Positions 1 through 55,487 of a DNA stretch of 55,487 nt are shown one piece after another. This stretch comes from a virus. The notes under the pieces are model-generated. The model saw nothing but the letters and a program-made list of their open reading frames with translations. It was not told where the DNA came from and ran no database searches. Numbering within the stretch: position 1 is the stretch's first letter; the number at the start of each line of letters is the position of its first letter. The stretch lies in IMG/VR virus record IMGVR_UViG_3300045988_108176, positions 1 through 55,487 of that record. One strand, written 5' to 3'. Both the position numbers and the translations under genes were made by a program.

Positions 1-55
1 CCCCACCGCAGCGTCGTTTGTAGCACCCCGGGGGGGGGTCTGAAAAACAACCCCC
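1..55. repeat. terminal direct repeat, copy 1 (identical to 55433..55487); circular-assembly overlap
   Basis: 55/55 nt identical when both window ends are read directly. Confidence 0.95.
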
Positions 56-57
56 CC
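26..57. other. GC-rich island: CCCC-G9 run (26-38), 12-nt spacer, C7 run (51-57); potential G/C hairpin
   Basis: The homopolymer runs are read directly and stand out in an AT-rich non-coding region. G32-38 can pair with C51-57. Confidence 0.5.
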
Positions 58-77
58 TCCTTGCATCGAGCGGCTCC

Positions 78-107
78 TAGAAAAATCTCCGGAGGGATAT
101 TTTTCTA
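78..107. repeat. imperfect inverted repeat (hairpin), 9 bp + mismatch + 3 bp, GGAG loop
   Basis: tagaaaaatctcc/ggag/ggatatttttcta read directly. Confidence 0.7.
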
Positions 108-163
108 AAAAAATACCGAAAAAGTGTATGGAAAGTACCGTATTTCTATGATATTTTACACAT

Positions 164-239
164 ACAGACAAGAAAAACTTCATGTATCCTCCTCCAATAC
201 ATAACAATAGTCTTCCTCCTTAAATAAATTCTTGTCTGT
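164..239. repeat. 11-bp perfect inverted repeat pair (164-174 / 229-239) enclosing two TCCTCC tracts
   Basis: acagacaagaa ... ttcttgtctgt read directly, just upstream of the first gene. Confidence 0.7.
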
Positions 240-280
240 AGCTGTAAAATATTATAAGAAATATGTAAATGAGGTTAAAA

Positions 281-2011
281 ATGAAATGTTCTATTGATTC
301 TAAGACTAGAGAAATTATATTTTTAGATAGTTCAGAGTGTTTTGGTGTTGAATTTGACAAAAAAACACAAAAAATAGAATTCTCATGTCCTAAAATTGTC
401 GGAGACAATCTCGATTTAAGCCAATGTATATGCAGAATTAACTATATGAACGCAAAAGGTTATCGGGATTCATACTTAATAGAAGATATTTTAGTAGACG
501 GTGATGACGTAACATTTACTTGGACCTTATCAAGTAAAGTAACCGCTGGTAGAGGTAACTGCTCGTTTATATTTTGTGCTAGACAGGTAAATGAAAACGG
601 CGTAATAGAGAAAGAATGGAATACAACTATCGCTAAAGCGTCTATAAAAAGAGGACTTGAAACTAACTCATACATCGAAGAAGAGCATAGCGATATTTTA
701 GAAAGTATACTCTCTAAAATAGATAAACTTGAAAACACAGAAGTAATAACAGTGAAAGACTGGCTCGAAAATGATACTAATTCACCTAAGTATATAGAGA
801 ATAGACCGGGTGGTTATTCGTACTATAAAGATTCTTTTTTTTATAACGGTACACTTGGTAAAGTATCCTATATGTCAAGTATAGTCGATGCTGATTTTAC
901 ACAATTAAATATTGATTGTCCATTAAATGTCAGTGTAAACGATGGTGTGAAAAAAGAATACTTATTTTCGAAAATAGACACCGACGACTATACAATGTAT
1001 TCGGCTGGTACATTACCTATTAATGAACAAGGACTAGTATCCGTTGATAGAAACGATATAATTGGAACTAGTGATTTTTTAGTTCAAAAAGCAGTAATGA
1101 AATCATCAAATAAAATCGATTATCTTTTAACATTTGACGGAACATATCAATCAATTAAGATATCACAACCAGTACTAACTGACGCTCCATTTGACGTTAA
1201 ATATTTGAATTACAAAGAAGTGACTATTGATGGAGAAATCGCTAATTACACTGGAAAACAAATATATGAGTTTATACAGTCTGGTTACAATGTTGTTCTT
1301 CGTGATGGAACAACAATATACTATCCTATAGTACGAACTTCTAATAAAGGAATGTCTAGTATAGAATTTTTAGGAATAGTTTGGTCTTCAGGTAGTTATG
1401 GTCCTACTCGTTATGTAGAAAGTAAATCGTTCCTTATTACCGATACAACCGGACGTTATGTATCGTATCCGGTTATTAACCTTCCGTATGTAACGGTACC
1501 CCATTATGCAATTACCTACTATGACAAGTATGAAAGTCCTAATTTTGCTTACCTATTCGGGTCTGTTACTAAAGACGATAAAGCTTTAATAACTGGTGGT
1601 AGTGTCTATTCTGCTATGATTAACCAATGGTATGTAATAAAGAGACATACTATTAATACAAATACTACAGAAATTGAACCTACAATTAATACCAAATCTT
1701 TTCCAGACGGTGTAGCAAAAATATATATATCATGGGAAGATTTAATTTCGTCTTCTGACGCTTCTGTCAATATTTATTTAAACGACGTAAACATTACGGA
1801 GAACAATAGTCTTATAAATATTAACGGAACGAAATCGAGCGGATGGTTGATATTCGAATACAACGGATTATTTTGGAAACTGTCAGATTCATTCGGAGAA
1901 ATACCTAACGAATATAAACGAATAGAAGGTTCCAGAGCCAAGAAGATTAAAATTGTGGCTAATGCGGACATTACGTCAGGTACCATAGAAATATACGGAG
2001 GGAAGTTTTAA
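281..2011 (+). CDS. putative tail fibre / receptor-binding-like structural protein
   Basis: Long ORF. Preferred start is ATG 281 (GAGG 271-274) rather than 269. The beta-rich N-terminal ~130 aa resemble BppU-type baseplate/fibre N-domains. No catalytic motif seen. Confidence 0.35.
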   Translation: MKCSIDSKTREIIFLDSSECFGVEFDKKTQKIEFSCPKIVGDNLDLSQCICRINYMNAKGYRDSYLIEDILVDGDDVTFTWTLSSKVTAGRGNCSFIFCARQVNENGVIEKEWNTTIAKASIKRGLETNSYIEEEHSDILESILSKIDKLENTEVITVKDWLENDTNSPKYIENRPGGYSYYKDSFFYNGTLGKVSYMSSIVDADFTQLNIDCPLNVSVNDGVKKEYLFSKIDTDDYTMYSAGTLPINEQGLVSVDRNDIIGTSDFLVQKAVMKSSNKIDYLLTFDGTYQSIKISQPVLTDAPFDVKYLNYKEVTIDGEIANYTGKQIYEFIQSGYNVVLRDGTTIYYPIVRTSNKGMSSIEFLGIVWSSGSYGPTRYVESKSFLITDTTGRYVSYPVINLPYVTVPHYAITYYDKYESPNFAYLFGSVTKDDKALITGGSVYSAMINQWYVIKRHTINTNTTEIEPTINTKSFPDGVAKIYISWEDLISSSDASVNIYLNDVNITENNSLININGTKSSGWLIFEYNGLFWKLSDSFGEIPNEYKRIEGSRAKKIKIVANADITSGTIEIYGGKF

Positions 2012-2015
2012 AACA

Positions 2016-2321
2016 ATGAAAGCAATGATTTCACAACCCATGAATAATACTACGGCAGATTATATTTTGTATCGTAGACAGAATGCAACGAACACTTTAA
2101 AGAATTTTGGATACGACGTAGAAGATACATTTTTTACTAGTAATTGTTACATATCCGACGACACTAAAAATTTCTCTGTCGCTTATTTAGCTAAATCAAT
2201 AGAAGCTATGTCTAAATGTGACGCGGTATATTTTTGTAAGGGCTGGGAAGAAGCACGAGGATGTAAAATCGAACATGAAGTAGCTAGGAGTTATGGTCTA
2301 GCAATTATTTACGAGGAGTGA
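2016..2321 (+). CDS. DUF4406-like (nucleoside 2-deoxyribosyltransferase-like fold) protein
   Basis: 101 aa. MISQPM...ADAVYF..GW..ARG...E pattern typical of DUF4406 phage proteins. Confidence 0.55.
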   Translation: MKAMISQPMNNTTADYILYRRQNATNTLKNFGYDVEDTFFTSNCYISDDTKNFSVAYLAKSIEAMSKCDAVYFCKGWEEARGCKIEHEVARSYGLAIIYEE

Positions 2322-2326
2322 TATTT

Positions 2327-3187
2327 ATGGTAAAACTTAAAGGTATAGATGTGTCACATTACCAAGGTGATATTAATTGGAAGGCTGTAAAAGAATACGG
2401 TATTGAGTTTGCTTTTGTTAAATGTCTTCAAGGTAAAAGTAAAGTCGACGAGTGTTTCCACACGAACATGAGAAACGCGATAGCAAATGATATTCCTGTT
2501 GGCGTGTATGTCTATAGTAAAGCGAAAACAATAGACGACGCTGTGGCTGAAGCAAAAAGGGTAATTAAAGAATGTTCGCAGTATAAGTTAACATACCCTG
2601 TTGTGTTTGACTTCGAGTCTAAACATTTCGAAGATATGAGTCTCGCAATGCGAGGCAAGATTATTGACGCGTTTTGTCAAACCATCTTATCAGATTGTAA
2701 ATACATACCAATGCTGTACAGCTCTCGATATTGGCTTATGCATATGATTCCAGCTGAAGTAGTAAAGAAATATGATATTTGGCTGGCTGAATATACTACA
2801 GGTAAACCGAAATATACCGGTGATTACAAAATTTGGCAGTATGGTGTCGGAAAAGTAACCGGCGTTATCGGAGATGTAGATATGAATATAGGGTACTATG
2901 ATTATGGGAAGGAGAACAATATGGAACCTATTATTTTTGGAAAAGAAGGTATCATTAGTTGCGAGGACGTAAAGAAACTTCAGAAATTTCTTAATGAAAT
3001 GCATTATCACGACATGAACGGAAAGAGTCTCTTAGAAGACGGTAAATATGGTCGTAAAACTGATTATGCTCTTAATATGTTTGTAAATAACCACGCTAAC
3101 TTCGCTAATATCGTTCCGGCGAAAGTTGAAACTAATCTTACCATTAATGGCGCTAATTTAATCGGAACATTGTATAAAACGAAGTGA
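2327..3187 (+). CDS. endolysin: GH25 muramidase + C-terminal PG_binding_1-like domain
   Basis: KGIDVSHYQGDINWKAVKEYGIEFAFVK is a GH25 signature. LQKFLN...DGKYGRKTDYALNMF is a PG-binding repeat. ATG 2327 follows GAGGAG; the track start 2318 is a GTG. Confidence 0.85.
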   Translation: MVKLKGIDVSHYQGDINWKAVKEYGIEFAFVKCLQGKSKVDECFHTNMRNAIANDIPVGVYVYSKAKTIDDAVAEAKRVIKECSQYKLTYPVVFDFESKHFEDMSLAMRGKIIDAFCQTILSDCKYIPMLYSSRYWLMHMIPAEVVKKYDIWLAEYTTGKPKYTGDYKIWQYGVGKVTGVIGDVDMNIGYYDYGKENNMEPIIFGKEGIISCEDVKKLQKFLNEMHYHDMNGKSLLEDGKYGRKTDYALNMFVNNHANFANIVPAKVETNLTINGANLIGTLYKTK

Positions 3188-3199
3188 AATATATGAATT

Positions 3200-4069
3200 A
3201 TGATATACGTGAATAATGAAATATATCATCATGGCGTAAAAGGACAACGATGGGGGTTTAGACGTTATCAACCTTATCCAAAAGGAAAGCACGGAAAGTT
3301 TCTCGGACAAGATAGAGACAATGATATAAAAATCGATAAAGGTACTGACGTATATCGAGTTCAACAAAAAGGACAATTTTACACTAAAACACCGGGTCGT
3401 AGAATGTATGTGACTCTTGATAAAATTGACGCTTTTAATTATGCTTCTGCTAGCGCAGGATTAGACGGTGCTGGATTGCATGTTGAAATGGTAAATCATG
3501 ACACTGGTGAGATAGCAACGATGAAACTAAATAAGAATGTAATTATACCTTCTTATGAGAAAGTAATGGACGCGTTTATTAAATCGTTTGACGGTTTAAA
3601 GGTTAAGGATGCTGCTAAAGAGATGTATAAAGCTGATGAACCCGGTATCGATAAAGGCGAAAAAGTCTATAGAAATAAATTAGTTAAAGAGTTTTTAAAT
3701 GAAGTTAAAAACATTGAAAAAGATGACGCCTTAGATAGAGCATACATTTCATTCGTAGGAACTTTCATGGATGATTCGAAAGCTAAGCGCGCTTTCTTTA
3801 AAAACTTAAGCGACCAAGGTTATAATGCGATTATCGACGATTTTGATGTAAAATTCGGTAGCGATAACAAAAGACAAAATTTCATTGAGTCGATGATACT
3901 TTTTAATAATAATGATGTATCTTTCCATAAAGCTTTGCCTATATCAGATAAAGACGCAAAATATTTATCTGATATATGGATGAACGGAGCCAGAGACAAG
4001 ACTGTTCGACGTCGTAACAAAGAGAGCGCTCGTAAATTCGACAAATGGGTTAGTTATCCTATTAGTTAA
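3200..4069 (+). CDS. hypothetical protein with N-terminal HHGVKGQRWGFRRYQ module (paralogue of the 5160 N-domain)
   Basis: Motif at aa 9-27. Downstream similarity to the 5160 ORF (GT.vYR, GYNA..D). Confidence 0.6.
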   Translation: MIYVNNEIYHHGVKGQRWGFRRYQPYPKGKHGKFLGQDRDNDIKIDKGTDVYRVQQKGQFYTKTPGRRMYVTLDKIDAFNYASASAGLDGAGLHVEMVNHDTGEIATMKLNKNVIIPSYEKVMDAFIKSFDGLKVKDAAKEMYKADEPGIDKGEKVYRNKLVKEFLNEVKNIEKDDALDRAYISFVGTFMDDSKAKRAFFKNLSDQGYNAIIDDFDVKFGSDNKRQNFIESMILFNNNDVSFHKALPISDKDAKYLSDIWMNGARDKTVRRRNKESARKFDKWVSYPIS

Positions 4070-4128
4070 GATAACCGACTCACGTTAAATAAAAAATTTA
4101 AAAATCAAAATGGGAGGAGGCGGTAATA

Positions 4129-4428
4129 TTGGCTAATAAAAAAGCTAGCTTTTTAACCCAAGAAGGAAAAGAAAATCATTTGATATCTTTGGCGATGGAT
4201 GCTGCTGAAAAACAGCTTATAGAAGGAACTGCCTCTTCTCAGATAATAACTCATTATCTGAGACTAGCTACGGTTAAGTATCAGCTTGAGTTGGAATCGC
4301 TGAAGGCAGAAAATGCACTCAAAGCAGCCAAGACAAACGCCATAAACGATTCTAGGGAAGACAAAGAATTATATTTGAAAGCTATTGAAGCTTTCTCGAA
4401 ATATTCAGGCGAAGATGAAGAACTATAA
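4129..4428 (+). CDS. possible terminase small subunit (TTG start)
   Basis: 99-aa helical protein directly upstream of HNH and TerL. GGGAGGAGG SD lies 8 nt before TTG. Function is inferred from position only. Confidence 0.35.
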   Translation: MANKKASFLTQEGKENHLISLAMDAAEKQLIEGTASSQIITHYLRLATVKYQLELESLKAENALKAAKTNAINDSREDKELYLKAIEAFSKYSGEDEEL

Positions 4429-4825
4429 CGAATTAATAGTATTGAAAACATTTGACGAAAGACTTGATTATTTACGTTTGTTTTCTAACGTTTGCGAAAA
4501 CACTTTCGGAGGAAATAGATATTTTAATCAAAAGTTCTACATGTCAGAAGAATGGAAGAAGATTAGAAGAAATGTTATCATACGTGACAACGGATGCGAT
4601 ATGGCTTTAGAAGGTTATGACATAAATACCAAGCATGACCGAATAATGATACATCATATAGTTCCTATTACTTATGATGACATAATCAATCATAGCCCTA
4701 AACTTATAGACATGAACAATTTAGTCTGTGTTCGCTACAATACGCATAATTTAATACATTATTCCAGAGACAATGGTTCTTTTGAGTACACGCCTAGATT
4801 TAAGAATGATACTAAATTATGGTGA
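4415..4825 (+). CDS. HNH endonuclease (terminase-associated)
   Basis: IRDNGCD...HHIVP...N..VCVRYNTHNLIH is an HNH motif. ATG 4415 overlaps the end of the upstream gene. Confidence 0.8.
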   Translation: MKNYNELIVLKTFDERLDYLRLFSNVCENTFGGNRYFNQKFYMSEEWKKIRRNVIIRDNGCDMALEGYDINTKHDRIMIHHIVPITYDDIINHSPKLIDMNNLVCVRYNTHNLIHYSRDNGSFEYTPRFKNDTKLW

Positions 4826-4829
4826 ATAC

Positions 4830-5156
4830 ATGGAAGAAAGTATATTAACAACTATAAAAAACATGTTAGAGATAGACTTGGACGACGACTGCTTTGATGA
4901 GGAATTAGTTACATATATAAATACTTGTTTTATAACGTTAAAACAAGTAGGCGCCATAGATTACGACTTCTATATCGCCGATAAAACTACAAGTTGGTCT
5001 GATTTATTAAAGGATAAAGTGTCGTCGTTCCAATCTTTAAAAACATACATATATGCTCGTGTTAAAATATTGTTCGACCCTCCGTCTTCATCGACTTTAT
5101 CATCATATGAAAATTTAATTCGGGAATTAGAGTTCCGATTAGGAATGGAGAATTAA
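4830..5156 (+). CDS. gp6-like head-tail connector / DNA-packaging-type protein (putative)
   Basis: N-terminus IKNMLEIDLDDDCFDEELVTYINTCF matches the Phage_connect_1-type pattern. Start is ATG 4830. Confidence 0.4.
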   Translation: MEESILTTIKNMLEIDLDDDCFDEELVTYINTCFITLKQVGAIDYDFYIADKTTSWSDLLKDKVSSFQSLKTYIYARVKILFDPPSSSTLSSYENLIRELEFRLGMEN

Positions 5157-5159
5157 TTT

Positions 5160-6605
5160 ATGGGATATGAGTTACAGCATCATGGTGTAAAAGGACAAAG
5201 ATGGTATGTTAGACGGTATCAGAATTATGACGGGTCATGGACTGATAAGGGACGAGAACGTTATGGAAAAGACGTTAATAAATCAGCTAATAAAGTTGAA
5301 AGTCGAGAATTCTTAACGGAAGAACGTTCTATACCTGCTGGTACAAAAATGTATCGAACGTCCGTTAACCCCAATGAAAATCAAAATGGTTCTGTTTATG
5401 TATCATACTTAGACCCAGAACGGAACTTATATAAGGGTGGATGGGTTAGAAACACATCATATGCATATAAATCTTACGAGTATAGTTTTACTTTGAAGGA
5501 TGACTTAAAAATACCAAGCCGTCAGACTCAATCGAAAGTAATTTCAGATGTAATAAACGAAGACAAAAATAAAACATTACACGATATAGTTTGGAATAGA
5601 AGTTTAATGCTCTTTGGTGATTACATGCTTAGAGACCTTATTAAACATAATTATGACAATAAAGCCAAAAAATTTGTAGACGAGCAAATACACAACGTTT
5701 ATAAAGGTATGGGTGCCGACCAATTAGCATATTATGCAGCTCAAACGTTTGGATTAAATACTAAACTAAAAGATGAAGTTATACGTAGATTATCTAAAAT
5801 GGGTTACAATGCTATGGCGGATGAGGCATCTATCGGAGGACGTTACGGACAAATAAAGGAAGGATACGACCCCTTGATATTATTTGATAGAAACCTTTTG
5901 AGAACAGATTCAGTTGATAATATTTCTAGAAGAGAAGAACAGAAAGCAGCTAAAGCAGCTATAAAATGGCGTGAAAAAGCTAAGAAAAAGTCAGTTGCTT
6001 GGAGTGTCGATTTTACAGACAATGCTTTACAGCATCATGGTGTAAAAGGACAACGATGGGGCTTTAGACGATATCAGAATTATGACGGGTCATTAACCGC
6101 CGCCGGTAGACGTAGAATAGGTCAAAATTACAAAGCACAGTTAGCTGTTGAAAAACGAATCGATAAAATAAACAAGAAACGGGACAGTAATCGAAAAGCA
6201 ATAAAATTAATAATTGAGAACAAAAAGTTAAAAGACTTAAAAGAAGAAGAAGATTTATTGCTGAACAAGAAGATATGGGATATACAGAGATATGCTCCGA
6301 TTGCTAAAAAAAGTGCACTAGCTAAGGTTGGAGGTTGGTTATTAAAAGACGTTGTAGCTCCTCCGATTAAAGCGGGTGGTCAGAAAATAATCGGGAAAGC
6401 AATATCGCCCATTGTCGATAAGCTAACCGTAAATTCCAAAATAGTGGATAAAGAGACTAAACAGATGAATAAAACAATAGCAGATAAAGTTAAGAAAATG
6501 TTTAAAAACATGAAACACAAAAAAACAAGCGATTTAAACGTTGACGAATCGTTCGATGAAATGACTGAACGTTTAATCGAATACTTTAATAAAAAGGAAT
6601 TCTAA
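5160..6605 (+). CDS. hypothetical protein with two HHGVKGQRW modules (aa ~6-30 and ~291-315)
   Basis: Two ~70-nt near-identical DNA segments (5172-5240, 6027-6095). C-terminal lysine-rich coiled-coil-like tail. Confidence 0.6.
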   Translation: MGYELQHHGVKGQRWYVRRYQNYDGSWTDKGRERYGKDVNKSANKVESREFLTEERSIPAGTKMYRTSVNPNENQNGSVYVSYLDPERNLYKGGWVRNTSYAYKSYEYSFTLKDDLKIPSRQTQSKVISDVINEDKNKTLHDIVWNRSLMLFGDYMLRDLIKHNYDNKAKKFVDEQIHNVYKGMGADQLAYYAAQTFGLNTKLKDEVIRRLSKMGYNAMADEASIGGRYGQIKEGYDPLILFDRNLLRTDSVDNISRREEQKAAKAAIKWREKAKKKSVAWSVDFTDNALQHHGVKGQRWGFRRYQNYDGSLTAAGRRRIGQNYKAQLAVEKRIDKINKKRDSNRKAIKLIIENKKLKDLKEEEDLLLNKKIWDIQRYAPIAKKSALAKVGGWLLKDVVAPPIKAGGQKIIGKAISPIVDKLTVNSKIVDKETKQMNKTIADKVKKMFKNMKHKKTSDLNVDESFDEMTERLIEYFNKKEF

Positions 6606-6607
6606 GG

Positions 6608-8350
6608 ATGTTATCAAATGTTGCTGCTCCAAAGTATTATTCTATGTTTAGACAAAAAGTAATACGCGGAGAAATTTTTGTAAACAAGCAAGTCGAAATG
6701 CAGATGAACCGCATAGACGAGTTAATACAGAATCCAAACTATTACTATGATGATAGTATTGTTGAAGGATTTATATTTTTTTGTGAAAATGAATTAACTT
6801 TAACTGACGGAGACGATTTACATTTATTAGATTCGTTTAAACTATGGGCTGAAGATTTACTTGGCTGGTATTACTATATAACAAAAAGTGTTTATGTACC
6901 AGACGGGGCTGGCGGAGGTCGATATGTTAATAAACGCATTAAAAAACGACTACGCAGCAAGCAATACCTTATAGTAGGACGAGGTGCATCTAAGACATTG
7001 TACGATACATGTATACAAGCATACTTTCTAACTGTAAATAAGAAAGCATCTAAACAAGTTACAGTAGCATACACTATGCGTCAGGCAGAAGAAGTACTCG
7101 GGCCTTTAAAAACTGCTATTTTGCGAAAACGAGGGCCTGTTTTCAAGGTATTAACAATCGGTTCTAAGTATAATACCACTGGAGACCCAGAGACCAGACA
7201 AAAATTAGCGTCTACTAAAAAGGGAATAGAGAACAGATTAAACGGTTCCACACTAGAAGTGTATCCTATGTCGATAGATAAACTTCAAGGTCTAAGAAGT
7301 TCAGTTAATACAATCGATGAATGGTTGTCGTGCGACATACGAGAAGACGTAGTTGCCGCTGTAGAACAAGGTTCATCTAAAAATAACGATTACGTTATCG
7401 TTGCTACATCATCAGAAGGAAACGTTAGGAATGGTCCCGGTGATACAATCAAAATGGAGTTAATGCGAATTTTAAAAGGTGAATATTACAATCCGCATGT
7501 GTCTATATGGTGGTATAAACTTGACGATGTTGCCGAAGTTTCTCATCCTGAAATGTGGGTGAAAGCTAATCCTAATATTGGTCTGACGGTCTCTTATGAA
7601 ACATACCAGTTAGACGTTGAACGAGCAGAAAATAACCCGTCAGTAAGAAATGAAATACTTGCTAAACGTTTTGGGCTACCTATGGAGGGTTATACGTATT
7701 TCTTTACTTATGAAGAAACGTTAAAATCGAATATAGTTAGCGACTATAGACAACTTCCGTGTGCTTTAGGCGCAGACTTATCCAGAGGTGATGATTTCTG
7801 CTCTTTCACTTTTATGTTCCCAATGGGAAACGAGAACTATGGTATAAAAACACGTAACTACATAACCGAACAAACATTGTACAAATTACCGTTAGCTCTT
7901 AGAAGTACTTATGAGACTTTTATCGACGAAGGTAGTTTAATCGTTACAAATGGTACTATTTTAGATTTAAGTTATGTGTACGAAGAATTGTATCAATACA
8001 TAATTGACCAACAATTGGATGTTCGATGCTTAGGATATGACCCATTTAACGCTGGAACATTCGTAGAAAAATGGGAACGAGATTTTGGGCCGTACGGTAT
8101 AGAAAAAGTGATACAGGGGTTCAAGACAGAATCGGTGCCATTAGGAGAAATAAAGAAATTAGCTGAATGTAGGTTACTACATTTCGACCAAAACATCATG
8201 CAATTTTGTATGGGTAATTGTATCGTTATGGAGGATACTAACAAAAACAGAAAACTCACTAAAAAGAGAAACGATGAAAAAATCGACGCCGTTGCAGCTT
8301 TGCTCGACGCGTTTGTAAGTTTTAAACTTCACAGAGATATGTTCGATTAA
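6608..8350 (+). CDS. terL: terminase large subunit
   Basis: 580 aa. Walker A-like LIVGRGASKT, IDEW Walker B-like segment, C-terminal nuclease segment EKIDAVAALLDAF. Sits next to HNH. Confidence 0.85.
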   Translation: MLSNVAAPKYYSMFRQKVIRGEIFVNKQVEMQMNRIDELIQNPNYYYDDSIVEGFIFFCENELTLTDGDDLHLLDSFKLWAEDLLGWYYYITKSVYVPDGAGGGRYVNKRIKKRLRSKQYLIVGRGASKTLYDTCIQAYFLTVNKKASKQVTVAYTMRQAEEVLGPLKTAILRKRGPVFKVLTIGSKYNTTGDPETRQKLASTKKGIENRLNGSTLEVYPMSIDKLQGLRSSVNTIDEWLSCDIREDVVAAVEQGSSKNNDYVIVATSSEGNVRNGPGDTIKMELMRILKGEYYNPHVSIWWYKLDDVAEVSHPEMWVKANPNIGLTVSYETYQLDVERAENNPSVRNEILAKRFGLPMEGYTYFFTYEETLKSNIVSDYRQLPCALGADLSRGDDFCSFTFMFPMGNENYGIKTRNYITEQTLYKLPLALRSTYETFIDEGSLIVTNGTILDLSYVYEELYQYIIDQQLDVRCLGYDPFNAGTFVEKWERDFGPYGIEKVIQGFKTESVPLGEIKKLAECRLLHFDQNIMQFCMGNCIVMEDTNKNRKLTKKRNDEKIDAVAALLDAFVSFKLHRDMFD

Positions 8351-8463
8351 TAAACTATTTGGTTAGGGGTGAATTTTTTAAAAAGAGGCGATTCCATTGC
8401 AGATTTTATAAAACCGAAACTTGAGTGTCAATACAACTAAGAAACGAAAGGACGGTATGTATT

Positions 8464-9045
8464 ATGGAATTGGAACAGAAACAACATAGTAGTGGTGTAG
8501 CTAAAGCTGGTTTGACAACCGGAATAATTGGTAGTTCTTTGGGTGCTTTGAGCTTGTTAAGCGGGCTTCCTTCTTATCAGAATCGTAATTTTCAAAATGG
8601 TGCTTGTCAATGTGAAAGCGACCATATTGTAAGTCGATATGAATTAGACCAATCTCAGGAAATCGCGAGACTTAAATCCGACCTCGCTCTTAGAGATGCT
8701 AATATTTACGGTGACCAGAAGATGCTGGAGTTATACCGTTATATCGATGCAAAGTTTATTGAATTTGAAAAGCAGTTCGCAGCCCAAGCAGTAACAGAAC
8801 AGGCAAATCGAGATTCGTTTAGTATGCTTAACGAGCGTATTGGTTGTCTTAAAACTGAACTTTGCGGAGCTATAGCTAATGAACGGCATGAACGGCGTTG
8901 TTCTGATAACACTATCGTTACGTACTCGAATGCTACGTTTTATCCCAAACAGGTAGCGGACATTACAACAGGCACTGCAACTACCGCTCAGGTATTGTAT
9001 AATCCGTTACCTGCTGAAACGTGCGATTGTAATTGTTGTAGATAA
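8464..9045 (+). CDS. hypothetical membrane-anchored coiled-coil protein with Cys-rich C-terminus
   Basis: N-terminal hydrophobic segment GLTTGIIGSSLGALSLL and C-terminal ETCDCNCCR. Preferred start is ATG 8464. Confidence 0.5.
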   Translation: MELEQKQHSSGVAKAGLTTGIIGSSLGALSLLSGLPSYQNRNFQNGACQCESDHIVSRYELDQSQEIARLKSDLALRDANIYGDQKMLELYRYIDAKFIEFEKQFAAQAVTEQANRDSFSMLNERIGCLKTELCGAIANERHERRCSDNTIVTYSNATFYPKQVADITTGTATTAQVLYNPLPAETCDCNCCR

Positions 9046-9083
9046 TTTAATAAAAATCAAGTAATAGTTTATTGATATTTTGA

Positions 9084-9118
9084 CAGAAGAGGTCTCCCCT
9101 AGCCTCTTCTGGTTTTTA
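9084..9118 (+). terminator. rho-independent terminator
   Basis: 9-bp perfect stem cagaagagg/cctcttctg, 10-nt loop, then GTTTTTAT. Confidence 0.7.
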
Positions 9119-9130
9119 TGGAGGTTAAGT

Positions 9131-9475
9131 ATGGTAAGTATTAGTAAAATTGAAACAGGATTAGCTAAATTTATCGATTCCGAGTTAATTGATAAGTTGG
9201 AGTTAAACGGATGGAAACGTTTAGTAACTGCTAGTGTATCTAGTATTTTTATTAAAAAACTTTCTAATATACTATCTAAACTTCAAAAGAATTCTTTCGT
9301 AGAGATGTTAGAATTGTTTGATGAAAACGGTGACGTTGACTTAGATTTAGTTTATAGCGAAATCAAAGCAAATATGCCTGAATCTGGAATAAAAATTGAA
9401 ATACCGGGCATATCAATCGGTGTGACTCTGAAGAATAACGATATAGATACTTTGTATAAATACATGATTGAATAG
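9131..9475 (+). CDS. hypothetical protein
   Basis: GGAGG is 7 nt upstream of ATG 9131. The track start 9080 lies inside the terminator. Confidence 0.5.
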   Translation: MVSISKIETGLAKFIDSELIDKLELNGWKRLVTASVSSIFIKKLSNILSKLQKNSFVEMLELFDENGDVDLDLVYSEIKANMPESGIKIEIPGISIGVTLKNNDIDTLYKYMIE

Positions 9476-9486
9476 GAGATAACAAT

Positions 9487-9750
9487 ATGGAAATTGATAC
9501 CAAATCTATGCTTAAGGACTTTCAAGAAGAACTCAGCGATTCCGATAAATATTATGAAATCGGTTCAAAAATGAGAGCAGATGTTGCGTTTAGTAAAAAG
9601 GCAAAGGGATTTTTCGAGATGTCTAAAGATGAATTTACTCATGCACGTTGGTTAAGGGACATTCTTATAATGCATTCTGTAGAGATTCCTACTGCTGATA
9701 ACGAACGATATGAAATGATTAAAGAAAGAACATACCGTTTATTTCTCTGA
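9487..9750 (+). CDS. hypothetical protein
   Basis: 87-aa ORF with an AGGAGA SD. Confidence 0.5.
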   Translation: MEIDTKSMLKDFQEELSDSDKYYEIGSKMRADVAFSKKAKGFFEMSKDEFTHARWLRDILIMHSVEIPTADNERYEMIKERTYRLFL

Positions 9751-9838
9751 TGACAAACAAGACAAAATTAATAAAATATTCAACGTAGCAAAATTAATTT
9801 TATCTTTTATAAAATTGTAAAAATCAAAATGGAGTTAT

Positions 9839-11113
9839 ATGGGAATTCTAAGTAAATTAAAAGACGTGTGGTCAGTTTTTAAAAATAGAGACCCCACTAT
9901 TGAATATCGTGATATCGGTATGAGTTCATCCGTTAGGTCAGATAGATTATACGGGTACCAATATGGTATAAAAAATCTACAGACGTCTATATATACTAAG
10001 ATAGCTATGGATGTATCATACGTAAACATTCACCATGTTAAGCTGGATGAGATGGGTCGTTTTAAGGAAATAATTCACAGTCCGCTTGATGAATGTCTTA
10101 ATTTAAGCGCAAATATTGACCAAACCGGTAGATATTTGATACAAGACGCTGTAGAAACTATGCTGTATAATGGTAGCGTGGCATTAGTCCCTGTCTTGAC
10201 TAACGATGATATTTTTAATACTGAATCGTATGATATATACAAACTGAGAGTTGGTAAAATCTTAGAATGGTATCCGATGCATGTGAAAGTGTCCGTCTAT
10301 AACGAAGACGACGGCAAAAGGTATGACGTGGTTGTGCCTAAGAATTCGACATGCATAGTGGAGAATCCATTTTATTCAATAATGAATGAACCTAACTCTA
10401 CTATCAGTAGATTAAATAGAAAGTTAAGTCTACTTGACGCGTTCGATGAAGAACAAAGTAGAGGAAAACTTAACTTGATTATACAGTTACCGTTTAGTAC
10501 AAGAACAAATCTTATGGAACAGAGGGCGCAAGAGCGTCTTGAATCTATAGAAAAGCAACTTGTTGGTTCTAGATATGGAATAGGCTACATCGATTCGAGC
10601 GAAAAAGTAACACAATTGAATCGGTCACTTGAGAATAACTTACCGGAACAGATAAAGTATCTAACAGATACATTTTACTCTCAATTAGGTATAACTGAAG
10701 ATATACTTAACGGCAGGGCTGATGAAATAATGATGTTGAATTATTACACTCGCGTTGTTGAACCGATAATATCGGCGTTTACAAACGAAATGAAGCGTAA
10801 GTTTTTGACAAAAACAGCTCGGTCTCAACGTCAAAGTATAGAATTCTTTAGAGACCCGTTTAAGTTAGTTACGGTAGACAAGATAGCGTCTATATCTGAT
10901 ACTATGAAACGCAATGAGATAATGACATCTAACGAAATCCGTCAGATAATAGGATTTAAGCCCACAGGCGATAGCAAGGACGATAAACTTGTTAATCCGA
11001 ATATTTCGCAGCCTAAAGAAACGGAAACTGTTAACGAAAACATTAAAACAGTAGATTTGAATAATAAAGAACAAAATCAAAATGGAGATAAAATAAATGG
11101 CAACAACATATGA
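9839..11113 (+). CDS. portal protein (putative)
   Basis: 424 aa, immediately upstream of and overlapping the protease-capsid gene. Assignment rests on size and position. Confidence 0.65.
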   Translation: MGILSKLKDVWSVFKNRDPTIEYRDIGMSSSVRSDRLYGYQYGIKNLQTSIYTKIAMDVSYVNIHHVKLDEMGRFKEIIHSPLDECLNLSANIDQTGRYLIQDAVETMLYNGSVALVPVLTNDDIFNTESYDIYKLRVGKILEWYPMHVKVSVYNEDDGKRYDVVVPKNSTCIVENPFYSIMNEPNSTISRLNRKLSLLDAFDEEQSRGKLNLIIQLPFSTRTNLMEQRAQERLESIEKQLVGSRYGIGYIDSSEKVTQLNRSLENNLPEQIKYLTDTFYSQLGITEDILNGRADEIMMLNYYTRVVEPIISAFTNEMKRKFLTKTARSQRQSIEFFRDPFKLVTVDKIASISDTMKRNEIMTSNEIRQIIGFKPTGDSKDDKLVNPNISQPKETETVNENIKTVDLNNKEQNQNGDKINGNNI

Positions 11114-12866
11114 TTTTAGTGGTTGGGCATCTAAGTCTAACGTAAGGTGCACTGATGGTAGAATCATTCTCAACAACGCGTTTGCTGATAATGATAACGA
11201 TAAAGTGCCCCTCGTATGGAATCATGACCATCAAGACCCCAGTCGCGTTTTAGGCCATGCTATGCTTAAGAACGTTCCTAATGAGGGCGTATACGCATAT
11301 TGTAGCTTTAATGATACTAATGACGGTCAGCGAGGAAAAGCACTGGTTCAGCACGGTGACATTACATCTCTGTCAATTTATGCGAATCAGCTGCAGGAAA
11401 ATGACGGTCGTGTACGACATGGAAACATCAGAGAAGTATCTTTGGTTTTAGCTGGAGCTAATCCGGGTGCCAAGATTGATGATATTATTGTTCACAGTGA
11501 CGGTATGGATTCAGAAGCGATTATCTATTCCGGTGTTGAAGGTATTGAGTTGTCTCATGCCGACGATGATGAAAATAAAAAACCCGAAACTAAACCGGAA
11601 GATAATTCTGACACCGACAATCGAACTGTGGAAGATGTCATTAAAACATTTAATGACGAGCAGTTAAAAGTGTTTTATGCATTGATTGGCCTTGCTATGT
11701 CTGGCGAACTCAATGACGACAAAAAAACAAATACAGAAAATAATAAAAAAGATAACGAAGACAAAATTAATCATTCAGAAGGAGATAATGAATCGATGAA
11801 GAATCTTTTCGAAAAAAACGGCAATCCGGAAACAAATAATACGAACGACGAACTTATTCATACTGCGTTAAATACTATTATTAATGACGCACAGAGTATG
11901 GGTTCTCTTAAAAAATCGTACATTCAGCACGCAGACGAATACGGTATCAGTAATATTGACTACCTGTTCCCTGATGCAAAAAATAATACAACCGTGCCTG
12001 AGTTAATCAAGCGTGATACTGATTGGGTTAATCAGGTTATGAGTTCAGTAAGTCACAGCCCGTTCTCTAGAATTAAGAGCATTTTTGCTGACATCACTGC
12101 TGATGAGGCTCGTGCTAAGGGTTACGTTAAGGGAAACCTCAAAATGGAAGAAGTTATTACTACTCTTCGCAGGGTAACCACGCCCGTTACTATTTACAAA
12201 AAGCAGAAGCTCGACCGTGACGATATCATTGACATCACCGATTTCGACGTTGTATCGTTTATTAAGTCCGAGATGCGTACTATGCTCGATGAAGAAATTG
12301 CTAGGGCGATTTTGGTTGGCGATGGTCGTCTTCCTGACGATTCCAATCATATCAATGACCAGAACCTTCGTGCTATTTATAAAGACCACGACCTGTATAC
12401 TATCAAGGCTAGGGTAAACGTAGCAAAGGCTGCTACTTCCGATGAAGTGGCTAAGGAATTTATTAGAACAGTTATTAGGACTCGTAAAGACTATAAGGGT
12501 TCTGGCAATCCTGTTCTCTACACCACCGAAGATTATGTCACCGACTGTCTTCTCATGGAAGATAAGAACGGTCGTGTAATCTATGACAGTGTCGATAAGC
12601 TCGCTACCGCTCTTCGTGTGGCAAAGATTGTTACTGTACCTGTTATGGAAAATATGAACGGTGCTACTGGTAAGCCGCTCATGGGTATTATTGTAAACCT
12701 TAAGGACTACAAGGTAGGTGCTGATAAGGGCGGTTCAATCAATATGTTTGAAGACTTCGACATCGACTACAACCAGAATAAATACCTTATTGAAACACGT
12801 ATCAGTGGCGCACTCGTTAAGCCGCATAGCGCCATCGCACTTGAACTCTATCGAGCAGATAGCTAA
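11097..12866 (+). CDS. prohead serine protease (S78/U35-like) fused to a linker and major capsid protein
   Basis: N-terminus VPLVWNHDHQD...GDITSLSIYA...IREVSLVLAGANPGAKI fits an HK97-type protease. An acidic low-complexity linker follows. The C-terminal ~300 aa are capsid-like (EEIARAILVGDGR). Confidence 0.7.
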   Translation: MATTYDFSGWASKSNVRCTDGRIILNNAFADNDNDKVPLVWNHDHQDPSRVLGHAMLKNVPNEGVYAYCSFNDTNDGQRGKALVQHGDITSLSIYANQLQENDGRVRHGNIREVSLVLAGANPGAKIDDIIVHSDGMDSEAIIYSGVEGIELSHADDDENKKPETKPEDNSDTDNRTVEDVIKTFNDEQLKVFYALIGLAMSGELNDDKKTNTENNKKDNEDKINHSEGDNESMKNLFEKNGNPETNNTNDELIHTALNTIINDAQSMGSLKKSYIQHADEYGISNIDYLFPDAKNNTTVPELIKRDTDWVNQVMSSVSHSPFSRIKSIFADITADEARAKGYVKGNLKMEEVITTLRRVTTPVTIYKKQKLDRDDIIDITDFDVVSFIKSEMRTMLDEEIARAILVGDGRLPDDSNHINDQNLRAIYKDHDLYTIKARVNVAKAATSDEVAKEFIRTVIRTRKDYKGSGNPVLYTTEDYVTDCLLMEDKNGRVIYDSVDKLATALRVAKIVTVPVMENMNGATGKPLMGIIVNLKDYKVGADKGGSINMFEDFDIDYNQNKYLIETRISGALVKPHSAIALELYRADS

Positions 12867-12884
12867 ATATAGGAGGTAATGCAC

Positions 12885-13178
12885 ATGGATAGGATTTATA
12901 ATAGAGCAGAAGATAAGAACAGTGCTAACATTATCGTATATGGTAAGGCTAGTGATACCAAAGCATATTCTGATAAGGCGTGCACCAAGCAGTATACCAC
13001 TTCCGAACTTAAGAATGCTTTTATGAAGGGATGCGTCGTAGTCATTGGCGACGATATGTACTACCCGGTTGCTTTAAGCGTTGCTTCTTCAACTAAGGTT
13101 GCTACTTTGACGTACGCTAAAGCTGGTAGTACGGCGGGTTCTGCAGCAACAGCAACTCTCGTTAGCGTCGCGGACTAA
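12885..13178 (+). CDS. hypothetical head protein (decoration/accessory?)
   Basis: Small ORF after the capsid gene. ATG 12885 is better spaced from AGGAGG than 12879. Confidence 0.4.
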   Translation: MDRIYNRAEDKNSANIIVYGKASDTKAYSDKACTKQYTTSELKNAFMKGCVVVIGDDMYYPVALSVASSTKVATLTYAKAGSTAGSAATATLVSVAD

Positions 13179-13185
13179 AACATTT

Positions 13186-13506
13186 ATGAAATTTTGTGGA
13201 AAAATAGGTTTCGGCAATTACGTCGAAACCTCTCCCGGTGTATGGGGCGAAGAAGTAGTCGAAAAGACTTATACTGGAAATTTTGTTAAAAAATACTTGA
13301 ATTCGAAAAGCTCTAATGATTTTAATGATGAGCTAGACATATCTTTTAGTATAAATTTCATCCCGGACAAATACTTCTGGGAGTATTTTCACAGAATTTC
13401 CTATATAGTCTGGAAAAAATCAAAATGGAAAGTTACTAGTGTAGACGTTACCACATCTCCAAGAGTAACTATAACTTGCGGGGGATTGTATAATGGACAG
13501 GATTAG
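13186..13506 (+). CDS. head closure / head-tail adaptor-like protein
   Basis: Pattern ...ISYIVWKKSKWKVTSVDV..PRVTITCGG resembles the SPP1 gp16 / H_T_join family. Confidence 0.45.
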   Translation: MKFCGKIGFGNYVETSPGVWGEEVVEKTYTGNFVKKYLNSKSSNDFNDELDISFSINFIPDKYFWEYFHRISYIVWKKSKWKVTSVDVTTSPRVTITCGGLYNGQD

Positions 13507-13798
13507 TTTACATAATAAATTTGAAGAAATTTTAAAATCTAAAAATGTTTACTTTCAATCTCCCCCCGATGTATTGATGAAATATCCAGCTATTCGTTAC
13601 TCCATCGACGATATTGATATTTCGCACGCAGATGGAATAAACTATAAACAATTTAACAAATATTCTGTCATAATCATTGACAGAAACCCAGATTCTAAGA
13701 TATGCGATAAAATATTAGACAGTTTCGAATATGCGAGTTTTGTCAGATTTTATCCAGCTGACAACTTGAATCATTGGGTACTTTATATTTATTGGTAA
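13493..13798 (+). CDS. tail completion / terminator-like protein (DUF3168-like)
   Basis: NVYFQSPPDV.MKYPAIRYS pattern; sits before the major tail gene. Confidence 0.4.
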   Translation: MDRISLHNKFEEILKSKNVYFQSPPDVLMKYPAIRYSIDDIDISHADGINYKQFNKYSVIIIDRNPDSKICDKILDSFEYASFVRFYPADNLNHWVLYIYW

Positions 13799-13813
13799 AA
13801 AGGAGATAAAATT

Positions 13814-14503
13814 ATGAGTAAGAATAAGATTGTATGGGACAAGACTTCGGAACGTTTCTATGAGACTGGTGTTAAGAACGTAGTTCTCTATACTCAGACC
13901 GCTGGCGTTTACAATGACGGATGCGCTTGGAATGGTGTAACGGCAATCACCGAATCCCCTTCTGGTGCTGAGAGCACTGCACTTTATGCTGACGATATTA
14001 AGTATTTGAATCTTATCAGTAATGAAGAATTCGGTGCTACAATTGAAGCATATACTTATCCTGAAGAATTCGAAAAATGTGACGGTACTGCAGACCTTGT
14101 TTCTGGTGTAAGTATCGGTCAGCAGAAGAGGGAAACTTTTGGTCTTTCCTACCGTACTGTTCTTGGTAATGATACTGATGGCAACGATTATGGTTATAAG
14201 CTGCATCTTATCTATGGATGTAAGGCATCTCCCTCCGAGAGGGCTTATTCCACTATCAGTGACTCCCCCGAAGCAAATACGTTTTCTTGGGAACTTTCTA
14301 CTACCCCTGTATCTGTAAGCGGTTTCAAGCCGACATCTTGCATTACTATCGATTCCACCAAGTGTGACAAGACTAAACTTGTTGCTCTTGAAGAGATTCT
14401 TTACGGTAAAGACCCCACACAGGCTAGCGGAAATGACGGCGTAGCACCCAGACTTCCTCTCCCCGACGAAGTGAAGACTCTTATGACTCCTACTGGAGAC
14501 TAA
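13814..14503 (+). CDS. major tail (tube) protein
   Basis: FYETGVKNVVLY...AWNGVTAITESPSGAE...YADD..Y is a siphovirus tube pattern. Strong SD, and sits upstream of the chaperones and TMP. Confidence 0.7.
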   Translation: MSKNKIVWDKTSERFYETGVKNVVLYTQTAGVYNDGCAWNGVTAITESPSGAESTALYADDIKYLNLISNEEFGATIEAYTYPEEFEKCDGTADLVSGVSIGQQKRETFGLSYRTVLGNDTDGNDYGYKLHLIYGCKASPSERAYSTISDSPEANTFSWELSTTPVSVSGFKPTSCITIDSTKCDKTKLVALEEILYGKDPTQASGNDGVAPRLPLPDEVKTLMTPTGD

Positions 14504-14537
14504 TAATTAAAACAAATCAAAATGGAGGTAAACAAAT

Positions 14538-14942
14538 ATGTATATTAAAGAAATTGAATACAAAGACTATAACGGATTGGATTGTAAGACTAAGCTCTAT
14601 TTCAATCTTAACGAAGCTGAACTTACAAAGATGCAGTTTAAGCGTGGTGGCGGCTATCAGGAATATTTGAAGAGAATCGTTGATTCAAACGACATCGAGG
14701 AAATCGCTTATATTTTCGATGAACTTCTCATGATGGCATACGGTGTTAAATCCGATGACGGTAAGCGCTTTCAGAAAACTGATGAAATTAGAGAAGCATT
14801 TAGACAGTCCGAAGCTTATTCTGTATATTACGTAATGCTTCTTACGGATGCAGATGAAGCTGCACGCTTTGTAGACCAGATTCTTCCTAGGAATATTGCA
14901 GACGCTGTAAGGAATGCCAAGGAAGACATGGCTAACAACTAA
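14538..14942 (+). CDS. tail assembly chaperone
   Basis: Position, plus FNLNEAELTKMQF...YGVKSDDGKRFQK is a TAC-family pattern. Confidence 0.55.
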   Translation: MYIKEIEYKDYNGLDCKTKLYFNLNEAELTKMQFKRGGGYQEYLKRIVDSNDIEEIAYIFDELLMMAYGVKSDDGKRFQKTDEIREAFRQSEAYSVYYVMLLTDADEAARFVDQILPRNIADAVRNAKEDMANN

Positions 14943-14963
14943 CATAACATAAGAGGTAAGAGA

Positions 14964-15518
14964 ATGTTAACAATAAAAATCCCCGGCGCAGAATACTGGG
15001 ACGAACGAACAAATACTTTCCGTTATCACGATGAAATTACTTTGACGTTAGAGCATTCTCTTGTCTCTGTCTCAAGGTGGGAAAGTCGGTACCATAAAAC
15101 CTTCTTGTCAAAGCAAAAGAAAACCAGTGAAGAGATGCTTTACTATATAAAATGCATGACAATTAAGTGTACCGACGATTCTGCCTATTTATTATTGACG
15201 GAGAAAAACCAACAGGAGATAAACGAGTACATCCAAGACCCAATGAGTGCCTGTTACTTTGACGAAAACTCATTAAGACGAGGGGGTTCTTCGTCAAACG
15301 AGCCTATGACGTCAGAATTAATATACTACATGATGTTCTCGTGCGGTATACCTAAAGAGTGTGAAAAATGGCATCTTAATAGATTGTTAAGTTTACTTAA
15401 AGTCTTTCAGATTAAGAATAACAACTCGAAAGGTAAGAAAAATCTGACTAGGTCTCAGTTAGTAGATAGAGCTAGATTAAACGAAGCGAGAAAAGCTAAA
15501 TTACATTCACCGGGTTAA
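14964..15518 (+). CDS. tail assembly chaperone-like protein (second)
   Basis: LTLEHSLVSVSRWESRYHKTFL...EEMLYYIKCM is a TAC-like pattern. No overlap or slippery site with 14538 seen. Confidence 0.45.
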   Translation: MLTIKIPGAEYWDERTNTFRYHDEITLTLEHSLVSVSRWESRYHKTFLSKQKKTSEEMLYYIKCMTIKCTDDSAYLLLTEKNQQEINEYIQDPMSACYFDENSLRRGGSSSNEPMTSELIYYMMFSCGIPKECEKWHLNRLLSLLKVFQIKNNNSKGKKNLTRSQLVDRARLNEARKAKLHSPG

Positions 15519-15522
15519 TCAT

Positions 15523-15912
15523 ATGGCACAAATAATCAAAATAGATAGTCGTGGTAATTTTAAAAAGTCTAAAAAATTATTATACTCGTTGCCAGATATT
15601 ATAAAAATAAGTGTTCTGGAGAAATACGGAAAAATTGGTGTACAAAATTTAGAAAAGTACACACCAAAAGACACCGGTTTAACATCTAAGTCATGGTACT
15701 ATACAATAGAGACCGACAATAGAGGTAAATATTCTTTGATATTTCATAACTCTAATATACACAATTATGTTAACATAGCGATAATTTTACAAACAGGACA
15801 TGCCACTGGAAACGGCGGATGGGTTGAAGGAGTAGATTATATTAATCCAGCCCTAAAGCCGGTGTTTGAAAAGATGGTGGATGAGGTATGGGCGGAGGTG
15901 AAATATTTATGA
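15523..15912 (+). CDS. HK97 gp10-like tail-component protein
   Basis: YTPKDTGLTSKSW...LQTGHATGNGGWVEGVDYINPAL pattern. Confidence 0.45.
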   Translation: MAQIIKIDSRGNFKKSKKLLYSLPDIIKISVLEKYGKIGVQNLEKYTPKDTGLTSKSWYYTIETDNRGKYSLIFHNSNIHNYVNIAIILQTGHATGNGGWVEGVDYINPALKPVFEKMVDEVWAEVKYL

Positions 15913-18900
15913 GTGGCAAAGGAGTAGACGAAAGAATATTATCGATGAAGTTCGATAATGCATCGTTTGAAAAGAATGCCAAGGTAACTATAAACACATT
16001 AGATAAATTACAACGGACTTTGGACACAACAAAATTGTCCAAAGATATATCCAATTTATATTCTTATGTGACAAAAATCGGAACTGAAGTGAAGACTTTT
16101 ATAGCTATAAAGTACGCTATAAAAGGTATTGACGCCGCGCTTAAAAGTGTAACAGAAGGCGGTAAACGTCGAGCTGAAAACCTTGAAAATGCACACTTCC
16201 AGTTACAAGGTTTATTAAAAGACGAAGAAAAAGTTTCGGAAATAATGAACGACGTTAGCAAATCTGTTGACGGAACAGCATATGGATTGGACGCAGCTGC
16301 TAAAGTAGCTTCTCAGTTAGCAGCGTCAAACGTTAAAGCTGGAGACCAGATGTTTACCGCTTTAAGGGGTATAGCTGGTGTTGCAGCCATGACCAATTCG
16401 TCGTATGAAGATATCGGCAGGATATTTACGCAGGTAGCTGGACAAGGACGTTTGATGGGCGACCAGTTATTGCAATTGTCAGGCAGAGGTATGAACGCTG
16501 CGGCTACACTAGCTGAAGAATTCGGACTTACAGAAGCTGTTGTTAGAGATATGGTATCGAAAGGTCAAATCAGTTTCGATATGTTTGCTCAAGCAATGGA
16601 TTCTGCATTCGGAGAACATGCGAAGAAAGCTAACGAAACGATGACCGGTGCGTTATCAAACGTAAAATCTGCGTTAGGAAGAATAGGTGCTTTATTCTAT
16701 TCTCCGCTGATTGAACAAAACGGTGCATTAGTTCAATTATTTAATGCTCTTAGGGTAAAAACAAACGAATTAAAAGACGCGTTGGCTCCGACAATTTCTA
16801 AAATAGTCGATATAGCTATCAAAGCTATAAACTGGGCAACATCTATAATTAATAAAATAGATTTTTCAAGTATAGCTTCTAAAATCCTAAAACCGTTCAC
16901 AGCGGTTAAGCAGACGTTTGATGATATAGGAACTAGGGTACAATCAACATCTAAAATAATAACTAACGCTTCGGATGTTATAAACGAAGTTATTAATGGA
17001 AAATGGGACGTTGGTGCTAAACGTTGGGATAAACTTACCAACGCCGGTTATAACTGGGTAGCAGTTCAAAATGGAGTAAATGAAACTCTTGGTTCTACGT
17101 ATAGACATGCAGAACAATTATCTAATACAATAGACGATTTAACTAATAATGTTTCTGATAGCAACCAAGTAATAAATTTAAGTAACAACACATTAGCGTT
17201 AACAAAAAGAAACTACGCAGCTACGAAAACGTCTGTTTCTGGATTATCTGACGCAATGTCACAATTAAGTATATACGCTAATAAAGCCGGATATTCTGTA
17301 GACGATGTGGTCAAAGACCATAGTCTCCTGTCTATGTCGAGTTTATTATTAGACAGTCTATCCAATATAGTTAAAATAATAAAAAGTCTCGGCAAGTCAA
17401 TTGCCAAATCGTGGAATAACGTCTTCGGTAGCTTAGACAATGTAAATCCGGTTTTCAATCTTATCGCTGGGTTTAGAAAGTTAACTTCTGAGCTACAAAT
17501 CACAGAAGAAGTATCAGACAAGATAACGCGAACATTCAATGGATTATTCGCGGTATTAGATTTAATTAGAATGGTCGTTGGTGGAGGCGTTTCACTAGCG
17601 ATGAAAGCCATTCGTTTTATTTTTGAGACGTTTGGCTTAAAAGTTTTAGACGTCACAGCTGCATTGGGTGACGCAATAGTAGCAGTTAGGAACTGGATAA
17701 AAAATACTTTAAAGAGTTCCGGAATTTTAAACGGAATAAAACGAATATTAACACCGATAATCAAGCTTATAGTAGATGCGGCCAAATCAATCTATAATTG
17801 GGCTAAAGAAAACAATTTATTAAATAAAATAGCGTCAGGTTTAGGTACTATTTTACAAGGTGTAGCATACTTTATAGAAAAAGTAGTTACCAAAGTCGTG
17901 GATTGGATAAAAAACAGCAGTCTTTTAAGAAATATTTTAACTAAAGTCGGAAGTGTAATATCTGAATTAATAGACAAAACGTCAAAATGGATTGACGGAT
18001 TAAAAAATACAGATAGTATACCTGAATACATTATATCTGGATTGGTAAGCGGATTAACTAGCGGTATCGTTAAAGTTAAAGAAGTCGTTGGACTTTTAGC
18101 AAACGCTATATTATCAACTTTACGGGAGATTTTAGGAATACATTCACCTGCTAGAGTTCCTATGGAATACGGCGAATTGACTGGTGAAGGATATTCAATA
18201 GGTTTAAGTCATGCAAATGAAAAAGGTGTGCAAGCCGCTACTGAATTCACTGGTAAAGTCCTAACTACTATGAAAGACATAACTGTAGATGGCGTTAGAA
18301 ATCTTGTTTCTAATATGCCTAAAATTATGGATGTTATATCGAAAATTCCATGGGGTTCCATAGTTTTCGGCGGAATGGCTATAGCTTTAGTTAAGGGCGT
18401 CGGAAAATTAAATACAACGATAGATAAAGTAGGCGCTATTATTGCAAACAATCCGTTAACTATTTTAACAAAAGCCGTAGAAAATTATACCGCTGGTATG
18501 AAAAATTTGCTGACTGAGTTAGGAAAAGCTAAGAAAATAAAAGCAATAACGCAGATGATGTATTCGGTAGCAGTTAGCATTGGCGTATTAGCCGCATCTA
18601 TATATCTTTTGTCTAAGGTAGATAAAGGAGGTATGGTTCGAGCGATGATAATGATTACGTTTATAGCTGCTATATTAGCGGCTCTTACGTCGTTAATGTA
18701 TCTGCTCGATAAGAAATCATCGGCTTGGAATAAAGTTGGTAAAGACGCAAAAATCATAAACAGTACAGTACTGAATATGATAGGTATAGCTGCAAGTTTC
18801 TTACTGATGGCTACGGCTTTTAAGACGTTAGCCAATATAAAGCAAGAGAACGTAGCTCAAGCTATAGTTATGATGGGCGCTTTATGGCTTATTGCTCTTA

Positions 18901-21900
18901 CATTGATGCCTCTATCTGTTATATCGAATAAAGTTAATGGCGCCGGAAAAACTATGTTATACATAGCCGTTTCATTTTTAATAATGGCTAAAGTTATGAA
19001 ATACGTAGGAAAATTGGATTCCGATACGATATTTAAAGGTTTAGCCACATTGAACGCCTTTAAGTGGATGGTTATACAGATGATGGCCATTAACGGGCTG
19101 TGTAAGTCAATGAATAACGCCGGAAAGAATATGCTATACATATCCGTAGCGTTTTTAGTCATGGCGAAAGTCGTAAAATACGCGGGTAGCATATCTGAAA
19201 AAGATACAAACAGAGGAATAAATACATTAAAGAAATTTACTGGTCTTGTAATAGCATTAATGGTAGTTCAAGGCGTTATTGATTTCCTTAATTCGAACGG
19301 TGGTAGTTCGAAACGAGCTTATAGTAATGTCGGTAAAATGATATTATACATAGCTATCGCGTTCGGATTAATGACGTTAGTTATAAAAGCTATATCTAAA
19401 ATAAGCGACAAAAACTTAAAACGAGGAATAACTGTTTTATGGATATTTGCAGGCTTAGTATCTGCATTAATTGCAGTTGGTCATTTTCTTGGTGACGTTA
19501 AAGGAAGTGCTTTATCTACAGGCGGCGCTATATTATTGGTCACAATATCAATGCTCGGTATGGCTATAGTCGCTGGTATTATAGGTTTTATTCCGATAAA
19601 TATGCTAAAAAAGGGCGTAACTGTCGTAGGTATTTTCGGATTAATAATAATGGGCCTAATGAAATGCGCGTCGTATGTAAAACCAGACGCTAAGAAAGCA
19701 TTAGGTTCTGTTTTAGCCTTAATGATAACTATGGCTGCCATAGTTGTTATATTTTCATTAATAGACACTAAGAAATTATATGAGTCTGTCGGAGCAGTGG
19801 CAATATTATCAGCATTGATAGCGGGATTAATGATAGCAACTGGATACGTTAAACCTAACGACGACGCATTAAAGGGCCTTAAAAAAGTAATGATTGTTTT
19901 AGTAGTAGTTGCTGCAATTATCGTCGTAATGGACCAATTTGGCGTTAATGGTGAAACTGCGTTGAAGAATGCTATCGCAATAGGCGTCATATTCGTAGCT
20001 CTTGCCGCGTCATTATTTATATTATCGAAAATAGAAAAAGTTAGCAAAGACGCTATAACTGCATTATATATAATAAGTCCAATGTTAATAATAATTGGAG
20101 CTGTTTTATTAGCATTAGATAAATTTAACGTCCAATCTAATATCACTAATGTAATTAGTTTGGCTGTCCTTATAAATGCACTATCGGCTGCGGTATTGAT
20201 ATTAAGTCAGTCGAAAGAGATAAAAAAGGGCGTACTAAAATCATTAGTAATAATGTCACTAGTAATGGGTATATTAGGTGCCATATTATTAGCGATGGAT
20301 AAACTTAATGTCAAAGCAAGTCTTAAAACAGCATTTGCTTTGGCTATTTTAATAAACGCATTGTCGTCGGCTGTCGTAATATTATCGTACGCTAATGTTA
20401 CACTAGACGAGAGCGTTATAAAAACAATGTTAGCTTTAATATTAATGGTTTGTGGAGCTATGTTATTAATTTCGGTGGCTTTGTTAATGTTAAAGAACGT
20501 AAATAATGCTATTCCAAGCGCTCTAGCTTTAACTACAATTATGCTGGCAATGGTACCGTTAATAATCGCGTTAGGTTTAGTTGCAGCAGTTTTATCGTTA
20601 GATGTTCTTGGCGCTGGATGGAAAGCAGCTATGATTATATTAGCCGGTGTTATAGTGTCCATGTTGGCTATAGTCGGTGTTTTAGCGTTAATGCAAGGCA
20701 TAGACAATGCTACTGCAAATGCAATAATATTAGTATTCTTACTCAACGCGATGTCAGATGTATTAATTAAAGTAGCGCCATTAGCTCCGTTAGCTTTAAT
20801 AGCTAGTGTAGCTATAGGAGCATTATCGGCTGTATTAGTTGTATTAGGAGGTTTAATAACCGTAATTGGTGCCCTAACATCAAAATACCCTCAAATAGAA
20901 GATTATATTAATAAAGGCGCTCCTATCATGATTAAACTTGCCAACACAGTAGGACAAATGATTGGCGCGTTTATAGCCGGTATAGCCGAAGGAATAATGC
21001 AAATTTTACCTGCATTTGGTCAGGCACTTAGTGACTTTGCTAACAATTTAAATAAGGGTTTCATAGAAGTAATGAAACTCGCCGCCGACGAGCAGGTTCT
21101 TACTGGTGCCGGAATTTTAGTAGCTTCTATATTAGCATTATGCGTAGCCCAATTAATTAACGGGATAACTAATTTACTACCGTTCGTTCCTAGTATGTTC
21201 GACCTTGGCGTTCAATTAAGCAAATTTGCTGTTGCATCTATACCGTTTATTATTGCTTGTAAACAAATGGGACCTGATGGAGCAATGGGAGCACAAGCAT
21301 TATGCGAAGCATTAATGATGATAACAAAGGCTGAACTACTCCAAAGTTTAACCGGTTTCATAGAGTTTTTTACTGGTTCAAGTGATTCGTTTGATACCAT
21401 GTTATCAAAATTAGTATCATTCGGTTATGCTGCGGTAGAGTTTTCCAACGCCGTATCTGGTAATATCGATGTCGAAGCTGTCACTGCTGCTGTATCTATA
21501 GGTGAAATGATTACTTCATTACAAGAAGCAGTACCGGCAGTCGCGGCATTTAATGATGCTGACTTCGATTCATTTAGTGCATCAGTAGCTGGTTTTGGAT
21601 TTGCCATGGTAGCCATGAACAACGCGTTAACAGATGAAGAAGGTAACAGTGTAATAAACTTAAACGCAATAGACACTGCAAAGAAAGCCGGATTATTAAT
21701 GACAGAATTGGCTGATAAAATTCCTAAACGTAAAGGTTGGGTTACTAAAATAATGGGTGAAGCTGACCTAGGTGTATTTGGAGCAAGTTGCGCCGCATAT
21801 GGTGCTGCTATGGTTTTGTTTAGTAATACTGTTACTGATTCTGAAGGTAAGAGTAGATTAAATACAGAATCGATTAAAGCTGCTGCAGATGCTGGCGGAA

Positions 21901-23471
21901 TAATGGCTGAGTTAAACGGAAAAGTTCCTACGAGTGACGGTTTCTGGCAGAAGGTCGCTGGTTCCAAAGATTTAGGTGATTTCGGAGCCAGTATAGAAGC
22001 TTATGGACAAGCTATGATTAGATTTAGTGATGCCGTTGTCGACAAAAACGGTACTGTTAAAATCAATCCAAGAGCAGTAGACGCAGCGTATTACGCAGGT
22101 AATATATTCGCTTCTTTAACTAATTCATTAGCTCCTCAACAGGGTGTTATATCATCCTTGTTCACGTCCGAAAAAGACTTGAGCGATTTCGGCGCCCAGC
22201 TGGAAAGTTTCGGTACGTCAGTAGTAAATTTCTCATCAACAGTTGACGGTAATTTAGGCGATGACCCTAAAGGCATGATAGATGATGTAAGTTATATTGT
22301 CACAAGTATTCTCGGTGTATTACCTTCAGAAGAAAATGGTAATAAAGCTATCTTGGATAAGAATCTAATCGGTAAGTTTGGTGATAATTTCAAGACTTTA
22401 GGTGAAAAAATTAAAGGTTTTAGCGATAAAGTAAAGAACATAGACGAAACGGCTGTAACGAGCGCAGCGCAAGCGATAAAAGATTTATCAGCGGCTGGTG
22501 CAAGTATGGAAAGCGTAACTACAACCGGCGCTAATTCGTTTGGCGCTAAGTTGACTGCGTTAGCTGATGCTATGTACAATTTTAATACTAAAATGGCGAA
22601 TTACGATTTCTCTGGTTTGAAAAATTTCGCTGAAGCATTAGTAGAATTTGCTCATATCTCTATCGACAACTATGTTTTAGCATATAAAGATGGATATAAG
22701 CAATTATATTCTGCAGGTTATTCCGCAGGTGAAATAACAAGAAGAGGTTTCAGCGATGCATTGTTAGACCCAATCGAAAAACCGATAGCAACTATAATGA
22801 CTACCGTTATGGATACAATAGCTAATACCTTAAACGACAATAATAAAAAAGAAAGTATAAGAATAGGCGCTGGTAATGTAGTGTCACTTATAATTTCCGA
22901 ATTTAATTATCGTTTGGGAATAGGACCTTCTTCTACCAATGATTTCTACAATATCGGTGTAAAAATAATAGCTTCCATCATTGACGGTATGTCTGATAAA
23001 GCTGCTAGTGCAAGAGATAGGGCTGGCGTTATACTGGACGATATATACTCTACAATCGATAAAAAGACACGTGGTCGTGCTGGGACTAAAGCAAATGGTA
23101 ATACTCTCAGTGGATTACAAAGTGCAACTGAAGACATAGTGAATGCTATGAGTTTATCGACCGAGTTTCAGCCTACAATTAGACCGATTCTTGATTTATC
23201 GGATATTACATCTGGTGGTAAACGGATTAACTCTATATTTGATGGATTTAGTATTAGTACTTCGTTCAGATTAGCGTCTACGTCCAATAGCATGTTTAAC
23301 GCTAATCGTTCGAACAATATATCTCCGCTTGATATTTTGAAGAATGTATCCAGTACACCTAAAACAGTAAACAATTACGAAATAAATGGAATTTCCTACG
23401 ACGACGGTTCAACTGTAGCGAACGCAATTTTACAGCTTATAAACGCAGTCAGAGTAGAAGAAAGGATGTAA
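15909..23471 (+). CDS. tape measure protein (~2,520 aa) with a very large hydrophobic repeat region
   Basis: N-terminal TMP core (GQGRLMGDQLLQLSGRGMNAAATLAEEFG...GQISFDMFAQAM). ATG 15909 overlaps the upstream stop (ATGA). Sits after the chaperones. Confidence 0.85.
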   Translation: MSGKGVDERILSMKFDNASFEKNAKVTINTLDKLQRTLDTTKLSKDISNLYSYVTKIGTEVKTFIAIKYAIKGIDAALKSVTEGGKRRAENLENAHFQLQGLLKDEEKVSEIMNDVSKSVDGTAYGLDAAAKVASQLAASNVKAGDQMFTALRGIAGVAAMTNSSYEDIGRIFTQVAGQGRLMGDQLLQLSGRGMNAAATLAEEFGLTEAVVRDMVSKGQISFDMFAQAMDSAFGEHAKKANETMTGALSNVKSALGRIGALFYSPLIEQNGALVQLFNALRVKTNELKDALAPTISKIVDIAIKAINWATSIINKIDFSSIASKILKPFTAVKQTFDDIGTRVQSTSKIITNASDVINEVINGKWDVGAKRWDKLTNAGYNWVAVQNGVNETLGSTYRHAEQLSNTIDDLTNNVSDSNQVINLSNNTLALTKRNYAATKTSVSGLSDAMSQLSIYANKAGYSVDDVVKDHSLLSMSSLLLDSLSNIVKIIKSLGKSIAKSWNNVFGSLDNVNPVFNLIAGFRKLTSELQITEEVSDKITRTFNGLFAVLDLIRMVVGGGVSLAMKAIRFIFETFGLKVLDVTAALGDAIVAVRNWIKNTLKSSGILNGIKRILTPIIKLIVDAAKSIYNWAKENNLLNKIASGLGTILQGVAYFIEKVVTKVVDWIKNSSLLRNILTKVGSVISELIDKTSKWIDGLKNTDSIPEYIISGLVSGLTSGIVKVKEVVGLLANAILSTLREILGIHSPARVPMEYGELTGEGYSIGLSHANEKGVQAATEFTGKVLTTMKDITVDGVRNLVSNMPKIMDVISKIPWGSIVFGGMAIALVKGVGKLNTTIDKVGAIIANNPLTILTKAVENYTAGMKNLLTELGKAKKIKAITQMMYSVAVSIGVLAASIYLLSKVDKGGMVRAMIMITFIAAILAALTSLMYLLDKKSSAWNKVGKDAKIINSTVLNMIGIAASFLLMATAFKTLANIKQENVAQAIVMMGALWLIALTLMPLSVISNKVNGAGKTMLYIAVSFLIMAKVMKYVGKLDSDTIFKGLATLNAFKWMVIQMMAINGLCKSMNNAGKNMLYISVAFLVMAKVVKYAGSISEKDTNRGINTLKKFTGLVIALMVVQGVIDFLNSNGGSSKRAYSNVGKMILYIAIAFGLMTLVIKAISKISDKNLKRGITVLWIFAGLVSALIAVGHFLGDVKGSALSTGGAILLVTISMLGMAIVAGIIGFIPINMLKKGVTVVGIFGLIIMGLMKCASYVKPDAKKALGSVLALMITMAAIVVIFSLIDTKKLYESVGAVAILSALIAGLMIATGYVKPNDDALKGLKKVMIVLVVVAAIIVVMDQFGVNGETALKNAIAIGVIFVALAASLFILSKIEKVSKDAITALYIISPMLIIIGAVLLALDKFNVQSNITNVISLAVLINALSAAVLILSQSKEIKKGVLKSLVIMSLVMGILGAILLAMDKLNVKASLKTAFALAILINALSSAVVILSYANVTLDESVIKTMLALILMVCGAMLLISVALLMLKNVNNAIPSALALTTIMLAMVPLIIALGLVAAVLSLDVLGAGWKAAMIILAGVIVSMLAIVGVLALMQGIDNATANAIILVFLLNAMSDVLIKVAPLAPLALIASVAIGALSAVLVVLGGLITVIGALTSKYPQIEDYINKGAPIMIKLANTVGQMIGAFIAGIAEGIMQILPAFGQALSDFANNLNKGFIEVMKLAADEQVLTGAGILVASILALCVAQLINGITNLLPFVPSMFDLGVQLSKFAVASIPFIIACKQMGPDGAMGAQALCEALMMITKAELLQSLTGFIEFFTGSSDSFDTMLSKLVSFGYAAVEFSNAVSGNIDVEAVTAAVSIGEMITSLQEAVPAVAAFNDADFDSFSASVAGFGFAMVAMNNALTDEEGNSVINLNAIDTAKKAGLLMTELADKIPKRKGWVTKIMGEADLGVFGASCAAYGAAMVLFSNTVTDSEGKSRLNTESIKAAADAGGIMAELNGKVPTSDGFWQKVAGSKDLGDFGASIEAYGQAMIRFSDAVVDKNGTVKINPRAVDAAYYAGNIFASLTNSLAPQQGVISSLFTSEKDLSDFGAQLESFGTSVVNFSSTVDGNLGDDPKGMIDDVSYIVTSILGVLPSEENGNKAILDKNLIGKFGDNFKTLGEKIKGFSDKVKNIDETAVTSAAQAIKDLSAAGASMESVTTTGANSFGAKLTALADAMYNFNTKMANYDFSGLKNFAEALVEFAHISIDNYVLAYKDGYKQLYSAGYSAGEITRRGFSDALLDPIEKPIATIMTTVMDTIANTLNDNNKKESIRIGAGNVVSLIISEFNYRLGIGPSSTNDFYNIGVKIIASIIDGMSDKAASARDRAGVILDDIYSTIDKKTRGRAGTKANGNTLSGLQSATEDIVNAMSLSTEFQPTIRPILDLSDITSGGKRINSIFDGFSISTSFRLASTSNSMFNANRSNNISPLDILKNVSSTPKTVNNYEINGISYDDGSTVANAILQLINAVRVEERM

Positions 23472-23472
23472 A

Positions 23473-25797
23473 ATGGCATCACCAATTGTAACTAAATTCG
23501 AAGTCCAAACTGGTACTACAAATACGTTATTTGCCAAGTGGACATGGGATAAAAACCATACCGCAAACTATAAAACCAAATGGCAATATAAAGTAGATAC
23601 CTTAACGACTGGTTCTCAAGGATGGTTCGACGGACAAGAAGGAAGTCCGTCTACCAAACAAGAGACTTGGGGTATTCCAAGTAATGCAAAAAAGATACGT
23701 TTTAAGGTAAAAGCTGTATCTGAAACGTATCAAGATTCTAATAATAATGAACATAGTTATTGGACATCCGACTGGAGCAGTTGGGTTTATTTTGTTGTTG
23801 CAGAGGAGGCGCCACCTTCAGCGCCTTCTACTCCTCAAGTAGAACTCGACGAATTATATAATTTAACTATGTCTTTGGAAGGGTTGACATATCCTAAAGG
23901 TTCTCAAATCCAGTTTGCGATAGCTGTTGATGGAAGTAACACATTACAACGAAGTAGCTGGCTTGATATTCCAATAACAAACGCGGTGAGCTATGTCGTA
24001 ACTCTTCAACCCGGTAAAACGTATAGGGTAAAAGCTAGAGCTAGAACTACAACGGATAATATATCTGAATGGAGTGCATATTCAGCTGGAACTTTAACTC
24101 CTCCCCCAGTTCCTTGGGAAATAACTGAATGTAGAGCAACCTCTCTAACATCAATTTATATTTCTTGGAGTGAGGTACCAACTGCTACTTCATATGAACT
24201 TCAATATGCTGAAAAAGTTTCAGATTTCTTTTACCAAGATACAGCTACTAGCATAACCGGTATATTGTATAATAGTTTCGAAAAAACCGGGTTACAAACA
24301 GGAAAAGTATATGTCTTCCGAGTAAGGGCTGTTAACTCAGCAGGTAATTCACCTTGGTCGGTATCGTACGGACGAGTATCTTTAGGAAAAAAACCTAATC
24401 CGCCTACAACATGGTCATCAACAACTACCGTTTCAGTTGTTGATACAGTAGTACTATATTGGCTACATAATGCTGAAGACAATTCGAAACAAACTGCGGC
24501 AATGATAGTATTGTCCTCACCTAGTGCGAAACAAAAAGAAATAAATGTAACCGGAGAAACGACGTCGTATACGTTAAAGAGTGCTGATTTACCTGAGTTT
24601 TTCAAAGACGGTGCTGTTATAAATTGGAAAGTTAAGACAAAAGGTGCTTTAGATGATTACAGCGATTTCTCGGAAGAAAAGACTATTAACGTATACATAT
24701 CTCCTTCGTTAGAAATGCACCTAACTGATGGAACTGGAAATGAAGTGGTAGATACAGTCATTTCGTATCCATTAACAGTAACCGGTATATACGTCGCCGC
24801 AAATCAAAAGCCGATTACATACTTGTTAGAAATAACTGCTAACAACAACTTCGACAGTCAAGATTCATACGGAAATGACATCATTGTTACTAAAGGTACA
24901 GTTTTATATTCTGAGCATTTCGACATTGATACGAATTTTAGTAAAATATTAACTCCTAAAGATGTCAAATTAGATAACAACGGTGAATATACGTTAAACT
25001 TATATGTCACTATGAACAGCGGTCTAATTGGCTGGGGTCAATATATATTTACTGTAGCATGGTCTCAGACGGTACCGGAACCTAATGCTGAAATCGCTAT
25101 AAACAGGGACACCTATCAGGCGTATATACGTCCTTATTGTATATTTAATACTGGGTTTAAACCAGTAAAAATGTATTTGTCTGTTTATAGACGAGAGAAC
25201 GACGGACGATTCACAACAATTATGGAAAACATAGAGCAAGCAACCGATGGGAATAGATATATATACGCAACTGACCCTCATCCTGCTTTAGATTCCGCTC
25301 GATATAGAATTGTTGCTAAATCTTCGACTACCGGAGAAATGAATTATTACGACGTTCCGGGCATAGAATTCGGTGAGAAGGCTGTAATTATTCAGTGGGA
25401 TGAAAATTACGTCCCGTATGACATAGATAGTAATGACAGAGTCAAAGAAAGTAACGGTTGGAATGGTTCTTTATTAAAACTTCCTTATAACATAGACGTA
25501 GATAATAAAATAGCAAAAGACGTAACATTGGTAGAATACGCAGGCAGAGAGAATCCTGTGTCGTATTATGGTGTGCTAAAAAAACAAACCGGTTCGTGGA
25601 AGGTAGAGGTACCTAAATACGATAAAGAGACACTGTATCAGTTACAACGTCTTAACCTATACTGTGGAGATGTATATGTTAGAGAACCGTCCGGTGTAGG
25701 TTATTGGGCTAACATAAATGTAACATTCTCTTTAACACATCTTGCAGTAACGGTTCCTGTCACACTAGAGATAACCAGAGTTGAGGGAGGGATGTAA
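23473..25797 (+). CDS. distal tail protein (Dit-like) with FN3-type insertions
   Basis: FN3-like segments (TSLTSIYISWSEVPTATSYELQY...VYVFRVRAVNSAGNSPWS), a C-terminal siphovirus tail-component-like region, and position right after the TMP. Confidence 0.55.
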   Translation: MASPIVTKFEVQTGTTNTLFAKWTWDKNHTANYKTKWQYKVDTLTTGSQGWFDGQEGSPSTKQETWGIPSNAKKIRFKVKAVSETYQDSNNNEHSYWTSDWSSWVYFVVAEEAPPSAPSTPQVELDELYNLTMSLEGLTYPKGSQIQFAIAVDGSNTLQRSSWLDIPITNAVSYVVTLQPGKTYRVKARARTTTDNISEWSAYSAGTLTPPPVPWEITECRATSLTSIYISWSEVPTATSYELQYAEKVSDFFYQDTATSITGILYNSFEKTGLQTGKVYVFRVRAVNSAGNSPWSVSYGRVSLGKKPNPPTTWSSTTTVSVVDTVVLYWLHNAEDNSKQTAAMIVLSSPSAKQKEINVTGETTSYTLKSADLPEFFKDGAVINWKVKTKGALDDYSDFSEEKTINVYISPSLEMHLTDGTGNEVVDTVISYPLTVTGIYVAANQKPITYLLEITANNNFDSQDSYGNDIIVTKGTVLYSEHFDIDTNFSKILTPKDVKLDNNGEYTLNLYVTMNSGLIGWGQYIFTVAWSQTVPEPNAEIAINRDTYQAYIRPYCIFNTGFKPVKMYLSVYRRENDGRFTTIMENIEQATDGNRYIYATDPHPALDSARYRIVAKSSTTGEMNYYDVPGIEFGEKAVIIQWDENYVPYDIDSNDRVKESNGWNGSLLKLPYNIDVDNKIAKDVTLVEYAGRENPVSYYGVLKKQTGSWKVEVPKYDKETLYQLQRLNLYCGDVYVREPSGVGYWANINVTFSLTHLAVTVPVTLEITRVEGGM

Positions 25798-25799
25798 TT

Positions 25800-26876
25800 A
25801 TGGTAGATTGGACTAAATCTATGACCCAATCATTCGAATATTACTACGTTGACGAAAATACTTGGAAGGATAAAACACGTTTAAGTAGTGTAATAAGCTC
25901 AGATTTCCAAAGAGATTTAACTTCAGAGACACTTGGTTCGGCTACATTCAACTCTCATGAATTTGATGGAGAAAAGTATATACGAACATATTTAATTGTA
26001 GTTCAAAATGGAATTAGAGAAAGAATATGTTTGAATACTAGTCTTGTTCAGACACCATCTTTATCGTTTGACGGAAAAGTTTTTTCTAAAAACCTTCAAG
26101 CATATTCACCGTTGTATGAATTAAAAGACGGTAAACCACCTGTTGGTTACTATTTAAAAATTGGTTCTAACATATTAGAAAGCGCAATAACATTACTCAC
26201 TGAGAACTGTCGAGCACCAGTTGTTAGAAAAACACTTAGTAAAAATCTTTTAACTGATTTCGTTGCTAATTCAGGTGATGATTGGTTGACTTTCATAAGT
26301 GATTTGTTAGGTCAGGCGGAACATCATATAGCTCTTTCCCCTTCTGGAGAAATCCTTTTGGAAAAAGATGTAAAATTTTCTGAGACAATACCTATATGGG
26401 AATTCAATGACGATAACTCATCTATACTTCTTCCGAGTATAACTATGGAATACGACTTATGCGATATACCTAACACAGTAGAAGTAATTTATTCTGACGA
26501 TAAAAATTATATTTTTTCGAGAGTTGTCAATGATGACCCAGACTCACCAACTTCCACTGTATCTAGAGGTCGTGAAATTCTGGCTAGGGTTACTCAACCG
26601 GTTATAGTTGGTAATCCTACACAAGATGAAGTCAATGATTATGCTAAACGAACGCTTGAACAGATGTCAACTGTAACTTACAAACTGAATTATTCTCACG
26701 GTTATTGCCCGGTAACCATAGGTGATTCTATAAGACTAAATTACAAAAAAGCTGGATTGTATAATATTAAGGCAAAGGTAATGTCTCAGACTTATAATTG
26801 TGGTAAATCGATATCAGTTTCCGAGACAGCAGCATTTCCGGTTAATTTGTGGAAAGGAACTATGTATCATGTATAA
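25800..26876 (+). CDS. tail-associated / baseplate hub-like protein (Tal N-domain-like)
   Basis: 358 aa, position after Dit. No enzymatic motif seen. Confidence 0.4.
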   Translation: MVDWTKSMTQSFEYYYVDENTWKDKTRLSSVISSDFQRDLTSETLGSATFNSHEFDGEKYIRTYLIVVQNGIRERICLNTSLVQTPSLSFDGKVFSKNLQAYSPLYELKDGKPPVGYYLKIGSNILESAITLLTENCRAPVVRKTLSKNLLTDFVANSGDDWLTFISDLLGQAEHHIALSPSGEILLEKDVKFSETIPIWEFNDDNSSILLPSITMEYDLCDIPNTVEVIYSDDKNYIFSRVVNDDPDSPTSTVSRGREILARVTQPVIVGNPTQDEVNDYAKRTLEQMSTVTYKLNYSHGYCPVTIGDSIRLNYKKAGLYNIKAKVMSQTYNCGKSISVSETAAFPVNLWKGTMYHV

Positions 26877-27771
26877 ACTGCCTCCTAACATAGTTAAGAC
26901 GTTTGCGTCTACGTTTAAAAAAGAAAAACCAAAAATATCTTCTACTGTTTATGGATATGCTGTTATAAACGAAGGACAAATTTATGTTAAATTGGATGGG
27001 TCGACAGAATATACACCAGTGGTTTCAACCATAGACGTTGTTGACGGTGATAGAGTAATAGTTAACATAACAAACCATAGAGCTATAATTGTAAATAATA
27101 TTTCTTCTCCTGCAGCTAGAAGTAATTCTGTGACTGAAATAAAAAGCGAATTATCTGATATGACTGACGTTCATAAAACAACGTTCGCATTTAAAAGTTT
27201 GAATAACGTTACGTTAGAGTCTTTTTATGATTATATGATAAAAAAAGGATTTATAACTAGATACGTTAAAATGTCTGACGAGACAGAAGAAGCATCTGCT
27301 GTGGTTTTGTTCAACTTATCGTCCGGAGCCGCTATATCAGGTTCGAATATATTAAACAATAGTATAACTAGCGATAAACTTGCCGAATCCGCGGCAACAG
27401 AGATAATTTCCAAAATACCAGATACTGGTTTTGTTGCGTTAACGTTACAGTCTAGTTTTGAAAATTACAACGACTCTTCTAAATTAAGTTATCGTGAAAT
27501 AAATAATAGTATGGTTTATTTAGACGGAGTCGTTAAAAGAGCAAAAGGTTTAACAAGCAGTCAGATTTTAACTATTATTCCGAAAAACGTAGCACCAAGA
27601 CACGATATGGAATTTATATTTCCATGTGACAATGATAGAATGTGCTATGCTACTTTGTCAACGATAGGTATATTAACTATAACAAGTGTATACGACCAAG
27701 ACGGAACAAAATCTACTGAACCGTTAAACCGTGTTTACATAAATACATCATATACAGTATTGAGAGGATAA
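26869..27771 (+). CDS. tail tip / receptor-binding candidate
   Basis: ATG 26869 overlaps the upstream gene by 8 nt. N-terminus ...YVKLDGSTEYTPV..T.DVVDGDRVIV... is typical of tail-tip proteins. Confidence 0.35.
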   Translation: MYKLPPNIVKTFASTFKKEKPKISSTVYGYAVINEGQIYVKLDGSTEYTPVVSTIDVVDGDRVIVNITNHRAIIVNNISSPAARSNSVTEIKSELSDMTDVHKTTFAFKSLNNVTLESFYDYMIKKGFITRYVKMSDETEEASAVVLFNLSSGAAISGSNILNNSITSDKLAESAATEIISKIPDTGFVALTLQSSFENYNDSSKLSYREINNSMVYLDGVVKRAKGLTSSQILTIIPKNVAPRHDMEFIFPCDNDRMCYATLSTIGILTITSVYDQDGTKSTEPLNRVYINTSYTVLRG

Positions 27772-27774
27772 CAT

Positions 27775-28041
27775 ATGGATAATACAATTTTAGTTGCTAT
27801 TCTATCCTTTATAGGCACTATAATTGGTACGTTCGGCGGTATACTTACTGCTAATAAACTAACTAATTATAGATTAGCTCAGATAGAAAAAAAGATAGAA
27901 CAGAATACATTATCGTACGAACATATTGCTGCTGAATTATGCAACTTGCGCACATCATATGAAGTGTGTTCGGTTAAAATATGTAACTTAGAAAAAAGAT
28001 TAAACAACATAGAAAAACTCATGGAGGGGAAAGACATATGA
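27775..28041 (+). CDS. N-terminal TM + coiled-coil protein, coupled to the holin (lysis accessory?)
   Basis: ILVAILSFIGTIIGTFGGIL is a TM segment. The stop overlaps the holin ATG (ATGA). Confidence 0.4.
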   Translation: MDNTILVAILSFIGTIIGTFGGILTANKLTNYRLAQIEKKIEQNTLSYEHIAAELCNLRTSYEVCSVKICNLEKRLNNIEKLMEGKDI

Positions 28042-28295
28042 AATTAAATTTTAAAGTTAGGTTAAAGAACAAGTTGTTTTGGACAACCATGATACCTGCC
28101 GTGATTTTACTTGTAACGCAGGTATGTAAATTATTCGGTCTCAATTTGGACCTTAGTGGTGTATCATCTTCGTTACTAGACATAGTTTCTACAGTATTTA
28201 TAATTTTAACAATTTTGGGTATTGTTAATGACCCAACTACTAACGGCATGTCTGATTCAGACCTTGCAATGACATACAAAGAGCCTAAACGATAA
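28038..28295 (+). CDS. holin (phi LC3 / Phage_holin_1 family)
   Basis: NFKVRLKNKLFWTTMIPAVILLV...GIVNDPTTNGMSDSDLAMTYKEPK closely matches the family pattern. Confidence 0.85.
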   Translation: MKLNFKVRLKNKLFWTTMIPAVILLVTQVCKLFGLNLDLSGVSSSLLDIVSTVFIILTILGIVNDPTTNGMSDSDLAMTYKEPKR

Positions 28296-28313
28296 AAACA
28301 TATACTATTATGG
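28290..28313 (+). promoter_or_regulatory. promoter-like core c0 (no hairpin; overlaps the holin stop)
   Basis: cgatAAAAACAtatacTATTATGG. Confidence 0.5.
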
Positions 28314-28348
28314 AGTAAAATCCATACTTTATATTTTAGGAGGATGCT

Positions 28349-28534
28349 ATGAACATTGTTGAAAACATAATCGAAAAGGGTTTGTTTGTTATTGGAGGCG
28401 CTCTGTTGGGGTTGATTATATCTAAAAAGGTATACGACGTCAATAGTGATGCCTATATTAACGACATGGCAAACATACAGTGTAAGCTAGACGAAATTGA
28501 TAGCAAAGTTCAGGTCATTTATGACAGAAAGTAA
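28349..28534 (+). CDS. small membrane protein (cassette 0)
   Basis: 61 aa, AGGAGG SD, TM segment GLFVIGGALLGLII. Confidence 0.6.
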   Translation: MNIVENIIEKGLFVIGGALLGLIISKKVYDVNSDAYINDMANIQCKLDEIDSKVQVIYDRK

Positions 28535-28553
28535 AAAGTAAAACCCAATAAGG

Positions 28554-28613
28554 GCACTCACTTGAAAAACAGTGGGTGTTCTTTTTTGACGATAGAAACA
28601 TGGTGTATTATGG
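28554..28613 (+). promoter_or_regulatory. cassette junction J1: terminator hairpin + T-run + promoter-like core
   Basis: 8-bp stem (2 G-U), loop TTGAAAAACA, TCTTTTTT, then cgatAGAAACA-N5-TATTATGG. Confidence 0.6.
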
Positions 28614-28652
28614 AGTAAAATCCGAAATATTTTTGACATTTAGGAGGAAAAC

Positions 28653-28784
28653 ATGAGTACAATGATATTGTTATTGGCTAAGATAGGGGGTATGATATTG
28701 TTTTATCTACCTTATGTATTGTTCGCAATATTCGAGATATTTGTATGTTATGCGTTTATCAATATCAAATGGTTTGAAAAGTAA
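28653..28784 (+). CDS. 43-aa hydrophobic micropeptide (cassette 1; paralogue of 29835)
   Basis: AGGAGG is 7 nt before the ATG. MSTMILLLAKIGGMILFYLPYVLFAIF... Not in the track (<60 aa). Confidence 0.55.
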   Translation: MSTMILLLAKIGGMILFYLPYVLFAIFEIFVCYAFINIKWFEK

Positions 28785-28803
28785 AGGATTAACCCAGACA
28801 AAG

Positions 28804-28863
28804 GCACTCACTTGAAAAACAGTGGGTGTTCTTTTTTGACGATAGAAACATCGTATATTATGG
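28804..28863 (+). promoter_or_regulatory. cassette junction J2
   Basis: Same hairpin and core. Confidence 0.6.
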
Positions 28864-28903
28864 GATAAATACCAAAAACTATATTTTTTGGAGGATTTTT
28901 GTT

Positions 28904-29227
28904 ATGAAAACGAACTCAAAGGAAATCGACGGAATGGAGAAAGTAAGGAAAGAATTCGAGGAGATGTCTGATGACAATCTAAAAAAATGGACAGAACTCG
29001 TCTTTCAAAAATATGAAGAATACGGTGGCGAGGTTATTGACGCTCACATAAACCCTGATACAGGCGAATTCTGTATCGAGTATAGAGCTGATGGAATTAG
29101 ACTACAAGATGTATTCCATATTCATAACTTTGATAAAGATGAGGGTCGTATTGATTGGATGTGTTGTACTCGAACGTTAGACCCTCTTTCTACGTTTATC
29201 GATGATGAGAACGAAGACAAAGAATAA
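28904..29227 (+). CDS. hypothetical acidic protein (cassette 2)
   Basis: 107 aa. Starts at the ATG after GGAGGA. The track start 28826 lies in the repeat. Confidence 0.6.
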   Translation: MKTNSKEIDGMEKVRKEFEEMSDDNLKKWTELVFQKYEEYGGEVIDAHINPDTGEFCIEYRADGIRLQDVFHIHNFDKDEGRIDWMCCTRTLDPLSTFIDDENEDKE

Positions 29228-29252
29228 GAATAAGGTTTAAAACCCAACTAGG

Positions 29253-29313
29253 GCACTCACTTGAAAAACAGTGGGTGTTCTTTTTTTAACGAGAAAAACA
29301 TATACTATTATGG
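29253..29313 (+). promoter_or_regulatory. cassette junction J3
   Basis: Same hairpin and core. Confidence 0.6.
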
Positions 29314-29353
29314 GATAAATACCCAAAACTATATTTTTTGGAGGATTTTTGTT

Positions 29354-29710
29354 ATGAAATGCTATACTAAGAAGAAGTCGGAAAACGTGCGTGCTGCATT
29401 TAAGGCACAGGCAGAAGCGGCTGAGTACAATTGGCGTTGCTTCTTTGACAAAACTTTTGAAACTTTAGGAGAGTACAGAATGTTGGACGTTTGGTCTAAT
29501 TATGAAACTTGCACGACGTGGTGTATGTTCGAATTTAACAATGAACGATATGATGTGGTCTTCGAGCTAGCAAAAGTGGGCAAAGATTGGAGCGTAAAGG
29601 AATTGAACTTTACCGTATTCGGTACTGACCTGCACATGGCAAGCGTTATTCGTAAATACCTTCTTGATGTATTGAAAAACGTACAAGAAAGAATGGAAAA
29701 CGAAAAATAA
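29354..29710 (+). CDS. hypothetical protein (cassette 3)
   Basis: 118 aa, same 5' UTR as cassette 2. Confidence 0.6.
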   Translation: MKCYTKKKSENVRAAFKAQAEAAEYNWRCFFDKTFETLGEYRMLDVWSNYETCTTWCMFEFNNERYDVVFELAKVGKDWSVKELNFTVFGTDLHMASVIRKYLLDVLKNVQERMENEK

Positions 29711-29733
29711 AAGGTAATATTTATCTACCAAAG

Positions 29734-29793
29734 GCACTCACTTGAAAAACAGTGGGTGTTCTTTTTTGACGATGGAAACAAGCGCTATTATGG
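29734..29793 (+). promoter_or_regulatory. cassette junction J4
   Basis: Same hairpin and core. The 5' UTR is the same as J1. Confidence 0.6.
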
Positions 29794-29834
29794 AGTAAAA
29801 TCCGAAATATTTTTGACATTTAGGAGGCAAAAAC

Positions 29835-29981
29835 ATGGTAACGATAGCAATATTGTCAATATTGTTGTTAGCAGTGATAGGAGGCATTATATTAAGTTAT
29901 ATGCCGTATATCTTAATAGCAATAATGGCAGCATCTGTTATTTTATTAACAGTGGCAGTCTGCAAATGGATTGTAAAATAA
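29835..29981 (+). CDS. 48-aa hydrophobic micropeptide (cassette 4; paralogue of 28653)
   Basis: MVTIAILSILLLAVIGGIILSYMPYILIAI...; AGGAGG SD. Confidence 0.55.
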   Translation: MVTIAILSILLLAVIGGIILSYMPYILIAIMAASVILLTVAVCKWIVK

Positions 29982-30003
29982 AGGATAAAAACCTAAAACT
30001 AGG

Positions 30004-30063
30004 GCACTCACTTGAAATACAGTGGGTGTTCCTTTTTGACGATAAAAACATAGTATATTATGG
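30004..30063 (+). promoter_or_regulatory. cassette junction J5
   Basis: Same hairpin (loop TTGAAATACA) and core. Confidence 0.6.
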
Positions 30064-30103
30064 AGTAAAATCCTAATAAAATTTTTAAAAATGGAGGCAT
30101 ACT

Positions 30104-30166
30104 ATGATTGTCGGTATAATACTATTGGTACTTGGTGTATATCTGATAACAAAGAATGACGGTTGA
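30104..30166 (+). CDS. 20-aa hydrophobic micropeptide (cassette 5)
   Basis: MIVGIILLVLGVYLITKNDG; GGAGG is 7 nt upstream. Confidence 0.35.
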   Translation: MIVGIILLVLGVYLITKNDG

Positions 30167-30194
30167 GAAAAATAAGGTAGGAATTAACACTAAG

Positions 30195-30254
30195 GCACTC
30201 ACTTGAAATACAGTGGGTGTTCCTTTTTGACGAGAAAAACATAGTATATTATGG
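30195..30254 (+). promoter_or_regulatory. cassette junction J6
   Basis: Same hairpin and core. Confidence 0.6.
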
Positions 30255-30337
30255 AGTAAATATATGATATAATTTTATTATGAAAGGAGGAAACTTATGT
30301 AATAAAATAAAGTTTCATATTTTTTGTTATCCTTTGG

Positions 30338-30397
30338 GCACTCACTTGAAATACAGTGGGTGTTCTTACTTGACGATAAAAACATAGTATATTATGG
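30338..30397 (+). promoter_or_regulatory. cassette junction J7 (weak T-run)
   Basis: Same hairpin and core. Confidence 0.5.
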
Positions 30398-30443
30398 AGT
30401 AAAATCCTAATAAAAATTTTTATATTTTTGGAGGAAATTTTTT

Positions 30444-30584
30444 ATGGCAACATTAATCATTTTAGGACTTGTTTGTTCTTTCGCCGGAGGCGTGCTTAGC
30501 GCAATCGGCAACAAAAAACAACAAAGAAAAATGGTACGGGAAGAAGTTAAGAAAATATATATCCACGGATTAAAAAAGAAGTAA
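30444..30584 (+). CDS. 46-aa TM + basic-tail micropeptide (cassette 7)
   Basis: MATLIILGLVCSFAGGVLSAIGNKKQQRK...; GGAGGA SD. Confidence 0.5.
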   Translation: MATLIILGLVCSFAGGVLSAIGNKKQQRKMVREEVKKIYIHGLKKK

Positions 30585-30602
30585 AGGATTAACCGGATAA
30601 GG

Positions 30603-30663
30603 GCACTCACTTGAAAAACAGTGGGTGTTCTTGTTTTTACCAGAAAAACATGTTGTTTTATGG
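30603..30663 (+). promoter_or_regulatory. cassette junction J8 (core variant TTTTATGG)
   Basis: Same hairpin; ccagAAAAACAtgttgTTTTATGG. Confidence 0.55.
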
Positions 30664-30705
30664 GATAAACGCCAATAATTTATATTTTATCGGAGGAAAG
30701 TAACG

Positions 30706-30873
30706 ATGTTCACAGGAGCATGGAAAGTGCTTATAGATATTATATATAACATTACAGGAAGTATGTGTTTAGGAGTATACATATTTTCTTTGTTGACAGT
30801 GTTAGAAATATTATCAATAAGTGTAATTATAGGAAACGTCGCATTACGAATCATTAGAAAAAATAAGAAATAA
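30706..30873 (+). CDS. 55-aa membrane micropeptide (cassette 8)
   Basis: CGGAGGA SD; hydrophobic core CLGVYIFSLLTVLEILSISVIIG. Confidence 0.5.
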   Translation: MFTGAWKVLIDIIYNITGSMCLGVYIFSLLTVLEILSISVIIGNVALRIIRKNKK

Positions 30874-30892
30874 GGTTTAAAACCCAAACTGG

Positions 30893-30952
30893 GCACTCAC
30901 TTGAAAAACAGTGGGTGTTCCATTTTAACATCAAAAACAAGCCCTATTATGG
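30893..30952 (+). promoter_or_regulatory. cassette junction J9
   Basis: Same hairpin, weak T-run, core catcAAAAACAagcccTATTATGG. Confidence 0.5.
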
Positions 30953-30991
30953 AATATTTTCCTAATTTATATTTTTTGGAGGACTTAAGAC

Positions 30992-31150
30992 ATGATTGAC
31001 AAAACGGGATATGACGTTGTGGAATTGAACGACTACAGAATGACTTGTTATCACAAATACGATGATATTAACAAGCTGCATCATTATGTAGTCGTCTACA
31101 TTAAGGACAACGGTGAAGCCGTAGAAACAATATGGACAGATAAAGAATAA
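30992..31150 (+). CDS. 52-aa soluble small protein (cassette 9)
   Basis: GGAGGA SD; MIDKTGYDVVELNDYRMTCYHKYDD... Confidence 0.5.
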   Translation: MIDKTGYDVVELNDYRMTCYHKYDDINKLHHYVVVYIKDNGEAVETIWTDKE

Positions 31151-31185
31151 CAAAAGATAAGACAGGACAGGAATTAACTATGAGA

Positions 31186-31245
31186 GCACTTACTTGAAAT
31201 ACAGTGGGTGTTCTTACTTGACGATAAAAACAAGTGCTATTATGG
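31186..31245 (+). promoter_or_regulatory. cassette junction J10 (stem variant GCACTTAC)
   Basis: Degenerate hairpin and core. Confidence 0.45.
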
Positions 31246-31285
31246 GAACTATTTCCTAATTTATATTTTTTTGGAGGTTTGTGTT

Positions 31286-31480
31286 ATGAACACTAAAGAC
31301 TTGACGATGAAACCGAAATATGAGGATTGTATTACAACAATGATATTGATTGTACAGAATCTGTGGAGCATGAGAACGGATGCGCAGATAACTGACAACC
31401 AATATATGGACATCCTCGCTATGATGGATGACATCGTGTATGGGTTGAGCGAGATTCTCGCAAACCAGAAATACGTGTAA
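31286..31480 (+). CDS. 64-aa small protein (cassette 10)
   Basis: GGAGG SD. The track start 31208 lies in the repeat. Confidence 0.55.
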   Translation: MNTKDLTMKPKYEDCITTMILIVQNLWSMRTDAQITDNQYMDILAMMDDIVYGLSEILANQKYV

Positions 31481-31502
31481 AATAGTTTAAACCCAAACTG
31501 GG

Positions 31503-31562
31503 GCACTCACTTGAAATACAGTGAGTGTTCTTGTTTTACCAGAAAAACATGTTGTTTTATGG
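31503..31562 (+). promoter_or_regulatory. cassette junction J11 (perfect stem GTGAGTG)
   Basis: Hairpin and core variant TTTTATGG. Confidence 0.55.
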
Positions 31563-31595
31563 GATAAATACCCAATTATATTTTTGGAGGATTGT

Positions 31596-31904
31596 ATGAA
31601 AAGAACCAAAACTAACTTTCAAAGCTTGAAAGCCGAGGAACGACGGATATTGGCTCAACTGAACAAACTTGACATCAATGATGATGACGAGTATGACAAA
31701 CAATTAACTCGATTGATTAAAATACGAGAGATGATTATCAAATCTACCGACGCGTACTCGAAGCGTCGCGAAATAGTATCATCACTTGTGCCAATAGGAG
31801 TAAGTTGTTGTGTCTTCTTGCTTTCATTATTTGTCGAATACTCAGGTGATTCGATGTTTACATCCGAAGCGTCAAAGGCTTTGTTTAAGAAGTTGACGAA
31901 GTAA
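31596..31904 (+). CDS. 102-aa protein with C-terminal TM segment (cassette 11)
   Basis: GGAGGA SD; LVPIGVSCCVFLLSLFV. Confidence 0.55.
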   Translation: MKRTKTNFQSLKAEERRILAQLNKLDINDDDEYDKQLTRLIKIREMIIKSTDAYSKRREIVSSLVPIGVSCCVFLLSLFVEYSGDSMFTSEASKALFKKLTK

Positions 31905-31940
31905 CAGTCAAAGAAAATAAGATATCTAAGGAGGTAAAAA

Positions 31941-31977
31941 TAGAACAGATTAAACAGTCTGTTCTATTGTTTCAAAA
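31941..31977 (+). terminator. 9-bp perfect hairpin (terminator and/or RBS-bridging structure)
   Basis: tagaacaga/ttaaacag/tctgttcta followed by ttgtttcaaaa. Lies between an orphan AAGGAGGT (31928-31935) and GTG 31978. Confidence 0.5.
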
Positions 31978-32700
31978 GTGAATAATAGGTTAAAATCTAA
32001 CATTTTAATTGGAGCTGGAATAGGGGGACTTATATTTTCCGGAATCCAGCTTTTCAACATCGGTAAAAAACACGCTAATTTGTATTCTGATAAGTTGATT
32101 TCCAGAAAACAGAAAATACAGAGCACGTGGAAAAGCTATATTCCGGTAGCGATTAATGTTGTTACGTCATCAGGTGCGATAATCGCAGGTGCTATTGGAT
32201 TGAATAATGCAATCGTAGCTACGTCTACACTGGTCGGAGTGACACAGAACGCTCTCGCTAGCTATAAATCAGCGGTTGCCGATACGGTTTCAAATGAAGT
32301 TAAAGACGCAATCCAAGAGAAAGCCAATAAAAAAGCCATGGACTCTGATGATTCAGAACCTTCTCCGAATGACACACCTAAGATGGAGGAAATGATGTGC
32401 TATGATTCATTTATCGGAAGATATTTTTATTCGAATATATTAAGTCTCGAACGAGCTATTAATAATGTGAACCGAGACTTAATGAATTACGATACATGTT
32501 CCTTAAATGAGTTCTACGCGTATCTAGATAAAGATGGTTCGGACGTCGGAAATATAGTCGGCTGGACGTCAAAAGAGTATGAACGTTCCGGCAATGGTCT
32601 TGATATTGTGTATCATTACGAAAAGTCAAAACACGGGTATCCGGTGCTGGTATTTTCGTATACTAGCGACCCGGTGTATAATTTTAACAAGTCTTATTAA
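31978..32700 (+). CDS. membrane protein, GW-motif family member 1 (GTG start uncertain)
   Basis: N-terminal TM segments; C-terminal SLNEFYAYLD...GNIVGWTSKEY. Confidence 0.5.
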   Translation: MNNRLKSNILIGAGIGGLIFSGIQLFNIGKKHANLYSDKLISRKQKIQSTWKSYIPVAINVVTSSGAIIAGAIGLNNAIVATSTLVGVTQNALASYKSAVADTVSNEVKDAIQEKANKKAMDSDDSEPSPNDTPKMEEMMCYDSFIGRYFYSNILSLERAINNVNRDLMNYDTCSLNEFYAYLDKDGSDVGNIVGWTSKEYERSGNGLDIVYHYEKSKHGYPVLVFSYTSDPVYNFNKSY

Positions 32701-32717
32701 TCTGGAGGCATAATCAT

Positions 32718-32891
32718 ATGAGTAGGAATGTGGAACTGATGAGGGAAATACGATTGTGGACAACTAACATAATCATCCCAGTCGGTATTGTTGCATTTAT
32801 CGTTATTAAACGAAATCCTGCAAAGTGGACGTCGTTTAAAAATTCTGTCAAGAACAAATTTAAAAAAGCTAAAGACGAGGTATCAAAATGA
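32718..32891 (+). CDS. 57-aa membrane protein, translationally coupled to 32888
   Basis: GGAGG SD; TM segment NIIIPVGIVAFIVI; ATGA overlap. Not in the track. Confidence 0.5.
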   Translation: MSRNVELMREIRLWTTNIIIPVGIVAFIVIKRNPAKWTSFKNSVKNKFKKAKDEVSK

Positions 32892-33628
32892 GTTTCAGTG
32901 AATTTTTTAAAAAAAACGGGCATTATATTCTTAGTGCTTTGAGCGTTGCAGGAACGGTAGCGTCTATCATACTTACAGCAAAGGTAACACCCAAAGCCGT
33001 ACAACGAAAAGAAGAGTTGAAAAAACAGAAGGGTGACGAATTTACAAAAAAGGACGCTATCATTAGCGATATTAAATCGTACGCTCCTGTAATAGCTACC
33101 GGAATAGGTACTGTGGCTAGCATCGTCGGAAATACGATTCTGTCAAACAGACAACAGGCATCTTTGATTGGATTGTATACGTTTGCGAATGCGTCATACG
33201 GAAAATACAAAGACAAAATCAATTCTGCATTGGAAAGGGCAGGACTTAAGGATAAAATTGAGGAAGACATCGTTAGACAAGATGCCCGTGATATGGGATT
33301 AACTATATCTGATGATAAGCCAGATACTATACTCGTATATGACATGTTTACTTTGTCATACATCGAAACTACGATAGACGAACTCTTGTCAGCAGAGAAT
33401 TACGTTAATGAACGAGTTCGTAAATACGGGCGGTGCTCTGTTGAACAATTCTATAACTGTTTAGACATGGATATTATCTTTAGGAATTATTATGACGACG
33501 AATATCCAATAAGCATGCGTAACTTGTGGTGGATAGATAACGAAGTCAATTTTGAGCATCGTAGAGCTTGCATAGATGAGAATTTTTATGTATTGATGTT
33601 GTCGTTTGAAGAACCGCAATTGCTGTAA
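32888..33628 (+). CDS. membrane protein, GW-motif family member 2 (divergent)
   Basis: Shared K.Y.P TM region and C-terminal CSVEQFYNCLD. Confidence 0.5.
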   Translation: MSFSEFFKKNGHYILSALSVAGTVASIILTAKVTPKAVQRKEELKKQKGDEFTKKDAIISDIKSYAPVIATGIGTVASIVGNTILSNRQQASLIGLYTFANASYGKYKDKINSALERAGLKDKIEEDIVRQDARDMGLTISDDKPDTILVYDMFTLSYIETTIDELLSAENYVNERVRKYGRCSVEQFYNCLDMDIIFRNYYDDEYPISMRNLWWIDNEVNFEHRRACIDENFYVLMLSFEEPQLL

Positions 33629-33640
33629 GGAGAATCGATA

Positions 33641-34324
33641 ATGCTGACTATAGATAAAGTAAGCGTTTATGGTTTCGAGGAGTCGATACGAGGGATGCGT
33701 AACCCATTTAACTCTTGGAGTAAGTCTGATAGTGGGTATGGTAATATCCCTCGTATGGACGCTTTAATAGGCGATACAGAAATTCATCTCGAAGCCGAAG
33801 ACCATGTATATCTTCTAGGGTGCAATGACGCAACTTTGATGAATCAACTTGTCAAAGCTGGGCCGTCGCACAGAAAGTTTATGAGAATGATAATAGTATA
33901 TATGGATATTGTCGCACCACTATATTGGTGGAAAGAGTATGATACTTACAAAATTGGAACTGTAAGTAATTCGTGCTCCACCATGCATAAAATAACTGCT
34001 AAAGTCTTTGATAGAGAAGATTTTAGCACGGATAAGTTGACAGATTTCGATTGTCTAGACAATATAATCGCATCTTTAAACAAGAATCGCGATTTATATT
34101 TAAAAACGTACGACAAAAAATATTGGTGGCAAATAATACAAACACTACCTAGTTCGTATAATCAAAAACGAACGGTTATGCTTAGTTATGAAGTATTACG
34201 CAAAATATATAATGAGAGAAATAATCATAAATTGGACGAATGGCGTAGTTTTTGTAAAAAAATACGTGAGTTGCCTAACAGTTGGCTTATAACAGGAGGA
34301 AGATTGGAAAATGAATGTGATTAA
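33641..34324 (+). CDS. hypothetical protein with ThyX-like segment order but no RHR..S..S.RY signature
   Basis: SHRKFMRM..VAPLYWWKEYDTYKIGTVSNSCSTMHKI aligns by eye to the ThyX core, but the catalytic motif is replaced. Confidence 0.3.
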   Translation: MLTIDKVSVYGFEESIRGMRNPFNSWSKSDSGYGNIPRMDALIGDTEIHLEAEDHVYLLGCNDATLMNQLVKAGPSHRKFMRMIIVYMDIVAPLYWWKEYDTYKIGTVSNSCSTMHKITAKVFDREDFSTDKLTDFDCLDNIIASLNKNRDLYLKTYDKKYWWQIIQTLPSSYNQKRTVMLSYEVLRKIYNERNNHKLDEWRSFCKKIRELPNSWLITGGRLENECD

Positions 34325-34442
34325 CGTTTTAGGAACCGTCTGTGATTTGATAGGCGGATTTCTTATCGCAAGATATTTGGAAGACGACATGAAAAAAGAA
34401 ATATCAGCAGAAATAAAAAAGTACGAGACGAAAACAAACTGA
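34311..34442 (+). CDS. possible 43-aa small ORF
   Basis: ATG overlaps the end of 33641. The SD is distant (11 nt). Weak. Confidence 0.25.
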   Translation: MNVINVLGTVCDLIGGFLIARYLEDDMKKEISAEIKKYETKTN

Positions 34443-34466
34443 CGAGAAAAACAAACGCTATTATGG
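34443..34466 (+). promoter_or_regulatory. promoter-like core c12
   Basis: cgagAAAAACAaacgcTATTATGG. Confidence 0.5.
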
Positions 34467-34500
34467 GACACTACCAAAAAAATAAAACTTGGAGGATACT

Positions 34501-34650
34501 ATGATAGTAGGGTTAATATTTGGAATAGTTTGTGTTGTATCAATTTCAAAGGCGGTCCGCAAGTATAAGAAAGACGAAGCGGAAGCATTGAGGAACGAAT
34601 GCGCACATCATATCCATAGAAGTGTACATCATAATATACATGATAGGTAA
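34501..34650 (+). CDS. 49-aa TM peptide with His-rich tail
   Basis: GGAGGA SD; MIVGLIFGIVCVVSIS...HHIHRSVHHNIHDR. Confidence 0.5.
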   Translation: MIVGLIFGIVCVVSISKAVRKYKKDEAEALRNECAHHIHRSVHHNIHDR

Positions 34651-34671
34651 AATAGGTAAGTAGAAAGCAAG

Positions 34672-34712
34672 AGGGTCATCAATAAAACGATGGCCTTTTT
34701 GTTTTATTTTTT
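34672..34712 (+). terminator. rho-independent terminator
   Basis: Stem agggtcatc/gatggcctt (two G-U pairs), 8-nt loop, long T-run. Confidence 0.6.
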
Positions 34713-34714
34713 GA

Positions 34715-34738
34715 CGAGAAAAACAAACTATATTATGG
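34715..34738 (+). promoter_or_regulatory. promoter-like core c13
   Basis: cgagAAAAACAaactaTATTATGG. Confidence 0.5.
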
Positions 34739-34779
34739 GATACTTCCCAATTTTTTAAATTAAGAGGAGATTTATTATT

Positions 34780-35073
34780 ATGAACGAACTCAACGAAAAC
34801 GTAACTCACGTAACTAACGCGGTTGAAAATGCGGTAACCCACTGTGTTGGTGCAACTGATATTACTGAAACAGCAGTATCATCAGCGAAAAATTTAACGC
34901 TTGGAGGAATAGGAATTGGCGTAGCTGCATCTGCAGCAATCGGCGGTCTTATTTACGGCGGAATTAAGCTGTATAAGCTGCTGGACAGAAAAATCAAGGA
35001 GCACAAAAACAGAAAGGTTGTTGACATCAACGACTGTGATGTGATTGATTGTGACGGAGAAGAAGTTAAATAA
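34780..35073 (+). CDS. small membrane protein
   Basis: 97 aa; GAGGAG SD; TM segment LGGIGIGVAASAAIGGLIYGGI. Confidence 0.55.
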   Translation: MNELNENVTHVTNAVENAVTHCVGATDITETAVSSAKNLTLGGIGIGVAASAAIGGLIYGGIKLYKLLDRKIKEHKNRKVVDINDCDVIDCDGEEVK

Positions 35074-35103
35074 AACTCAATACGATTAAAAAAGGAGGTA
35101 TGT

Positions 35104-35146
35104 AAAGGGGATTGTGATTAAAAACGCAGTCTCCTTTATATTTTTT
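35104..35146 (+). terminator. hairpin (8-bp stem, one G-U, 18-nt loop) + T-run; terminator or RBS-bridging structure
   Basis: aaagggga...tctccttt then atatttttt. Lies between an orphan GGAGG (35094-98) and ATG 35148. Confidence 0.4.
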
Positions 35147-35147
35147 C

Positions 35148-35723
35148 ATGGAAAATAAGGAACAAAATACGCCTAATACACCTAAGGCCAATCTGTCTAA
35201 ACCGGATTCAGTCTTTTTAAAAATGGCGAAAGACCTTTGGGTCGAGTTAATCAGCCCAAGTTTAAAAAATTTGTTGTCAAATTTGATTAAAAATGGCAGC
35301 GATTATCTTATTTATAGAAAAGATATAAAGTCTAACAATCAAGGTCGTTTTTCAAACGGAGGCAATTATACAAATTATAGTTTTCAAAACTATTCGAATA
35401 ATAACGGTTATACTAACTATAACCTTTCTAATAACAATCCACAAATTAACTCAATTAATTGGAAGAAAGCAACTGTATCAGATTACAGCAGTGTAAACTT
35501 TAATAATCCGACTGAAGCAAAAAATTTACTTCAGGCATTGACATCTAAAATAGAAGCTACTGGTATGGTTTCTGTTGCTGAGATGTACGATGCTCTGGAC
35601 ATTCCGTTCGATTATGTAACGAACGATTACGGCTGGACTTCATTACGGACAGCATCTGTTTACCTGTCAAACGGGAAATGGTATATAAAATTTCCCAAAC
35701 CCATATCATTTAAATCTATTTAA
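35148..35723 (+). CDS. Asn-rich protein with GW-motif C-terminal domain (family member 4)
   Basis: VSVAEMYDALDIPFDYVTNDYGWTS. No SD adjacent to the ATG. Confidence 0.5.
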   Translation: MENKEQNTPNTPKANLSKPDSVFLKMAKDLWVELISPSLKNLLSNLIKNGSDYLIYRKDIKSNNQGRFSNGGNYTNYSFQNYSNNNGYTNYNLSNNNPQINSINWKKATVSDYSSVNFNNPTEAKNLLQALTSKIEATGMVSVAEMYDALDIPFDYVTNDYGWTSLRTASVYLSNGKWYIKFPKPISFKSI

Positions 35724-35735
35724 GGAGCAAAGAAA

Positions 35736-35981
35736 ATGAGTACTGTGAATCATCCTAGGCACTATTCGGGAACGAAAGTAGAATGTATCGACGCCATTGA
35801 ATCAGCCATTTCTAATAAGAATGGTATTGAAGGTTTTTATGTAGGTCAGATTATTAAGTATATTTGGCGGTTTGACCAAAAGAATGAAATCGAAGATTTG
35901 GAGAAAGCAAGATGGTATTTGAACCGTCTTATAAAGATTAAGAATAAAACATATGTGAAGGACACAAAGGAGGAAAAGTAA
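35736..35981 (+). CDS. DUF3310-family protein
   Basis: HPRHY...ECIDAIE...GQIIKYIWRFDQKN.IEDLEKARWYL signature. Confidence 0.8.
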   Translation: MSTVNHPRHYSGTKVECIDAIESAISNKNGIEGFYVGQIIKYIWRFDQKNEIEDLEKARWYLNRLIKIKNKTYVKDTKEEK

Positions 35982-36850
35982 TGATATCATTTAATACAGT
36001 TAAAAATTTCGTGAAGGCATGCCTGCCTACAGCACTTACTACTATGGGTGTAATCGGTATCGGCGTGTTTGGATATTCTGTAAAGAAGGGCGCAGAAAAA
36101 CATATCGCAGCAAAGAAGAAGCACGAAGAAACCGCGGCTGTCATCGAAGATGCAAAAAACGACGAGACATTCGAATATACTGAAGAAGATATTGCGAACG
36201 ATACTAAGGTAAACGACCTGACTTACGCTCGCGAATGCGTTAAGGCATATATTCCTTCTGTACTCGTTGGTGGCCTTACAACTGCTGCGTTTGTAGGCGC
36301 ACACTGTATCTTGAACAAACGCTACCTCACGCTTGGTAGTGCATTTATCGGAGTTTCGAGTGCTTTTAATAAGTACAGAGAAAACGTGAAAGAAAAGTAC
36401 GGTGAGGATGCTGATAGGCAGTTCAGATTCAATGTAAAAGATGTTAAACCGCCTGAAGACGGAACTACGTCTAAGAAGAAAAAGCAGACTGAAAAAACCA
36501 TCGAACCTGAGCACAGTGCCTATACAAGATGCTTCTGTAAAGGGAGCCCGGGTTGGACTGATGACGCAGAAGATAGATTGTTCTACCTGTTGAAGATGCA
36601 ACGGTTCGCGAATGAAAAATTCAGCGTAAATAAGACTATGACCCTTAACGAGGTGTATGAAATGCTCGGATTCCCGAGGACACCGCAGGGACAACTCGTA
36701 GGCTGGAGCAAGAAGATAGACAAAAACGCAAAGATTGATTTTGGTATCTATGATATTTCAGATGAATCAAAACGTTTGTTTATCAACGGATATGAACCGG
36801 GTATTTGGCTGGACTTTAATGTCCAAGGAGACGTGTTGCAGTATATCTAA
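35981..36850 (+). CDS. membrane protein, GW-motif family member 3
   Basis: TM segments; C-terminal MTLNEVYEMLGFPRTPQGQLVGWSKK. Confidence 0.5.
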   Translation: MISFNTVKNFVKACLPTALTTMGVIGIGVFGYSVKKGAEKHIAAKKKHEETAAVIEDAKNDETFEYTEEDIANDTKVNDLTYARECVKAYIPSVLVGGLTTAAFVGAHCILNKRYLTLGSAFIGVSSAFNKYRENVKEKYGEDADRQFRFNVKDVKPPEDGTTSKKKKQTEKTIEPEHSAYTRCFCKGSPGWTDDAEDRLFYLLKMQRFANEKFSVNKTMTLNEVYEMLGFPRTPQGQLVGWSKKIDKNAKIDFGIYDISDESKRLFINGYEPGIWLDFNVQGDVLQYI

Positions 36851-36864
36851 GGAGGTAAAATACT

Positions 36865-37485
36865 ATGACTAATTGGATGTGGTTTGTAAGTGGTGTTATT
36901 GCCGGAGGTCTTATCACAGGGGTTACGTCGTTCTTTATATTTAAGAAAAAGAAGGACGAAATGGAAAGGAAATATACAGATATGGTGAACGACTTTTTTC
37001 GTCACGATGATGACAACTTTAAAAAGGATATGGATGATGCGGTAAAAAGCGCAAAGGAAGTAATTGATATTTATTCTGGCTCCAGTGAGTCGGATGACAT
37101 GTTCGATGACGATGAGTATCCTGACGATGAGTTTGATATGTTTTCATCTGACGACGATGAATTGACTGACGATGACGTTATTTGTTATGAAAAAGATGAT
37201 GAGTATGATGGAGTACCGGAAGATTGTTATGTCGACGCGTCTACGGACATCATGATTATCGATTCATCTGAATATGGAGAAATCTCCACGTATCAGATGA
37301 TTCAGTGGGAATATAGTCTTGAAAAAGATAAGATGTATGATTTGAAGGGACGAGAAATAACCGACTACATAGATTATGTCGGAGACGCGTTTAAACGTAT
37401 ATTTAGGGAGACTGATGAAGATGCAGTCTATATCCAAAACAACACTCTCAAGAGATATTATGAAATCGCAGAAGATTTGAGCTGA
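36865..37485 (+). CDS. N-terminal TM, highly acidic protein
   Basis: 206 aa; WFVSGVIAGGLITGVTSFFIF; D/E-rich. Confidence 0.5.
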   Translation: MTNWMWFVSGVIAGGLITGVTSFFIFKKKKDEMERKYTDMVNDFFRHDDDNFKKDMDDAVKSAKEVIDIYSGSSESDDMFDDDEYPDDEFDMFSSDDDELTDDDVICYEKDDEYDGVPEDCYVDASTDIMIIDSSEYGEISTYQMIQWEYSLEKDKMYDLKGREITDYIDYVGDAFKRIFRETDEDAVYIQNNTLKRYYEIAEDLS

Positions 37486-37491
37486 GGATGA

Positions 37492-37995
37492 ATGATGAAC
37501 GATGAGAATGCATATTTCTCATATCTGGTGAGGAAGGTATTTTATAGGAGTGAATATTCACTTTTATTGAAATGCCTTTTCTCAACACCATACGTTAACA
37601 ATTTCGACGAGGACGATTCTAGGATTAAAAACGCGTTGTCTAAACGGCGGTTAAGTAATTTCAATGAATATGCTCCTCCGTTTCAGGAATCATCTGTATT
37701 TGAACTTCTCGTTGAATTGGCAATGGAAATCGAGAACACTTTGTATGACCCGAAATACGGTTATCGAGGTTCTCAATGGTTTTGGGAATTCATAGTAAAT
37801 ATGGGCCTCATAGATATGACGAATCCTAAATTCGATGAAAAAAAAGTAAAAGATATCATTGACAAATTCTGTTCTAAAACGTACAAGAAAAACGGAAGCG
37901 GTTCTCCGTTTGTGACTAGAAGTCCAAAAATAGACATGCGAACATTGTCTATCTGGGACCAGATGCAGGTCTTCATGACCGAACTATGTCATTGA
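37492..37995 (+). CDS. hypothetical protein
   Basis: 167-aa ORF. Confidence 0.5.
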   Translation: MMNDENAYFSYLVRKVFYRSEYSLLLKCLFSTPYVNNFDEDDSRIKNALSKRRLSNFNEYAPPFQESSVFELLVELAMEIENTLYDPKYGYRGSQWFWEFIVNMGLIDMTNPKFDEKKVKDIIDKFCSKTYKKNGSGSPFVTRSPKIDMRTLSIWDQMQVFMTELCH

Positions 37996-38025
37996 TATAT
38001 CAAAAACATTTAGAAGGGAGAACGG

Positions 38026-41000
38026 ATGGACTTCTATTTAATAGCAACTAAAAGAAGTAAGGATATGACAATTGAAGTCTATCCTAAATTTATCGTTAAT
38101 CGTACTAACGATTTGATGATAAGAGGTGGCGATTTTTATGCCGTTTGGAATGAGAAAGAACAGCTGTGGTCAACAGACGAAAACGTTCTGTTGAACCTGA
38201 TTGACAATGACGTAAAACAGTACGCAACTAAATTACAAGAGGAGAAACCTGACGTTACGGTCATTCCAAAATTTCTTTGGGATTCAGAATCAGGTCTCAT
38301 AGACAAATGGCATAAATATTGCCAAAAGCATCTTAGGGACAACTACGTACAATTAGATGATAAAATAACTTTCGCTGACCAACATCCCAAAAAAGAAGAC
38401 CATGTGTCCAAAAAGCTTTCATATACGTTAAACGATGGTCCTACGGACGCATGGGACGAACTTGTAGGTACTTTATATTCTTCGGCGGAAAAGGAAAAGA
38501 TAGAATGGGCCATAGGTTCAATTGTAGCAGGAGATTCTGTAAATATACAAAAATTCCTCGTGTTTTACGGTTCTGCTGGTACTGGTAAGTCAACAGTACT
38601 TAATATTATCCAGAAGTTGTTTGAAGGATATTATTCTGTATTTGACGCCAAGGCCTTAGGCTCTTCTAACAACTCTTTTGCTCTTGAACCGTTTAAGTGT
38701 AATCCATTGGTTGGCATACAACATGACGGCGACTTGTCGAGAATCGAAGATAATACTAGACTAAACAGTCTTGTATCACACGAGATGATGACCGTGAATG
38801 AGAAGTATAAGTCGTTGTACAGTAATCGGTACAGGTGTTTCTTATTCATGGGAACTAACAAACCCGTTAAGATAACCGACTCACGTTCTGGTATAATCAG
38901 ACGATTGATAGACGTTTCACCGACGGGTAAGAAGGTAAGCCAGCAGAAATACAATACGCTTACTAAAAAGATAGACTTTGAACTTGGTGCTATTGCGAAT
39001 AAGTGTAAGAAAGTCTATCTGAGTAATCCCACAAGATATGACAAATACGTTCCGGTTATAATGTTGAACGCTAGTAATGATTTTTATAATTTTGTTTTAG
39101 ATTCATACAACAAATTTATGGAAAACGACGGCGTTCCTCTTAAAGTTGCATGGGAAATGTATAAGAACTACTGCGATGAAGCAAAAGTTCAGTATCCGTT
39201 TTCGATGCGAATATTCAGAGAAGAATTGAGGAACTACTTCTATGAATATCACGAACGTTATATTTTGGAGGATGGAACACGAGCTAGGAGTTATTATCAT
39301 GGTTTTAAGGACTTGAATGTATCGGAAGAATCTCAGTGCGAAAATGATAATCATACGGACAATGGATGGCTTTCTATGAAATCTCAACCATCTGTTCTGG
39401 ATGATATTTTAAAAGACCAACCGGCACAATATGCGAATAATGACGGTCTTCCGTATAAAAAATGGGATTTAGTTAAAACCACGTTGTCATCTATTGACAC
39501 ATCTATATTGCACTATGTCAAAGTACCGCTTAATCATATAGTTATAGACTTCGACTTGAAAGACAATGGCGAAAAGTCTTTAGCTAAAAACATAGAAGCT
39601 GCGTCAAAATTTCCAAAGACGTATGCAGAGTTGAGTAAGAGCGGTAAAGGTGTTCACTTACATTATATTTATGAAGGAGATGTCTCTAAGCTAGCAGGCA
39701 TTTACTCAGAGAACATAGAAGTAAAAGTGTTCAATGGTAATTCGTCATTAAGACGACTTTTAACGAAATGTAACAACGAGCAAATAGCTGTAATAAATTC
39801 AGGACTTCCAACAAAAAAAGAAAACAAAGTGATAGATTTCAATGGATTAAAAAATGAAAAAGCTATCAGAACGGTTATATCGAGGCATTTGAAAAAAGAA
39901 ATAATGCCGTCGACCAAATCGTCGATAGACATGATATACAAAACTTTGGAAGAGGCGTATAATAGTGGTATTAACTACGACGTATCCGATTTGAAAAACG
40001 TAATCTACGCATTTGCAATGAATAGTACAAATCAGTCAGTTTATTGCATTAAAAAAGTAGCAGACATGAAATTCTGGGCAGAGCATGAAACTGTCAAGGA
40101 TTTAAATGAGGATAACACCGACGACCTCGTGTTTTTCGATGTAGAGGTGTTCCCCAATCTGTTTCTTATAAATTGGAAATTTAAGGGTGATGTTAATCCT
40201 GTCATACGCTTAATAAATCCAACACCGAACGATGTTGATAATCTTTGCAAACACAATTTAATCGGGTTCAACTGTAAACGATATGATAACCATATGTTAT
40301 ACGCACGGTTAATCGGTTATTCGAATGAAGAACTGTATAACCTAAGTCAAAAGATAATAACCGAAGGTAAAGGATTCTTTGGTCAGGCATATAGTTTGTC
40401 ATACGCAGATGTATACGATTTTGCTTCTGCTGGAAACAAAATGTCGTTGAAGAAGTTTGAAATAAAATTGGGTATACATCACAAAGAACTCGGTATGCCG
40501 TGGGATGAGCCGGTTAAAGACGAGGACATTCCAAAGGTAGCCGAATACTGTGACAACGATGTCATAGCTACAGAAGCGGTGTTCGATTTCTTGAAGGGCG
40601 ACTGGTTTGCTAGACAGATACTTGCTGATTTGTCAGGATTGTCTCTGAACACCTCTACAAACGAGCATACAGCTCGAATTATATTTGGTGCAGAGAAGAA
40701 TCCACAGAAAGAATTCAGATATAGGGATTTGTCAAAACCCGTCTTCGAACTCGACGAAGATGTATTGATATTTTTGAAAAAGTATTTCCCGGATATGATG
40801 GCGATTCGTCATGGTGAAGCGAATAGTCTTTTACCTTATTTTGACGGATACAAGTTCGATAAAGGTGTATCTACGTACAAAGGTATCGAGGTTGGTGAAG
40901 GAGGATTGGTATATTCTGAACCCGGTGTATATTTTAACGTTGCATTGTTAGACATAACGTCTCAGCATCCACATTCTACATTGTCTGAATGTTACTTCGG

Positions 41001-41931
41001 GCCTAAGTATACACAAAACTATATGGACCTCGTAGAAACGAGGGTTGAAGTCAAACATCAAAATGTGAACGTATTAAGAACAATGTTGGATGGTAAACTG
41101 TCGAAATATGTAGGTCGTATTGAATCGGGGGAACTCAGTTCTAAATATCTGTCGAACGGTCTTAAAACTCCTATAAATGCAGTTTACGGTCAGACATTTG
41201 CTTCGTTTGACAATCGTTTTCGTGATATTCGAAACATCGATAACATAATTGCGAAACGAGGCGCATTATTTATGGTCGACCTAAAGGAATTCGTAGAATC
41301 TAAAGGATTCACGGTCGCTCATATAAAGACGGACTCGATAAAGATACCAAATGCTACACCTGAAATAATTGAACAGGTTAAAGAGTTTGGTAAGAAGTAT
41401 GGTTATAACTTTGAACACGAAGCGACTTACGAAAAATTGTGTCTCGTAAATAAAGCAGTATATATAGCTAAAGACGCCAAAGATGGTCATTGGACTGCAA
41501 CAGGTACTCAATTCGCTGTTCCATACGTGTTCAAAACATTGTTCTCTCACGAACCAATTATATTTTCGGATTTGTGCGAGACTAAGACAGTTTCCACAGA
41601 AATGCTTTTGGATATGAATGAAACTCTTCCTGATGGCGAACACAATTATCAGTACGTAGGAAAAGTTGGAGCTTTTTGTCCTATAAAATCCGGACATGGC
41701 GGAGGCGTCTTGGTCAGCAGAAGAAAAAACAAAGATGGTTCATCTAAATACGATTCAGTCACAGGTACAAAAGACTATATGTGGCTTGAGTCAGAAGACG
41801 TAAAAAATCTAGGAAAGGAAGACGATATTGATATTTCATATTATGATAGTTTAGTTGATGACGCGGTAAAAACTATAAGTAAATATGTAAATTTCAATGA
41901 ATTTGTCGAAGATGAAGATAGTAGAGTTTGA
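38026..41931 (+). CDS. fused replicase: D5/P4-type SF3 helicase + AEP primase-polymerase + family B DNA polymerase
   Basis: - Helicase: Walker A GSAGTGKST (aa ~182), FLFMGTNKP, SGIIRRLIDV
- AEP: VIDFDLKD and SGKGVHLHY (aa ~506-545)
- PolB: ExoI FFDVEVF (~702), ExoII GFNCKRYD, ExoIII YCDNDV, motif A DITSQHPHS (~974), motif B KTPINAVYGQ (~1047), motif C KTDS (~1100). Confidence 0.75.
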   Translation: MDFYLIATKRSKDMTIEVYPKFIVNRTNDLMIRGGDFYAVWNEKEQLWSTDENVLLNLIDNDVKQYATKLQEEKPDVTVIPKFLWDSESGLIDKWHKYCQKHLRDNYVQLDDKITFADQHPKKEDHVSKKLSYTLNDGPTDAWDELVGTLYSSAEKEKIEWAIGSIVAGDSVNIQKFLVFYGSAGTGKSTVLNIIQKLFEGYYSVFDAKALGSSNNSFALEPFKCNPLVGIQHDGDLSRIEDNTRLNSLVSHEMMTVNEKYKSLYSNRYRCFLFMGTNKPVKITDSRSGIIRRLIDVSPTGKKVSQQKYNTLTKKIDFELGAIANKCKKVYLSNPTRYDKYVPVIMLNASNDFYNFVLDSYNKFMENDGVPLKVAWEMYKNYCDEAKVQYPFSMRIFREELRNYFYEYHERYILEDGTRARSYYHGFKDLNVSEESQCENDNHTDNGWLSMKSQPSVLDDILKDQPAQYANNDGLPYKKWDLVKTTLSSIDTSILHYVKVPLNHIVIDFDLKDNGEKSLAKNIEAASKFPKTYAELSKSGKGVHLHYIYEGDVSKLAGIYSENIEVKVFNGNSSLRRLLTKCNNEQIAVINSGLPTKKENKVIDFNGLKNEKAIRTVISRHLKKEIMPSTKSSIDMIYKTLEEAYNSGINYDVSDLKNVIYAFAMNSTNQSVYCIKKVADMKFWAEHETVKDLNEDNTDDLVFFDVEVFPNLFLINWKFKGDVNPVIRLINPTPNDVDNLCKHNLIGFNCKRYDNHMLYARLIGYSNEELYNLSQKIITEGKGFFGQAYSLSYADVYDFASAGNKMSLKKFEIKLGIHHKELGMPWDEPVKDEDIPKVAEYCDNDVIATEAVFDFLKGDWFARQILADLSGLSLNTSTNEHTARIIFGAEKNPQKEFRYRDLSKPVFELDEDVLIFLKKYFPDMMAIRHGEANSLLPYFDGYKFDKGVSTYKGIEVGEGGLVYSEPGVYFNVALLDITSQHPHSTLSECYFGPKYTQNYMDLVETRVEVKHQNVNVLRTMLDGKLSKYVGRIESGELSSKYLSNGLKTPINAVYGQTFASFDNRFRDIRNIDNIIAKRGALFMVDLKEFVESKGFTVAHIKTDSIKIPNATPEIIEQVKEFGKKYGYNFEHEATYEKLCLVNKAVYIAKDAKDGHWTATGTQFAVPYVFKTLFSHEPIIFSDLCETKTVSTEMLLDMNETLPDGEHNYQYVGKVGAFCPIKSGHGGGVLVSRRKNKDGSSKYDSVTGTKDYMWLESEDVKNLGKEDDIDISYYDSLVDDAVKTISKYVNFNEFVEDEDSRV

Positions 41932-42085
41932 ACTTTATTGTTCAAAATGTAAACATTATAACAGCAGTGACGCAGATGACCCCTGCGATTACTGTTTAAG
42001 TGTCCCCGCTAGAGAAAATTCTAGACGACCTATAAAGTATGAAGAAAATAAAAAGATTGTCAAAAAGACAAAAGAAAGGAAGTAA
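41912..42085 (+). CDS. small zinc-ribbon protein
   Basis: CSKC...CDYC; the start is 41897 or 41912. Confidence 0.45.
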   Translation: MKIVEFELYCSKCKHYNSSDADDPCDYCLSVPARENSRRPIKYEENKKIVKKTKERK

Positions 42086-42090
42086 TTATT

Positions 42091-43146
42091 ATGAAAAAAA
42101 AATCTATGTATAATGATATTTTGGAAGCTTTGAACACTAATTGTGTAGTTATTGAAGAGATGACAGACGCAATAAATAGGGCAGCTTATAGGAGCTTTAA
42201 CTTTAAAGATGACGATGATAATATTTTCATAAAGCTCGCTAATGACGAAAATACTATGTGTAATGATATTTCGAAAACTCTTAGTATGATTTTGGAGACG
42301 TTGACAGAAATGAAGGATGCGATGAAAAGAATAGTTGATAACTCTGAGAGTTACACTGATAAAGCTCTCAAAACTTTGAATAAAGATGTATTTGAACAAA
42401 AAGATTTGATTCTTAATGCTTCTCTTGGTTTGTCAGGAGAAGTTGGAGAGGTCAATGATATTATAAAGAAATATATGTATCATGGACATAAGCTCGATAA
42501 TGACACGAATGAAAAGATTATCCTTGAGCTTGGTGACGTGTGCTGGTATGTAGCTCTTATGGCATGGGCTATTGATAAAACCAAGTTCGAAGATGTTCTT
42601 AACAAGAATATTGAAAAGTTAGAGAAACGTTATCATGGCGAATTCTCTACAGAGAAGAGTATTAATCGTAAGGAAGATTCCAATAATAGTTGTGAAGAAA
42701 AGAAAAACGATTCCGATAATGGTTTCGAAACGTTCGTTAAACATTATGACGAGGAACTTGATAAAATGAGAATAAATTGTAAAGATGATTGTGATTTTGA
42801 GTTCGAAACCACCCTTAGCGACGAAGCATGGCATAAATTGGTTCGTTATTTTGAGAACGAAGCTGACACTCAAGAAGAATGTGACGCTAATCAATCAAAT
42901 GAAGATGAAGAAAAAGATAGTAAGAAAATGAGTGACGATGATACAAAAATAAAAGCGTATAAGGACTTAAAGGATATGCTCGACGCATATTATAATGTAC
43001 GTTGGATGAATGATTTGCTGAAATTACTTTTTGATAAAAAAGATAATAAGGAACCGAGTAAAGAAGAGCCGAAAACAATTAATGATTTAAGGGAATTAAG
43101 TATAGAAGATATGTTCGACGAATATTATATACCGTACTTTCGTTGA
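42091..43146 (+). CDS. MazG-like nucleotide pyrophosphohydrolase domain protein with N- and C-terminal extensions
   Basis: GLSGEVGEVNDIIKKY...ELGDVCWYVALMA...NIEKLEKRY. Confidence 0.75.
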   Translation: MKKKSMYNDILEALNTNCVVIEEMTDAINRAAYRSFNFKDDDDNIFIKLANDENTMCNDISKTLSMILETLTEMKDAMKRIVDNSESYTDKALKTLNKDVFEQKDLILNASLGLSGEVGEVNDIIKKYMYHGHKLDNDTNEKIILELGDVCWYVALMAWAIDKTKFEDVLNKNIEKLEKRYHGEFSTEKSINRKEDSNNSCEEKKNDSDNGFETFVKHYDEELDKMRINCKDDCDFEFETTLSDEAWHKLVRYFENEADTQEECDANQSNEDEEKDSKKMSDDDTKIKAYKDLKDMLDAYYNVRWMNDLLKLLFDKKDNKEPSKEEPKTINDLRELSIEDMFDEYYIPYFR

Positions 43147-43178
43147 ACATTTTGATTTTAGACAGGAGAAAAGATAAT

Positions 43179-43481
43179 ATGGTAGAAAAAAAGATGATGA
43201 GTGAAGAAGAGGTAAAAGCAACGGTAGATAATCTCGTCTTAGATGTGCTCAAAGAAGCTCAAGAAAAAATAGGTAATAAAGTTACTGAAAAAGAAGGATT
43301 AACGATAGTTTACAATCTACTCCTAGATGCGCTCAACGAATATTATATAGCATATTACAAAGCGTGTTACCTTAATGAAATGGTTAATGTTCTTTTCAAA
43401 AATACATTCGGAGAATCGTCACGTAAAAAACAGGATAAAACACGTTTCATTATGACAGAAATTGATAAACTTTTTGAATAA
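43179..43481 (+). CDS. hypothetical protein
   Basis: AGGAGA SD; start is ATG 43179. Confidence 0.45.
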   Translation: MVEKKMMSEEEVKATVDNLVLDVLKEAQEKIGNKVTEKEGLTIVYNLLLDALNEYYIAYYKACYLNEMVNVLFKNTFGESSRKKQDKTRFIMTEIDKLFE

Positions 43482-43497
43482 ATGGAGGAACAATAAT

Positions 43498-44013
43498 ATG
43501 GAATGCAAAACTAACGGACAAACAATAGAAATAAACAACGCTAAAATTATATTTAAGAATTTTAGTGGAAAACCGGGCGTTTACAACAAGGAAGGAGATA
43601 GAAATTTCTGTCTAGTGCTTCCTGACGATGCTGCGGTAGACTTCTTTAGAAGAAACGGATATTCTCCCACAGTAAAACCTTCAACGTCGGAGGCAGGAGA
43701 ATTCTTTAGATACATTAAGGTTAAATTGAAGTTCAATCAGTGGGGACCTACGATAATTCTTAAATCCGGTGATAAAAAGACAAGAGTTGACGAGAATCTT
43801 GTTTCAGCATTGGATTCTATTAGGATTGAGTCGGTTGACATGGATATTAGGCCGTATCATTGGGAGCGGCCTAACGGCGAGAGCGGTCAGACTGCGTATC
43901 TCAGTGGTATGACAGTTTACCAGCAAATCGACCGATTCGAACAAATGATGATGGAGACTAACGAAAATGGTTCTTCTGATGATAATTTTGATGATAGTGA
44001 TTTACCTTTTTAA
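43498..44013 (+). CDS. ssDNA-binding-like protein
   Basis: Acidic C-terminal tail SSDDNFDDSDLPF resembles the SSB D-D-D-I-P-F tip. Sits in the replication block. Confidence 0.5.
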   Translation: MECKTNGQTIEINNAKIIFKNFSGKPGVYNKEGDRNFCLVLPDDAAVDFFRRNGYSPTVKPSTSEAGEFFRYIKVKLKFNQWGPTIILKSGDKKTRVDENLVSALDSIRIESVDMDIRPYHWERPNGESGQTAYLSGMTVYQQIDRFEQMMMETNENGSSDDNFDDSDLPF

Positions 44014-44205
44014 TCAAGATTAAAGGGTAAGGTCAATTCAATAACTATTAGACATTGGGGTCAGCATAGCCAATGCCGGTGACAAGTAGCGCTAGTCATT
44101 TACTCTCGTATGCCTCTTAACAATGCCCACTATGCGAGCTGACCGTCGCTTTCTAGTTCCGATGCGTAAAATAGAACTAGATTCTTTATATTTTAGAGAG
44201 GATAT

Positions 44206-45357
44206 ATGGAACTTAGAGAATACCAAAAAGACGCATTGTCTAAAATGCATAACGGATGTATTTTGTGTGGTGGCGTTGGTTCAGGGAAGTCATTAACCGC
44301 TCTTGCCTACGCTAAACTCAAAGGATATTTAGATGTATACATCATTACTACAGCACGAAAACGTGATACGAATGAATGGGAATCAGACATACAAAAACAT
44401 GGCGGATTAGAAGGTTATACATTTAGAATAGATTCATGGAACAACATCAAAAAATATATTAATATAAAAGACGCATTCTTTATATTTGACGAACAGAGAG
44501 TTATTGGGCATGGGGAGTGGGTGAAATGCTTCCTTCAAATAACTAAGAAAAACAAATGGATTCTCCTCTCCGCTACCCCGGGGGATTCTTGGGAAGAATA
44601 TATCCCCGTCTTTATCGCAAATGGATTCTATAAAAATAGAACAGACTTCTTACATGAACATGCTGTTTTTAGTAAATTTTCGAAATACCCTAAGATAGAG
44701 AAATACATTGACGAAGGGTTATTGATATTTTACAGAGACAAAATTCTTGTTCCGATGAATTTCCATAGAAAGACAACTCAACATCATATAAACGTTTTCT
44801 GTGACTACGATGTAACTAAATACAGATACGTAATGCGAAACCGATGGGATATTTTCAATAATAAGCCCATCGAACAGATTAGTTCGTTATGTTATGCGCT
44901 CAGACGAATAGTCAATGATAATGATAACAAATCTCGTGAAGTTGAAAAGATTCAAAAGTTGCATAATCGATTAATTATATTTTACAATTTCGATTATGAA
45001 CTAGAACGACTTAAAAAAATACCGTATTTAAAAAATACGGTTATCGCTGAATGGAATGGACATAAGCATGAGAGTATACCTACATCCAAAAGATGGGTAT
45101 ATTTAGTTCAATACACTGCTGGAGCTGAAGGGTGGAACTGTACTGACACAGATACAATCGTATTTTTCAGTCCAAATTACTCGTATAAAGTTATGGTACA
45201 ATCGGCTGGTAGAATAGACCGATTGAATACCAGTTTCACAGATTTGTTTTATTATCATATAAAAACAAAATCTATTATAGATATAGCCATAAATTCGGCT
45301 TTATCAAAGAAAAAAAATTTCAATGAAAAGAGTCTAATTAAAAAGAGGGGAAAATGA
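44206..45357 (+). CDS. SF2 (DEAD/SNF2-like) helicase
   Basis: REYQKDAL, GGVGSGKS, IFDEQ, LLSATPG, QSAGRIDR motifs. Confidence 0.8.
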   Translation: MELREYQKDALSKMHNGCILCGGVGSGKSLTALAYAKLKGYLDVYIITTARKRDTNEWESDIQKHGGLEGYTFRIDSWNNIKKYINIKDAFFIFDEQRVIGHGEWVKCFLQITKKNKWILLSATPGDSWEEYIPVFIANGFYKNRTDFLHEHAVFSKFSKYPKIEKYIDEGLLIFYRDKILVPMNFHRKTTQHHINVFCDYDVTKYRYVMRNRWDIFNNKPIEQISSLCYALRRIVNDNDNKSREVEKIQKLHNRLIIFYNFDYELERLKKIPYLKNTVIAEWNGHKHESIPTSKRWVYLVQYTAGAEGWNCTDTDTIVFFSPNYSYKVMVQSAGRIDRLNTSFTDLFYYHIKTKSIIDIAINSALSKKKNFNEKSLIKKRGK

Positions 45358-45440
45358 AATATTTATATTTTATTGTAGGGCTTATTGCTGCAGTTGTAAC
45401 TTTTATCATTCTTTTCGCAATTGATACGGCGGTGTCTTAA
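45354..45440 (+). CDS. 28-aa TM micropeptide
   Basis: ATGA overlap with the helicase stop; MKYLYFIVGLIAAVVTFIILFAI. Confidence 0.35.
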   Translation: MKYLYFIVGLIAAVVTFIILFAIDTAVS

Positions 45441-45499
45441 GTATGAATTTAGCAATTGTCCTGTAACTAGAATAGATTTAATATGGAGGAAGAAATAAA

Positions 45500-45676
45500 A
45501 TGGAGATTTTGCTTTTTGGGTTGTTTGCGGCAGGTTTTGGATGCTTACTTATTAGTACACACAGCTGGGCATATGACGGACTTAGGTACGCCATCCCTTG
45601 GTGGGTGGCTTGGTTTGTTTTGCATGGAGCACTTATCGTTATTGAGATACTTCGAGTAAAAGGAATTATTGGATAA
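45500..45676 (+). CDS. 58-aa membrane protein, paralogue A1
   Basis: ATGGAGGA SD; ...THSWAYDGLRYAIPWWVAWF... Confidence 0.55.
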   Translation: MEILLFGLFAAGFGCLLISTHSWAYDGLRYAIPWWVAWFVLHGALIVIEILRVKGIIG

Positions 45677-45691
45677 AATGGAGGAAGAGAT

Positions 45692-45871
45692 ATGATATCG
45701 TTTTTACTTTTCACGGGAATGTTGCTCGGTTTTGAGTTATTGTTTATTGGCACTCACAGTTGTATATATGACGGATTTAGATATGCAATACCGTGGTATG
45801 TCGCGTGGTTTATAATACATGGTGGTACTTTTGTTGGACTATTGCTTATGGCAAGAGGAATCATTGGTTAA
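45692..45871 (+). CDS. 59-aa membrane protein, paralogue A2
   Basis: ...THSCIYDGFRYAIPWYVAWF...; same SD context. Confidence 0.55.
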   Translation: MISFLLFTGMLLGFELLFIGTHSCIYDGFRYAIPWYVAWFIIHGGTFVGLLLMARGIIG

Positions 45872-45890
45872 AATGGAGGAGGAAATTATA

Positions 45891-46169
45891 ATGGATAAAT
45901 TCATTCTAGGTTTTATGGCCGCATGGGCGTTTACGTTTATCTTCACTGGAATTTTTTATAAAATAGAACTATCTTGTGCTGATGGTTCGACATCAAGAAA
46001 AATATTCAATGTCATTACAACCGTAATGGCTAATATTGTTTGGTTGTCTCCTTTTATATTTGCTATAGCCGGTTGTCTGTTTAATTTCATAACCGTGATA
46101 GCGTCGTTAATAATTATAGTCGTGTATTTAATTATAACAGCGGTCATCGGTCAATTTTTTTCTAAATAG
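45891..46169 (+). CDS. 92-aa membrane protein, paralogue B1
   Basis: ...IELSCADGSTSRKIFN...; ATG 45891 follows GGAGGAGG. Confidence 0.6.
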   Translation: MDKFILGFMAAWAFTFIFTGIFYKIELSCADGSTSRKIFNVITTVMANIVWLSPFIFAIAGCLFNFITVIASLIIIVVYLIITAVIGQFFSK

Positions 46170-46178
46170 GAGGTTATT

Positions 46179-46457
46179 ATGGAAAAATTTTTTATCTTCT
46201 TTGTTGCTGCGTTTTTCGCAACATTTATATTTATCGGTATCTTTCATATGATAGAGTTGTCGTGTCCGAACAATTCTACTAGTCGTAAAATCTTCGACTG
46301 TCTGTCAAGCGTATTGACATTCTTACTTTTGATGTCGCCATTTATACTGGCAGTTACCGGGTATATGTTTGGATTCTTCTCTCTTCTCGCGTCTATGATT
46401 ATCGTTGTGGTATACTACATGGTTTTCATATTGGTTGGAAAAACTGTTTTAAAATGA
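46179..46457 (+). CDS. 92-aa membrane protein, paralogue B2
   Basis: ...IELSCPNNSTSRKIFD... Confidence 0.6.
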   Translation: MEKFFIFFVAAFFATFIFIGIFHMIELSCPNNSTSRKIFDCLSSVLTFLLLMSPFILAVTGYMFGFFSLLASMIIVVVYYMVFILVGKTVLK

Positions 46458-46470
46458 GGAGGAAATTATA

Positions 46471-46719
46471 ATGGAAAAAGAAAATAAATTATATCTCCGT
46501 TGGTACAGAATGGAATATTTCGACTGTGATAATGGTCTGTATAAATTCGCAATATACGATAACGAAGGACATATTCAAGACCCGAGGTTCTTCAAGAAAT
46601 GTGACGTAAAAGATTCTATGGCCATTAATCTAACCAGTGACGATGTCAAAGAGTTCATCACTACTGTAAAAAATTACTGCGATAGTGCGATTATAGGATG
46701 TAATTATGGAAGACTCTAA
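46471..46719 (+). CDS. small protein, paralogue C1
   Basis: YKFAIYDNEGHIQDPRFFKKC...INLTSDDVKEFITTVKNY. Confidence 0.55.
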   Translation: MEKENKLYLRWYRMEYFDCDNGLYKFAIYDNEGHIQDPRFFKKCDVKDSMAINLTSDDVKEFITTVKNYCDSAIIGCNYGRL

Positions 46720-46748
46720 CGTTTGATTTATAAGAAGGAGGTAATCAT

Positions 46749-47027
46749 ATGTGTTTCATCTATCATGAATTTAACGACCTTACATTCGAGCGAATCTGCA
46801 CTCTTAACGGTGTATATACAGTTTATATTCGTGAGTGTACTAACGGAACGTACGAACTTTCAATTAGTGAAAAGGGTATTTATATTAATCCGAAGATTTT
46901 CATGAATTGTAAAACGAGAGGTTTGACTGCTGTTAATATGACTCTCAATGATGTTAACGCATTTTGTGACGCTGTGCGCGATTTTGATTTAAAAAATAAA
47001 AAAAAATATAGTTTGTTTGATATATAA
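46749..47027 (+). CDS. small protein, paralogue C2
   Basis: YELSISEKGIYINPKIFMNC...VNMTLNDVNAFCDAVRDF. Confidence 0.55.
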   Translation: MCFIYHEFNDLTFERICTLNGVYTVYIRECTNGTYELSISEKGIYINPKIFMNCKTRGLTAVNMTLNDVNAFCDAVRDFDLKNKKKYSLFDI

Positions 47028-47040
47028 GAAGGAGATAATT

Positions 47041-47301
47041 ATGGAAAACTTTGAGACCATATACCAAAACGAAAAGGAATGGCTTTGTACTCTAGGTGAC
47101 ACATACACTATAGAGTTTTTCGACGGTGTTGCGGGTACGCGTGACCTTGAAATTTATGATAATACGGGGTCTATCATAAATCCGAATGAGTTTATGAATT
47201 GTACCACGGATGGATTCCGTGCAGTTAATTTATCACAGGATGATGTTAAAATGTTTTTAAAAGCAGTAATCAATCACACAGTAGAAAAATCAAGGAGGTA
47301 A
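47041..47301 (+). CDS. small protein, paralogue C3, with an nrdJ-like N-terminus
   Basis: MENFETIYQNEKEWL compares with the RNR N-terminus MEKFETIYKNEKEWL. LEIYDNTGSIINPNEFMNC...VNLSQDDVKMFLKAV. Confidence 0.55.
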   Translation: MENFETIYQNEKEWLCTLGDTYTIEFFDGVAGTRDLEIYDNTGSIINPNEFMNCTTDGFRAVNLSQDDVKMFLKAVINHTVEKSRR

Positions 47302-47303
47302 TT

Positions 47304-49787
47304 ATGGAAAAATTTGAAACCATTTACAAAAACGAAAAAGAGTGGCTTGGTGAAGACAACACTCTGGGATTGGATATTTGGAAGAAGAAATACGCCGATG
47401 GTAGAACATACCACGAATGGATGTATGACGTAACTGGTGGTGATATGCAATTGGCTAAACTCATCGAATCCAAGAAGTTTCTGTTCGGAGGTCGTATACT
47501 CGCGAATCGTAATAATGCGTCAGTGACTTCCAAAAAGACATACAGCAATTGTTACGTAATTGCCCCCCCTGAAGATAATCTTGAATCTATCTTTAACACG
47601 GCTAAGAAACTCGCACGTACGTTCTCGTACGGAGGTGGTTGTGGTATAGACCTGAGTAAGCTGTCGTTCAAAGGAGCTGCTATCCATAATGCAGCTAAAT
47701 CAAGTAGCGGTGTAGTGTCTTTTATGGAGTTGTATGATAAGACAACTGAAATTATTGGACAAAACGGACGTCGAGGTGCATTGATGATGTCGTTATCGTC
47801 TAATCATCCTGATATTTTGGAATTCATTGATGTAAAGCGAGACCTTAAGAAAATAAACAACGCAAATTTGTCTGTACGAGTGGATGATGATTTTATGATT
47901 AAGGCTAGAGACACGGATGAAGAGAACTACGAATTGATATTTAATCGTAGTATGTACGATTCCGAGACTAAGACTGAAAACGACATGTCTGGCACAAAGA
48001 TAAATCCTAATGCGTTACTGATGAAGTTGAGTGAGTATAATTGGGAAACCGGCGAGCCCGGAATTTTATTCTGGGATAATATATGTCGAGGAGGATTGCT
48101 TAGTAATGAACCGGGATTTAACTACGGTGGCGTAAATCCTTGCGCCGAAGAACCTCTTCCTTCCGGAGGAAGCTGTTTGCTCGGTGCTCTTAACTTGTCT
48201 GCGTTCTGTAAATGGGATAACGACTATAACTCGTACATTTTCGACTACCTCGATTTTATCGAGGCTATTGATATTTCTGTACGTGCCTTGAATAAGGTTT
48301 TAGATGAAGGCGTCGACTTGCATCCTCTGCGTGAACAAACCGAATCTGTAAAGCGCTGGAGACAAATAGGACTTGGAATTATGGGGTTCGCTGATACCCT
48401 TATCAAACTCGATATGGTTTATGGTAGCCCTGAATCCTTTACATTCATAACAGATGTCGGTAGTCTAATGGCATATTACGCTCTCATGACAAGTAATAAA
48501 ATAGCCATAGAAAATCCAAGTAAGAAGGTAGATTTGGAATACGACGCGTTGATGAACACTAGTTATATGATTAATTTATGTAATACTATTGCGGAAGATA
48601 ATACGGTTTGTAAATTTTTCAGAGACAATAAAATAGAGAATTATAAATTCGACAAGAAAACTATTGTGGATTTTCTGAACAGTATATACAAATATGGGTT
48701 AGCGAATTCGCAACTCCTAACTGTTGCTCCTACTGGTAGTATAGCTACCATGATTGACGTATCTGGTGGTATTGAACCGTTGTTCGCAACGCATTACAAT
48801 CGTGTAACCAAAAGCCTTAACGGTGAAGATACGACGTATACAGTATATCCTAAAGTAATAAAAGACGTCATTGCTAGTAAATATGGAAAGTGTGTAGATG
48901 TTAGTGATATAGACCTCTCATCAGAAGAATCCATCATCACATCGCATGATATACCGTATTACAATAGACTTAAAGTGCAATCAGTGTGGCAGAAATTTAT
49001 TGATGCTGCTATTAGCTCAACAGTAAATCTGAAAGAGGATGTTACTCCTGAAGATATTTGCGATTTATACATTACAGCATGGGAACTCGGTCTTAAAGGT
49101 GTAACTGTATTCAGGGACAATTGTTATAGGACAGCCATACTAACGACTAATGATAAGGAAGAAAAAGAAGAACCTGTTGATGTCGTTGAAGAACCAGTTG
49201 ACGATGCAAAGACAACTCTTAAGAGAGGTGAAGTAATCCCGATAAGTGACTACAGTTACGGTCTTAGAAAGACATTGACAACTGGTTGTGGCACGCTTCA
49301 TTTGGAATCCTTTTATGACCTTGACACTGGCGAATTAAGAGAATGTTTCCTTTCGAAGGGGTCTACTGGTGGATGTAATTCGTTTATGGTTGCAGTATCT
49401 AGACTTATAAGCCTAGCAGCACGTGCTGGAGTTCCTTCGTATAAAATAATCGACCAACTTAAATCAGCTGGTACCTGTCCTTCTTACGCGGTCAGGAAAG
49501 CGACTATGAACGACGTATCTATTGGTTCATCGTGTCCGTGCGCAGTTGGATACGCATTAGAAGAACTTGAGAAAATGATACCTAAAAATGAACCTATCAA
49601 CGAAAAAATTGAAATTTCGAGCCTAGGTTCCAAACTAATGAAGCCTATTGAGAAGGCAGAAGAAAAACTGTGGTCGAAGTTCGGCCCAACGATATATGAA
49701 GAATGCCCGAAATGTGGAGAACGTGCTGTGTTTCGTACGAACGGCTGTATTACGTGCTCTAGTTGCGGGTATACAAAATGTGATTAG
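47304..49787 (+). CDS. nrdJ: class II (adenosylcobalamin-dependent) ribonucleotide reductase
   Basis: GVNPCAEEPLPSGGSCLLGALNLS active-site loop, TSCPD-like TGCGTLHLE...GSTGGC, C-terminal zinc ribbon CPKCG...GCITCSSCGYTKC. Confidence 0.8.
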   Translation: MEKFETIYKNEKEWLGEDNTLGLDIWKKKYADGRTYHEWMYDVTGGDMQLAKLIESKKFLFGGRILANRNNASVTSKKTYSNCYVIAPPEDNLESIFNTAKKLARTFSYGGGCGIDLSKLSFKGAAIHNAAKSSSGVVSFMELYDKTTEIIGQNGRRGALMMSLSSNHPDILEFIDVKRDLKKINNANLSVRVDDDFMIKARDTDEENYELIFNRSMYDSETKTENDMSGTKINPNALLMKLSEYNWETGEPGILFWDNICRGGLLSNEPGFNYGGVNPCAEEPLPSGGSCLLGALNLSAFCKWDNDYNSYIFDYLDFIEAIDISVRALNKVLDEGVDLHPLREQTESVKRWRQIGLGIMGFADTLIKLDMVYGSPESFTFITDVGSLMAYYALMTSNKIAIENPSKKVDLEYDALMNTSYMINLCNTIAEDNTVCKFFRDNKIENYKFDKKTIVDFLNSIYKYGLANSQLLTVAPTGSIATMIDVSGGIEPLFATHYNRVTKSLNGEDTTYTVYPKVIKDVIASKYGKCVDVSDIDLSSEESIITSHDIPYYNRLKVQSVWQKFIDAAISSTVNLKEDVTPEDICDLYITAWELGLKGVTVFRDNCYRTAILTTNDKEEKEEPVDVVEEPVDDAKTTLKRGEVIPISDYSYGLRKTLTTGCGTLHLESFYDLDTGELRECFLSKGSTGGCNSFMVAVSRLISLAARAGVPSYKIIDQLKSAGTCPSYAVRKATMNDVSIGSSCPCAVGYALEELEKMIPKNEPINEKIEISSLGSKLMKPIEKAEEKLWSKFGPTIYEECPKCGERAVFRTNGCITCSSCGYTKCD

Positions 49788-49807
49788 AAAGGAAAGGAGG
49801 TCGTGTT

Positions 49808-50008
49808 GTGACCTTACGTGATTTTTTAAACTTATTCTCAGATGATGAATGTGGTTTTGTCATCATAAATAACGTAAACGATAATCATAATATGATATTA
49901 TCGAAGCATCAGGTAATAATGATGCACGAAGACAAACTAAATAATGTTATAAAACGTGTGTATCCATATGCATGGAATTGGGAGGTTATTTTCGAAATAA
50001 ACGTATGA
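49808..50008 (+). CDS. hypothetical protein (GTG start)
   Basis: AAGGAGGT is 6 nt upstream. Confidence 0.45.
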   Translation: MTLRDFLNLFSDDECGFVIINNVNDNHNMILSKHQVIMMHEDKLNNVIKRVYPYAWNWEVIFEINV

Positions 50009-50139
50009 AATATAACACAAAACTCATTTTAGTAAATGGACATTACGAGTTATATGTAAATAACCAGTTTTTTTGTTCCGGAGATACACCAAAAGAATGT
50101 TATGAGGAGTTGGAGAAAAATGAGCAAGAAGAGAATTAG
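50005..50139 (+). CDS. 44-aa small protein
   Basis: ATGA coupling; MKYNTKLILVNGHYELYVNNQFFCSGDTPKEC. Not in the track. Confidence 0.4.
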   Translation: MKYNTKLILVNGHYELYVNNQFFCSGDTPKECYEELEKNEQEEN

Positions 50140-50467
50140 CATCGAGGAATGTTATGTATTTATTAAATTCGTCAGTGAACATATGACCGATAATTTTAAA
50201 CCGGATGATATTCCTGATGACTTTATCGCTTATACAGATTTACTAAGGGAAGCTGCTAATTATCTAAAGATAGCTATGACTGGCAGACTTCCAGAAGACC
50301 GACTTGTTTATCATCAAAATACTGTAATCAAGTATCTGAAAATTTTGTATGGCGTCATGCCAAAGAGTAGTGACGGAAAGTATAACCCTGCGGATGTCGT
50401 GGAATCGAGCATTATGTGGCTTGAGGATTACTTCAACAAACATGACGATACTTGGAGCAGAATATGA
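50120..50467 (+). CDS. hypothetical protein
   Basis: ATG 50120 follows GGAG. Confidence 0.5.
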   Translation: MSKKRISIEECYVFIKFVSEHMTDNFKPDDIPDDFIAYTDLLREAANYLKIAMTGRLPEDRLVYHQNTVIKYLKILYGVMPKSSDGKYNPADVVESSIMWLEDYFNKHDDTWSRI

Positions 50468-50486
50468 TAAAATAGTAAAAATCTAT

Positions 50487-50845
50487 GCCCACTTTTGGAG
50501 AAAAAAGTGGGCATAAAAGTGGGCAAAAGTGGGCAAAAGTGGGTGGAATGCGTAAATACGCACATTTATATTTTTAAAATGTGGGTTTTTCTGCCCACTT
50601 TTACCATTTTCAGCCCACTTTTGGAGAAAAAAATGGCCACGAAAAATAGGCAAATAATATATTATTTGGGGGTAAAAATGCCCAAAATGGGGTAAAAATG
50701 GGTATTTTTGGGCAAAATAATATATTATTTGGGGGTAAAAACGCTTCTGTGGCCAAAAACCCACTTTTTTTCTTTATGATTATTATTATTAATATTATTA
50801 ATAAAAAGTTTTATCGAAAAAAAAGTGGGTTTTTGGCCACGAGTA
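50487..50845. repeat. iteron-like region: at least 10 copies of AAAAGTGGG(C/T) in both orientations, two 27-nt direct repeats each with a 14-bp AT palindrome, and an AT-only tract
   Basis: - Inverted pair: 50487-50496 and 50503-50512
- Tandem copies: 50515-24, 50525-34, 50535-44
- Reverse-orientation copies: 50593-602, 50613-22, ~50759
- Forward-orientation copy: ~50820
- caaa(t/a)aatatattatttgggggtaaaaa twice, at ~50651 and ~50713. Confidence 0.8.
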
Positions 50846-50867
50846 GTTTTTTCGGTCAAGGGGGTGA

Positions 50868-50891
50868 CGAGAAAAACAAGGCCTTTTATGA
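50868..50891 (+). promoter_or_regulatory. promoter-like core c14 upstream of the tRNA
   Basis: cgagAAAAACAaggccTTTTATGA. Confidence 0.45.
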
Positions 50892-50938
50892 TAGGAATAG
50901 ATGAAGAATGACTTTAGAAGCATTCCTTTATATTTTTT

Positions 50939-51024
50939 GCTCGTGTGGCGGAATTGGCATACGCAACGGACTTAAAATCCGTCGAATTTCATTCATGTGG
51001 GTTCAAGTCCCACCACGAGTACCA
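50939..51024 (+). tRNA. tRNA-Leu (anticodon UAA), class II long variable arm, encoded CCA
   Basis: - Acceptor stem GCTCGTG/CACGAGT (G1-U72)
- D stem GCG/CGC with GG in the loop
- Anticodon stem ACGGA/TCCGT, loop CTTAAAA
- Variable arm GAAT/ATTC
- T arm GTGGG-TTCAAGT-CCCAC, then A-CCA. Confidence 0.85.
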
Positions 51025-51050
51025 TTTATATTTTTAGTTATGGAGATTTT

Positions 51051-51341
51051 ATGAAAGAATCGGCATTTCAAACCCAATTAATATCCGAACTAAAGAAACG
51101 ATTTGAGGGGTGTATTGTTTTAAAGAACGATCCCTCTTACATTCAGGGTATACCGGACTTATTAGTTTTATACAATGATATTTGGTTCGCTCTAGAGTGT
51201 AAGAAAAATGATACGGCTCATAAACAACCTAACCAAGAGTATTACGTAAAAAAGATGGATGATATGAGTTACGCTGCATTTATAAACCCTAATAATAAAG
51301 AGGAGATACTGAATGATTTGGAACAAGCATTTAAATCTTGA
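51051..51341 (+). CDS. VRR-NUC / PD-(D/E)xK nuclease (resolvase-like)
   Basis: GIPDLLVLY...FALECKK...QPNQEYY. ATG 51051 is used because the track start lies inside the tRNA. Confidence 0.6.
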   Translation: MKESAFQTQLISELKKRFEGCIVLKNDPSYIQGIPDLLVLYNDIWFALECKKNDTAHKQPNQEYYVKKMDDMSYAAFINPNNKEEILNDLEQAFKS

Positions 51342-51873
51342 ATCAAGCCACTGTTTGTTTTCACCATCCAAATATTCGTGGTTAAATTATTCGGATGATA
51401 AAGCACTAGAAGTTTATAACAATTTAAAAAAAGTTGAACTTGGAACACGATTACATGCATGGGCCAAGGAAACCATCGAATTAAAACTTCGTCAGGCCAA
51501 TAGGAAGAACAACATCATATACAAGTACATAAACGATGCAATCGACTATAGGATGGACCCAGAAGTACTGTTATATTTTAGTCCGTATTTTTATGGAACA
51601 GCTGACGCGATTAGTTTCTATAAGAATGTCCTTCGTATTCACGATTTGAAAACTGGAGATACTCCGGCCAAAATAGACCAGCTTAGAATATATGCTGCCC
51701 TATTTTGTTTAGAGTACGGACAAGACCCGTTTTTAATAAAAATGGAACTTAGAATATATCAGGCAGACAACGTAATTATTGATATTCCTAATCCTGCCGA
51801 GATTAAGGCAATTATGGATAAGATAATTCACTTGAATGATATCTTACGTAAAAATGATGAGGAGTTTATGTAA
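51313..51873 (+). CDS. PD-(D/E)xK (RecB/Cas4-like) exonuclease
   Basis: GTADAI...LRIHDLKTG...QLRIYAALF. Confidence 0.55.
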   Translation: MIWNKHLNLESSHCLFSPSKYSWLNYSDDKALEVYNNLKKVELGTRLHAWAKETIELKLRQANRKNNIIYKYINDAIDYRMDPEVLLYFSPYFYGTADAISFYKNVLRIHDLKTGDTPAKIDQLRIYAALFCLEYGQDPFLIKMELRIYQADNVIIDIPNPAEIKAIMDKIIHLNDILRKNDEEFM

Positions 51874-51875
51874 TT

Positions 51876-54788
51876 ATGAACATATCATATGATTTCAATG
51901 ATATTTATGAAAATGAAAGTCACATAGAGCACTATGGTATGCCTCGTCGTTCAGGGCGTTATCCATGGGGGTCTGGTGATAATCCGTTTCAACACGAAGG
52001 CTGGTATAAGCATCCGGGTGACTTTCTAGACTTTATTAAACAGGCTAGAAAAGAGAAATATGAATATACGGATGAAGACGGAGTGTTATACACAGGTGAT
52101 AATGCTATAGCTAAGGTTCTTCGTATCTCAACGACTGATTTAAGGAGTCAGATTGGTATAGCTAAGGATGAAAAACGTCTTTACGATGTTTATAGAGTTG
52201 AGTCTTTAAGAAAAGATGGTCTTAATGATTCTGAAATTTCAAGAAAGACCGGAATACCGTTGTCGACAGTTAAATCTCTGTTCGACGCTGATTCTAAACG
52301 AAGAATGCTGCAGGCTAAAAATGCTGCTGAATTCATAAAGAATCGAATCGATGATGTCGGTATGGTTGATGTCGGTACTGATGTATGTCGAGAGCTTGGC
52401 ATAAGTCAGGAAAAAATGAACCAAGCATTGACAATACTTAAATCCAAAGGATACAAAATCTACTCTGGACGAGTAGAGCAACCTACTAATAGAAAACAGT
52501 TTACTACGATGAAAGTTGCATGTCCTCCGGGCACAGAACATAGAGAAATATATGAAAATTGGGGAAATGTTAACTCGTTGATTGAATATACTTCGGACGA
52601 CGGTGGACAAACATTTAGAAAAACTCAATATCCTGCTTCTCTTGAGAGAAAGAGAGTTATGATTCGATACGCAGATGACGTTGGGCCTGATGGTTTTAAA
52701 GGTATTCAAAAAGATGGTGTAATCGAAATACGAAGAGGCGTTAAAGACTTATCTCTTGGCAACTCTATGTATTCACAGGTTCGTATTCTTGTAGGTAAAG
52801 ACAAATACCTTAAAGGAATGGCTGTTTATGCTGACGGCAAAGATATGCCTGACGGTGTTGATGTAATATTTAACACCAATAAGTCGTCAAATAAATCATT
52901 TGATGAAGTATTAAAAAGCATAAAAGAGGATGACCCTAACAATCCGTTCGGAGCATTGATTAAAGCTGATGGTCAGTATGAGTATGTCGATTCCAATGGC
53001 AAAAAGAAACTTTCTCCTATTAATAAAACTAGAGAAGAAGGAGATTGGGACGAATGGAAAAAGGCTGTGCCTAGTCAGTTCTTATCCAAACAACCTAAGT
53101 ATTTAGCTAAAAAGCAAATCGATTTGGCTATAGCTGAGAAAAAAGATGAATTGGCCGAGATAATGTCTTACAATGTACCTGAAGTACAACGATATTATCT
53201 AAACAAATTCGCTGAATCCTGTGATAAGCAAGCTGAAACACTTCAAGCGGCATCGTTTCCTGACCAGCACTACAACGTAATCCTTCCTATAAACTCACTT
53301 AGGAACAACGAAATTTATGCGCCTAGGTATGACAACGGAACTAAATTAGCTTTGGTAAGGTATCCTCATGGCGGAACATTTGAAATACCTATACTAACAG
53401 TTAATAACCGTAATAAAGAAGGTGAAAAAGTTATTGGGCCGTCGTCCATTGATGCTGTTGGCATAACATCTGAAGTTGCAGCTCGATTGTCAGGCGCTGA
53501 CTTTGATGGAGATACTGTAATGTGTATTCCGACAAACGACCCTGAAGGAAAGATTAACATCTTATCGACTGCGCCGTTAGCTGGTCTGAAAGGATTCGAC
53601 CCCAAAGATAAATTCCAAGGTAATTTAGTTAAAACAGTCGGAGATACTAAGATTTATGAGCGTAATGGAGTAAAGTTTAAAGGTATGCTTGCCACTCAAA
53701 AGGAAATGGGTGTAGCAACCAATCTAATTAGTGACATGACAATTCTCGGCGCATCTGACGATGAGCTTGAACGTGCTGTCAAATACTCTATGGTAGTTAT
53801 CGATGCTGAAAAACATGGATTGGACTACAAGGCTGCATACTACGAGTATAACATACAAGATTTAAAAGACCGTTATCAGATTAAAGCTAACGGAAAAACA
53901 GGTGGTGCTTCTACTTTGTTAACCAGAGCTAAAAGTGCTGAGTATGTTAATCGTAGAAAAGGTTCTCCTAAAGTTAATGTTAAAGGAAAACCTTGGTATG
54001 ACCCTTCAAGACCTGAAGGTTCTCTCATATGGCAGGAAGACCCGGACCAAATTGCAACATTTAAAAAGTATGACCCTAAAACTGGCGAATTAATCTCAGT
54101 TAAAGAGGTCGAGAAGAAAACAAAAATTTCTAAAATGGCTGCTACAGATGACCCAAGGACTTTAATCTCTACGTCTAACACCGTAATGGAGAATCTGTAC
54201 GCGGACTATGCGTCTACATTAAAGTCGTTGGCCAATCAGGCTCGTCTAAACGACGTATTCTCCGAGAAGGCAAAAAGAGACCCCGTCGCTACATCTAAAT
54301 ACGCGGAAGAGGTACAGTCTCTTAAGAGAAAATTGGATTTAGCACTCCTGAATAGACCCAGAGAGCGTGCCGCTATCCGTCTAGCCACTTCAGAAATCGA
54401 AGGTATACGTACAGCGTATAAAGACAAGCACGGTGGTAACGACATGCCCACGAAAGACCTCAAAAAGCTCTCCCAGAATACTATGGTTAAATATAGGGGT
54501 CTTGTAGGGTCTATAAAACGTAGCGATAGAAATATAAAAATAACAGAACCGGAATGGGAAGCTATTAAAAATAGGGCTATATCGGAAAATGACCTCAAGA
54601 AAATTTTAGACAATTCTGACCCCGATGTACTAAGGGAAAAACTTAGACCTAAGGGCGATGACGGTCTCACCGATGCTCGTAAATCAGCCATCCGAGCCAT
54701 GGCGAATAGCAATTATACCCTAAAGGAAATTGCCAAACGCTTTGGAATATCAACATCCACCGTATCAAATATAATAAAGGGGGGTTAA
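51876..54788 (+). CDS. candidate single-subunit two-barrel RNA polymerase (YonO / RdRP-like) with HTH segments and an HYG...GRYPWGSG N-terminal module
   Basis: LALVRYPHGGTFEIPIL...AARLSGADFDGDTVMCIP (DFDGD at nt 53499-53513) parallels beta-prime NADFDGD and the QDE-1 LSGGDYDGD context. HTH-like segments are LNDSEISRKTGIPLSTVKSLF and YTLKEIAKRFGISTSTVSNII. Confidence 0.5.
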   Translation: MNISYDFNDIYENESHIEHYGMPRRSGRYPWGSGDNPFQHEGWYKHPGDFLDFIKQARKEKYEYTDEDGVLYTGDNAIAKVLRISTTDLRSQIGIAKDEKRLYDVYRVESLRKDGLNDSEISRKTGIPLSTVKSLFDADSKRRMLQAKNAAEFIKNRIDDVGMVDVGTDVCRELGISQEKMNQALTILKSKGYKIYSGRVEQPTNRKQFTTMKVACPPGTEHREIYENWGNVNSLIEYTSDDGGQTFRKTQYPASLERKRVMIRYADDVGPDGFKGIQKDGVIEIRRGVKDLSLGNSMYSQVRILVGKDKYLKGMAVYADGKDMPDGVDVIFNTNKSSNKSFDEVLKSIKEDDPNNPFGALIKADGQYEYVDSNGKKKLSPINKTREEGDWDEWKKAVPSQFLSKQPKYLAKKQIDLAIAEKKDELAEIMSYNVPEVQRYYLNKFAESCDKQAETLQAASFPDQHYNVILPINSLRNNEIYAPRYDNGTKLALVRYPHGGTFEIPILTVNNRNKEGEKVIGPSSIDAVGITSEVAARLSGADFDGDTVMCIPTNDPEGKINILSTAPLAGLKGFDPKDKFQGNLVKTVGDTKIYERNGVKFKGMLATQKEMGVATNLISDMTILGASDDELERAVKYSMVVIDAEKHGLDYKAAYYEYNIQDLKDRYQIKANGKTGGASTLLTRAKSAEYVNRRKGSPKVNVKGKPWYDPSRPEGSLIWQEDPDQIATFKKYDPKTGELISVKEVEKKTKISKMAATDDPRTLISTSNTVMENLYADYASTLKSLANQARLNDVFSEKAKRDPVATSKYAEEVQSLKRKLDLALLNRPRERAAIRLATSEIEGIRTAYKDKHGGNDMPTKDLKKLSQNTMVKYRGLVGSIKRSDRNIKITEPEWEAIKNRAISENDLKKILDNSDPDVLREKLRPKGDDGLTDARKSAIRAMANSNYTLKEIAKRFGISTSTVSNIIKGG

Positions 54789-54791
54789 AAT

Positions 54792-55079
54792 ATGGTATAC
54801 TCTCGGTTATCAACTATCGATAACCCATGGAACCCATTCGATAACTTCGATGAGTGGTTACAATATGATAACCTCCATCACTACAATACATGTGGGTATG
54901 TATCTAGGGTATTAGATATGAATAATGCTAATTTATCTGGTTTACCAGACTTTATAGCAGAAAGGATAAACGAATCAGTCATTGACCAAATAATAAATGC
55001 TGACCCTTTGAACTTTTATGTGAAAGTTCAGAAAGAGTTTCCAAATGTTTTGTTTGATGAAAATGGTTCTTTAGTCTAG
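54792..55079 (+). CDS. hypothetical protein
   Basis: 95-aa ORF, last gene before the large non-coding region. Confidence 0.5.
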   Translation: MVYSRLSTIDNPWNPFDNFDEWLQYDNLHHYNTCGYVSRVLDMNNANLSGLPDFIAERINESVIDQIINADPLNFYVKVQKEFPNVLFDENGSLV

Positions 55080-55432
55080 TATCTTATACCCTATATGTTG
55101 TTAAACGTTTAATGATTAACTAAAACAAATTAGCAAATAGTTTTGTTTCAATAAAACAAAAAGAATTGTTTGTTGTTTGAATTAATTAAAAAGAAAAACG
55201 TTTAAACAATTAAAAAAAATTAAAAAAAATTTAAATGCCAGTTTCTTTGTGACGCTGCATATCGGTATGGGGTAAAATGTTTTATTTAGTATGAAGAAAG
55301 CTTAATCTTATAGGTACACCGCTGTGTTATGCAAACAAAAGTGTTTCGTTGACGAACGTAGGGAGTAGAACGGTTCATATACATTATTTTCTTCTTTAAA
55401 ATACTTTTTTCTTCTACTGAAAAGCAGATTTA

Positions 55433-55487
55433 CCCCACCGCAGCGTCGTTTGTAGCACCCCGGGGGGGGGTCTGAAAAACAACCCCC
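55433..55487. repeat. terminal direct repeat, copy 2 (identical to 1..55)
   Basis: 55/55 nt identical to the window start. Confidence 0.95.

Follow-up and report, generated by a model that had tools for sequence, protein, structure and literature searches.

A short peptide tag on variable proteins encoded around TerL in a siphovirus lineage, probably an address label and possibly one for head loading

A portable peptide of ~25-40 residues, for which structural models give no confident fold, is found at the beginning of every functional unit in variable proteins encoded around TerL. We analyzed it in a stretch of viral DNA of 55,487 nucleotides (hereafter the window) and in related loci. Gene associations assign the tag to a single, very large siphovirus lineage of gut and soil phages, whose hallmarks are a YonO-like RNA polymerase, a packaging set of HNH and TerL, a portal and a fusion of protease and capsid protein. 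The peptide probably serves as an address label, and head loading of proteins would be its likeliest use.

A motif scan located one HHGVKGQRWG.RRYQ copy in orf3200 and two in orf5160, where the original prediction had placed them, and a six-frame scan of the whole window yielded no further strong copies. The open reading frame list gives orf3200 (3200..4069, + strand) as a protein of 289 aa, in which an N-terminal tag is followed by an alpha/beta domain of the phrog_7502 family; this tag, copy 1 (3218..3286, +; aa 7-29, EIYHHGVKGQRWGFRRYQPYPKG), is of the 'RRYQPYP' sub-variant. In orf5160 (5160..6605, +; 481 aa) two tagged units are fused: unit 1 (aa 1-285) consists of a tag and a phrog_7502 domain, and unit 2 (aa 286-481) of a tag and a helical, phrog_32444-like part. 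Copy 2 (5169..5264, +) spans aa 4-35 (ELQHHGVKGQRWYVRRYQNYDGSWTDKGRERY; core aa 4-26, ELQHHGVKGQRWYVRRYQNYDGS), and the internal copy 3 (6024..6119, +) spans aa 289-320 (ALQHHGVKGQRWGFRRYQNYDGSLTAAGRRRI; core aa 289-311, ALQHHGVKGQRWGFRRYQNYDGS). Against the 25-residue Pfam model DUF7211, orf5160 scores 39.4 bits (E=3.8e-10) in two stretches that correspond to copies 2 and 3, the best being aa 286-306, and thus exceeds the curated cut-off of 27 bits. Despite a score below that cut-off (22.8 bits, E=5.8e-5), orf3200 carries a clear sequence relative, its tag being identical to copy 3 at 17 of 24 positions.

The kinship of the two genes extends downstream of the tag, as had been proposed: orf3200 and the first half of orf5160 are paralogous (BLASTP, 25% identity over 301 columns, E=3e-8), and both match phrog_7502 (E=2.6e-13 and 7.1e-14, respectively). 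The two units of orf5160 are separate predicted genes in some relatives. Relatives of 280-310 aa align to unit 1 only, and locus L004 has one separate tagged gene per unit type, in the same slot and in reversed order. AlphaFold modeled the tags of orf3200 and orf5160 (both copies) as low-confidence stretches, next to adjoining domains with pLDDT above 90 (~62-95 in orf3200). In orf3200, pLDDT is ~37-49 across the first 30 residues, which include copy 1, and ~62-95 from residue 31 to 270, falling near 88-93 and 221-230; in orf5160, it is 50-76 for copy 2 and below 50 for aa 283-302, in the region of copy 3. The tag had no match among PDB sequences.

The profile search that the original prediction had called for revealed how widely the module occurs: it matches 44,031 protein clusters (clustered at 50% identity, E≤1e-3). 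At least 14 PHROG families with many cargo types share the tag, one of them (phrog_35934) annotated as 'virion structural protein', and the tag lies within no recognized enzymatic domain, in line with the idea of a separable tag on otherwise different proteins. By profile matches, a protein carries 1-5 copies, which are N-terminal or begin an internal unit, and multi-unit proteins reach 1,569 aa; the first copy begins 4-27 residues from the N-terminus (median 9). Most units of the multi-unit proteins have no recognizable domain. Among 149 multi-copy tagged proteins we found GNAT acetyltransferases (~6-7), a papain-fold deamidase toxin (Gln_amidase, 5), sigma-70 r4 (~3) and CW_7 (3), and gp6 of Streptomyces phage Kardashian combines a 2H phosphoesterase with an internal tag. 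At least 54 of 87 long loci encode a small tagged protein that combines a MSDKELRDRINR..E..Y motif with a hydrophobic helix at the C-terminus, and the same type occurs in FP_oengus, Kardashian gp6 and Lactococcus P078 gp007.

The tag has two related forms, L.HHGVKGQKWGVRRYQN.DGSLT.AG..RY in DUF7211 and L.HYG..RRSGRYPWGSG..PYQH in the RNA polymerase. The second form occupies aa 17-40 (IEHYGMPRRSGRYPWGSGDNPFQH; 51924..51995, +) of the polymerase (51876..54788, +), a 970-aa single-subunit enzyme of the two-barrel, YonO/RdRP-like family (described in bioRxiv 10.1101/842583). The protein scores 1021.6 bits against phrog_4291 over aa 12-968, its translation contains the catalytic loop DFDGD (GADFDGDT) in agreement with the DxDGD pattern, and its C-terminus carries a sigma-r4-like HTH (Sigma70_r4 and HTH_23, aa 930-968). 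The polymerase has more than 8000 homologues. What had been described as a distant version of the module at its start proved to be a real motif, L.HYG(M/I/V)(P/K)RRSGRYPWGSG near residue 15, in 114 of 120 homologues, the remaining 6 having HIG instead of HYG; the end of the tag reads PYQH[GS] in 88 of the 120, and QH followed by any residue in 102. It is found on polymerases of Gordonia, Arthrobacter, Streptomyces and Lactococcus phages, and it is conserved in gut phages too. By profile comparison, the polymerase form is only a sister motif of DUF7211: the profile-profile match is weak (11 columns, P=1.3e-4), and a Pfam search gave no DUF7211 match in the polymerase. On orthologous cargo the RNAP-type tag replaces the DUF7211 type (P0082, P0083 and ORF 1305 of L003); true RNAP-type tags on other proteins are rare: besides P0082 and P0083, 2 of the 467 tagged ORFs in the loci have one.

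Genes of the packaging and head block accompany the tag. In the window these are TerL (6608..8350, +; PF20441 and PF03354), the lineage marker that co-occurs with the tag, the portal (9839..11113, +; PF04860 and phrog_12), and a fusion of S78 prohead protease, acidic linker and major capsid protein (MCP) (11097..12866, +; PF04586 + PF05065; phrog_3270, 688 bits). The tagged genes had been placed on either side of TerS/HNH; they do surround packaging genes, but the TerS label was not upheld, ORF 4129-4428 matching phrog_4259 only. The ORF between HNH and orf5160 is a head-tail connector (4773..5156, +; PF24829 Phage_connect_2, 97 bits), which forms the left border of the main slot for tagged genes. 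In 73 related loci with the lineage TerL, which have 1-7 tagged genes per locus, 108 tagged genes lie between connector and TerL, and 46 between TerL and portal; a further 25 precede the connector, and 11 follow TerL where the range included no portal. This analysis placed none after the portal. In 80-locus samples, which consist of best-scoring matches so that lineage restriction may be overstated, the lineage TerL was present in 45/46 GTDB and 46/47 IMG/VR long tag-bearing loci (91/93), the portal in 43/46 and 46/47, and the protease-MCP fusion in 41/46 and 42/47, respectively. TerL identity in the IMG/VR set is 56-99%. A tag match was found in 49 GenBank phage records, and all of these come from groups also present in the RNAP match lists; P0087 is an exception to the association, a tag in a phage with no lineage TerL nearby. 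This restriction to a lineage points to a phage-encoded partner of the tag.

Internal copies of the tag are often preceded by a K-H-S-D-like motif. We found [K/N/R..]H[SAD][DEAS] at most 35 aa upstream of 40% of internal tags, versus 1% of control windows, and the distance from this junction to the tag (median 12) resembles that from the N-terminus to the tag. A related pattern, h-x-H-[SAG]-[DE], is repeated 3-4 times within the acidic linker of the protease-MCP fusion but elsewhere appears no more than once or twice. An H-[SAG] motif also closes the polymerase tag, in the form PYQH[GS]. A junction-derived profile had no significant match to protease-MCP fusions (best per-domain E ~0.02-0.2), so the proposed 'protease site' rests on a motif of four residues.

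What could a single peptide do on so many proteins? We suggest that the basic, aromatic tag docks onto a lineage-specific component of the procapsid, for which the portal and the acidic, scaffold-like linker of the protease-capsid fusion are candidate sites, and that docking would load the tagged proteins into the head. There, the prohead protease may cut multi-unit proteins shortly before internal tags, at junctions of the form h-x-H|(S/A/G), and the cargo (effectors, the conserved tail-anchored membrane protein and possibly the polymerase) would exit with the DNA at infection. That the peptide is such a lineage-specific loading and processing tag, by which variable effectors, and perhaps the polymerase as well, enter the head and are delivered with the DNA, is plausible, and we propose it tentatively. 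It is possible, though rather doubtful, that DUF7211 and the polymerase sister motif form one phage cargo-loading system, in which the fused protease trims at H|S/A/G and the cargo is injected; one tag would then load the membrane protein, acetyltransferases, deamidase toxins, phosphoesterases, sigma-like factors and the phage's own RNA polymerase. If so, gut Clostridia phages and actinobacteriophages of this lineage would begin infection with their own transcription enzyme and with pre-made counter-defence proteins. Against head loading, a ~55 kb head has limited room for a 970-aa polymerase and other cargo. The closest characterized relative of this polymerase, YonO of SPbeta, is not known to be a virion enzyme. 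In the literature that we searched, neither virion proteomics nor N-terminal mapping turned up for any member.

The same label could have another destination. Although we consider it unlikely, the tag may bind a lineage-specific partner other than the capsid, or tags may bind each other, so that tagged proteins and polymerase assemble with the tail-anchored protein at the cell membrane or at a site of replication or transcription during infection. This would agree with the frequency of the small, tagged, tail-anchored-type protein, with lineage restriction, which fits any phage-encoded partner, capsid or not, and with the low modeling confidence that is usual for short binding motifs. However, the tagged genes lie within the packaging/head block and not among early or replication genes, the junction motif held in common with the protease-capsid linker hints at prohead proteolysis, and the deamidase toxin, GNAT and 2H phosphoesterase cargoes are of an effector type similar to proteins known to be injected.

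A partner in the host is harder to reconcile with these distributions. A short linear motif for a highly conserved host protein (RNA polymerase, ribosome or sliding clamp, for example), bringing effectors and the phage polymerase to it, would account for strong conservation between phages of Actinobacteria and Clostridia, for the basic and aromatic character of the tag, and for the sigma-like and modifying enzymes among the cargoes. Yet a universal host target leaves unexplained the confinement to a single lineage, the clustering around TerL/portal and the junction motif before internal copies, and we judge this quite improbable.

The multi-unit proteins, with their up to five tags and with units that are fused or split among relatives, could also be polyproteins in which the tag is a mere processing cassette, a protease recognition or cleavage site with no targeting role. 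The L.H(H/Y)G of the tag does resemble the h-x-H-[SAG] motifs of the protease-capsid linker. But in most cases the tag is at the very beginning of a protein with a single unit, from which nothing needs to be separated, and 25-40 conserved residues far exceed the needs of a cleavage site; moreover, a capsid-fused S78 protease would act inside procapsids, so that its substrates would have to be inside anyway. There is little chance that processing is the whole function.

The two copies in orf5160 are alike at the DNA level as well. The near-identity noticed over ~70 nt (5172-5240 versus 6027-6095) amounts to 61 of 69 nt, and 17 of 19 codons are the same at identical amino acids, against 8.2 expected from the codon usage of this genome (~0.43 in this window; p ~2.5e-5). 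Recent duplication or gene conversion had been offered as the cause. Because relatives as low as 72% identical have both copies, the copies are old and recent duplication does not hold; gene conversion, which fits the codon identity, or nucleotide-level constraint is indicated instead. It is very improbable, all the same, that the stretch is kept mainly as DNA, a recombination linker that shuffles cargo cassettes and encodes a peptide of little function. This codon identity far above expectation is what such a linker would predict, as is the highly mosaic cargo, and tag pairs share more synonymous codons within genomes (0.51) than between them (0.39), an excess that is small after shared codon bias. 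The peptide, however, is nearly invariant at a between-genome synonymous identity of only ~0.39, which argues for selection on the protein, and shuffling may be a by-product of a conserved tag. That the tag is built into some known domain, enzymatic or structural, and not separable from it is scarcely credible, given the many unrelated downstream sequences that carry it, a Pfam model of only 25 residues with no PDB sequence match, and low pLDDT beside a confident domain; we found no support for it, the weak Foldseek matches to ART folds (Tse6, EcPltA) concerning the downstream domain.

It is instructive to compare the putative loading tag with known systems. Encapsulin cargo peptides are short and conserved, occur on diverse enzymes and direct them into an HK97-fold shell encoded next door; as a rule they lie at the C-terminus, and what they bind is the shell protein of a compartment in bacteria. 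The tag is likewise a short conserved peptide on diverse proteins, but its system is that of a phage, and its docking partner is only a candidate. In T4, a targeting peptide is carried by IPI-III and Alt, an enzyme effector, which are late proteins that enter the prohead and are then injected, the peptide being removed by the gp21 prohead protease (PMC5512222, PMC7697877). As in T4, a short N-terminal peptide is common to unrelated late proteins; the tag, however, has no sequence relationship to the T4 peptide, is longer (25-40 aa), occurs internally as well, and belongs to siphoviruses whose S78 protease is fused to the capsid, as known here from sequence.

MuF-fused toxins and polyvalent proteins are multi-domain polypeptides proposed to be injected with the DNA (PMC5576092, PMC5512222); polyvalent proteins (Iyer et al. 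2017) join domains of disparate enzymatic activity in a single polypeptide encoded alongside virion genes. Tagged proteins resemble both in their head-gene neighborhood, and resemble MuF/SPP1 gp7 in joining a constant N-terminal part to variable effectors (deamidase, acetyltransferase), a functional analogy only: orf3200, orf5160 and the census of 149 multi-copy proteins gave no Pfam match to MuF (Phage_Mu_F). Here the constant part is a peptide with no confident fold in place of a folded portal-binding domain, it is repeated before each unit, and the tagged genes lie before the portal, not after it. Polymerases delivered by the virion have precedents in the N4 vRNAP (PMC5512222, PMC5576092) and in a siphovirus whose virion RNAP is fused to the tape measure (PMC10770324). 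Should the tag act as a loading signal, this phage too would bring its polymerase into the cell. The enzyme shares the two-barrel architecture and DxDGD loop of virion RNAPs (crAss-like gp66, P23-45; PMC10770324), but it is a putative virion enzyme at most, of ~950-970 aa and with its own sigma-r4-like HTH.

DUF7211 itself (PF23847) has no function recorded in Pfam, and we found no paper that mentions the family. The model also matches Kardashian gp6 and gp9 and FP_oengus AUV56562, but it misses the polymerase form and the small proteins of L003. As far as we have seen, the links to the polymerase and to one lineage, the multi-unit architecture and the junction motif are new relative to this entry. 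When the phrog_7502 domain was compared with the PDB by Foldseek, no match was significant; among the best were Tse6 (E=0.47 and 2.4) and EcPltA (E=3.6). This cargo has conserved GT.MYR, YVSY and E residues, only suggestive of an ADP-ribosyltransferase fold with its R-S-E type catalytic triad.

Three copies of a short peptide, corresponding to the 25-residue Pfam model DUF7211 (PF23847), are present in this ∼55.5-kb window, which is apparently a complete phage genome with essentially all genes on the + strand. They lie where the original prediction had placed them: one on orf3200 (3200-4069, 289 aa), at aa 7-29 of a protein with the N-terminal sequence MIYVNNEIYHHGVKGQRWGFRRYQPYPKG, and two on orf5160 (5160-6605, 481 aa), at aa 4-26 of the N-terminal sequence MGYELQHHGVKGQRWYVRRYQNYDGS and at aa 289-311 (ALQHHGVKGQRWGFRRYQNYDGS). 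A six-frame scan of the window revealed no further copies of this form. Against a DUF7211 cut-off of 27 bits, orf5160 scores 39.4 bits, while orf3200 falls slightly below, at 22.8 bits. The two orf5160 copies are indeed similar at the DNA level, with 61 of 69 nucleotides identical and synonymous codons common to both in 17 of 19 cases vs. 8.2 expected (p∼2.5e-5). However, recent duplication, one of the two origins initially proposed, was dropped: because relatives at 72% identity already have both copies, the similarity points instead to gene conversion or local nucleotide constraint.

The proposed paralogy of orf3200 and the first half of orf5160 is supported by 25% identity over 301 columns (E = 3e-8), and both match phrog_7502. 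The second half of orf5160 represents a divergent form of a recurrent tagged protein of ∼170 aa (phrog_32444), which consists of the tag, MSDKELRDRINR..E..Y and a C-terminal hydrophobic helix. NCBIfam contains no family for orf3200 or orf5160. A suspected likeness to choline-binding or YD-type beta-hairpin repeats was discarded, with no such Pfam match.

The tag is a portable, strongly conserved peptide found on diverse kinds of cargo protein, and the phage polymerase bears a sister form. A 42-column profile, searched against 1.84 billion representatives, matched 44,031 clusters (50% identity) at E≤1e-3, and 24,026 still match when the threshold is tightened to E≤1e-10; the varied sequences downstream of the tag agree with the earlier proposal of a separable module. 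The extended consensus is L.HHG(I/V)KGQKWGVRRYQN.DGSLT.AG..RY, with sub-variants that end in ..GPPYPL or, as in orf3200, in RRYQPYP. N-terminal tags begin 4-27 residues from the protein start (median 9), and a tagged protein can have as many as five copies and be as long as 1,569 aa. The cargo includes the phrog_7502 domain, helical or transmembrane segments, GNAT acetyltransferases, a 'papain fold toxin 1' glutamine deamidase, sigma-70 r3/r4 and CW_7 repeats. At least 14 PHROG families bear the tag, one of them annotated 'virion structural protein'.

Two side observations concern the cargo. Gp6 of Streptomyces phage Kardashian (2374-3393 of its locus), annotated as hypothetical, consists of a 2H phosphoesterase (2'-5' RNA ligase superfamily), an internal DUF7211 tag and a conserved 'core' C-terminal part; it is a candidate for a delivered anti-defence or RNA-repair enzyme. 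CW_7 repeats form the cargo of three tagged proteins elsewhere, and a CW_7 cell-wall-binding repeat is also found in the 2,527-aa tape measure protein of the window (15888-23471).

A word-indexed search with the 42-aa tag profile gave a misleading result, in that all returned proteins were ≤74 aa. Tag matches of this size number 884 in the protein database, many of them from very short contigs. Genes for a stand-alone tag were rejected: in the one example examined, a 43-aa 'tag-only' ORF (6001-6132 of the related locus L007), the overlapping frame at 6086-6571 continues the protein after a G5 run, a frameshift artefact. Among the other short matches, further fragments of this kind, from frameshifts or contig ends, are more probable than genuine mini-genes.

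The tagged genes sit in the packaging and head gene block. In the window, a GH25 endolysin (2318) is followed by orf3200, an ORF at 4129-4428, an HNH endonuclease (4385-4825), a head-tail connector (4773-5156, PF24829), orf5160 with its two tags, TerL (6608), two untagged ORFs without family match (8425 and 9080), the portal (9839), and a 589-aa protein in which an S78 prohead protease is joined through an acidic linker to an HK97-type major capsid protein (11097-12866). The label 'TerS' given originally to 4129-4428 finds no support in the family searches, the sole match of this ORF being phrog_4259, a family of unknown function. The consecutive ORFs listed at 4129-4428, 4385-4825 and 4773-5156 overlap by ∼40-50 nt and two start with TTG; the listed starts are uncertain. 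The TerL-portal slot (8425-9475), occupied here by the two untagged ORFs, contains tagged genes in many relatives; the protein of the first ORF contains a hydrophobic segment and is Cys-rich at the C-terminus (CDCNCCR).

This placement extends to the relatives. Among the 73 loci with a lineage TerL that were analyzed for position, 108 tagged genes lie between connector and TerL and 46 between TerL and portal; 25 are upstream of the connector, 11 follow TerL with no portal in range, and none is found past the portal, while the polymerase itself accounts for 36. Each locus has 1-7 tagged genes. In Lactococcus phage P078, too, tagged gp007 and gp008 lie between connector and TerL.

We sampled loci of at least 12 kb around the best-scoring tag matches in GTDB (one genome per species) and IMG/VR. 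Window-type TerL was present at 45 of 46 GTDB and 46 of 47 IMG/VR loci, the portal type at 43/46 and 46/47, and the protease-capsid fusion at 41/46 and 42/47, respectively; the polymerase lay within 8 kb at 32 of the 46 GTDB loci. In the GTDB set, the hosts belong mainly to the Clostridia (Lachnospiraceae, Oscillospiraceae, Ruminococcus, Christensenellaceae), and some matches are in prophages, on contigs of several hundred kb. All 49 tag-matching GenBank phage records fall in groups that also appear on the polymerase match lists. Within these best-scoring matches, the tag is confined to one lineage, a restriction that is strong but not proven absolute: the bovine-metagenome protein P0087 carries it, and in that phage no TerL of the lineage lies within 10 kb.

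The 970-aa ORF at 51876-54788 belongs to the 'RNA-dependent RNA polymerase' family phrog_4291 (1021.6 bits), with a GADFDGDT catalytic loop and a C-terminal sigma-r4-like HTH. It is the YonO-like two-barrel polymerase described earlier as the signature of a supercluster comprising Streptomyces BI, Arthrobacter AM/AU/AW, Gordonia DJ, Rhodococcus CC, Lactococcus 1706-like and Faecalibacterium FP_oengus phages (bioRxiv 10.1101/842583), and our tblastn matches agree with this grouping. The distant version of the tag predicted at the polymerase start is a conserved motif in its own right: near residue 15, 114 of 120 homologues read L.HYG(M/I/V)(P/K)RRSGRYPWGSG(D/E).PYQH(G/S), with HIG in the other six, and the motif is also found on Gordonia, Arthrobacter, Streptomyces and Lactococcus phage polymerases. 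By profile, its similarity to DUF7211 is weak: hhalign aligned only the first 11 columns (..L.H[HY]G..), at 54% probability (P = 1.3e-4), and on that basis alone we would not treat the two forms as homologues. Functionally, three sets of sequences link them: some polymerases read HYGVKRRSG.., sharing HYGVK with DUF7211; in P0082 and P0083, which are orthologous to the N-terminal domain of orf5160, the tag is of the polymerase type; and in the related gut phage MT835616.1 a small connector-TerL-slot protein has the polymerase-type tag while its C-terminal part still matches 'core' tagged families. Such swaps on the same cargo are rare. Two small proteins with the polymerase-type tag flank TerL in MT835616.1 (1305-1898 and 3657-4214) and match the N-terminal ∼100-135 positions of the phrog_4291 profile (E = 3e-10 and 6e-9, respectively). 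In this phage, a switch to the polymerase form seems to have taken place on the small tagged proteins.

Internal tags are often preceded by a junction motif. The pattern [K/N/R..]H[S/A/D][D/E/A/S], for example KHSD, occurs 4-26 residues upstream of 40% of internal tags vs. 1% of control windows, and it stands about as far from the internal tag as a true N-terminus does from its own. In this lineage, protease-capsid fusions, an arrangement noted before in Arthrobacter AM/AU phages (PMC5513430), repeat h-x-H-[SAG]-[DE] 3-4 times within the acidic linker that joins protease to capsid domain, and at most 1-2 times elsewhere; a conserved MKHNVFD...LSH stands directly before the capsid domain. The very acidic linker of the window fusion repeats VHSDG, SHADD, NHSEG and IQHAD, where self-processing is possible. 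Of 120 polymerase homologues, 88 have a tag that ends in QH[G/S]. These patterns suggest that H↓(S/A/G) may be the prohead protease site and the tagged proteins its substrates, although an HMM of the junction region gave no significant match to the fusions.

AlphaFold models of orf5160 and orf3200 show a confidently folded domain after the tag (pLDDT >90 in orf5160). The tag copies have low pLDDT throughout (∼37-76, and <50 for the internal copy), and the peptide is probably disordered. No PDB sequence matched the tag profile, orf5160 or the polymerase. In Foldseek searches of both models against the PDB, the best match was a cyanophage pre-ejectosome chain at E = 0.17; ART-fold toxins appeared weakly, at E>0.4, making an ART fold for the phrog_7502 domain only a lead. 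Against BFVD, Foldseek returned uncharacterised proteins of the same supercluster and nothing else.

What, then, would the tag bind? Its partner is expected to be phage-encoded, since a universal host target would not explain the lineage restriction, and the most economical candidate would be a procapsid component. The basic, aromatic tag might bind the portal or the acidic linker of the protease-capsid fusion, and this binding would load cargo for delivery with the DNA. We hold this loading model tentatively, with confidence somewhat short of even. Such delivery would be akin to that of T4 internal proteins and Alt, MuF-fused toxins, polyvalent proteins and virion polymerases (PMC5512222, PMC5576092, PMC10770324). 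A literature search for virion proteomics of FP_oengus, 1706-like, BI, AM/AU, DJ and CC phages found none. The alternatives, less well supported and less probable, are assembly of the tagged proteins at a non-capsid site via the tagged membrane protein, binding to a host factor, a pure processing cassette, and a recombination linker.

Although the peptide is already catalogued as a DUF, we found no publication on DUF7211, nor any that treats the motif at the polymerase N-terminus as a shared tag. Should the loading model be true, the peptide would join the known capsid-targeting tags and injected effectors, with an unusual reach that takes in the phage's own polymerase, and a DUF present in >44,000 protein clusters would acquire a function. 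A simple sequence rule would then predict proteins carried into the cell, including candidate anti-defence effectors and toxins, and virion delivery would be predicted for the YonO-like polymerase family (>8,000 members). A defined 25-40-residue loading tag could then be used to package foreign proteins in phage heads. The lineage includes easily grown SEA-PHAGES isolates (Arthrobacter, Gordonia, Streptomyces) as well as Lactococcus and Faecalibacterium phages, which makes the model testable now.

P0087 itself (682 aa, 10001-12049 of its locus) combines DUF5662, a degenerate tag (LSGIKGQRWG), a Rossmann-like segment and a second tag, with a weak DUF6582 match at aa 606-653 (E = 0.009, under the Pfam cut-off). 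Its neighbours are small early-type genes, and DUF6353 proteins are common to its phage and the window (35981-36850). Upstream of the window's polymerase, 50480-50840 and 50939-51024 are densely filled with 10-nt AAAAGTGGGC-like repeats, which run in either orientation and include several perfect inverted repeats. This array looks like an iteron-type origin or regulatory region, and the 'ORFs' on both of its strands are probably repeat artefacts; a tRNA-Leu(TAA) gene comes after it.

Follow-up and report, generated by a model that had tools for sequence, protein, structure and literature searches.

In the host-takeover module of phage SPO1, very small early genes each have their own strong promoter and SD site, with terminators interspersed, and the early promoters are canonical sigma-A promoters. 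The class II/III promoter-gene units of phage T7 use short, conserved, polymerase-specific promoters starting at G, and the T7 polymerase is a right-hand enzyme unrelated to the one considered here. To our knowledge, neither the SPO1 module nor the T7 units have been described as a shuffling array. Phage N4 has a virion RNA polymerase (vRNAP) with dedicated early promoters that are DNA hairpins, and Drobysheva and colleagues are said to have described in 2021 a two-barrel virion enzyme of the QDE-1/YonO class, gp66 of the crAss-like phage phi14:2. YonO, from the Bacillus prophage SPbeta, drives one late operon (Forrest et al. 2017, PMC5467207). Promoter-early stem-loop (PeSL) cassettes are known from T4-type phages (Arbiol et al. 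2010, PMC2839356; Comeau et al. 2014, PMC4122927). In cluster AU Arthrobacter phages, a 32-bp intergenic "boundary" repeat has been reported, and the post-tail region was the only one in which gene translocations and deletions were seen (Giantsbane preprint, bioRxiv 10.1101/2020.01.10.891226).

Hairpin-core units downstream of the holin gene

We analyzed 55,487 nucleotides of DNA from a gut phage (IMG/VR record IMGVR_UViG_3300045988_108176, positions 1 to 55,487), hereafter the window. Its + strand carries 12 promoter-like cores between 28289 and 31904, and a 30-nt hairpin, GGCACTCAC-TTGAAAWACA-GTGGGTGTTC, is present there in 11 copies. The array of recurring units that an earlier note had placed directly after the holin gene is therefore real, with the first core overlapping the holin stop codon and lacking a hairpin. 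All 11 hairpins lie on the + strand with ≤2 mismatches (28552-31530; 0 expected by chance over 100 shuffles), the array cores extend from 28289 to 31562, and units are spaced at 143-481 nt rather than at the 190-450 nt first given. Folding, T-runs, and GGAGG sites with start codons uphold the proposed layout of terminator hairpin, promoter-like core, SD, and tiny ORF: within the units the core follows the terminator hairpin and lies 25-45 nt before the SD, and every core is followed by a GGAGG site, a start codon, and an ORF of 1-118 codons. Between 27.5 and 37.5 kb, 15 terminator-like sites were found, versus 4.1 expected. The features are as follows, with the cargo ORFs in array order.

28038-28295, +, holin gene (phrog_962/297 holin, E 2e-24); stop codon overlaps first core
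28289-28313, +, unit 0, core alone, ACGATAAAAACATATACTATTATGG, no upstream hairpin
28349-28534, +, cargo A, 61 aa, N-terminal TM helix, no PHROG/Pfam match
28552-28613, +, unit 1: hairpin 28552-28581, T6, core 28589-28613
28653-28784, +, cargo B1, 43-aa TM peptide, paralogue of B2
28802-28863, +, unit 2: hairpin 28802-28831, T-run, core 28839-28863
28904-29227, +, cargo E, 107 aa, acidic, soluble, ORFan
29251-29313, +, unit 3: hairpin 29251-29280, T7, core 29289-29313
29354-29710, +, cargo F, 118 aa, soluble, ORFan
29732-29793, +, unit 4: hairpin 29732-29761, T6, core 29769-29793
29835-29981, +, cargo B2, 48 aa, very hydrophobic, paralogue of B1
30002-30063, +, unit 5: hairpin 30002-30031, core 30039-30063
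30104-30166, +, cargo G, 20-aa hydrophobic peptide
30193-30254, +, unit 6: hairpin 30193-30222, core 30230-30254
30297-30302, +, cargo H, "empty" cassette, 1 codon (SD and ATG-TAA start-stop); extended -10 TATGATATAAT upstream, 30262-30275
30336-30397, +, unit 7: hairpin 30336-30365, interrupted T-run TTACTT, core 30373-30397
30444-30584, +, cargo I, 46 aa, N-terminal TM helix, basic tail
30601-30663, +, unit 8: hairpin 30601-30630, core variant ACCAGAAAAACATGTTGTTTTATGG 30639-30663
30706-30873, +, cargo J, 55-aa TM peptide
30891-30952, +, unit 9: hairpin 30891-30920, core 30928-30952
30992-31150, +, cargo K, 52 aa, soluble; in the window only, missing in 7/7 relatives
31184-31245, +, unit 10: hairpin 31184-31213 (variant CACTTAC with two G.U pairs), core 31221-31245
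31286-31480, +, cargo C, 64 aa, soluble
31501-31562, +, unit 11: hairpin 31501-31530 (GTGAGTG, U.G to U-A), core variant 31538-31562
31596-31904, +, cargo D, 102 aa, hydrophobic C-terminal TM helix, last cassette
31936-31971, +, different inverted repeat at array end, possible terminator, 14-nt arms, 93% complementary

The hairpin anatomy is strand-specific at the RNA level: folding energies were -14.6 to -19.4 kcal/mol for + strand RNA and -9.3 on the complement, because three stem pairs are G.U. Stems are 11-14 bp, G.U pairs included, and a T-run lies 3' of most copies; it is interrupted in 4 of 11, so termination may be leaky. Conservation of the scaffold, claimed earlier for both stem and loop, was borne out: the loop UGAAAnAC was invariant save one free position, and stem substitutions mainly turned G.U into A-U, while one A-U pair became G-C in a compensatory change. 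A survey of the searchable literature turned up no data on transcripts, their start sites, or their termination for this phage or any relative.

Seven cargo ORFs encode membrane peptides: the six micropeptides already noted (43, 48, 20, 46, 55, and 61 aa, all lengths correct) and the 102-aa product. Searches against PHROG and Pfam assigned none of the ORFs to a known family. The cargo had been called unrelated between units, which does not extend to the 43- and 48-aa peptides, a pair of paralogues with 50% identity (E 4e-10). We infer the promoter and terminator activity of the units and the function of their cargo, for which the earlier note had proposed superinfection exclusion, anti-defence, or membrane activity.

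Cassette turnover among relatives

We compared the window with seven IMG/VR relatives whose flanking regions are about 90% identical. All seven carry the array, cassette order differs in 8/8 genomes, and the cargo falls into 20 families. Repeats make up 26% of the array yet contain 60% of alignment ends. A colinear block without cargo turnover, which the earlier note had named as counterevidence, was thus not found; the eight orders, the 20 families, and the breakpoints within repeats support its idea of PeSL-like shuffling. As direct repeats, the ~85-nt hairpin-promoter scaffolds would recombine with one another by homology, both inside one genome and between genomes that co-circulate. Such recombination would delete, duplicate, swap, and import cassettes, and accessory genes would thus have a hot spot here.

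These repeats might instead be recombination or mobile "boundary" sequences without a transcriptional role, their ORFs being read through from one upstream promoter, as the repeat-enriched breakpoints would allow and as the cluster AU preprint takes its own repeat, but this is very improbable given that conserved and free positions follow the same pattern across phyla, that placement relative to hairpin and SD is strict, that one core copy precedes a tRNA gene, and that the hairpin is RNA-specific with G.U pairs.

The core and its candidate reader

The core, ACGAnAAAAACA-N5-TATTATGG, spans 25 bp and begins ~7 nt 3' of the hairpin and U-run. It had been described as unsuited to sigma-70 spacing, and rightly: 14 nt separate TTGACG from TATTAT, and TTGACG varies among copies. 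The core has neither a -35 at 16-18 bp nor a TG extension. The A at hexamer position 2 (A-11) is essential for sigma-A, and this position is T in FP_oengus, MT835495, the Clostridia MAGs (see below), and three window copies. Spacing, the absent -35 and TG, and this T indicate that the core is not a sigma-70/sigma-A promoter. Across the + strand intergenic gaps of the genome, no strong sigma-A promoter was detected except inside cassette H. In 94 distinct units from 8 genomes, the A-C-g-A box and A-run were near-invariant (the A-run was left unfixed in the search pattern), and the -13 position and N5 spacer were free. This pattern, like that of the hairpin loop and stem, suggests selection rather than recent copying. 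Two exact copies and one variant of the core lie elsewhere in the window, none of them upstream of its structural genes; they are listed here together with the polymerase gene:

34442-34466, +, exact core upstream of a 49-aa TM ORF (34501-34650)
34664-34738, +, unrelated terminator hairpin 34664-34705 (-22 kcal/mol), T-run, and exact core 34714-34738, upstream of a 97-aa ORF
50867-50891, +, promoter variant ACGAGAAAAACAAGGCCTTTTATGA, before tRNA-Leu, exonuclease gene, and polymerase gene
51876-54788, +, single-subunit two-barrel RNA polymerase, 970 aa (phrog_4291, E=0; DFDGD motif), candidate reader of the core

When cores are aligned by position, the form C-R-W6-ACA-N5-TWTWRT-R is found again, in a single orientation and ahead of small ORFs of the early region, in Faecalibacterium phage FP_oengus, Lactococcus phage 1706, Arthrobacter phage Arcadia, Streptomyces phage Scarif (59% GC), the gut contig MT835495, and two Clostridia MAGs. 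In these genomes it sits 3' of a lineage-specific terminator and shows a strong preference for the coding strand (+/- strand counts of 17/2, 6/1, 9/0, 13/1, and 10/0, versus 0.6-3.3 expected), and the box-to-hexamer distance is 5 nt in every lineage. Unrelated phages and SPbeta had 0-2 core matches each, none with the upstream box. Every core-bearing genome encodes a homologue of the window's 970-aa polymerase, named by Koert et al. as the signature gene of this phage group (bioRxiv 10.1101/842583). At the level of sequence, the core is conserved across phyla alongside the polymerase gene. Their sharing by such distant phages suggests that the core is the polymerase's promoter, and it would be specific to a large siphovirus group comprising the 1706/FP_oengus group and the actinophage supercluster. 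The core co-occurs with the whole conserved backbone rather than with the polymerase alone, and its reader could be another conserved DNA-binding protein.

The AlphaFold model of the polymerase (pLDDT 76.7) matches QDE-1 (E 1e-8) and RDR2, showing a predicted QDE-1/YonO-like fold. Its C terminus contains a Sigma70_r4 HTH (PF04545, 35 bits, above the Pfam cut-off) that is kept across a family of at least 8000 proteins. In the window and in 1706 alike, the gene's neighbors on the other side of the genome junction are lysis and late genes. The 1706 homologue, orf75, is a "structural protein" in the original GenBank record, and the enzyme may be delivered with the virion. The virion association comes from a single database label; that of ReqiPoco6 was copied from 1706 by similarity.

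Taken together, we favor, at a probability of about 0.6, autonomous, recombining early cassettes transcribed by a polymerase that the phage itself encodes and may carry in its virion. Twelve autonomous mini-transcription units would stand at the start of the non-structural (early) arm. In each, the RNA hairpin and U-run would stop the upstream transcript; the promoter would then restart transcription through a short leader and GGAGG ribosome site into a single small ORF, which in most cases is an ORFan or encodes a membrane peptide. The promoter would most likely be read by the QDE-1/YonO-like polymerase, whose HTH domains, including the sigma region-4-like C terminus, could bind the upstream box. 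Since the enzyme may come with the virion, cassette expression could begin immediately after infection. We infer both the identity of the polymerase that reads the core and the early timing. Several observations count against this reading. The one characterized relative, YonO, drives late rather than early genes, and in the window no core copy lies upstream of the structural genes. The core also precedes the polymerase operon itself, so a polymerase-dependent promoter there would need pre-made enzyme or some host recognition. In addition, the Arthrobacter, Streptomyces, and Lactococcus phages have hexamers (TATAAT, TATAGT) that look like a sigma-70 -10.

In a possible but doubtful alternative, host RNA polymerase would read the core through sigma-A on the -10-like hexamer (TATTAT, TATAAT, TATAGT), the box ACGAnAAAAACA would be bound by a conserved activator or sigma-appropriation factor of the phage that takes the place of the -35, much as MotA/AsiA replace -35 function at T4 middle promoters, and the phage polymerase would serve late genes. 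In Arcadia, Scarif, 1706, and most copies in the window, 5-6 of the 6 hexamer bases fit the -10 consensus. YonO transcribes late genes, and initiation by the host enzyme would more simply account for a core before the polymerase operon. However, the A-11 equivalent is T in the genomes and window copies named above, neither TG extension nor -35 is present, and an activator would be needed before the first genes are on; no gene for a sigma factor or activator turned up when ten non-structural and junction ORFs were scanned against PHROG. The purines conserved right behind the hexamer (GG, GAGA) point to a transcription start there, not 7 nt downstream.

Mycobacteriophage L5 has 13-bp stoperators, and the box might likewise be mainly an operator for a phage repressor or regulator that silences or times the region, with the hexamer an ordinary weak promoter. 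Many asymmetric copies in one orientation within short intergenic spaces would fit, as would the temperate, integrase-encoding FP_oengus. We consider this improbable: the fixed 5-nt box-hexamer distance in every lineage fits a single composite recognition site, and the box is equally conserved in virulent 1706 and in the window, in which the scans performed detected neither an integrase nor a repressor. It is, moreover, compatible with a promoter role.

Comparison with known systems

Like the SPO1 and T7 systems, the window would have a cluster of very small early genes with their own promoter and SD and terminators between them. [quoted passage not shown] In a tblastn search with the window polymerase, neither SPbeta nor any Bacillus phage was among the matches listed, and the yonN-yonK gap contained no matching core. 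With N4 and phi14:2, the window would share a phage-encoded polymerase (labeled "structural protein" in 1706) and dedicated non-sigma-70 promoters on early genes. In contrast to N4, its hairpin lies upstream, acts as RNA, and resembles a terminator, and in contrast to both, its enzyme is small (970 aa) and has HTH domains, one of them sigma-4-like.

The cluster AU repeat belongs to the same phage supergroup with the same polymerase, flanks each small gene after the tail genes, and is probably the Arcadia motif TCGCGTAAATTACA-N5-TATAAT. The preprint treats it as a recombination-promoting repeat within one cluster and proposes no promoter or terminator reading, polymerase link, or cross-phylum conservation.

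In PeSL cassettes, as in the window, a variable region holds small, non-essential ORFans separated by copies of a composite element, a terminator stem-loop plus a promoter, and recombination between these copies explains insertions, deletions, and replacements among close relatives. The PeSL signature proposed in the earlier note therefore stands for the shuffling (eight orders, breakpoints in repeats) and for the terminator/promoter layout, but not for the promoter, which is strong, early, and sigma-70-like in PeSL, whereas the window core does not have the geometry of sigma-70 and is accompanied by a phage polymerase. The window phage is also a siphovirus of Gram-positive hosts rather than a T4-like myovirus. 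Because its core is conserved together with the phage polymerase, the element would work like PeSL without a sigma-70-like promoter.

The array and its cassettes

The window is a complete circular assembly, with bases 1-54 repeated at 55434-55487, and every annotated gene lies on its + strand:

2318-3187, + strand: endolysin (phrog_291, E 4e-43)
6608-8350, + strand: large terminase
9839, + strand: portal
11097, + strand: protease/capsid fusion
15888-23471, + strand: 2527-aa ORF, taken as the tape measure
28038-28295, + strand: holin
51876-54788, + strand: polymerase-like gene, 970 aa
Also in the window, + strand: 1301-aa primase-polymerase, MazG-domain protein, helicase and ribonucleotide reductase; tRNA-Leu and an exonuclease gene

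The array of repeats that the earlier note had placed directly after the holin is present (28289-31904). The hairpin GGCACTCAC-TTGAAAWACA-GTGGGTGTTC occurs in 11 copies with at most 2 mismatches, all on the + strand and only within 28553-31530, where none would be expected by chance. The promoter-like core, ACGAnAAAAACA-N5-YWTTATGG, occurs 12 times, so that the array comprises 11 hairpin-plus-core units and one lone core; a stem-loop beside a promoter in intergenic repeats is also the composite motif of T4-type PeSL cassettes. Units are spaced 143 to 481 nt apart, a wider range than the 190 to 450 nt first estimated. Downstream of each core, at a distance of 25 to 45 nt, lie a ribosome site of GGAGG type and a start codon, opening ORFs of 61, 43, 107, 118, 48, 20, 1, 46, 55, 52, 64, and 102 codons. 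Seven of the 11 real ORFs encode a hydrophobic helix, which bears out the claim of at least six transmembrane micropeptides; the claim that the cargo is unrelated stands except for the 43- and 48-aa peptides, which are paralogues. No cargo ORF had a convincing PHROG or Pfam family match, and searches of the array DNA against INPHARED phages (megablast and blastn) returned no matches.

The hairpin has a stem of 11 to 14 bp (GGGCACUCACU / AGUGGGUGUUC) and an 8-nt loop. Its predicted free energy ranges from -14.6 to -19.4 kcal/mol (z-scores, -2.6 to -5.1), compared with only -9.3 for the complementary strand, because three stem pairs are G.U. Across 80 copies in eight related genomes, nearly all stem changes convert G.U to A-U, and one is a compensatory A-U to G-C change. 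At least five consecutive T residues lie within 1 nt of the stem in 7 of the 11 window hairpins; the T-runs of the other four are interrupted (TTACTT, TTGTTTT, CATTTT). Judged by this stable, G+C-containing RNA stem-loop with its U-run, the hairpin has the anatomy of an intrinsic terminator, one probably leaky in some cassettes. The loop, UGAAAnAC (28563-28570 and equivalents), is invariant in the 80 copies apart from one position that takes all four bases, and termination alone is not a sufficient explanation for this conservation. A similar A-rich motif, GAAAAACA, is found in the promoter box 25 nt downstream.

To follow the cassettes among relatives, IMG/VR was scanned with the exact hairpin pattern, yielding seven contigs, all from one metagenome. 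The 20 kb around the holin was taken from each, and inter-unit segments were clustered. The flanks of these relatives are ∼90% identical to the window; the arrays are 70 to 84% identical and rearranged.

Cassette order in the window and in its seven IMG/VR relatives (L015 to L021); letters denote cargo families.
Window: A B E F B G H I J K C D
L015: A E L E M B F N H I J C D
L016: O E M F B P H I J C D
L017: A E L Q R B N H I J C D
L018: A M F B G H I J C D
L019: E S M B N H I J C D
L020: O E L E M B F B G H I J C D
L021: O E T M F B N H I J C D

The eight genomes carry eight orders and twenty cargo families, with a colinear 3' half and a volatile 5' half; among them, cassette K is confined to the window. 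Colinear alignments begin and end inside units. For example, the window aligns with L016 from unit 3 (+36) to unit 9 (+98) and again from unit 10 (+11). Of the 144 alignment ends counted over all 28 genome pairs, 86 fall in units that make up 26% of the array; the ends are not independent of one another, and the p-value is therefore only indicative. Thus the order changes with breakpoints inside the repeat, which the earlier note had proposed to seek in relatives, were found. Small ORFans lie between conserved blocks, and the motif marks the borders of the indels and replacements that distinguish close relatives, which is the turnover described for T4-type PeSL cassettes (PMC2839356). These data support the PeSL-like interpretation of the array. 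Three more distant holin relatives (L022 to L024) proved to be unrelated phages in which the holin is followed by an endolysin, with no array, and were set aside.

Two cassettes differ in kind from the rest. Cassette H (30230-30335) is "empty": directly behind its phage-type core lie an extended -10 that matches the Gram-positive form perfectly, TATGATATAAT (30262-30275), then a strong SD and an ATG-TAA start-stop. The cassette is kept in 8 of 8 genomes. It could yield an RNA of ∼70 nt ending at the next hairpin. Cassette M (L020:11929-12112; also in L015, L016, L018, L019, and L021) is absent from the window and has a core variant, TATATTATGAAAAG, with neither SD nor ORF. Its predicted RNA of ∼179 nt has a folding energy of -45.3 kcal/mol (z, -3.9) and would end at a terminator of its own; cassette M may be noncoding RNA cargo. 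In Rfam searches, the window's sole hit at gathering score was its tRNA, and the L020 array, cassette M included, matched no family.

Other features of the layout were also recorded. The endolysin gene is 25 kb away from the holin, a split seen alike in Lactococcus phage 1706. Three DUF6353 paralogues (31978-32700, 32888-33628, and 35981-36850) are interleaved with promoter units and small transmembrane ORFs, an arrangement equaled by the triple DUF6353 genes of Faecalibacterium phage FP_oengus (gp15, gp18, and gp22). After the helicase gene, three further small hydrophobic ORFs stand in tandem (45355-45800), each with its own SD, downstream of a weak core-like site (45262, AAAAACAAAATCTATTATAG). 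The terminal 54-nt overlap contains a G9-TCTGAAAAACAA-C7 hairpin (31-59) with a loop similar to the array loop UGAAAAAC. Between the polymerase operon and the late genes lie ∼650 noncoding nt (55080-268), which may contain a late promoter or else the cos or pac site.

Conservation of the promoter-like core

Core conservation was assessed over 94 distinct units from eight genomes. Essentially no variation was seen in the ACGA box, the A-run, or ACA, and position -13 and the spacer of five bases vary freely. The search pattern had itself fixed the TATTATGG hexamer and part of the ACA/A-run; an independent nhmmer search gave the same unit set. As judged from these alignments, conservation of the core is a product of selection, beyond recent copying. 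Subtypes of the promoter keep to their cargo across genomes, as does ACCAGAAAAACATGTTGTTTTATGG, which precedes cassettes J and D. The core had been placed in the array, where its 12 copies do lie, but further copies occur at 34442 and 34714, with a variant at 50867. In this stretch (50867-51024), tRNA-Leu(TAA) comes directly behind the variant and a short T-run hairpin (AGGAAT..ATTCCT). Right after TATTAT, a short GGRR..YYCC inverted repeat (GGAGTAAAATCC, GGGATAAATACCC, GGAATATTTTCC, GGGATACTTCCC) was observed at 28312-28323, 28862-28874, 30951-30962, 34737-34748, and in other units, and in one relative the change GGTATAAATACC improves its pairing. This repeat could be a 5'-terminal transcript stem-loop or part of the initiation site.

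Promoters of sigma-A/sigma-70 type have -35 and -10 elements 16 to 18 bp apart or a TGn-extended -10, with an invariant A at -11. The core has a different geometry, as the earlier note had said of its spacing: TTGACG and TATTAT are 14 nt apart, TTGACG itself is not conserved, and the units have no -35 at 16 to 18 nt and no TG extension. Alternative sigma-70 registers (TAGAAA-17-TAAAAT, the T-run as -35, and the loop TTGAAA as -35) were rejected, as none is conserved among copies. At the position equivalent to A-11, several lineages and three of the window copies have T, which argues against a host sigma factor. In a whole-genome scan of + strand intergenic gaps, no strong sigma-A promoter was detected except the extended -10 in cassette H.

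The comparison was extended to phages of other hosts. In every lineage examined, a run of small ORFs follows the tail and lysis genes, and these ORFs are separated by a lineage-specific terminator hairpin and then a core that aligns position-for-position with that of the window.

Cores aligned across lineages.
Window: ACGAnAAAAACA-N5-TATTATGG
Gut contig MT835495: CGCGAAAAAAACA-N5-TATTATGA
Faecalibacterium phage FP_oengus: ACGCGAAAAAtaCA-N5-CTTTATGG
Arthrobacter phage Arcadia: TCGCGTAAATTACA-N5-TATAATGA
Streptomyces phage Scarif (59% GC): TCGCAnaTTTTACA-N5-TATAGTGAGACCCC
Lactococcus phage 1706: CACATGTTTTACA-N5-TATAGTAGAAAG
Two Clostridia MAGs: CGCGAGAAAAACA-N5-TTTTATGA

A generic core pattern gave + and - strand matches of 17/2, 6/1, 9/0, 13/1, and 10/0, with 0.6 to 3.3 expected per strand. 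Unrelated phages and SPbeta gave 0 to 2 matches, none when the upstream box was required, and the window's structural arm gave none on the + strand. Because terminators differ by lineage and the core is conserved, the core appears to be constrained by a conserved phage protein and not by structure alone. In each lineage, one core copy also stands in front of an endonuclease-exonuclease-polymerase operon. After this copy, actinophage Arcadia (L029:32123) and the human-gut contig (MT835495:619) share a near-identical leader, TATWATGAGGGAGAGGGA. At the same place, the window and FP_oengus have GGAATAGA in common, and the two pairs together suggest a conserved regulatory leader.

A two-barrel polymerase as candidate reader of the core

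The 970-aa product of 51876-54788 belongs to phrog_4291 (E = 0). Its motif ADFDGD (residues 541-546) is invariant in 31 homologues, and its C terminus (residues about 925-970) contains a Sigma70_r4 helix-turn-helix (HTH) above the Pfam cutoff. In Foldseek, an AlphaFold model built on these homologues (pLDDT 76.7) matched QDE-1 (7y7p; E 1e-8, probability 1.00) and RDR2 (E about 2e-4), and weak hits trailed off into multisubunit polymerases, cellular and viral, at their largest subunits; TM-scores are low (∼0.3), so the QDE-1 and RDR2 match is local to the core of the fold. A PDB search with the sequence gave no match. A DxDGD catalytic loop in a double-psi beta-barrel and fold similarity to solved members are the marks of the two-barrel single-chain class (QDE-1, YonO, and crAss gp66), and the protein shows both. 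The family numbers at least 8000 metagenome proteins, mostly with a C-terminal sigma-4-like domain, and by tblastn the gene was found in 250 phage records (Arthrobacter, Gordonia, Streptomyces, Lactococcus, Faecalibacterium, and others).

The phage 1706 homologue, orf75, is labeled "structural protein" in the original GenBank record (EU081845). This label reportedly reflects virion mass spectrometry by Garneau and colleagues in 2008. The same label in ReqiPoco6 was discarded as independent support, having been copied from 1706 by similarity. The window and 1706 both have this gene beside the endolysin across the genome junction, among late genes, which fits a packaged protein. Koert et al. described one ancient phage group with this polymerase as signature gene and HTH domains at both of its ends, and described no promoter (bioRxiv 10.1101/842583). 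Likewise, no described promoter for the polymerase group and no transcription data for phage 1706 were found in the searchable literature. For YonO, which serves late genes, the promoter was stated to be unknown (PMC5467207). No core was detected in the 1.7-kb yonN-yonK gap of SPbeta, where the YonO start site has been mapped, a comparison limited by the great distance of YonO and by a published coordinate that could not be matched to the phage record.

The most economical candidate reader of the core is this conserved polymerase with HTH domains at both ends. Since its own operon carries the same core, a premade enzyme would be needed. In the most far-reaching view, C-R-W6-ACA-N5-TWTWRT-R, with a start at a purine, may be the consensus for small single-chain two-barrel polymerases whose built-in HTH domains include one sigma-4-like domain, and these enzymes may be packaged in virions of Actinobacteria and Firmicutes siphoviruses. 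The array would then be an immediate-early take-over region, independent of host RNA polymerase and driven by the injected enzyme, and its modular promoter-terminator scaffold would double as a recombination substrate by which phages trade early genes. That the core is the first recognizable promoter consensus of the two-barrel family, together with packaging, an injected-polymerase array, and the recombining scaffold, we hold at slightly below even odds (∼0.45).

Three other explanations compete with the polymerase model. Host sigma-A might use the hexamer, assisted by a box-bound phage activator; the loss of A-11 and the dearth of other promoters in the genome speak against it, as they do against the other two. 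Alternatively, the box might be a multicopy operator. Its L5-type form, the stoperator, consists of asymmetric repressor sites in intergenic gaps of a temperate phage. The core copies do show an orientation bias; the PHROG and Pfam scans run on the window detected no repressor or integrase, and virulent phage 1706 carries the core as well. The conserved composite geometry and the placement of a core before a tRNA likewise count against all three, including the idea that the repeats are recombination sequences without a transcription role.

Relation to known systems

A related repeat in cluster AU phages has been noted only as a recombination sequence (bioRxiv 10.1101/2020.01.10.891226). New here are a promoter consensus shared across phyla and the connection between it and a possibly virion-borne two-barrel polymerase. 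For the question of which promoters YonO-like phage polymerases recognize, standing since 2017, the array and its relatives offer ∼100 natural variants of a candidate promoter with clear conserved and free positions. The 25-bp orthogonal candidate promoter and 970-aa polymerase could serve Gram-positive synthetic biology. Candidates for host take-over, exclusion, or anti-defence functions could naturally be sought among the membrane micropeptides and ORFans of this fast-turning cargo; the host is probably a member of the Clostridia.

If the polymerase is virion-borne, infection by an abundant group of siphoviruses from gut, dairy, and soil would begin independently of the host polymerase. To our knowledge, such a start has so far been seen mainly in N4, phiKZ-like jumbo phages, and crAss-like phages. 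An N4-type promoter is a DNA hairpin that sits at the start site and has a loop of 3 nt. The array hairpin differs from it in its position 5' of the core, in its 8-nt loop, and in its dependence on G.T(U) pairs that favor RNA. The array also departs from PeSL cassettes in lacking their strong sigma-70-like early promoter, so it falls outside PeSL in the strict sense. PeSL-type shuffling is tied neither to T4-like phages nor to sigma-70 promoters, and any dense promoter-terminator scaffold can become a platform for gene exchange.

Follow-up and report, generated by a model that had tools for sequence, protein, structure and literature searches.

Fifteen copies of a 27-bp site in a phage genome as candidate promoters of a phage-encoded single-chain polymerase

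The 55,487-nt stretch of viral DNA analysed here (hereafter the window) carries in its non-structural half 15 copies of a 27-bp site which are probably promoters read by the phage's own single-chain polymerase and not by the host enzyme, a reading to which we assign a probability of about 0.7. The whole window holds exactly these 15 copies, all on the + strand, and the number of core matches expected in shuffled sequence is 0.00. When both strands were scanned with a position weight matrix (PWM) spanning -4 to +34, the copies scored 29.5-52 and the next-best site on either strand only 2.9, so that the structural half (1-28 kb) can be said to contain no copy; the maximum over 20 shuffles was 5.4. 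An earlier note on this DNA had located the same 15 copies of the core and had seen none by eye in the first 28 kb, and the scan agrees with it on both points. The partition that the scan demonstrates is one between non-structural and structural genes and not an early/late split. The 24-nt core described in that note is present, but the repeat is longer, since it includes a hairpin and T-run upstream and a leader with GGAGG downstream.

With the first G after TTAT taken as +1, the site spans -24 to +3 and consists of a GC block at -24 to -21 (GACG in the window phage, CGCG in most relatives), an A/T tract at -20 to -15, ACA at -14 to -12, a free 5-nt spacer, an AT-rich T(A/T)TTAT block at -6 to -1 and GG(A/G) at +1 to +3. 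Each copy is placed about 35-48 nt 5' of a Shine-Dalgarno sequence and start codon. The conserved leader followed by GGAGG is found downstream of 14 of the 15 copies, the exception being the one at 50868, and a block of about 100 nt comprising hairpin, core and leader is common to 11 copies. A long, near-identical motif on the coding strand directly 5' of genes is the arrangement expected of promoters for a phage polymerase.

Copy 1 (28288..28314), which lacks an upstream hairpin, precedes a 61-aa ORF (28349-28534) and is followed by copy 2 (28588..28614) with a 43-aa hydrophobic ORF (28653-28784), copy 3 (28838..28864) with a 107-aa ORF (about 28904-29227) and copy 4 (29288..29314) with a 118-aa ORF (about 29354-29710). 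A 48-aa transmembrane-like ORF (29835-29981) stands after copy 5 (29768..29794) and a 20-aa hydrophobic one (30104-30166) after copy 6 (30038..30064). Copy 7 (30229..30255) leads only to a Shine-Dalgarno sequence and an ATG-TAA start-stop, an arrangement that is kept in relatives. Then come copy 8 (30372..30398; 46-aa transmembrane-like ORF, 30444-30584), copy 9 (30638..30664; 55-aa ORF, 30706-30873), the AACA variant copy 10 (30927..30953; 52-aa ORF, 30992-31150) and copy 11 (31220..31246; 64-aa ORF, 31286-31480). Copy 12 (31537..31563), like copy 9 a TACC / TTTTATGG variant, precedes a 102-aa ORF (31596-31904) and further genes up to about 34324. Copy 13 (34441..34467) has no upstream hairpin of the repeated type; it precedes a 49-aa ORF (34501-34650), and its unit is closed by an unrelated hairpin and T-run terminator (34664..34705, +), after which copy 14 (34713..34739) stands in front of a 97-aa ORF (34780-35073). 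This is the last copy ahead of the 15-kb replication module, within which the PWM scan found none, and its unit is closed by another hairpin and T-run (35100..35141, +), 7 nt before the first gene of the module (35148). Copy 15 (50866..50892), the weakest (TTTTATGA), heads a unit that begins with tRNA-Leu(UAA) (50939..51024, +) and continues with an endonuclease-like ORF, an exonuclease (51313..51873, +; phrog_3953, E 5.9e-67) and, directly downstream of the latter, the polymerase gene; the pairing of exonuclease and polymerase genes is kept in relatives. The idea of a conserved "attenuator" after this last promoter comes from the relatives only: in the window the leader hairpin at this place folds no better than shuffled sequence (z = -0.8), and the same was found when structured RNA was sought at 44040-44195 (z = 0.02).

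Because DNA similarity searches of the window against known phages, in near and distant modes, gave no match, relatives were sought by protein and by motif. A common register, TT-CGCG-N6(A/T)-ACA-N5-TATAAT-like-GRA, was found in Faecalibacterium phage FP_oengus (12 copies), Lactococcus phage 1706 (12), Arthrobacter phage Mudcat (7) and dozens of metagenomic contigs, all of which encode homologues of the 970-aa protein specified by the polymerase gene, among them ORF75 of 1706 and gp94 of Mudcat; copies were also found in L080, where, as in Mudcat, the -10-like block is a perfect TATAAT. Lineage-specific variants of the motif keep this one register and co-occur with the phage polymerase, also across lineages whose polymerases are 35-50% identical and which have no similarity in flanking DNA. 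A PWM built from motif-selected contigs gave 25 sense and 0 antisense matches in 345 kb of polymerase-selected loci, and in 10 such loci a syntenic copy, corresponding to copy 15, lies at -909 to -961 from the polymerase start (about 0.95 kb upstream). Moreover, the polymerase is present in five unrelated motif-selected fragments (L002, L027, L028, L040, L052) and on Christensenellaceae MAG contigs (L116, L121, L145). No motif was found within 10 kb on the GC-rich polymerase-bearing contigs L086-L089 and on L090, and de novo repeats in L086-L089, whose polymerases are 36-39% identical, contained no motif. With the exception of L086-L090, the motif travels with the polymerase family across host phyla, from phages of Clostridia to those of Arthrobacter. 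In a motif scan of a genome collection, the link to a host was limited to binning with an "uncultured Clostridia bacterium" MAG, and many single matches were intragenic chance matches.

The earlier note had described many copies as TTGACG and TATTAT separated by 14 nt, which is the case for 8 of the 15; the remaining seven read TTTACC (2), TTAACG, TTAACA, TAAACG, CTGACG and GTGACG at the upstream hexamer. The loss of the -35-like hexamer to TTTACC or TTAACA is thus seen as described, but the claimed invariance of AAAAACA is not (AGAAACA at 28590 and 28840, GGAAACA at 29770), AAACA being the only invariant part of the A-rich segment, and TTATGG is kept in 14 of the 15 copies, with TTATGA at 50868. 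The spacer measures 14 nt in every copy, outside the 17 ± 1 nt (working range about 15-21) of sigma-70 promoters, and the hexamers found at 16-18 nt spacing read TTTTTG, TTTTGA and similar. Nor is a -35 element conserved, since the homologous positions are CGCG in 42 unrelated loci, FP_oengus, Mudcat and L080; the consensus there is ttCGCGAaAA (63 unique instances from the 42 loci). "TTGACG" is a clade-specific variant of CGCG, and its likeness to a -35 element a local accident. In the same 63 instances the N5 spacer holds only 0.1-0.2 bits of information, and therefore there is no TGn and no extended -10. At position 2 of the -10-like hexamer T replaces A in three window copies and in all copies of FP_oengus, and this A is dispensable. 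By all these features the site falls outside the sigma-70 class of promoters. The free N5, the CGCG of the relatives and the dispensable A support the proposal of the earlier note that conservation outside sigma-70 logic reflects a phage-specific factor or polymerase.

The genome contains no excess of canonical sigma-70-type promoters (20 observed versus 18.5 ± 3 in shuffles), and neither a second class of promoter nor a strong sigma-A promoter rose above shuffle background when the 35-51 kb replication module and the polymerase/structural junction were searched. The A-tract was considered as an alternative -10 (it reads, for example, TAAAAT in Mudcat) and rejected, as most lineages have AAAAAAA without T. 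A sigma-54 promoter (-24/-12; TGGCAC-N5-TTGCW, with GG and GC 10 nt apart) was rejected as well: only the layout of element, N5 and element is alike, the sequence is mismatched, and this reading would put the start too far downstream.

The position of the start is indicated by the relatives. In at least six of their independent promoters a Shine-Dalgarno sequence begins 0-3 nt after TTAT and is followed by a real ORF of 50-70 aa, and in phage 1706 TATAGT is followed by a Shine-Dalgarno sequence 2 nt later, which points to the G following TTAT as the probable start. Were the start 6-9 nt past the hexamer, as in sigma-70 promoters, all these transcripts would have a shortened Shine-Dalgarno sequence or none, and such a start does not fit, as far as can be judged indirectly from these positions. 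In the clade of the window, a hairpin starting exactly at the first G is formed by 77 of 97 leaders (mean z -3.7), a signal that is gone when the folding window is shifted by +7; leaders outside this clade have no conserved RNA structure.

The candidate user of the sites is the 970-aa protein (51876..54788, + strand), which the earlier note had singled out as a DFDGD polymerase candidate with helix-turn-helix (HTH) segments. The ORF exists, reads SGADFDGDTVM at aa 539-549 (DFDGD at aa 542-546) and matches HTH profiles at both the N- and the C-terminus. It matches phrog_4291 (E = 0), and DFDGD, which fits the catalytic DxDGD loop, is invariant in an alignment of 43 homologous sequences. HTH and winged-HTH modules are located at about aa 100-216, and the C-terminal HTH (aa 930-968) matches Sigma70_r4 with 35.3 bits versus a cut-off of 24.1 bits. 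An AlphaFold model (pLDDT 76.8) was matched by Foldseek to QDE-1 (E 1.7e-8, probability 1.0) and then to RDR2, and more weakly to the largest subunits of multisubunit RNA polymerases (ASFV, Pol II), with low TM-scores of about 0.28. The model thus suggests a two-barrel (double-psi beta-barrel) polymerase fold of the QDE-1 type. The closest solved structures, QDE-1 and RDR2, are RNA-dependent, and a DNA-dependent activity of the 970-aa protein is assumed by analogy with YonO. Searches against PDB chains by single sequence and by profile gave nothing beyond generic HTH matches. Membership in the YonO family was rejected (hhalign probability 0.3%), the family profile being shallow (Neff 1.9) and a very remote kinship possible. 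Among 20 further non-structural ORFs screened, there was no other sigma factor, regulator or HTH protein.

The family of the 970-aa protein comprises at least 8000 protein clusters at E <= 1e-20, from phages of Lactococcus, Faecalibacterium, Clostridia, Arthrobacter, Streptomyces, Gordonia and others, and is usually annotated as "HTH DNA-binding protein" or "RNA-dependent RNA polymerase". To test whether the C-terminal HTH co-varies with the change at -24/-23, we compared its sequence, which is SNII in the clade of the window versus SKYL in most homologues; other CGCG-type lineages vary there too. The linkage of motif and polymerase, the synteny, the strand bias and the modelled two-barrel fold support the protein as candidate user.

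In the mechanism that we propose, the fused HTH modules enable the 970-aa two-barrel polymerase to recognize the sites. With about 9.5 bp from one to the next, the three conserved blocks lie on one face of the helix, where the HTHs might dock on CGCG and ACA; melting of TATTAT and initiation at the G would fall to the catalytic core. The promoters would drive 12 monocistronic cassettes, two further small units and the operon of tRNA, nucleases and polymerase. The peptides encoded by the cassettes are tiny and mostly hydrophobic, and a copy of the repeated hairpin would insulate 11 of the cassettes on their upstream side. Several observations run counter to this reading. Apart from the RNA-dependent nature of the closest solved structures, the perfect TATAAT of Mudcat and L080, the contigs L086-L090 and the replication module devoid of a copy, the polymerase gene lies itself behind a copy of the motif, with no evident host-type promoter, which leaves the origin of the first enzyme molecules unexplained. 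Furthermore, a hairpin and U-run, a signal best known for host polymerase, precedes 11 cassette promoters. T7 RNA polymerase also responds to a hairpin and U-run.

The strongest rival explanation, which we consider quite unlikely, is that the sites are promoters of the host RNA polymerase in which the AT block is a -10 and a phage protein bound to CGCG...ACA takes over from -35 recognition, as in sigma appropriation by T4 MotA/AsiA; the DNA-binding protein could then be the 970-aa protein acting as activator or sigma surrogate. The perfect TATAAT of Mudcat and L080 makes some use of host polymerase possible, the cassettes end in classic intrinsic terminators, and the 970-aa protein has an HTH like sigma-70 region 4. 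The bootstrapping problem, however, would be solved only if the activator gene were expressed in some other way. Moreover, with only 5 nt between the upstream element and the AT block there is not enough distance for a -35 surrogate, the block has neither a required A nor a TGn extension, and the Shine-Dalgarno positions argue against the start that this explanation needs. The invariant DFDGD and the predicted fold indicate a catalytically competent polymerase and more than a DNA-binding protein, and the architecture is kept across hosts as unlike as Arthrobacter and Clostridia.

The cassettes follow the order terminator, promoter, leader and tiny gene. The repeated hairpin (GCACTCACTTGAAAwACAGTGGGTGTTC plus T-run; 28554..31530, + strand) resembles an intrinsic terminator and is found in 11 of them, at 28554-28581, 28804-28831, 29253-29280, 29734-29761, 30004-30031, 30195-30222, 30338-30365, 30603-30630, 30893-30920, 31186-31213 and 31503-31530. 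From its end to -24 of the next promoter there are 6-8 nt, and the T:G pair in its stem, as read from the sequence, is a valid wobble only in RNA of the + strand. Among relatives with polymerases 94-97% identical the content of the cassettes differs and the repeats stay nearly identical. This plasticity, the shared block in 11 copies and the documented precedent of PeSLs would suit the view that the repeats are mainly modules for recombination or shuffling, conserved through recent duplication and gene conversion. We regard this as very improbable, since the copies at 28290, 34443 and 50868 keep the core only, N5 is free inside a block whose flanks are fixed, and the register persists among distant polymerases without flanking similarity; a role in shuffling could exist alongside promoter function without taking its place. 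Even less credible is an action of the motif in RNA, as a processing site or leader element of longer transcripts, for which the leader hairpin starting at GG in the window clade and the lack of a preceding terminator at 28290 and 34443 might speak, since conservation is strongest 5' of the leader (CGCG, A-tract, ACA), the RNA structure is confined to the window clade, and 11 copies directly follow a hairpin and T-run, after which a new start is needed.

If the sites are promoters of the phage polymerase, a more far-reaching version is conceivable, which we hold to be unlikely: transcription of the non-structural genes might proceed entirely without host RNA polymerase, by a sigma-independent two-barrel enzyme with built-in HTH and sigma-region-4-like modules, from a 27-bp promoter conserved between phages of Actinobacteria and Clostridia. 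In this version the first polymerase molecules would be virion-borne, because the gene lies behind its own promoter and no host-type promoter is evident, and they might enter the virion by means of an invariant disordered N-terminal peptide (HYGMPRRSGRYPWGSG).

In the mostly open papers on phages 1706, ReqiPepy6 and the Arthrobacter clusters we found no published promoter for this polymerase family, and the literature searched yielded no start-site or biochemical data for any of its members. The cross-phylum consensus TT-CGCG-N6-ACA-N5-TATAAT-like-GRA makes the enzymology of the polymerase directly testable, as the design of templates for in-vitro transcription becomes straightforward, and with it transcription units could be annotated across hundreds of sequenced actinophages and gut phages. 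If the reading is true, a compact polymerase, kin of cellular RNA polymerases, would possess its own promoter-recognition domains, which bears on the evolution of sigma-like recognition and might offer an orthogonal expression system for Gram-positive bacteria.

With canonical sigma-70/sigma-A promoters the sites share a TATAAT-like AT-rich hexamer and, in the window clade only, an upstream TTGACG; they differ in the 14-nt spacer, the absence of a -35 element in relatives, the lack of TGn and a start too near the hexamer. The PeSL cassettes of T4-like phages combine a terminator stem-loop with a promoter and have a role in modular gene shuffling. The window resembles them in that such a composite unit is repeated between small, variable and mostly unknown ORFs in a plastic region, but PeSL promoters are early promoters of host sigma-70, whereas the window sites are not. 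YonO of the Bacillus prophage SPbeta is a single-chain, distant kin of multisubunit RNA polymerases whose promoter was left undefined in 2017. It shares the DxDGD motif, in the form DNDGD as against DFDGD, and its gene immediately precedes the structural genes that it serves, which we count as a likeness to the window. SPbeta has one start site, for the late operon, whereas the window has 15, none of them in the structural half; a 49-kb SPbeta fragment that takes in the region upstream of yonK yielded no related motif.

The promoters of T7, T3 and SP6 are contiguous, about 23-27 bp long, end at the start, have an AT-rich block 5' of +1 and initiate with G; many near-identical copies stand on one strand, and the phage supplies a cognate polymerase of its own. 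The window sites are alike in length, in the AT block before +1, in the probable G start, in their repetition on one strand and in a phage-encoded candidate polymerase. They differ in being tripartite with a free 5-nt spacer, in having the polymerase gene itself behind one of the promoters, in the fold of the candidate enzyme (predicted two-barrel versus the Pol I-like T7 type) and in recognition, which relies on a specificity loop in T7 and presumably on fused HTH modules here. Thermus phage P23-45 encodes two single-chain two-barrel RNA polymerases, the virion gp96 and the non-virion gp64, each with a dedicated promoter motif. The lineage and motif of the window enzyme differ from these, and HTH fusions are not mentioned for P23-45, for which start-site mapping and ChIP-seq data exist. 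Both phages would nevertheless be alike in using a single-chain two-barrel enzyme with a motif of its own, and the argument is of the same kind, since the motifs of P23-45 were assigned partly from the co-occurrence of motif and enzyme across relatives.

The search of the window with the pattern CGAnAAAAACA-N5-TWTTATGG, allowing up to two mismatches, returned exactly 15 matches, all on the + strand (0.00 expected in shuffles). These are the 15 positions listed in an earlier note, with none added. A position weight matrix built over -4 to +34 of the copies gave them scores of 29.5-52 (12.8-50.4 in leave-one-out scoring), against 2.9 for the best other site on either strand; the maximum over 20 shuffles was 5.4. 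Given this distance to the next-best score, the set of 15 is closed and the structural half (1-28 kb) holds no copy on either strand, as had been claimed. The description of the conserved blocks has to be narrowed: of AAAAACA only the AAACA part is invariant, TTATGG reads TTATGA in copy 50868, and the arrangement TTGACG-14 nt-TATTAT, ascribed to many copies, is present in eight of the 15. The repeat extends beyond the core, since 11 copies (28590-31539) are preceded by a near-identical hairpin, GCACTCACTTGAAAwACAGTGGGTGTTC, followed by a T-run. A T:G pair in its stem is a legal wobble in the + strand RNA only, and these elements therefore look like intrinsic terminators on the coding strand. 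On the 3' side of the core stands a conserved leader, then GGAGG, and the start codon comes 35-48 nt after the GG. Copies 28290, 34443 and 50868 conserve the core without the repeated hairpin, which argues that the core is an element in its own right.

The sites had been judged incompatible with canonical sigma-70 spacing, and this agrees with their architecture. The spacer between the hexamers is 14 nt in the window. At the upstream positions, on which no selection was made, 63 unique instances drawn from 42 unrelated viral contigs show ttCGCGAaAA (1.2-1.8 bits); the "-35" hexamer is an accident of the window's clade. N5 carries only 0.1-0.2 bits, so that a TGn extension is absent, and the -10-like hexamer can have T for A at its second position, as it does in three copies of the window and throughout those of Faecalibacterium phage FP_oengus. 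At least six independent promoters in relatives have a Shine-Dalgarno sequence that starts 0-3 nt past ...TTAT, with a real ORF of 50-70 aa behind it, and in phage 1706 it likewise stands close behind the AT block. A start 6-9 nt further on, as at a host-type promoter, would deprive the transcript of its ribosome-binding site, from which we infer that transcription must begin at about the G following TTAT. Most leaders in the window's clade (77/97) fold into a small hairpin starting exactly at that G (mean z -3.7), a signal that is gone when the fold window is moved by 7 nt; the sequences being related, we take this as supporting evidence only. Over the whole genome, canonical sigma-70-type promoters are not in excess: 20 were counted, against 18.5 +/- 3 expected. 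The top sigma-70-like + strand site near the cassette array (28177-28204, TAGACA-16 nt-TATAAT, 11/12 matches) lies within ORF 28038-28295, about 85 nt ahead of the first promoter copy, and could be a host polymerase entry point, although such sites are no commoner than chance.

Homologues of the 970-aa protein (ORF 51876-54788, + strand), the candidate phage RNA polymerase, were found in 250 phage records (Arthrobacter, Gordonia, Streptomyces, Lactococcus, Faecalibacterium and others), and de novo repeat searches recovered the same design in annotated relatives. FP_oengus (polymerase identity 44%) carries 12 copies of GA-CGCG-AAAAAT-ACA-N5-CTTTAT-GGAA, Lactococcus phage 1706 (ORF75, 35%) 12 copies of TT-CGCA-TGTTTT-ACA-N5-TATAGT-AGAA, Arthrobacter phage Mudcat (gp94, 42%) 7 copies of TT-CGCG-TAAAAT-ACA-N5-TATAAT-GGAG and the metagenomic contig L080 (41%) several copies of TT-CGCG-ATATTT-ACA-N5-TATAAT-GAAG. 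In all four the motif keeps a single register on the coding strand, often directly past a hairpin and T-run, and stays outside the structural genes (only at 24-46.5 kb in 1706 and at 2.3-27.7 kb in FP_oengus). A matrix trained exclusively on motif-selected, non-close contigs gave 25 sense and 0 antisense matches in 25 loci (345 kb) retrieved independently by polymerase similarity. In ten of these loci a match falls between -909 and -961 nt relative to the polymerase start, and at one more, L079, the nearest lies at -1412; copy 15 of the window (50868) is the equivalent of this syntenic site. The polymerase is also encoded on five motif-selected fragments and on three motif-selected Christensenellaceae MAG contigs. 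The GC-rich polymerase contigs L086-L089, and L090, showed no motif within 10 kb.

The promoter copy ahead of the polymerase operon usually reads TTTTATGA or TTTTATGG, not TATTATGG (window 50893-50937; FP_oengus, L093, 27700-27750; loci L073, L070, L076 and L079). In relatives it is followed directly on its 3' side by a hairpin and T-run that could be an attenuator or give a short RNA; the window's own hairpin after copy 15 is weak (z = -0.8). Several FP_oengus copies (2280-2320, 4901-4941, 8240-8280) have an N5 complementary to the bases just past the start, e.g. GCCGCC...GGTGGT, which by eye would form a hairpin spanning the start site; complementarity of this kind was not found in the window. 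The highly conserved sequence TTTGTACGACAAAAACAACCAATATTATGGGAGTATCTAAACTCTCAAATC, carried by 13 of the compared contigs, is unrelated and a chance match to the search pattern; many gut MAGs of varied taxonomy have it too, and it may be another mobile element.

The proposal of a DFDGD-motif polymerase candidate with HTH segments held up. Over its whole length the 970-aa protein is matched by phrog_4291 ("RNA-dependent RNA polymerase", E = 0), and it carries SGADFDGDTVM, in which DFDGD is invariant across an alignment with 42 homologues; its C-terminus scores above the Pfam cut-off for several HTH families, Sigma70_r4 among them. The N-terminal HTH module lies at about aa 100-216, the C-terminal one at about aa 886-970. 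The AlphaFold model (pLDDT 76.8, pTM 0.64) matched QDE-1 (E 1.7e-8, probability 1.0) and plant RDR2, more weakly the largest subunits of ASFV and eukaryotic RNA polymerases, and in a viral structure library phage "RNA-dependent RNA polymerases"; as modelled, the fold is that of a two-barrel polymerase. A screen of 20 more non-structural ORFs detected no other sigma-like or HTH protein. The protein, its DxDGD loop and the HTH domains at its two ends had been pointed out before in a preprint on this phage supercluster, with promoters unmentioned, and the RefSeq annotation of 1706 gives the homologue no structural label. The peptide HYGMPRRSGRYPWGSGDNPFQH (polymerase aa 19-39, window 51930-51992) is near-invariant across homologues, is predicted by AlphaFold to be disordered (pLDDT < 50) and occurs nowhere else in the genome; it is a possible targeting or interaction signal.

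The linkage to the polymerase family, the start geometry and the detection of no second HTH/sigma-like protein among the ORFs screened thus favour the reading of the earlier note, that a phage-specific factor or polymerase would recognise the sites. Use of the sites by host polymerase with a phage activator is the main alternative and gains from the perfect TATAAT in Mudcat and L080, but the start-site geometry, the gap of 5 nt, the dispensable -10 A and the catalytic signature of the 970-aa protein speak against it. A purely recombinational role, like that of the documented PeSLs, is compatible with promoter function and cannot by itself explain one register conserved across lineages that share no flanking DNA. 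Action at the RNA level does not fit, the most conserved bases lying upstream.

For recognition by the phage polymerase, the most economical model has three steps. Counting from the first G as +1, the blocks have their centres near -22.5 (CGCG or GACG), -13 (ACA) and -3.5 (TATTAT), roughly one helical turn apart, and would thus face one side of the DNA. The fused HTH modules would bind the two upstream blocks, bending or minor-groove contacts would be helped by the A/T tract that separates these blocks, and the two-barrel core would melt the AT block and initiate with GG. Since the polymerase gene itself stands behind a motif copy and no conspicuous host-type promoter is present, the first enzyme molecules would have to come from weak transcription by the host or arrive with the virion.

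The transcription units are mostly monocistronic, with ORFs of 20-118 aa, the majority hydrophobic. One cassette (30229-30374) has a full promoter, leader and Shine-Dalgarno sequence and, without an ORF, only an ATG-TAA start-stop, an arrangement kept in all seven close relatives examined; a small RNA and a regulatory start-stop are both possible readings. Behind copy 50868 lie tRNA-Leu(UAA) (50939-51024, + strand), the genome's only tRNA and the first gene past this promoter, an endonuclease-like ORF, an exonuclease and the 970-aa ORF, next to which comes a 95-aa ORF (54792-55079). The first 54 nt (1-54) recur at the end (55434-55487), which indicates a complete genome, apparently circularly closed or terminally redundant; both ends include CCCCGGGGGGGGG and AACAACCCCC runs, and these G/C runs might be a packaging end mark. 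No terminator was found at the genome junction or in the ~620 nt of non-coding DNA between the 95-aa ORF and the structural module. The structural half would be transcribed either by read-through from copy 15 across this junction or from a different, unrecognised promoter. The replication module (35.1-50.5 kb) lacks a promoter copy and begins 7 nt past a strong hairpin and T-run; read-through into it seems required.

Directly upstream of copy 15, the non-coding region 50480-50845 is rich in iterons, with AAAAGTGGGC / GCCCACTTTT present at least nine times, in both orientations (a 10-nt step separates the best-resolved direct repeats), a 30-mer duplicated at 50652 and 50715, and a perfect 23-bp inverted repeat (50749-50771 / 50818-50840) around an AT-rich palindrome. 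In its appearance the region resembles a replication origin. Three paralogous DUF6353 proteins are encoded (31978-32700, 32888-33628, 35981-36850), as in FP_oengus. A 1301-aa fusion (38026-41931) of a D5-like primase/helicase region (DUF5906) with a DNA polymerase (phrog_4210) is also kept in 1706, FP_oengus and Mudcat. The adjacent small ORFs 45500-45676 and 45692-45871 have the look of paralogous membrane peptides, both with ...HS.IYDG.RYAIPW..AWF...

A consensus for so large a polymerase family makes experiments tractable. In literature searched by phage name and motif strings, with many subscription papers outside coverage, neither this promoter nor any other for the family turned up; it may have been published earlier. 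Promoters specific to a phage polymerase are a known kind, and so are single-chain two-barrel phage polymerases. Among phage enzymes of this general type, YonO is the one that has been studied experimentally, with its own promoter left undefined; it shows no profile-level similarity to the 970-aa protein. The predicted start of the window sites resembles that of T7-type promoters, directly after the AT block, and phage P23-45, whose single-chain two-barrel polymerases each have their own promoter motif, provides the precedent for such an enzyme with a dedicated motif.

Follow-up and report, generated by a model that had tools for sequence, protein, structure and literature searches.

What does the long open reading frame (ORF) near the right end of this phage DNA encode, and, if the product is a polymerase, which promoters would it serve? 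The window analyzed here (positions 1 to 55,487 of IMG/VR record IMGVR_UViG_3300045988_108176) had been annotated in a first pass from sequence alone. That annotation read the 970-residue frame, whose boundaries agree exactly with the ORF list, as a polymerase that stands alone and has two double-psi beta-barrels, like YonO and QDE-1. This reading is supported by structural matches of the modeled core, by PHROG 4291, and by published predictions. The gene very probably encodes the phage's own single-subunit RNA polymerase (RNAP), a distant relative of the cellular RNAPs that is fused to DNA-binding modules.

The family itself was already known as PHROG 4291, named "RNA-dependent RNA polymerase," which matches aa 12 to 968 against profile positions 7 to 906 of 909 (E = 0, 1021.6 bits), and it constitutes the "phage 1706" branch of YonO-like proteins, predicted earlier in silico to be YonO- or RdRP-like (PMC2919709, 2010; bioRxiv 10.1101/842583, 2021). 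Ruprich-Robert and Thuriaux flagged the member from Lactococcus phage 1706 in 2010 (PMC2919709), and Koert et al. in 2021 flagged members from phages of Streptomyces (cluster BI), Arthrobacter, Gordonia, Lactococcus, and Faecalibacterium; starting from a family alignment, a published HHpred search reached Pfam RdRP at 95.7% probability (both bioRxiv 10.1101/842583). In the literature searched, we found no biochemical, transcript, or virion-proteomic data on PHROG 4291 members. The family occurs in 250 of 50,697 phage records (249 records at 34 to 50% identity across 98 to 100% of the length), under the host labels Arthrobacter (95), Gordonia (55), Streptomyces (54), Lactococcus (13), Siphovirus (12), Curtobacterium (7), Microbacterium (4), Rhodococcus (4), Faecalibacterium (2), and Caudovirus (2). 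The GenBank label in most of them is "helix-turn-helix DNA-binding domain protein." No nucleotide match to the window's gene occurs among the 50,697 records, in which the closest protein, 50% identical, comes from a human-gut phage that lacks annotation; proteins 95 to 98% identical are found in metagenome assemblies only. What is new here is a candidate promoter motif that occurs in the same phages as the polymerase, across bacterial phyla.

When a full-length AlphaFold model (pLDDT 77) was compared with the PDB, only QDE-1 and RDR2 reached significance (E 1.6e-7 to 9e-4). For a core-only model (aa 225 to 770; pLDDT 78.5, pTM 0.70), all Foldseek matches in the PDB at E <= 1e-3 (18/18) were single-subunit two-barrel RNAPs, including QDE-1 (E 5.7e-9, 530 to 575 aligned columns), Thermus phage P23-45 gp64 (8f72; E 1.5e-7), P74-26 gp62, and plant RDR2. 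Next in the ranking were beta-prime/Rpb1 chains of multisubunit RNAPs (E 0.003 to 0.06). TM-scores of the core model against QDE-1 were modest (0.38 to 0.43). The first-pass annotation had anticipated likeness to QDE-1 and to gp66 of crAss-like phages (PDB 6VR4; PMC10770324); the former was recovered, but the latter was absent from the best 50 structural matches of the core model. Judged from these models, the closest structural relatives appear to be the QDE-1/RDR enzymes and P23-45 gp64. Sequence comparison alone supports the polymerase assignment weakly: Pfam RdRP (PF05183) scored 11.6 bits (E 0.11), under its cutoff of 23.8, with the match confined to the DFDGD region; a search of PDB sequences with the family profile returned HTH chains only (E 0.03 to 0.3) and no polymerase; and hhalign against the YonO family profile was likewise weak (probability 2%, E 0.023).

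Three hallmarks of the two-barrel superfamily (a DxDGD barrel, an upstream R-x-P, and a beta/Rpb2-like barrel) were found in the protein. The motif layout claimed for the catalytic barrel is present, with LALVRYPHGGTFEIPIL at aa 491 to 507 followed after 27 aa by AARLSGADFDGDTVMCIP at aa 535 to 552. Across 132 relatives (sampled from clusters at 50% identity, and 41 to 53% identical to the window protein), S539, G540, A541, D542, D544, G545, and D546 are 100% invariant, as are R495 and P497; by this conservation, the SGADFDGD loop is far from a chance motif. In the model, the loop is flanked by a helix and a strand within the beta-barrel region at aa 465 to 553 (strands 465-471, 479-481, 490-495, 506-509, 527-530, and 547-553). 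The hhalign alignment with the YonO profile places R495/P497 on YonO R492/P494 and keeps RxPH, DxDGD, and two downstream motifs collinear over 150 columns. The downstream pair falls in a candidate bridge-helix region, collinear with YonO IGEISNNITKIW and IDYAKT, in which M611, G612, N616, L617, D620, D643, K646, and H647 are invariant.

The other barrel, which the first-pass annotation had left to be located, was found as an Rpb2-like region at aa 276 to 336 within the Foldseek alignment to QDE-1, which takes in the whole core. Here D280-G281, Q301, R303, K313-G314, D329, N333, and K336 are 97 to 100% conserved in the 132 sequences, and the model places strands at 282-286, 299-306, 310-319, and 330-333. 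A local hhalign match of seven columns pairs YLKGMAV with YonO WVKGLLV, putting K313 on YonO K271. The correspondence of D280 and R303 to QDE-1 is by pattern alone, the order D..R..K being that of QDE-1 D709/R738/K743. Eight positions have been listed as invariant in all two-barrel RNAPs (QDE-1 D709, R738, K743, R962, P964, D1007, D1009, and D1011; PMC2919709), for which the window protein offers as candidates D280 (98%), R303, K313, R495, P497, D542, D544, and D546 (each 100% in the 132 sequences). Further reference residues for these positions are Rpb1 R446/P448 and Rpb2 D837, K979, and K987.

HTH segments suspected near aa 105 to 135 and at the C terminus were borne out by PHROG 3855 and by Pfam, respectively. 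At the C terminus, Sigma70_r4 scored 35.3 bits (cutoff, 24.1) and HTH_23 scored 36.6 (cutoff, 24.6); at aa ~103 to 141, Pfam matches were under threshold. Curated thresholds in Pfam and NCBIfam were passed by HTH models only. The protein was also considered as a sigma factor, an identity that we rejected: a sigma-like module is present, yet Sigma70_r2 had no Pfam match in the polymerase, and the whole-protein sigma model TIGR02937 scored 22.3 bits against a cutoff of 42.9, covering the C-terminal HTH alone.

The N-terminal motif HYGMPRRSGRYPWGSG is a family-wide feature (132 sequences), with G21, S26, G27, R28, G32, and G34 invariant and H19 and Q39 at least 96% conserved; it lies within aa 1 to 48, where AlphaFold confidence is very low (pLDDT about 30). 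Its proposed kinship with the proteins encoded at 3200 and 5160 held in part. A short core, [LIVMF]xH[HY]G[VIMLT], is common to them, and this sharing is statistically real (11 matches versus 1.5 +/- 1.3 in shuffles, with 11/11 in the polymerase and DUF7211 protein classes). The 25-residue Pfam profile DUF7211, in contrast, matches the proteins at 3200 and 5160 (E 5.8e-5 and 3.8e-10, respectively) but misses the polymerase N terminus even at E <= 10. The first-pass annotation had called these two proteins putative virion proteins and had suggested that the polymerase may be packaged or ejected as well; both belong to PHROG/DUF families without a functional label. The DUF7211 proteins that share the LxHYG core have their genes next to that for the terminase.

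The polymerase gene had been taken as the last before the noncoding junction; it is in fact penultimate, followed by a 95-aa ORF, and a small gene occupies the same terminal position in every annotated relative inspected. In relatives, too, the polymerase gene sits one gene short of the right genome end and is preceded by genes for VRR-Nuc and Cas4-like nucleases. The Cas4-like gene adjoins the polymerase in every relative inspected but Lactococcus phage P078, in which a lysin gene lies directly upstream. Because the mechanical start of the VRR-Nuc ORF overlaps tRNA-Leu, the true start is probably an internal ATG near 51051. Adjoining the operon, at 50480-50860, are iterons of the form AAAAGTGGGCA (7 matches versus 1.0 expected) with an AT-rich palindrome, and Streptomyces phage TonyStarch has this iteron at the corresponding location. 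A large primase-polymerase gene lies at 38026-41931 (Pfam DUF5906; the syntenic gene in relatives is annotated as DNA primase/polymerase).

Features of the window discussed in the text, in order of position
Feature	Position	Strand	Basis or detail
12 terminator-plus-promoter cassettes before small genes	28282..31572	+	Motif TTGACGA(T/G)AAAAACA-N5-TATTATGG(G/A)(A/G)TAAA
Two motif copies heading replication module	34435..34748	+	28.7 and 26.1 bits
Motif copy GGGGGTGACGAGAAAAACAAGGCCTTTTATGATAGGAATAGA upstream of tRNA/VRR-Nuc/Cas4-like/polymerase operon	50860..50901	+	Position-weight-matrix score 18.6 bits; also in pattern search
tRNA-Leu(TAA), first product after the promoter-like copy at 50876 (within 50860..50901)	50939..51024	+	ARAGORN
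VRR-Nuc-type endonuclease gene	50997..51341	+	PHROG 93, E 1.9e-17; relatives annotated VRR-Nuc
Cas4-like PD-(D/E)xK exonuclease gene, directly upstream of polymerase	51313..51873	+	PHROG 3953, E 5.9e-67
Two-barrel RNA polymerase gene (very probable)	51876..54788 (stop codon included)	+	ATG start, 970 aa; ORF call, PHROG 4291, Foldseek
N-terminal conserved motif IEHYGMPRRSGRYPWGSGDNPFQ	51924..51992	+	aa 17-39; conservation in 132 sequences
N-terminal HTH region	52182..52298	+	aa 103-141; PHROG 3855 "HTH DNA binding protein," E 3.5e-7
First (beta/Rpb2-like) double-psi beta-barrel core	52701..52883	+	aa 276-336; conservation, model strands, local hhalign
Second (beta-prime/Rpb1-like) double-psi beta-barrel	53268..53534	+	aa 465-553, with R495-Y-P497-H498; model strands, hhalign
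Predicted catalytic metal-binding loop D542-F-D544-G-D546	53499..53513	+	Invariant in 132 sequences; aligned to YonO D535/D537/D539
Candidate bridge-helix region, two long helices	53694..53816	+	aa 607-647; model helices 607-623 and 628-647
C-terminal sigma-region-4-type HTH	54663..54779	+	aa 930-968; Pfam above gathering scores
Conserved 95-aa terminal gene after polymerase	54792..55079	+	PHROG 4303, E 1.8e-19

A motif resembling a promoter, ACA-N5-TAnnnT-G preceded by a conserved block, recurs in the window, with 15 position-weight-matrix matches, all on the plus strand, and 18 pattern-search matches versus 2.1 expected. Most cassette copies lie 35 to 48 nt upstream of a start codon with a Shine-Dalgarno sequence (for the copy at 30239, the automated search gave 11 nt). 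Five relatives, from Arthrobacter, Lactococcus, Streptomyces, Gordonia, and Microbacterium hosts, each contain 7 to 10 matrix matches, and the closest gut phage record, MT835495, contains 2 in its first 50 kb. Across the window and relatives, every match (61/61) is on the plus strand; shuffled sequences gave 0 to 1 matches and SPbeta, used as a control, gave 0. A 53-nt promoter query retrieved 202 of the 50,697 phage records, labeled Arthrobacter (64), Gordonia (55), Streptomyces (53), Siphovirus (12), Lactococcus (8), Rhodococcus (4), Microbacterium (4), and Caudovirus (2), a distribution over host genera almost identical to that of the polymerase gene. The 113-kb phage Qui has both the motif and the polymerase cassette. 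Since these phages all share a single ancestry, motif and gene would be expected to co-occur to some degree whatever the function.

We favor, with a probability of roughly 0.6, the interpretation that the protein is a promoter-specific DNA-dependent RNAP of the two-barrel superfamily, with HTH modules of its own, that serves the repeated motif. The polymerase would use DNA as its template and make RNA rather than DNA, and the motif would be read by this enzyme and not by host RNAP. In the second barrel, the loop D542-x-D544-x-D546 would bind the catalytic Mg, with D280, R303, and K313 of the first barrel completing the active site and R495/P497 as presumed counterparts of the invariant R/P pair, QDE-1 R962/P964. 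The predicted promoter spans ~27 bp, (T)CGC/GACG-w-A-n-A-ww-ACA-N5-TAnnnT-G-R-R. Its upstream half may be read by the fused HTH modules (aa ~60 to 140 and the extreme C terminus); the TAnnnT element would be melted, and RNA would begin at or just past the conserved G/purine run. Such promoters would stand in front of the many small genes that follow the tail module, in front of the replication module, and in front of the tRNA/nuclease/polymerase operon itself.

A second interpretation, possible although clearly less probable, keeps the two-barrel RNAP but makes the motif a host sigma-A early promoter aided by a phage activator, with the polymerase serving one or more undetected later promoters. 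The motif would then also switch on the polymerase operon, after which the phage enzyme would act on later genes in the manner of YonO. T4 middle promoters offer a parallel, in that the activator MotA binds upstream and helps host RNAP. Motif variants in relatives (TATAGT, TATGGT, and TATGAT) all retain the TAnnnT read by host sigma-A; thus, host RNAP with a phage activator would explain the motif equally well. By contrast, across hosts whose genomic G+C ranges from 33% to 60%, conservation extends to the block from about -13 to -30 and to the bases transcribed first, which host sigma-A does not explain, and the ACA element 5 bp upstream of TAnnnT occupies a position that sigma-70 does not read. 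The versions from Lactococcus, Streptomyces, Gordonia, and Arthrobacter have neither a -35 element at 16 to 18 nt nor a TG extension, and the TTGACG-to-TATTAT spacer of the window motif is only 14 nt. A sigma-70 scan nevertheless reads the polymerase-operon copy as GTGACG-17-TATGAT, a sigma-70-like geometry. The location of the motif fits host transcription as well: it precedes midgenome small genes, which we infer are often of the early kind, each with an intrinsic terminator, and the classical hairpin-plus-T-run terminators that end the window's cassettes may count against reading by the phage enzyme. YonO, the one relative so far characterized, transcribes a single late operon and not early genes (PMC5467207). 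Repeat searches gave no second repeated motif for the phage enzyme, although the 27-kb structural module, with its few gaps, needs only one promoter, which would be invisible to such searches. Canonical sigma-70 promoters showed no enrichment near the operon or within the opening 10 kb of that module.

It is unlikely that the enzyme makes RNA for a purpose other than gene expression, be it primers or activating transcripts at an origin, with the HTH modules on the iterons, or RNA-templated synthesis. The nearest solved structures are indeed RNA-silencing RdRPs, the name of PHROG 4291 suggests RNA-templated synthesis, and QDE-1 is described in PMC9508822 as active on both DNA and RNA templates. 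The proven phage transcriptase gp64 is nevertheless among the structural neighbors, and YonO is a DNA-dependent transcriptase. An iteron-rich, origin-like region, its iteron kept in TonyStarch, lies just upstream of the operon, but the phage already has a large primase-polymerase. RNA-mediated controls of this type were not known in bacteria as of a 2010 review (PMC2919709), and such a role would leave a widespread, co-distributed promoter-like motif without a reader. Most improbable is a mere large HTH DNA-binding regulator with a dead or mispredicted polymerase-like core, which has on its side the label in most of the ~250 phage records and the curated thresholds passed by HTH models alone; that annotation mirrors the contents of curated HMM libraries and is not a test, whereas the candidate catalytic residues are 98 to 100% invariant among the 132 sequences and Foldseek matches at E <= 1e-3 are exclusively two-barrel RNAPs.

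Compared with known systems, the promoter-specific RNAP proposed here shares the DxDGD loop and the N- and C-terminal HTH segments with the rest of the "phage 1706" branch (bioRxiv 10.1101/842583), from which the window copy differs as a new sequence, at best 50% identical among phage records. YonO of the Bacillus prophage SPbeta is a proven single-subunit DNA-dependent RNAP that transcribes one late operon (PMC5467207). YonO and the window protein are both single polypeptides of 840 to 970 aa from tailed phages of Gram-positive bacteria, with RxPH, DxDGD, (I/M)G.(I/V)SN.IT, and (I)D.AK collinear and a K-G motif in the first barrel, although the usual profile comparison does not detect their homology (hhalign probability, 2%). 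Four cysteines clustered toward the C terminus of YonO probably form a zinc ribbon, and precomputed annotations list no Pfam HTH for it, whereas the window protein has HTH modules at its two termini together with the N-terminal motif HYG...SGRYPWGSG.

With QDE-1 and RDR2, eukaryotic RNA-silencing RdRPs (PF05183), the window protein shares the order of an Rpb2-like barrel first and an Rpb1-like barrel second, and it has candidates for all eight invariant positions. It differs from them in sequence (12 to 15% identity, with Pfam RdRP under cutoff), in its HTH modules, in having no eukaryotic-type context, and in its predicted template, phage double-stranded DNA. P23-45 gp64 (the nonvirion RNAP) and P74-26 gp62 are likewise siphovirus single-subunit two-barrel transcriptases (E 1.5e-7 to 2e-6), and for gp64 a conserved promoter motif upstream of gene clusters, common to relatives, was found by the same logic (PMC10770324). 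In contrast to the window protein, gp64 is about 590 aa long, has no fused HTH modules, and uses GC-rich promoters (PMC10770324); P23-45 has in addition a tape measure protein to which a virion RNAP is fused. Mg-dependent templated RNA synthesis has been shown only for YonO, QDE-1, and gp64 (PMC10770324, PMC5467207).

The virion RNAPs of N4-like, crAss-like (phi14:2 gp66), and phiKZ-like phages embody the same idea, a phage RNAP serving conserved promoters before clusters of small, presumably early genes. N4 vRNAP is a T7-like right-hand polymerase and not a two-barrel enzyme. phi14:2 gp66 is described as a two-barrel enzyme as well but falls outside the best 50 structural matches. The window protein is set apart from YonO, QDE-1, and gp64 by a catalytic core flanked by DNA-binding modules.

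The product of the 970-codon gene near the right end of the window (the polymerase) had been read in the first-pass annotation as a stand-alone enzyme whose ADFDGD motif belongs to a catalytic barrel. The reading frame and its layout are as claimed: LALVRYPHGGTFEIPIL at amino acids (aa) 491 to 507 is followed, after a 27-aa gap, by AARLSGADFDGDTVMCIP at aa 535 to 552. Across an alignment of 132 relatives drawn from 50%-identity clusters (41 to 53% identity to the window polymerase), S539, G540, A541, D542, D544, G545, D546, R495, and P497 are invariant, as are K313-G314, R303, Q301, and D329, and D280 is kept in 98%. Such invariance is incompatible with a chance motif. Eight residues are invariant in all two-barrel RNA polymerases (RNAPs), namely, D709, R738, K743, R962, P964, D1007, D1009, and D1011 of QDE-1 (Ruprich-Robert & Thuriaux, PMC2919709). 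The polymerase has candidates for each in the same order (D280, R303, K313, R495, P497, D542, D544, and D546), with D280 and R303 as putative counterparts inferred from pattern only.

Curated sequence libraries detected only the DNA-binding ends of the polymerase. Pfam Sigma70_r4 matched aa 930 to 968 at 35.3 bits (cutoff of 24.1), where HTH_23 also matched, which bears out the helix-turn-helix (HTH) segment proposed for the C terminus. Pfam HTH matches at aa ∼103 to 141 were under threshold, and NCBIfam gave nothing over its cutoffs. Among PHROGs, phrog_4291 ("RNA-dependent RNA polymerase") covered the protein at full length (E = 0). PDB sequence searches with the single polymerase and with a 39-sequence profile retrieved only ribosomal L24 noise and HTH chains; QDE-1 is beyond the reach of sequence methods from this protein. 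The BFVD viral structure library yielded only fragments and uninformative matches.

QDE-1 and RDR2 were the sole significant PDB matches of a full-length AlphaFold2 model built from 39 sequences (pLDDT, 77). A model of the core alone (aa 225 to 770; pLDDT, 78.5; pTM, 0.70) gave a cleaner result, matching QDE-1 from two fungi (530 to 575 aligned columns; E = 5.7e-9), the gp64 RNAP of Thermus phage P23-45 (8f72; E = 1.5e-7), P74-26 gp62 (E about 1e-6), Arabidopsis and maize RDR2 (E about 4e-5), and the beta-prime/Rpb1 chains of AR9, vaccinia, bacterial, and eukaryotic RNAPs (E = 0.003 to 0.06). All 18 core-model matches at E <= 1e-3 are single-subunit two-barrel RNAPs. Given these matches, the objection specified beforehand, that no double-psi-barrel fold surrounds DFDGD, does not hold, and the two-barrel reading is supported; the protein is very probably a two-barrel nucleotide polymerase.

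By tblastn, the polymerase was found nearly full length, at 34 to 50% identity, in 250 of 50,697 phage records, distributed among hosts as Arthrobacter (95), Gordonia (55), Streptomyces (54), Lactococcus (13), Curtobacterium (7), and others; it also occurs in 12 gut "Siphovirus contig89" records. The 250 records mostly carry the annotation "helix-turn-helix DNA-binding domain protein," and a few carry "RNA-dependent RNA polymerase." When 1.84 billion cluster representatives were searched with the family profile, at least 3,398 clusters (50% identity) were retrieved at E <= 0.001, with 1,143 family clusters at E <= 1e-30. The window polymerase sequence itself is new: it had no nucleotide match in the 50,697-record phage collection, and the closest GenBank phage protein is <=50% identical. 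The family has been predicted already. A 2010 review (Ruprich-Robert & Thuriaux) set out five "YonO-like" families and included a protein of Lactococcus phage 1706 among them. For the same supercluster, covering actinophages plus Lactococcus and Faecalibacterium phages, Koert et al. (bioRxiv 10.1101/842583) described a potential RNA polymerase that carries a DxDGD loop, matches Pfam RdRP in HHpred, and has HTH domains at both its N and C termini. The polymerase finding is a correct rediscovery of that in silico prediction, which limits its own novelty, and the family is uncharacterized (no biochemical study was found in the literature searched). The present analysis adds to it a promoter that can be tested, an argument from co-distribution, a map of the active-site residues, and the definition of a shared N-terminal peptide.

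The window has a G+C content of 36%, and its long open reading frames are nearly all on the + strand. Repeat analysis revealed a cassette in which a terminator hairpin precedes TTGACGA(T/G)AAAAACA-N5-TATTATGG(G/A)(A/G)TAAA, present in 15 copies and always on the + strand. A pattern search for this promoter-like motif gave 18 matches versus 2.1 expected, all on the + strand. In an automated search, 13 of 14 copies lay 35 to 48 nt upstream of a start codon preceded by a Shine-Dalgarno sequence; for the copy at 30239, the distance was 11 nt. The copy before the polymerase operon (50864 to 50892) deviates, with TTTTATGA replacing TATTATGG. Because TTGACG and TATTAT are spaced by 14 nt, a sigma-70 scan does not call these sites, and the motif was rejected as a canonical sigma-70 promoter; sigma-70-type sites were enriched nowhere in the regions examined.

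Relatives carry the same layout at the same genome position. It reads TCGCGTAAATTACA-N5-TATAAT in Arthrobacter phage Elsa, TTTAAGTTTTACA-TACCC-TATAATGA in Lactococcus phage P078, and CTCGCAAGAATTACA-N5-TATA(A/G)TGAGACCCCTAC in Streptomyces phage TonyStarch (60% G+C), with Gordonia phage Rickmore and Microbacterium phage Camille as in TonyStarch. Sequence versions of the motif include CTCGCAGAAATTACACACCCTATAATGAGACCCC and, in the window, TTGACGAGAAAAACAAACGCTATTATGGGA. The upstream half varies between lineages, and the ACA-N5-TAnnnT-G core is common to the related phages of all five host genera (Arthrobacter, Gordonia, Streptomyces, Microbacterium, and Lactococcus). A position weight matrix with equal weight per genome, applied at 14 bits or more, matched 15, 7, 10, 10, 9, 8, and 2 sites in seven genomes, with 61/61 on the + strand; shuffled sequences gave 0 to 1 matches and 50 kb of SPbeta gave 0. 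In the window, Camille, P078, Rickmore, and gut phage MT835495, the operon that contains the polymerase is preceded by a copy of the motif, in many cases a degenerate one. As a blastn query, the 53-nt Gordonia version matched 202 records in the phage collection (Arthrobacter, 64; Gordonia, 55; Streptomyces, 53; Siphovirus, 12; Lactococcus, 8; Rhodococcus, 4; Microbacterium, 4; Caudovirus, 2). The taxonomic set of the motif thus almost equals that of the polymerase. Promoters are unmentioned in the Koert preprint (bioRxiv 10.1101/842583) and in the Arthrobacter phage paper, and the ReqiPepy6 record has no promoter annotation at the motif sites; the candidate cognate promoter, recognized from sequence, is a new result of the present analysis.

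We favor, with a probability of roughly 0.6, the reading that the polymerase is a DNA-dependent RNAP and that the HTH modules fused to it would recognize the upstream half of the motif, with melting at the AT-rich hexamer. The assignment follows the logic used for P23-45, where motifs that precede gene clusters and recur in relatives were attributed to its RNAPs (PMC10770324). Shared ancestry of all motif-bearing phages weakens the co-distribution argument for this reading. The strongest competitor, itself unlikely, is that host sigma-A reads TAnnnT and a phage activator reads the upstream block in the way that MotA does at the middle promoters of T4; the polymerase would then act later from undetected promoters, as YonO does. 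In agreement with sigma-A, exactly the TAnnnT positions are preserved among the variants TATAGT, TATGGT, and TATGAT, and the copy at 50876 can also be read with the sigma-70-like geometry GTGACG-17-TATGAT, so host RNAP might start the polymerase operon. It is improbable that the polymerase instead acts at the adjacent origin-like iteron region or performs RNA-templated synthesis. That it is a mere HTH regulator is highly improbable, being contradicted by the invariant catalytic residues.

Features of the window and of Arthrobacter phage Qui (L009)
Feature	Position	Strand	Remarks
DUF7211 protein	3200-4069		PHROG 7502
DUF7211 protein	5160-6605		PHROG 32444
Capsid maturation protease fused to major capsid protein	11097-12866		PHROG 3270, E 2e-206; relatives annotated alike
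Motif copies, 12	28.3-31.6 kb (cassettes, 28282-31572)	+	Before small genes
Motif copies, 2	34.4-34.7 kb (cassettes, 34435-34748)	+	Head of replication module
1301-aa protein	38026-41931		Pfam DUF5906
Ribonucleotide reductase with TSCPD domain	47304-49787		827 aa
Origin-of-replication-like non-coding region	50480-50860		Iterons
Motif copy, 1	50876 (cassette, 50860-50901)	+	45 nt upstream of tRNA opening the polymerase operon
tRNA-Leu(TAA)	50939-51024		Motif copy 45 nt upstream
VRR-Nuc-like gene	50997-51341		Mechanical ORF, GTG start
Cas4-like gene	51313-51873		Upstream of polymerase
Polymerase gene	51876-54788	+	ATG start, 970 aa
95-aa gene	54792-55079		PHROG 4303, directly after polymerase
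Qui cassette	L009 46119-49949		Endonuclease, exonuclease, 898-aa "HTH protein," small gene

Gene order in the window agrees with the right end of annotated relatives: (HNH), VRR-Nuc endonuclease, Cas4-like exonuclease, polymerase, small conserved gene, end. This order is kept in every annotated relative inspected, including the 113-kb phage Qui, except Lactococcus P078, where the gene immediately before the polymerase encodes a lysin rather than a Cas4-like protein. The left end of the linear genomes holds lysin, HNH, terminase, portal, and the capsid-protease fusion. The polymerase had been described as the last gene; because the 95-aa gene lies 3′ of it, it is second-last, and a small gene holds the terminal position in all annotated relatives inspected. 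The tRNA overlaps the GTG start of the VRR-Nuc-like frame, which therefore probably starts at an internal ATG near 51051. Positions 1 to 55 and 55433 to 55487 are identical, so the assembly of this phage genome is closed, either as a circle or by terminal overlap, and has 55,432 unique bases; a biological terminal repeat was rejected, as assembly overlap of a circular contig is simpler. The break sits in the non-coding gap where related linear genomes physically end.

Iterons AAAAGTGGGCA number ∼10 in the origin-like region; both orientations occur, and some copies show 10-bp phasing. The region also has an AT-only palindrome flanked by a perfect 23-nt inverted repeat. TonyStarch has the same iteron (AAAAGTGGCA) in the same place (L003 44870 to 45230), and Rickmore has a degenerate version there (L005 45260 to 45420). 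The 1301-aa protein is syntenic with genes annotated as DNA primase/polymerase in relatives, so the phage has its own priming enzyme. Small genes with their ribosome-binding sites are tandemly duplicated in short sets at 45479 to 45900 and 47017 to 47351, one with a 195-nt period and the other a pair spaced by 263 nt, of which the second copy forms the beginning of the ribonucleotide reductase gene. Qui (113,685 bp), whose genome is twice the usual size, shares the terminal cassette and matches the promoter query in five places.

The N-terminal module of the polymerase had been linked to the two DUF7211 proteins, with packaging as a possible consequence. LxHHGVKGQRWGFRRYQ occurs once in the protein at 3200 and twice in that at 5160, the three copies being alike at the nucleotide level too. 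In Elsa and TonyStarch, terminase and portal are flanked by counterparts that bear LAHYGVxGMKWG. The link stands for a short core only: [LIVMF]xH[HY]G[VIMLT] had 11 matches in the six-frame translations of four genomes (about 199,000 residues), versus 1.5 ± 1.3 (maximum, 6) in 200 shuffles, and all 11 matches are polymerase N termini or DUF7211 proteins flanking terminase and portal; the short shared peptide is therefore real. The Pfam DUF7211 profile matches both proteins and misses the polymerase N terminus. Their tblastn and PHROG searches returned only "hypothetical" or unknown-function matches, and nothing on DUF7211 was found in the literature searched. The P078 lysin neighbor, the lack of a detectable + strand terminator from 55079 of the window onward to its first left-end gene (at 269), and the promoter class that the polymerase operon shares with other genes all fit a virion-delivered enzyme and do not show it. 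In a fuller and rather doubtful picture, the polymerase would be a self-sufficient one-polypeptide transcription machine, a minimal two-barrel core with sigma-like promoter-recognition modules, loaded into the capsid through an N-terminal LxHYG...GRYPWGSG targeting signal common to the DUF7211 proteins beside terminase and portal. Ejected with the DNA, it would work independently of the host RNA polymerase: one ∼27-bp promoter class would serve essentially the whole phage program, its own operon included, and the arrangement would extend to thousands of siphoviruses that infect Actinobacteria and Firmicutes.

Opportunities to study the minimal two-barrel transcription machine by experiment are rare, and single-subunit relatives of cellular RNA polymerase provide them; a concrete candidate promoter is now at hand for testing this one. 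Many of the 250 phages come from student phage-hunting collections, and family phages have easy hosts (Arthrobacter, Gordonia, Streptomyces, Microbacterium, and Lactococcus). If the promoter assignment is true, it would show how a two-barrel polymerase achieves promoter recognition without a separate sigma factor, would provide a compact orthogonal polymerase-promoter pair for Gram-positive hosts, and would make about 200 genome annotations correctable.

Only YonO, QDE-1, the crAss-like gp66, and the P23-45 enzymes have been studied among two-barrel single-subunit enzymes. For YonO, DNA-dependent RNAP activity is proven, and the late operon of SPbeta is what it transcribes (PMC5467207). With a shallow polymerase alignment against the single YonO sequence, hhalign gave a meaningless 17-column match; with the 132-sequence alignment against a 34-sequence YonO alignment, the family match was weak (probability, 2%; E = 0.023) and collinear over 150 columns. 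In this weak alignment, RYPH of the polymerase pairs with RSPH of YonO, SGADFDGD with QFDNDGD, MG.xSNLIxDM with IGEISNNITKIW, and VIDAEKH with IDYAKT; in a local comparison, YLKGMAV lines up with WVKGLLV. Among the branches compared, only the polymerase family has the core fused to HTH or sigma-region-4-like modules.
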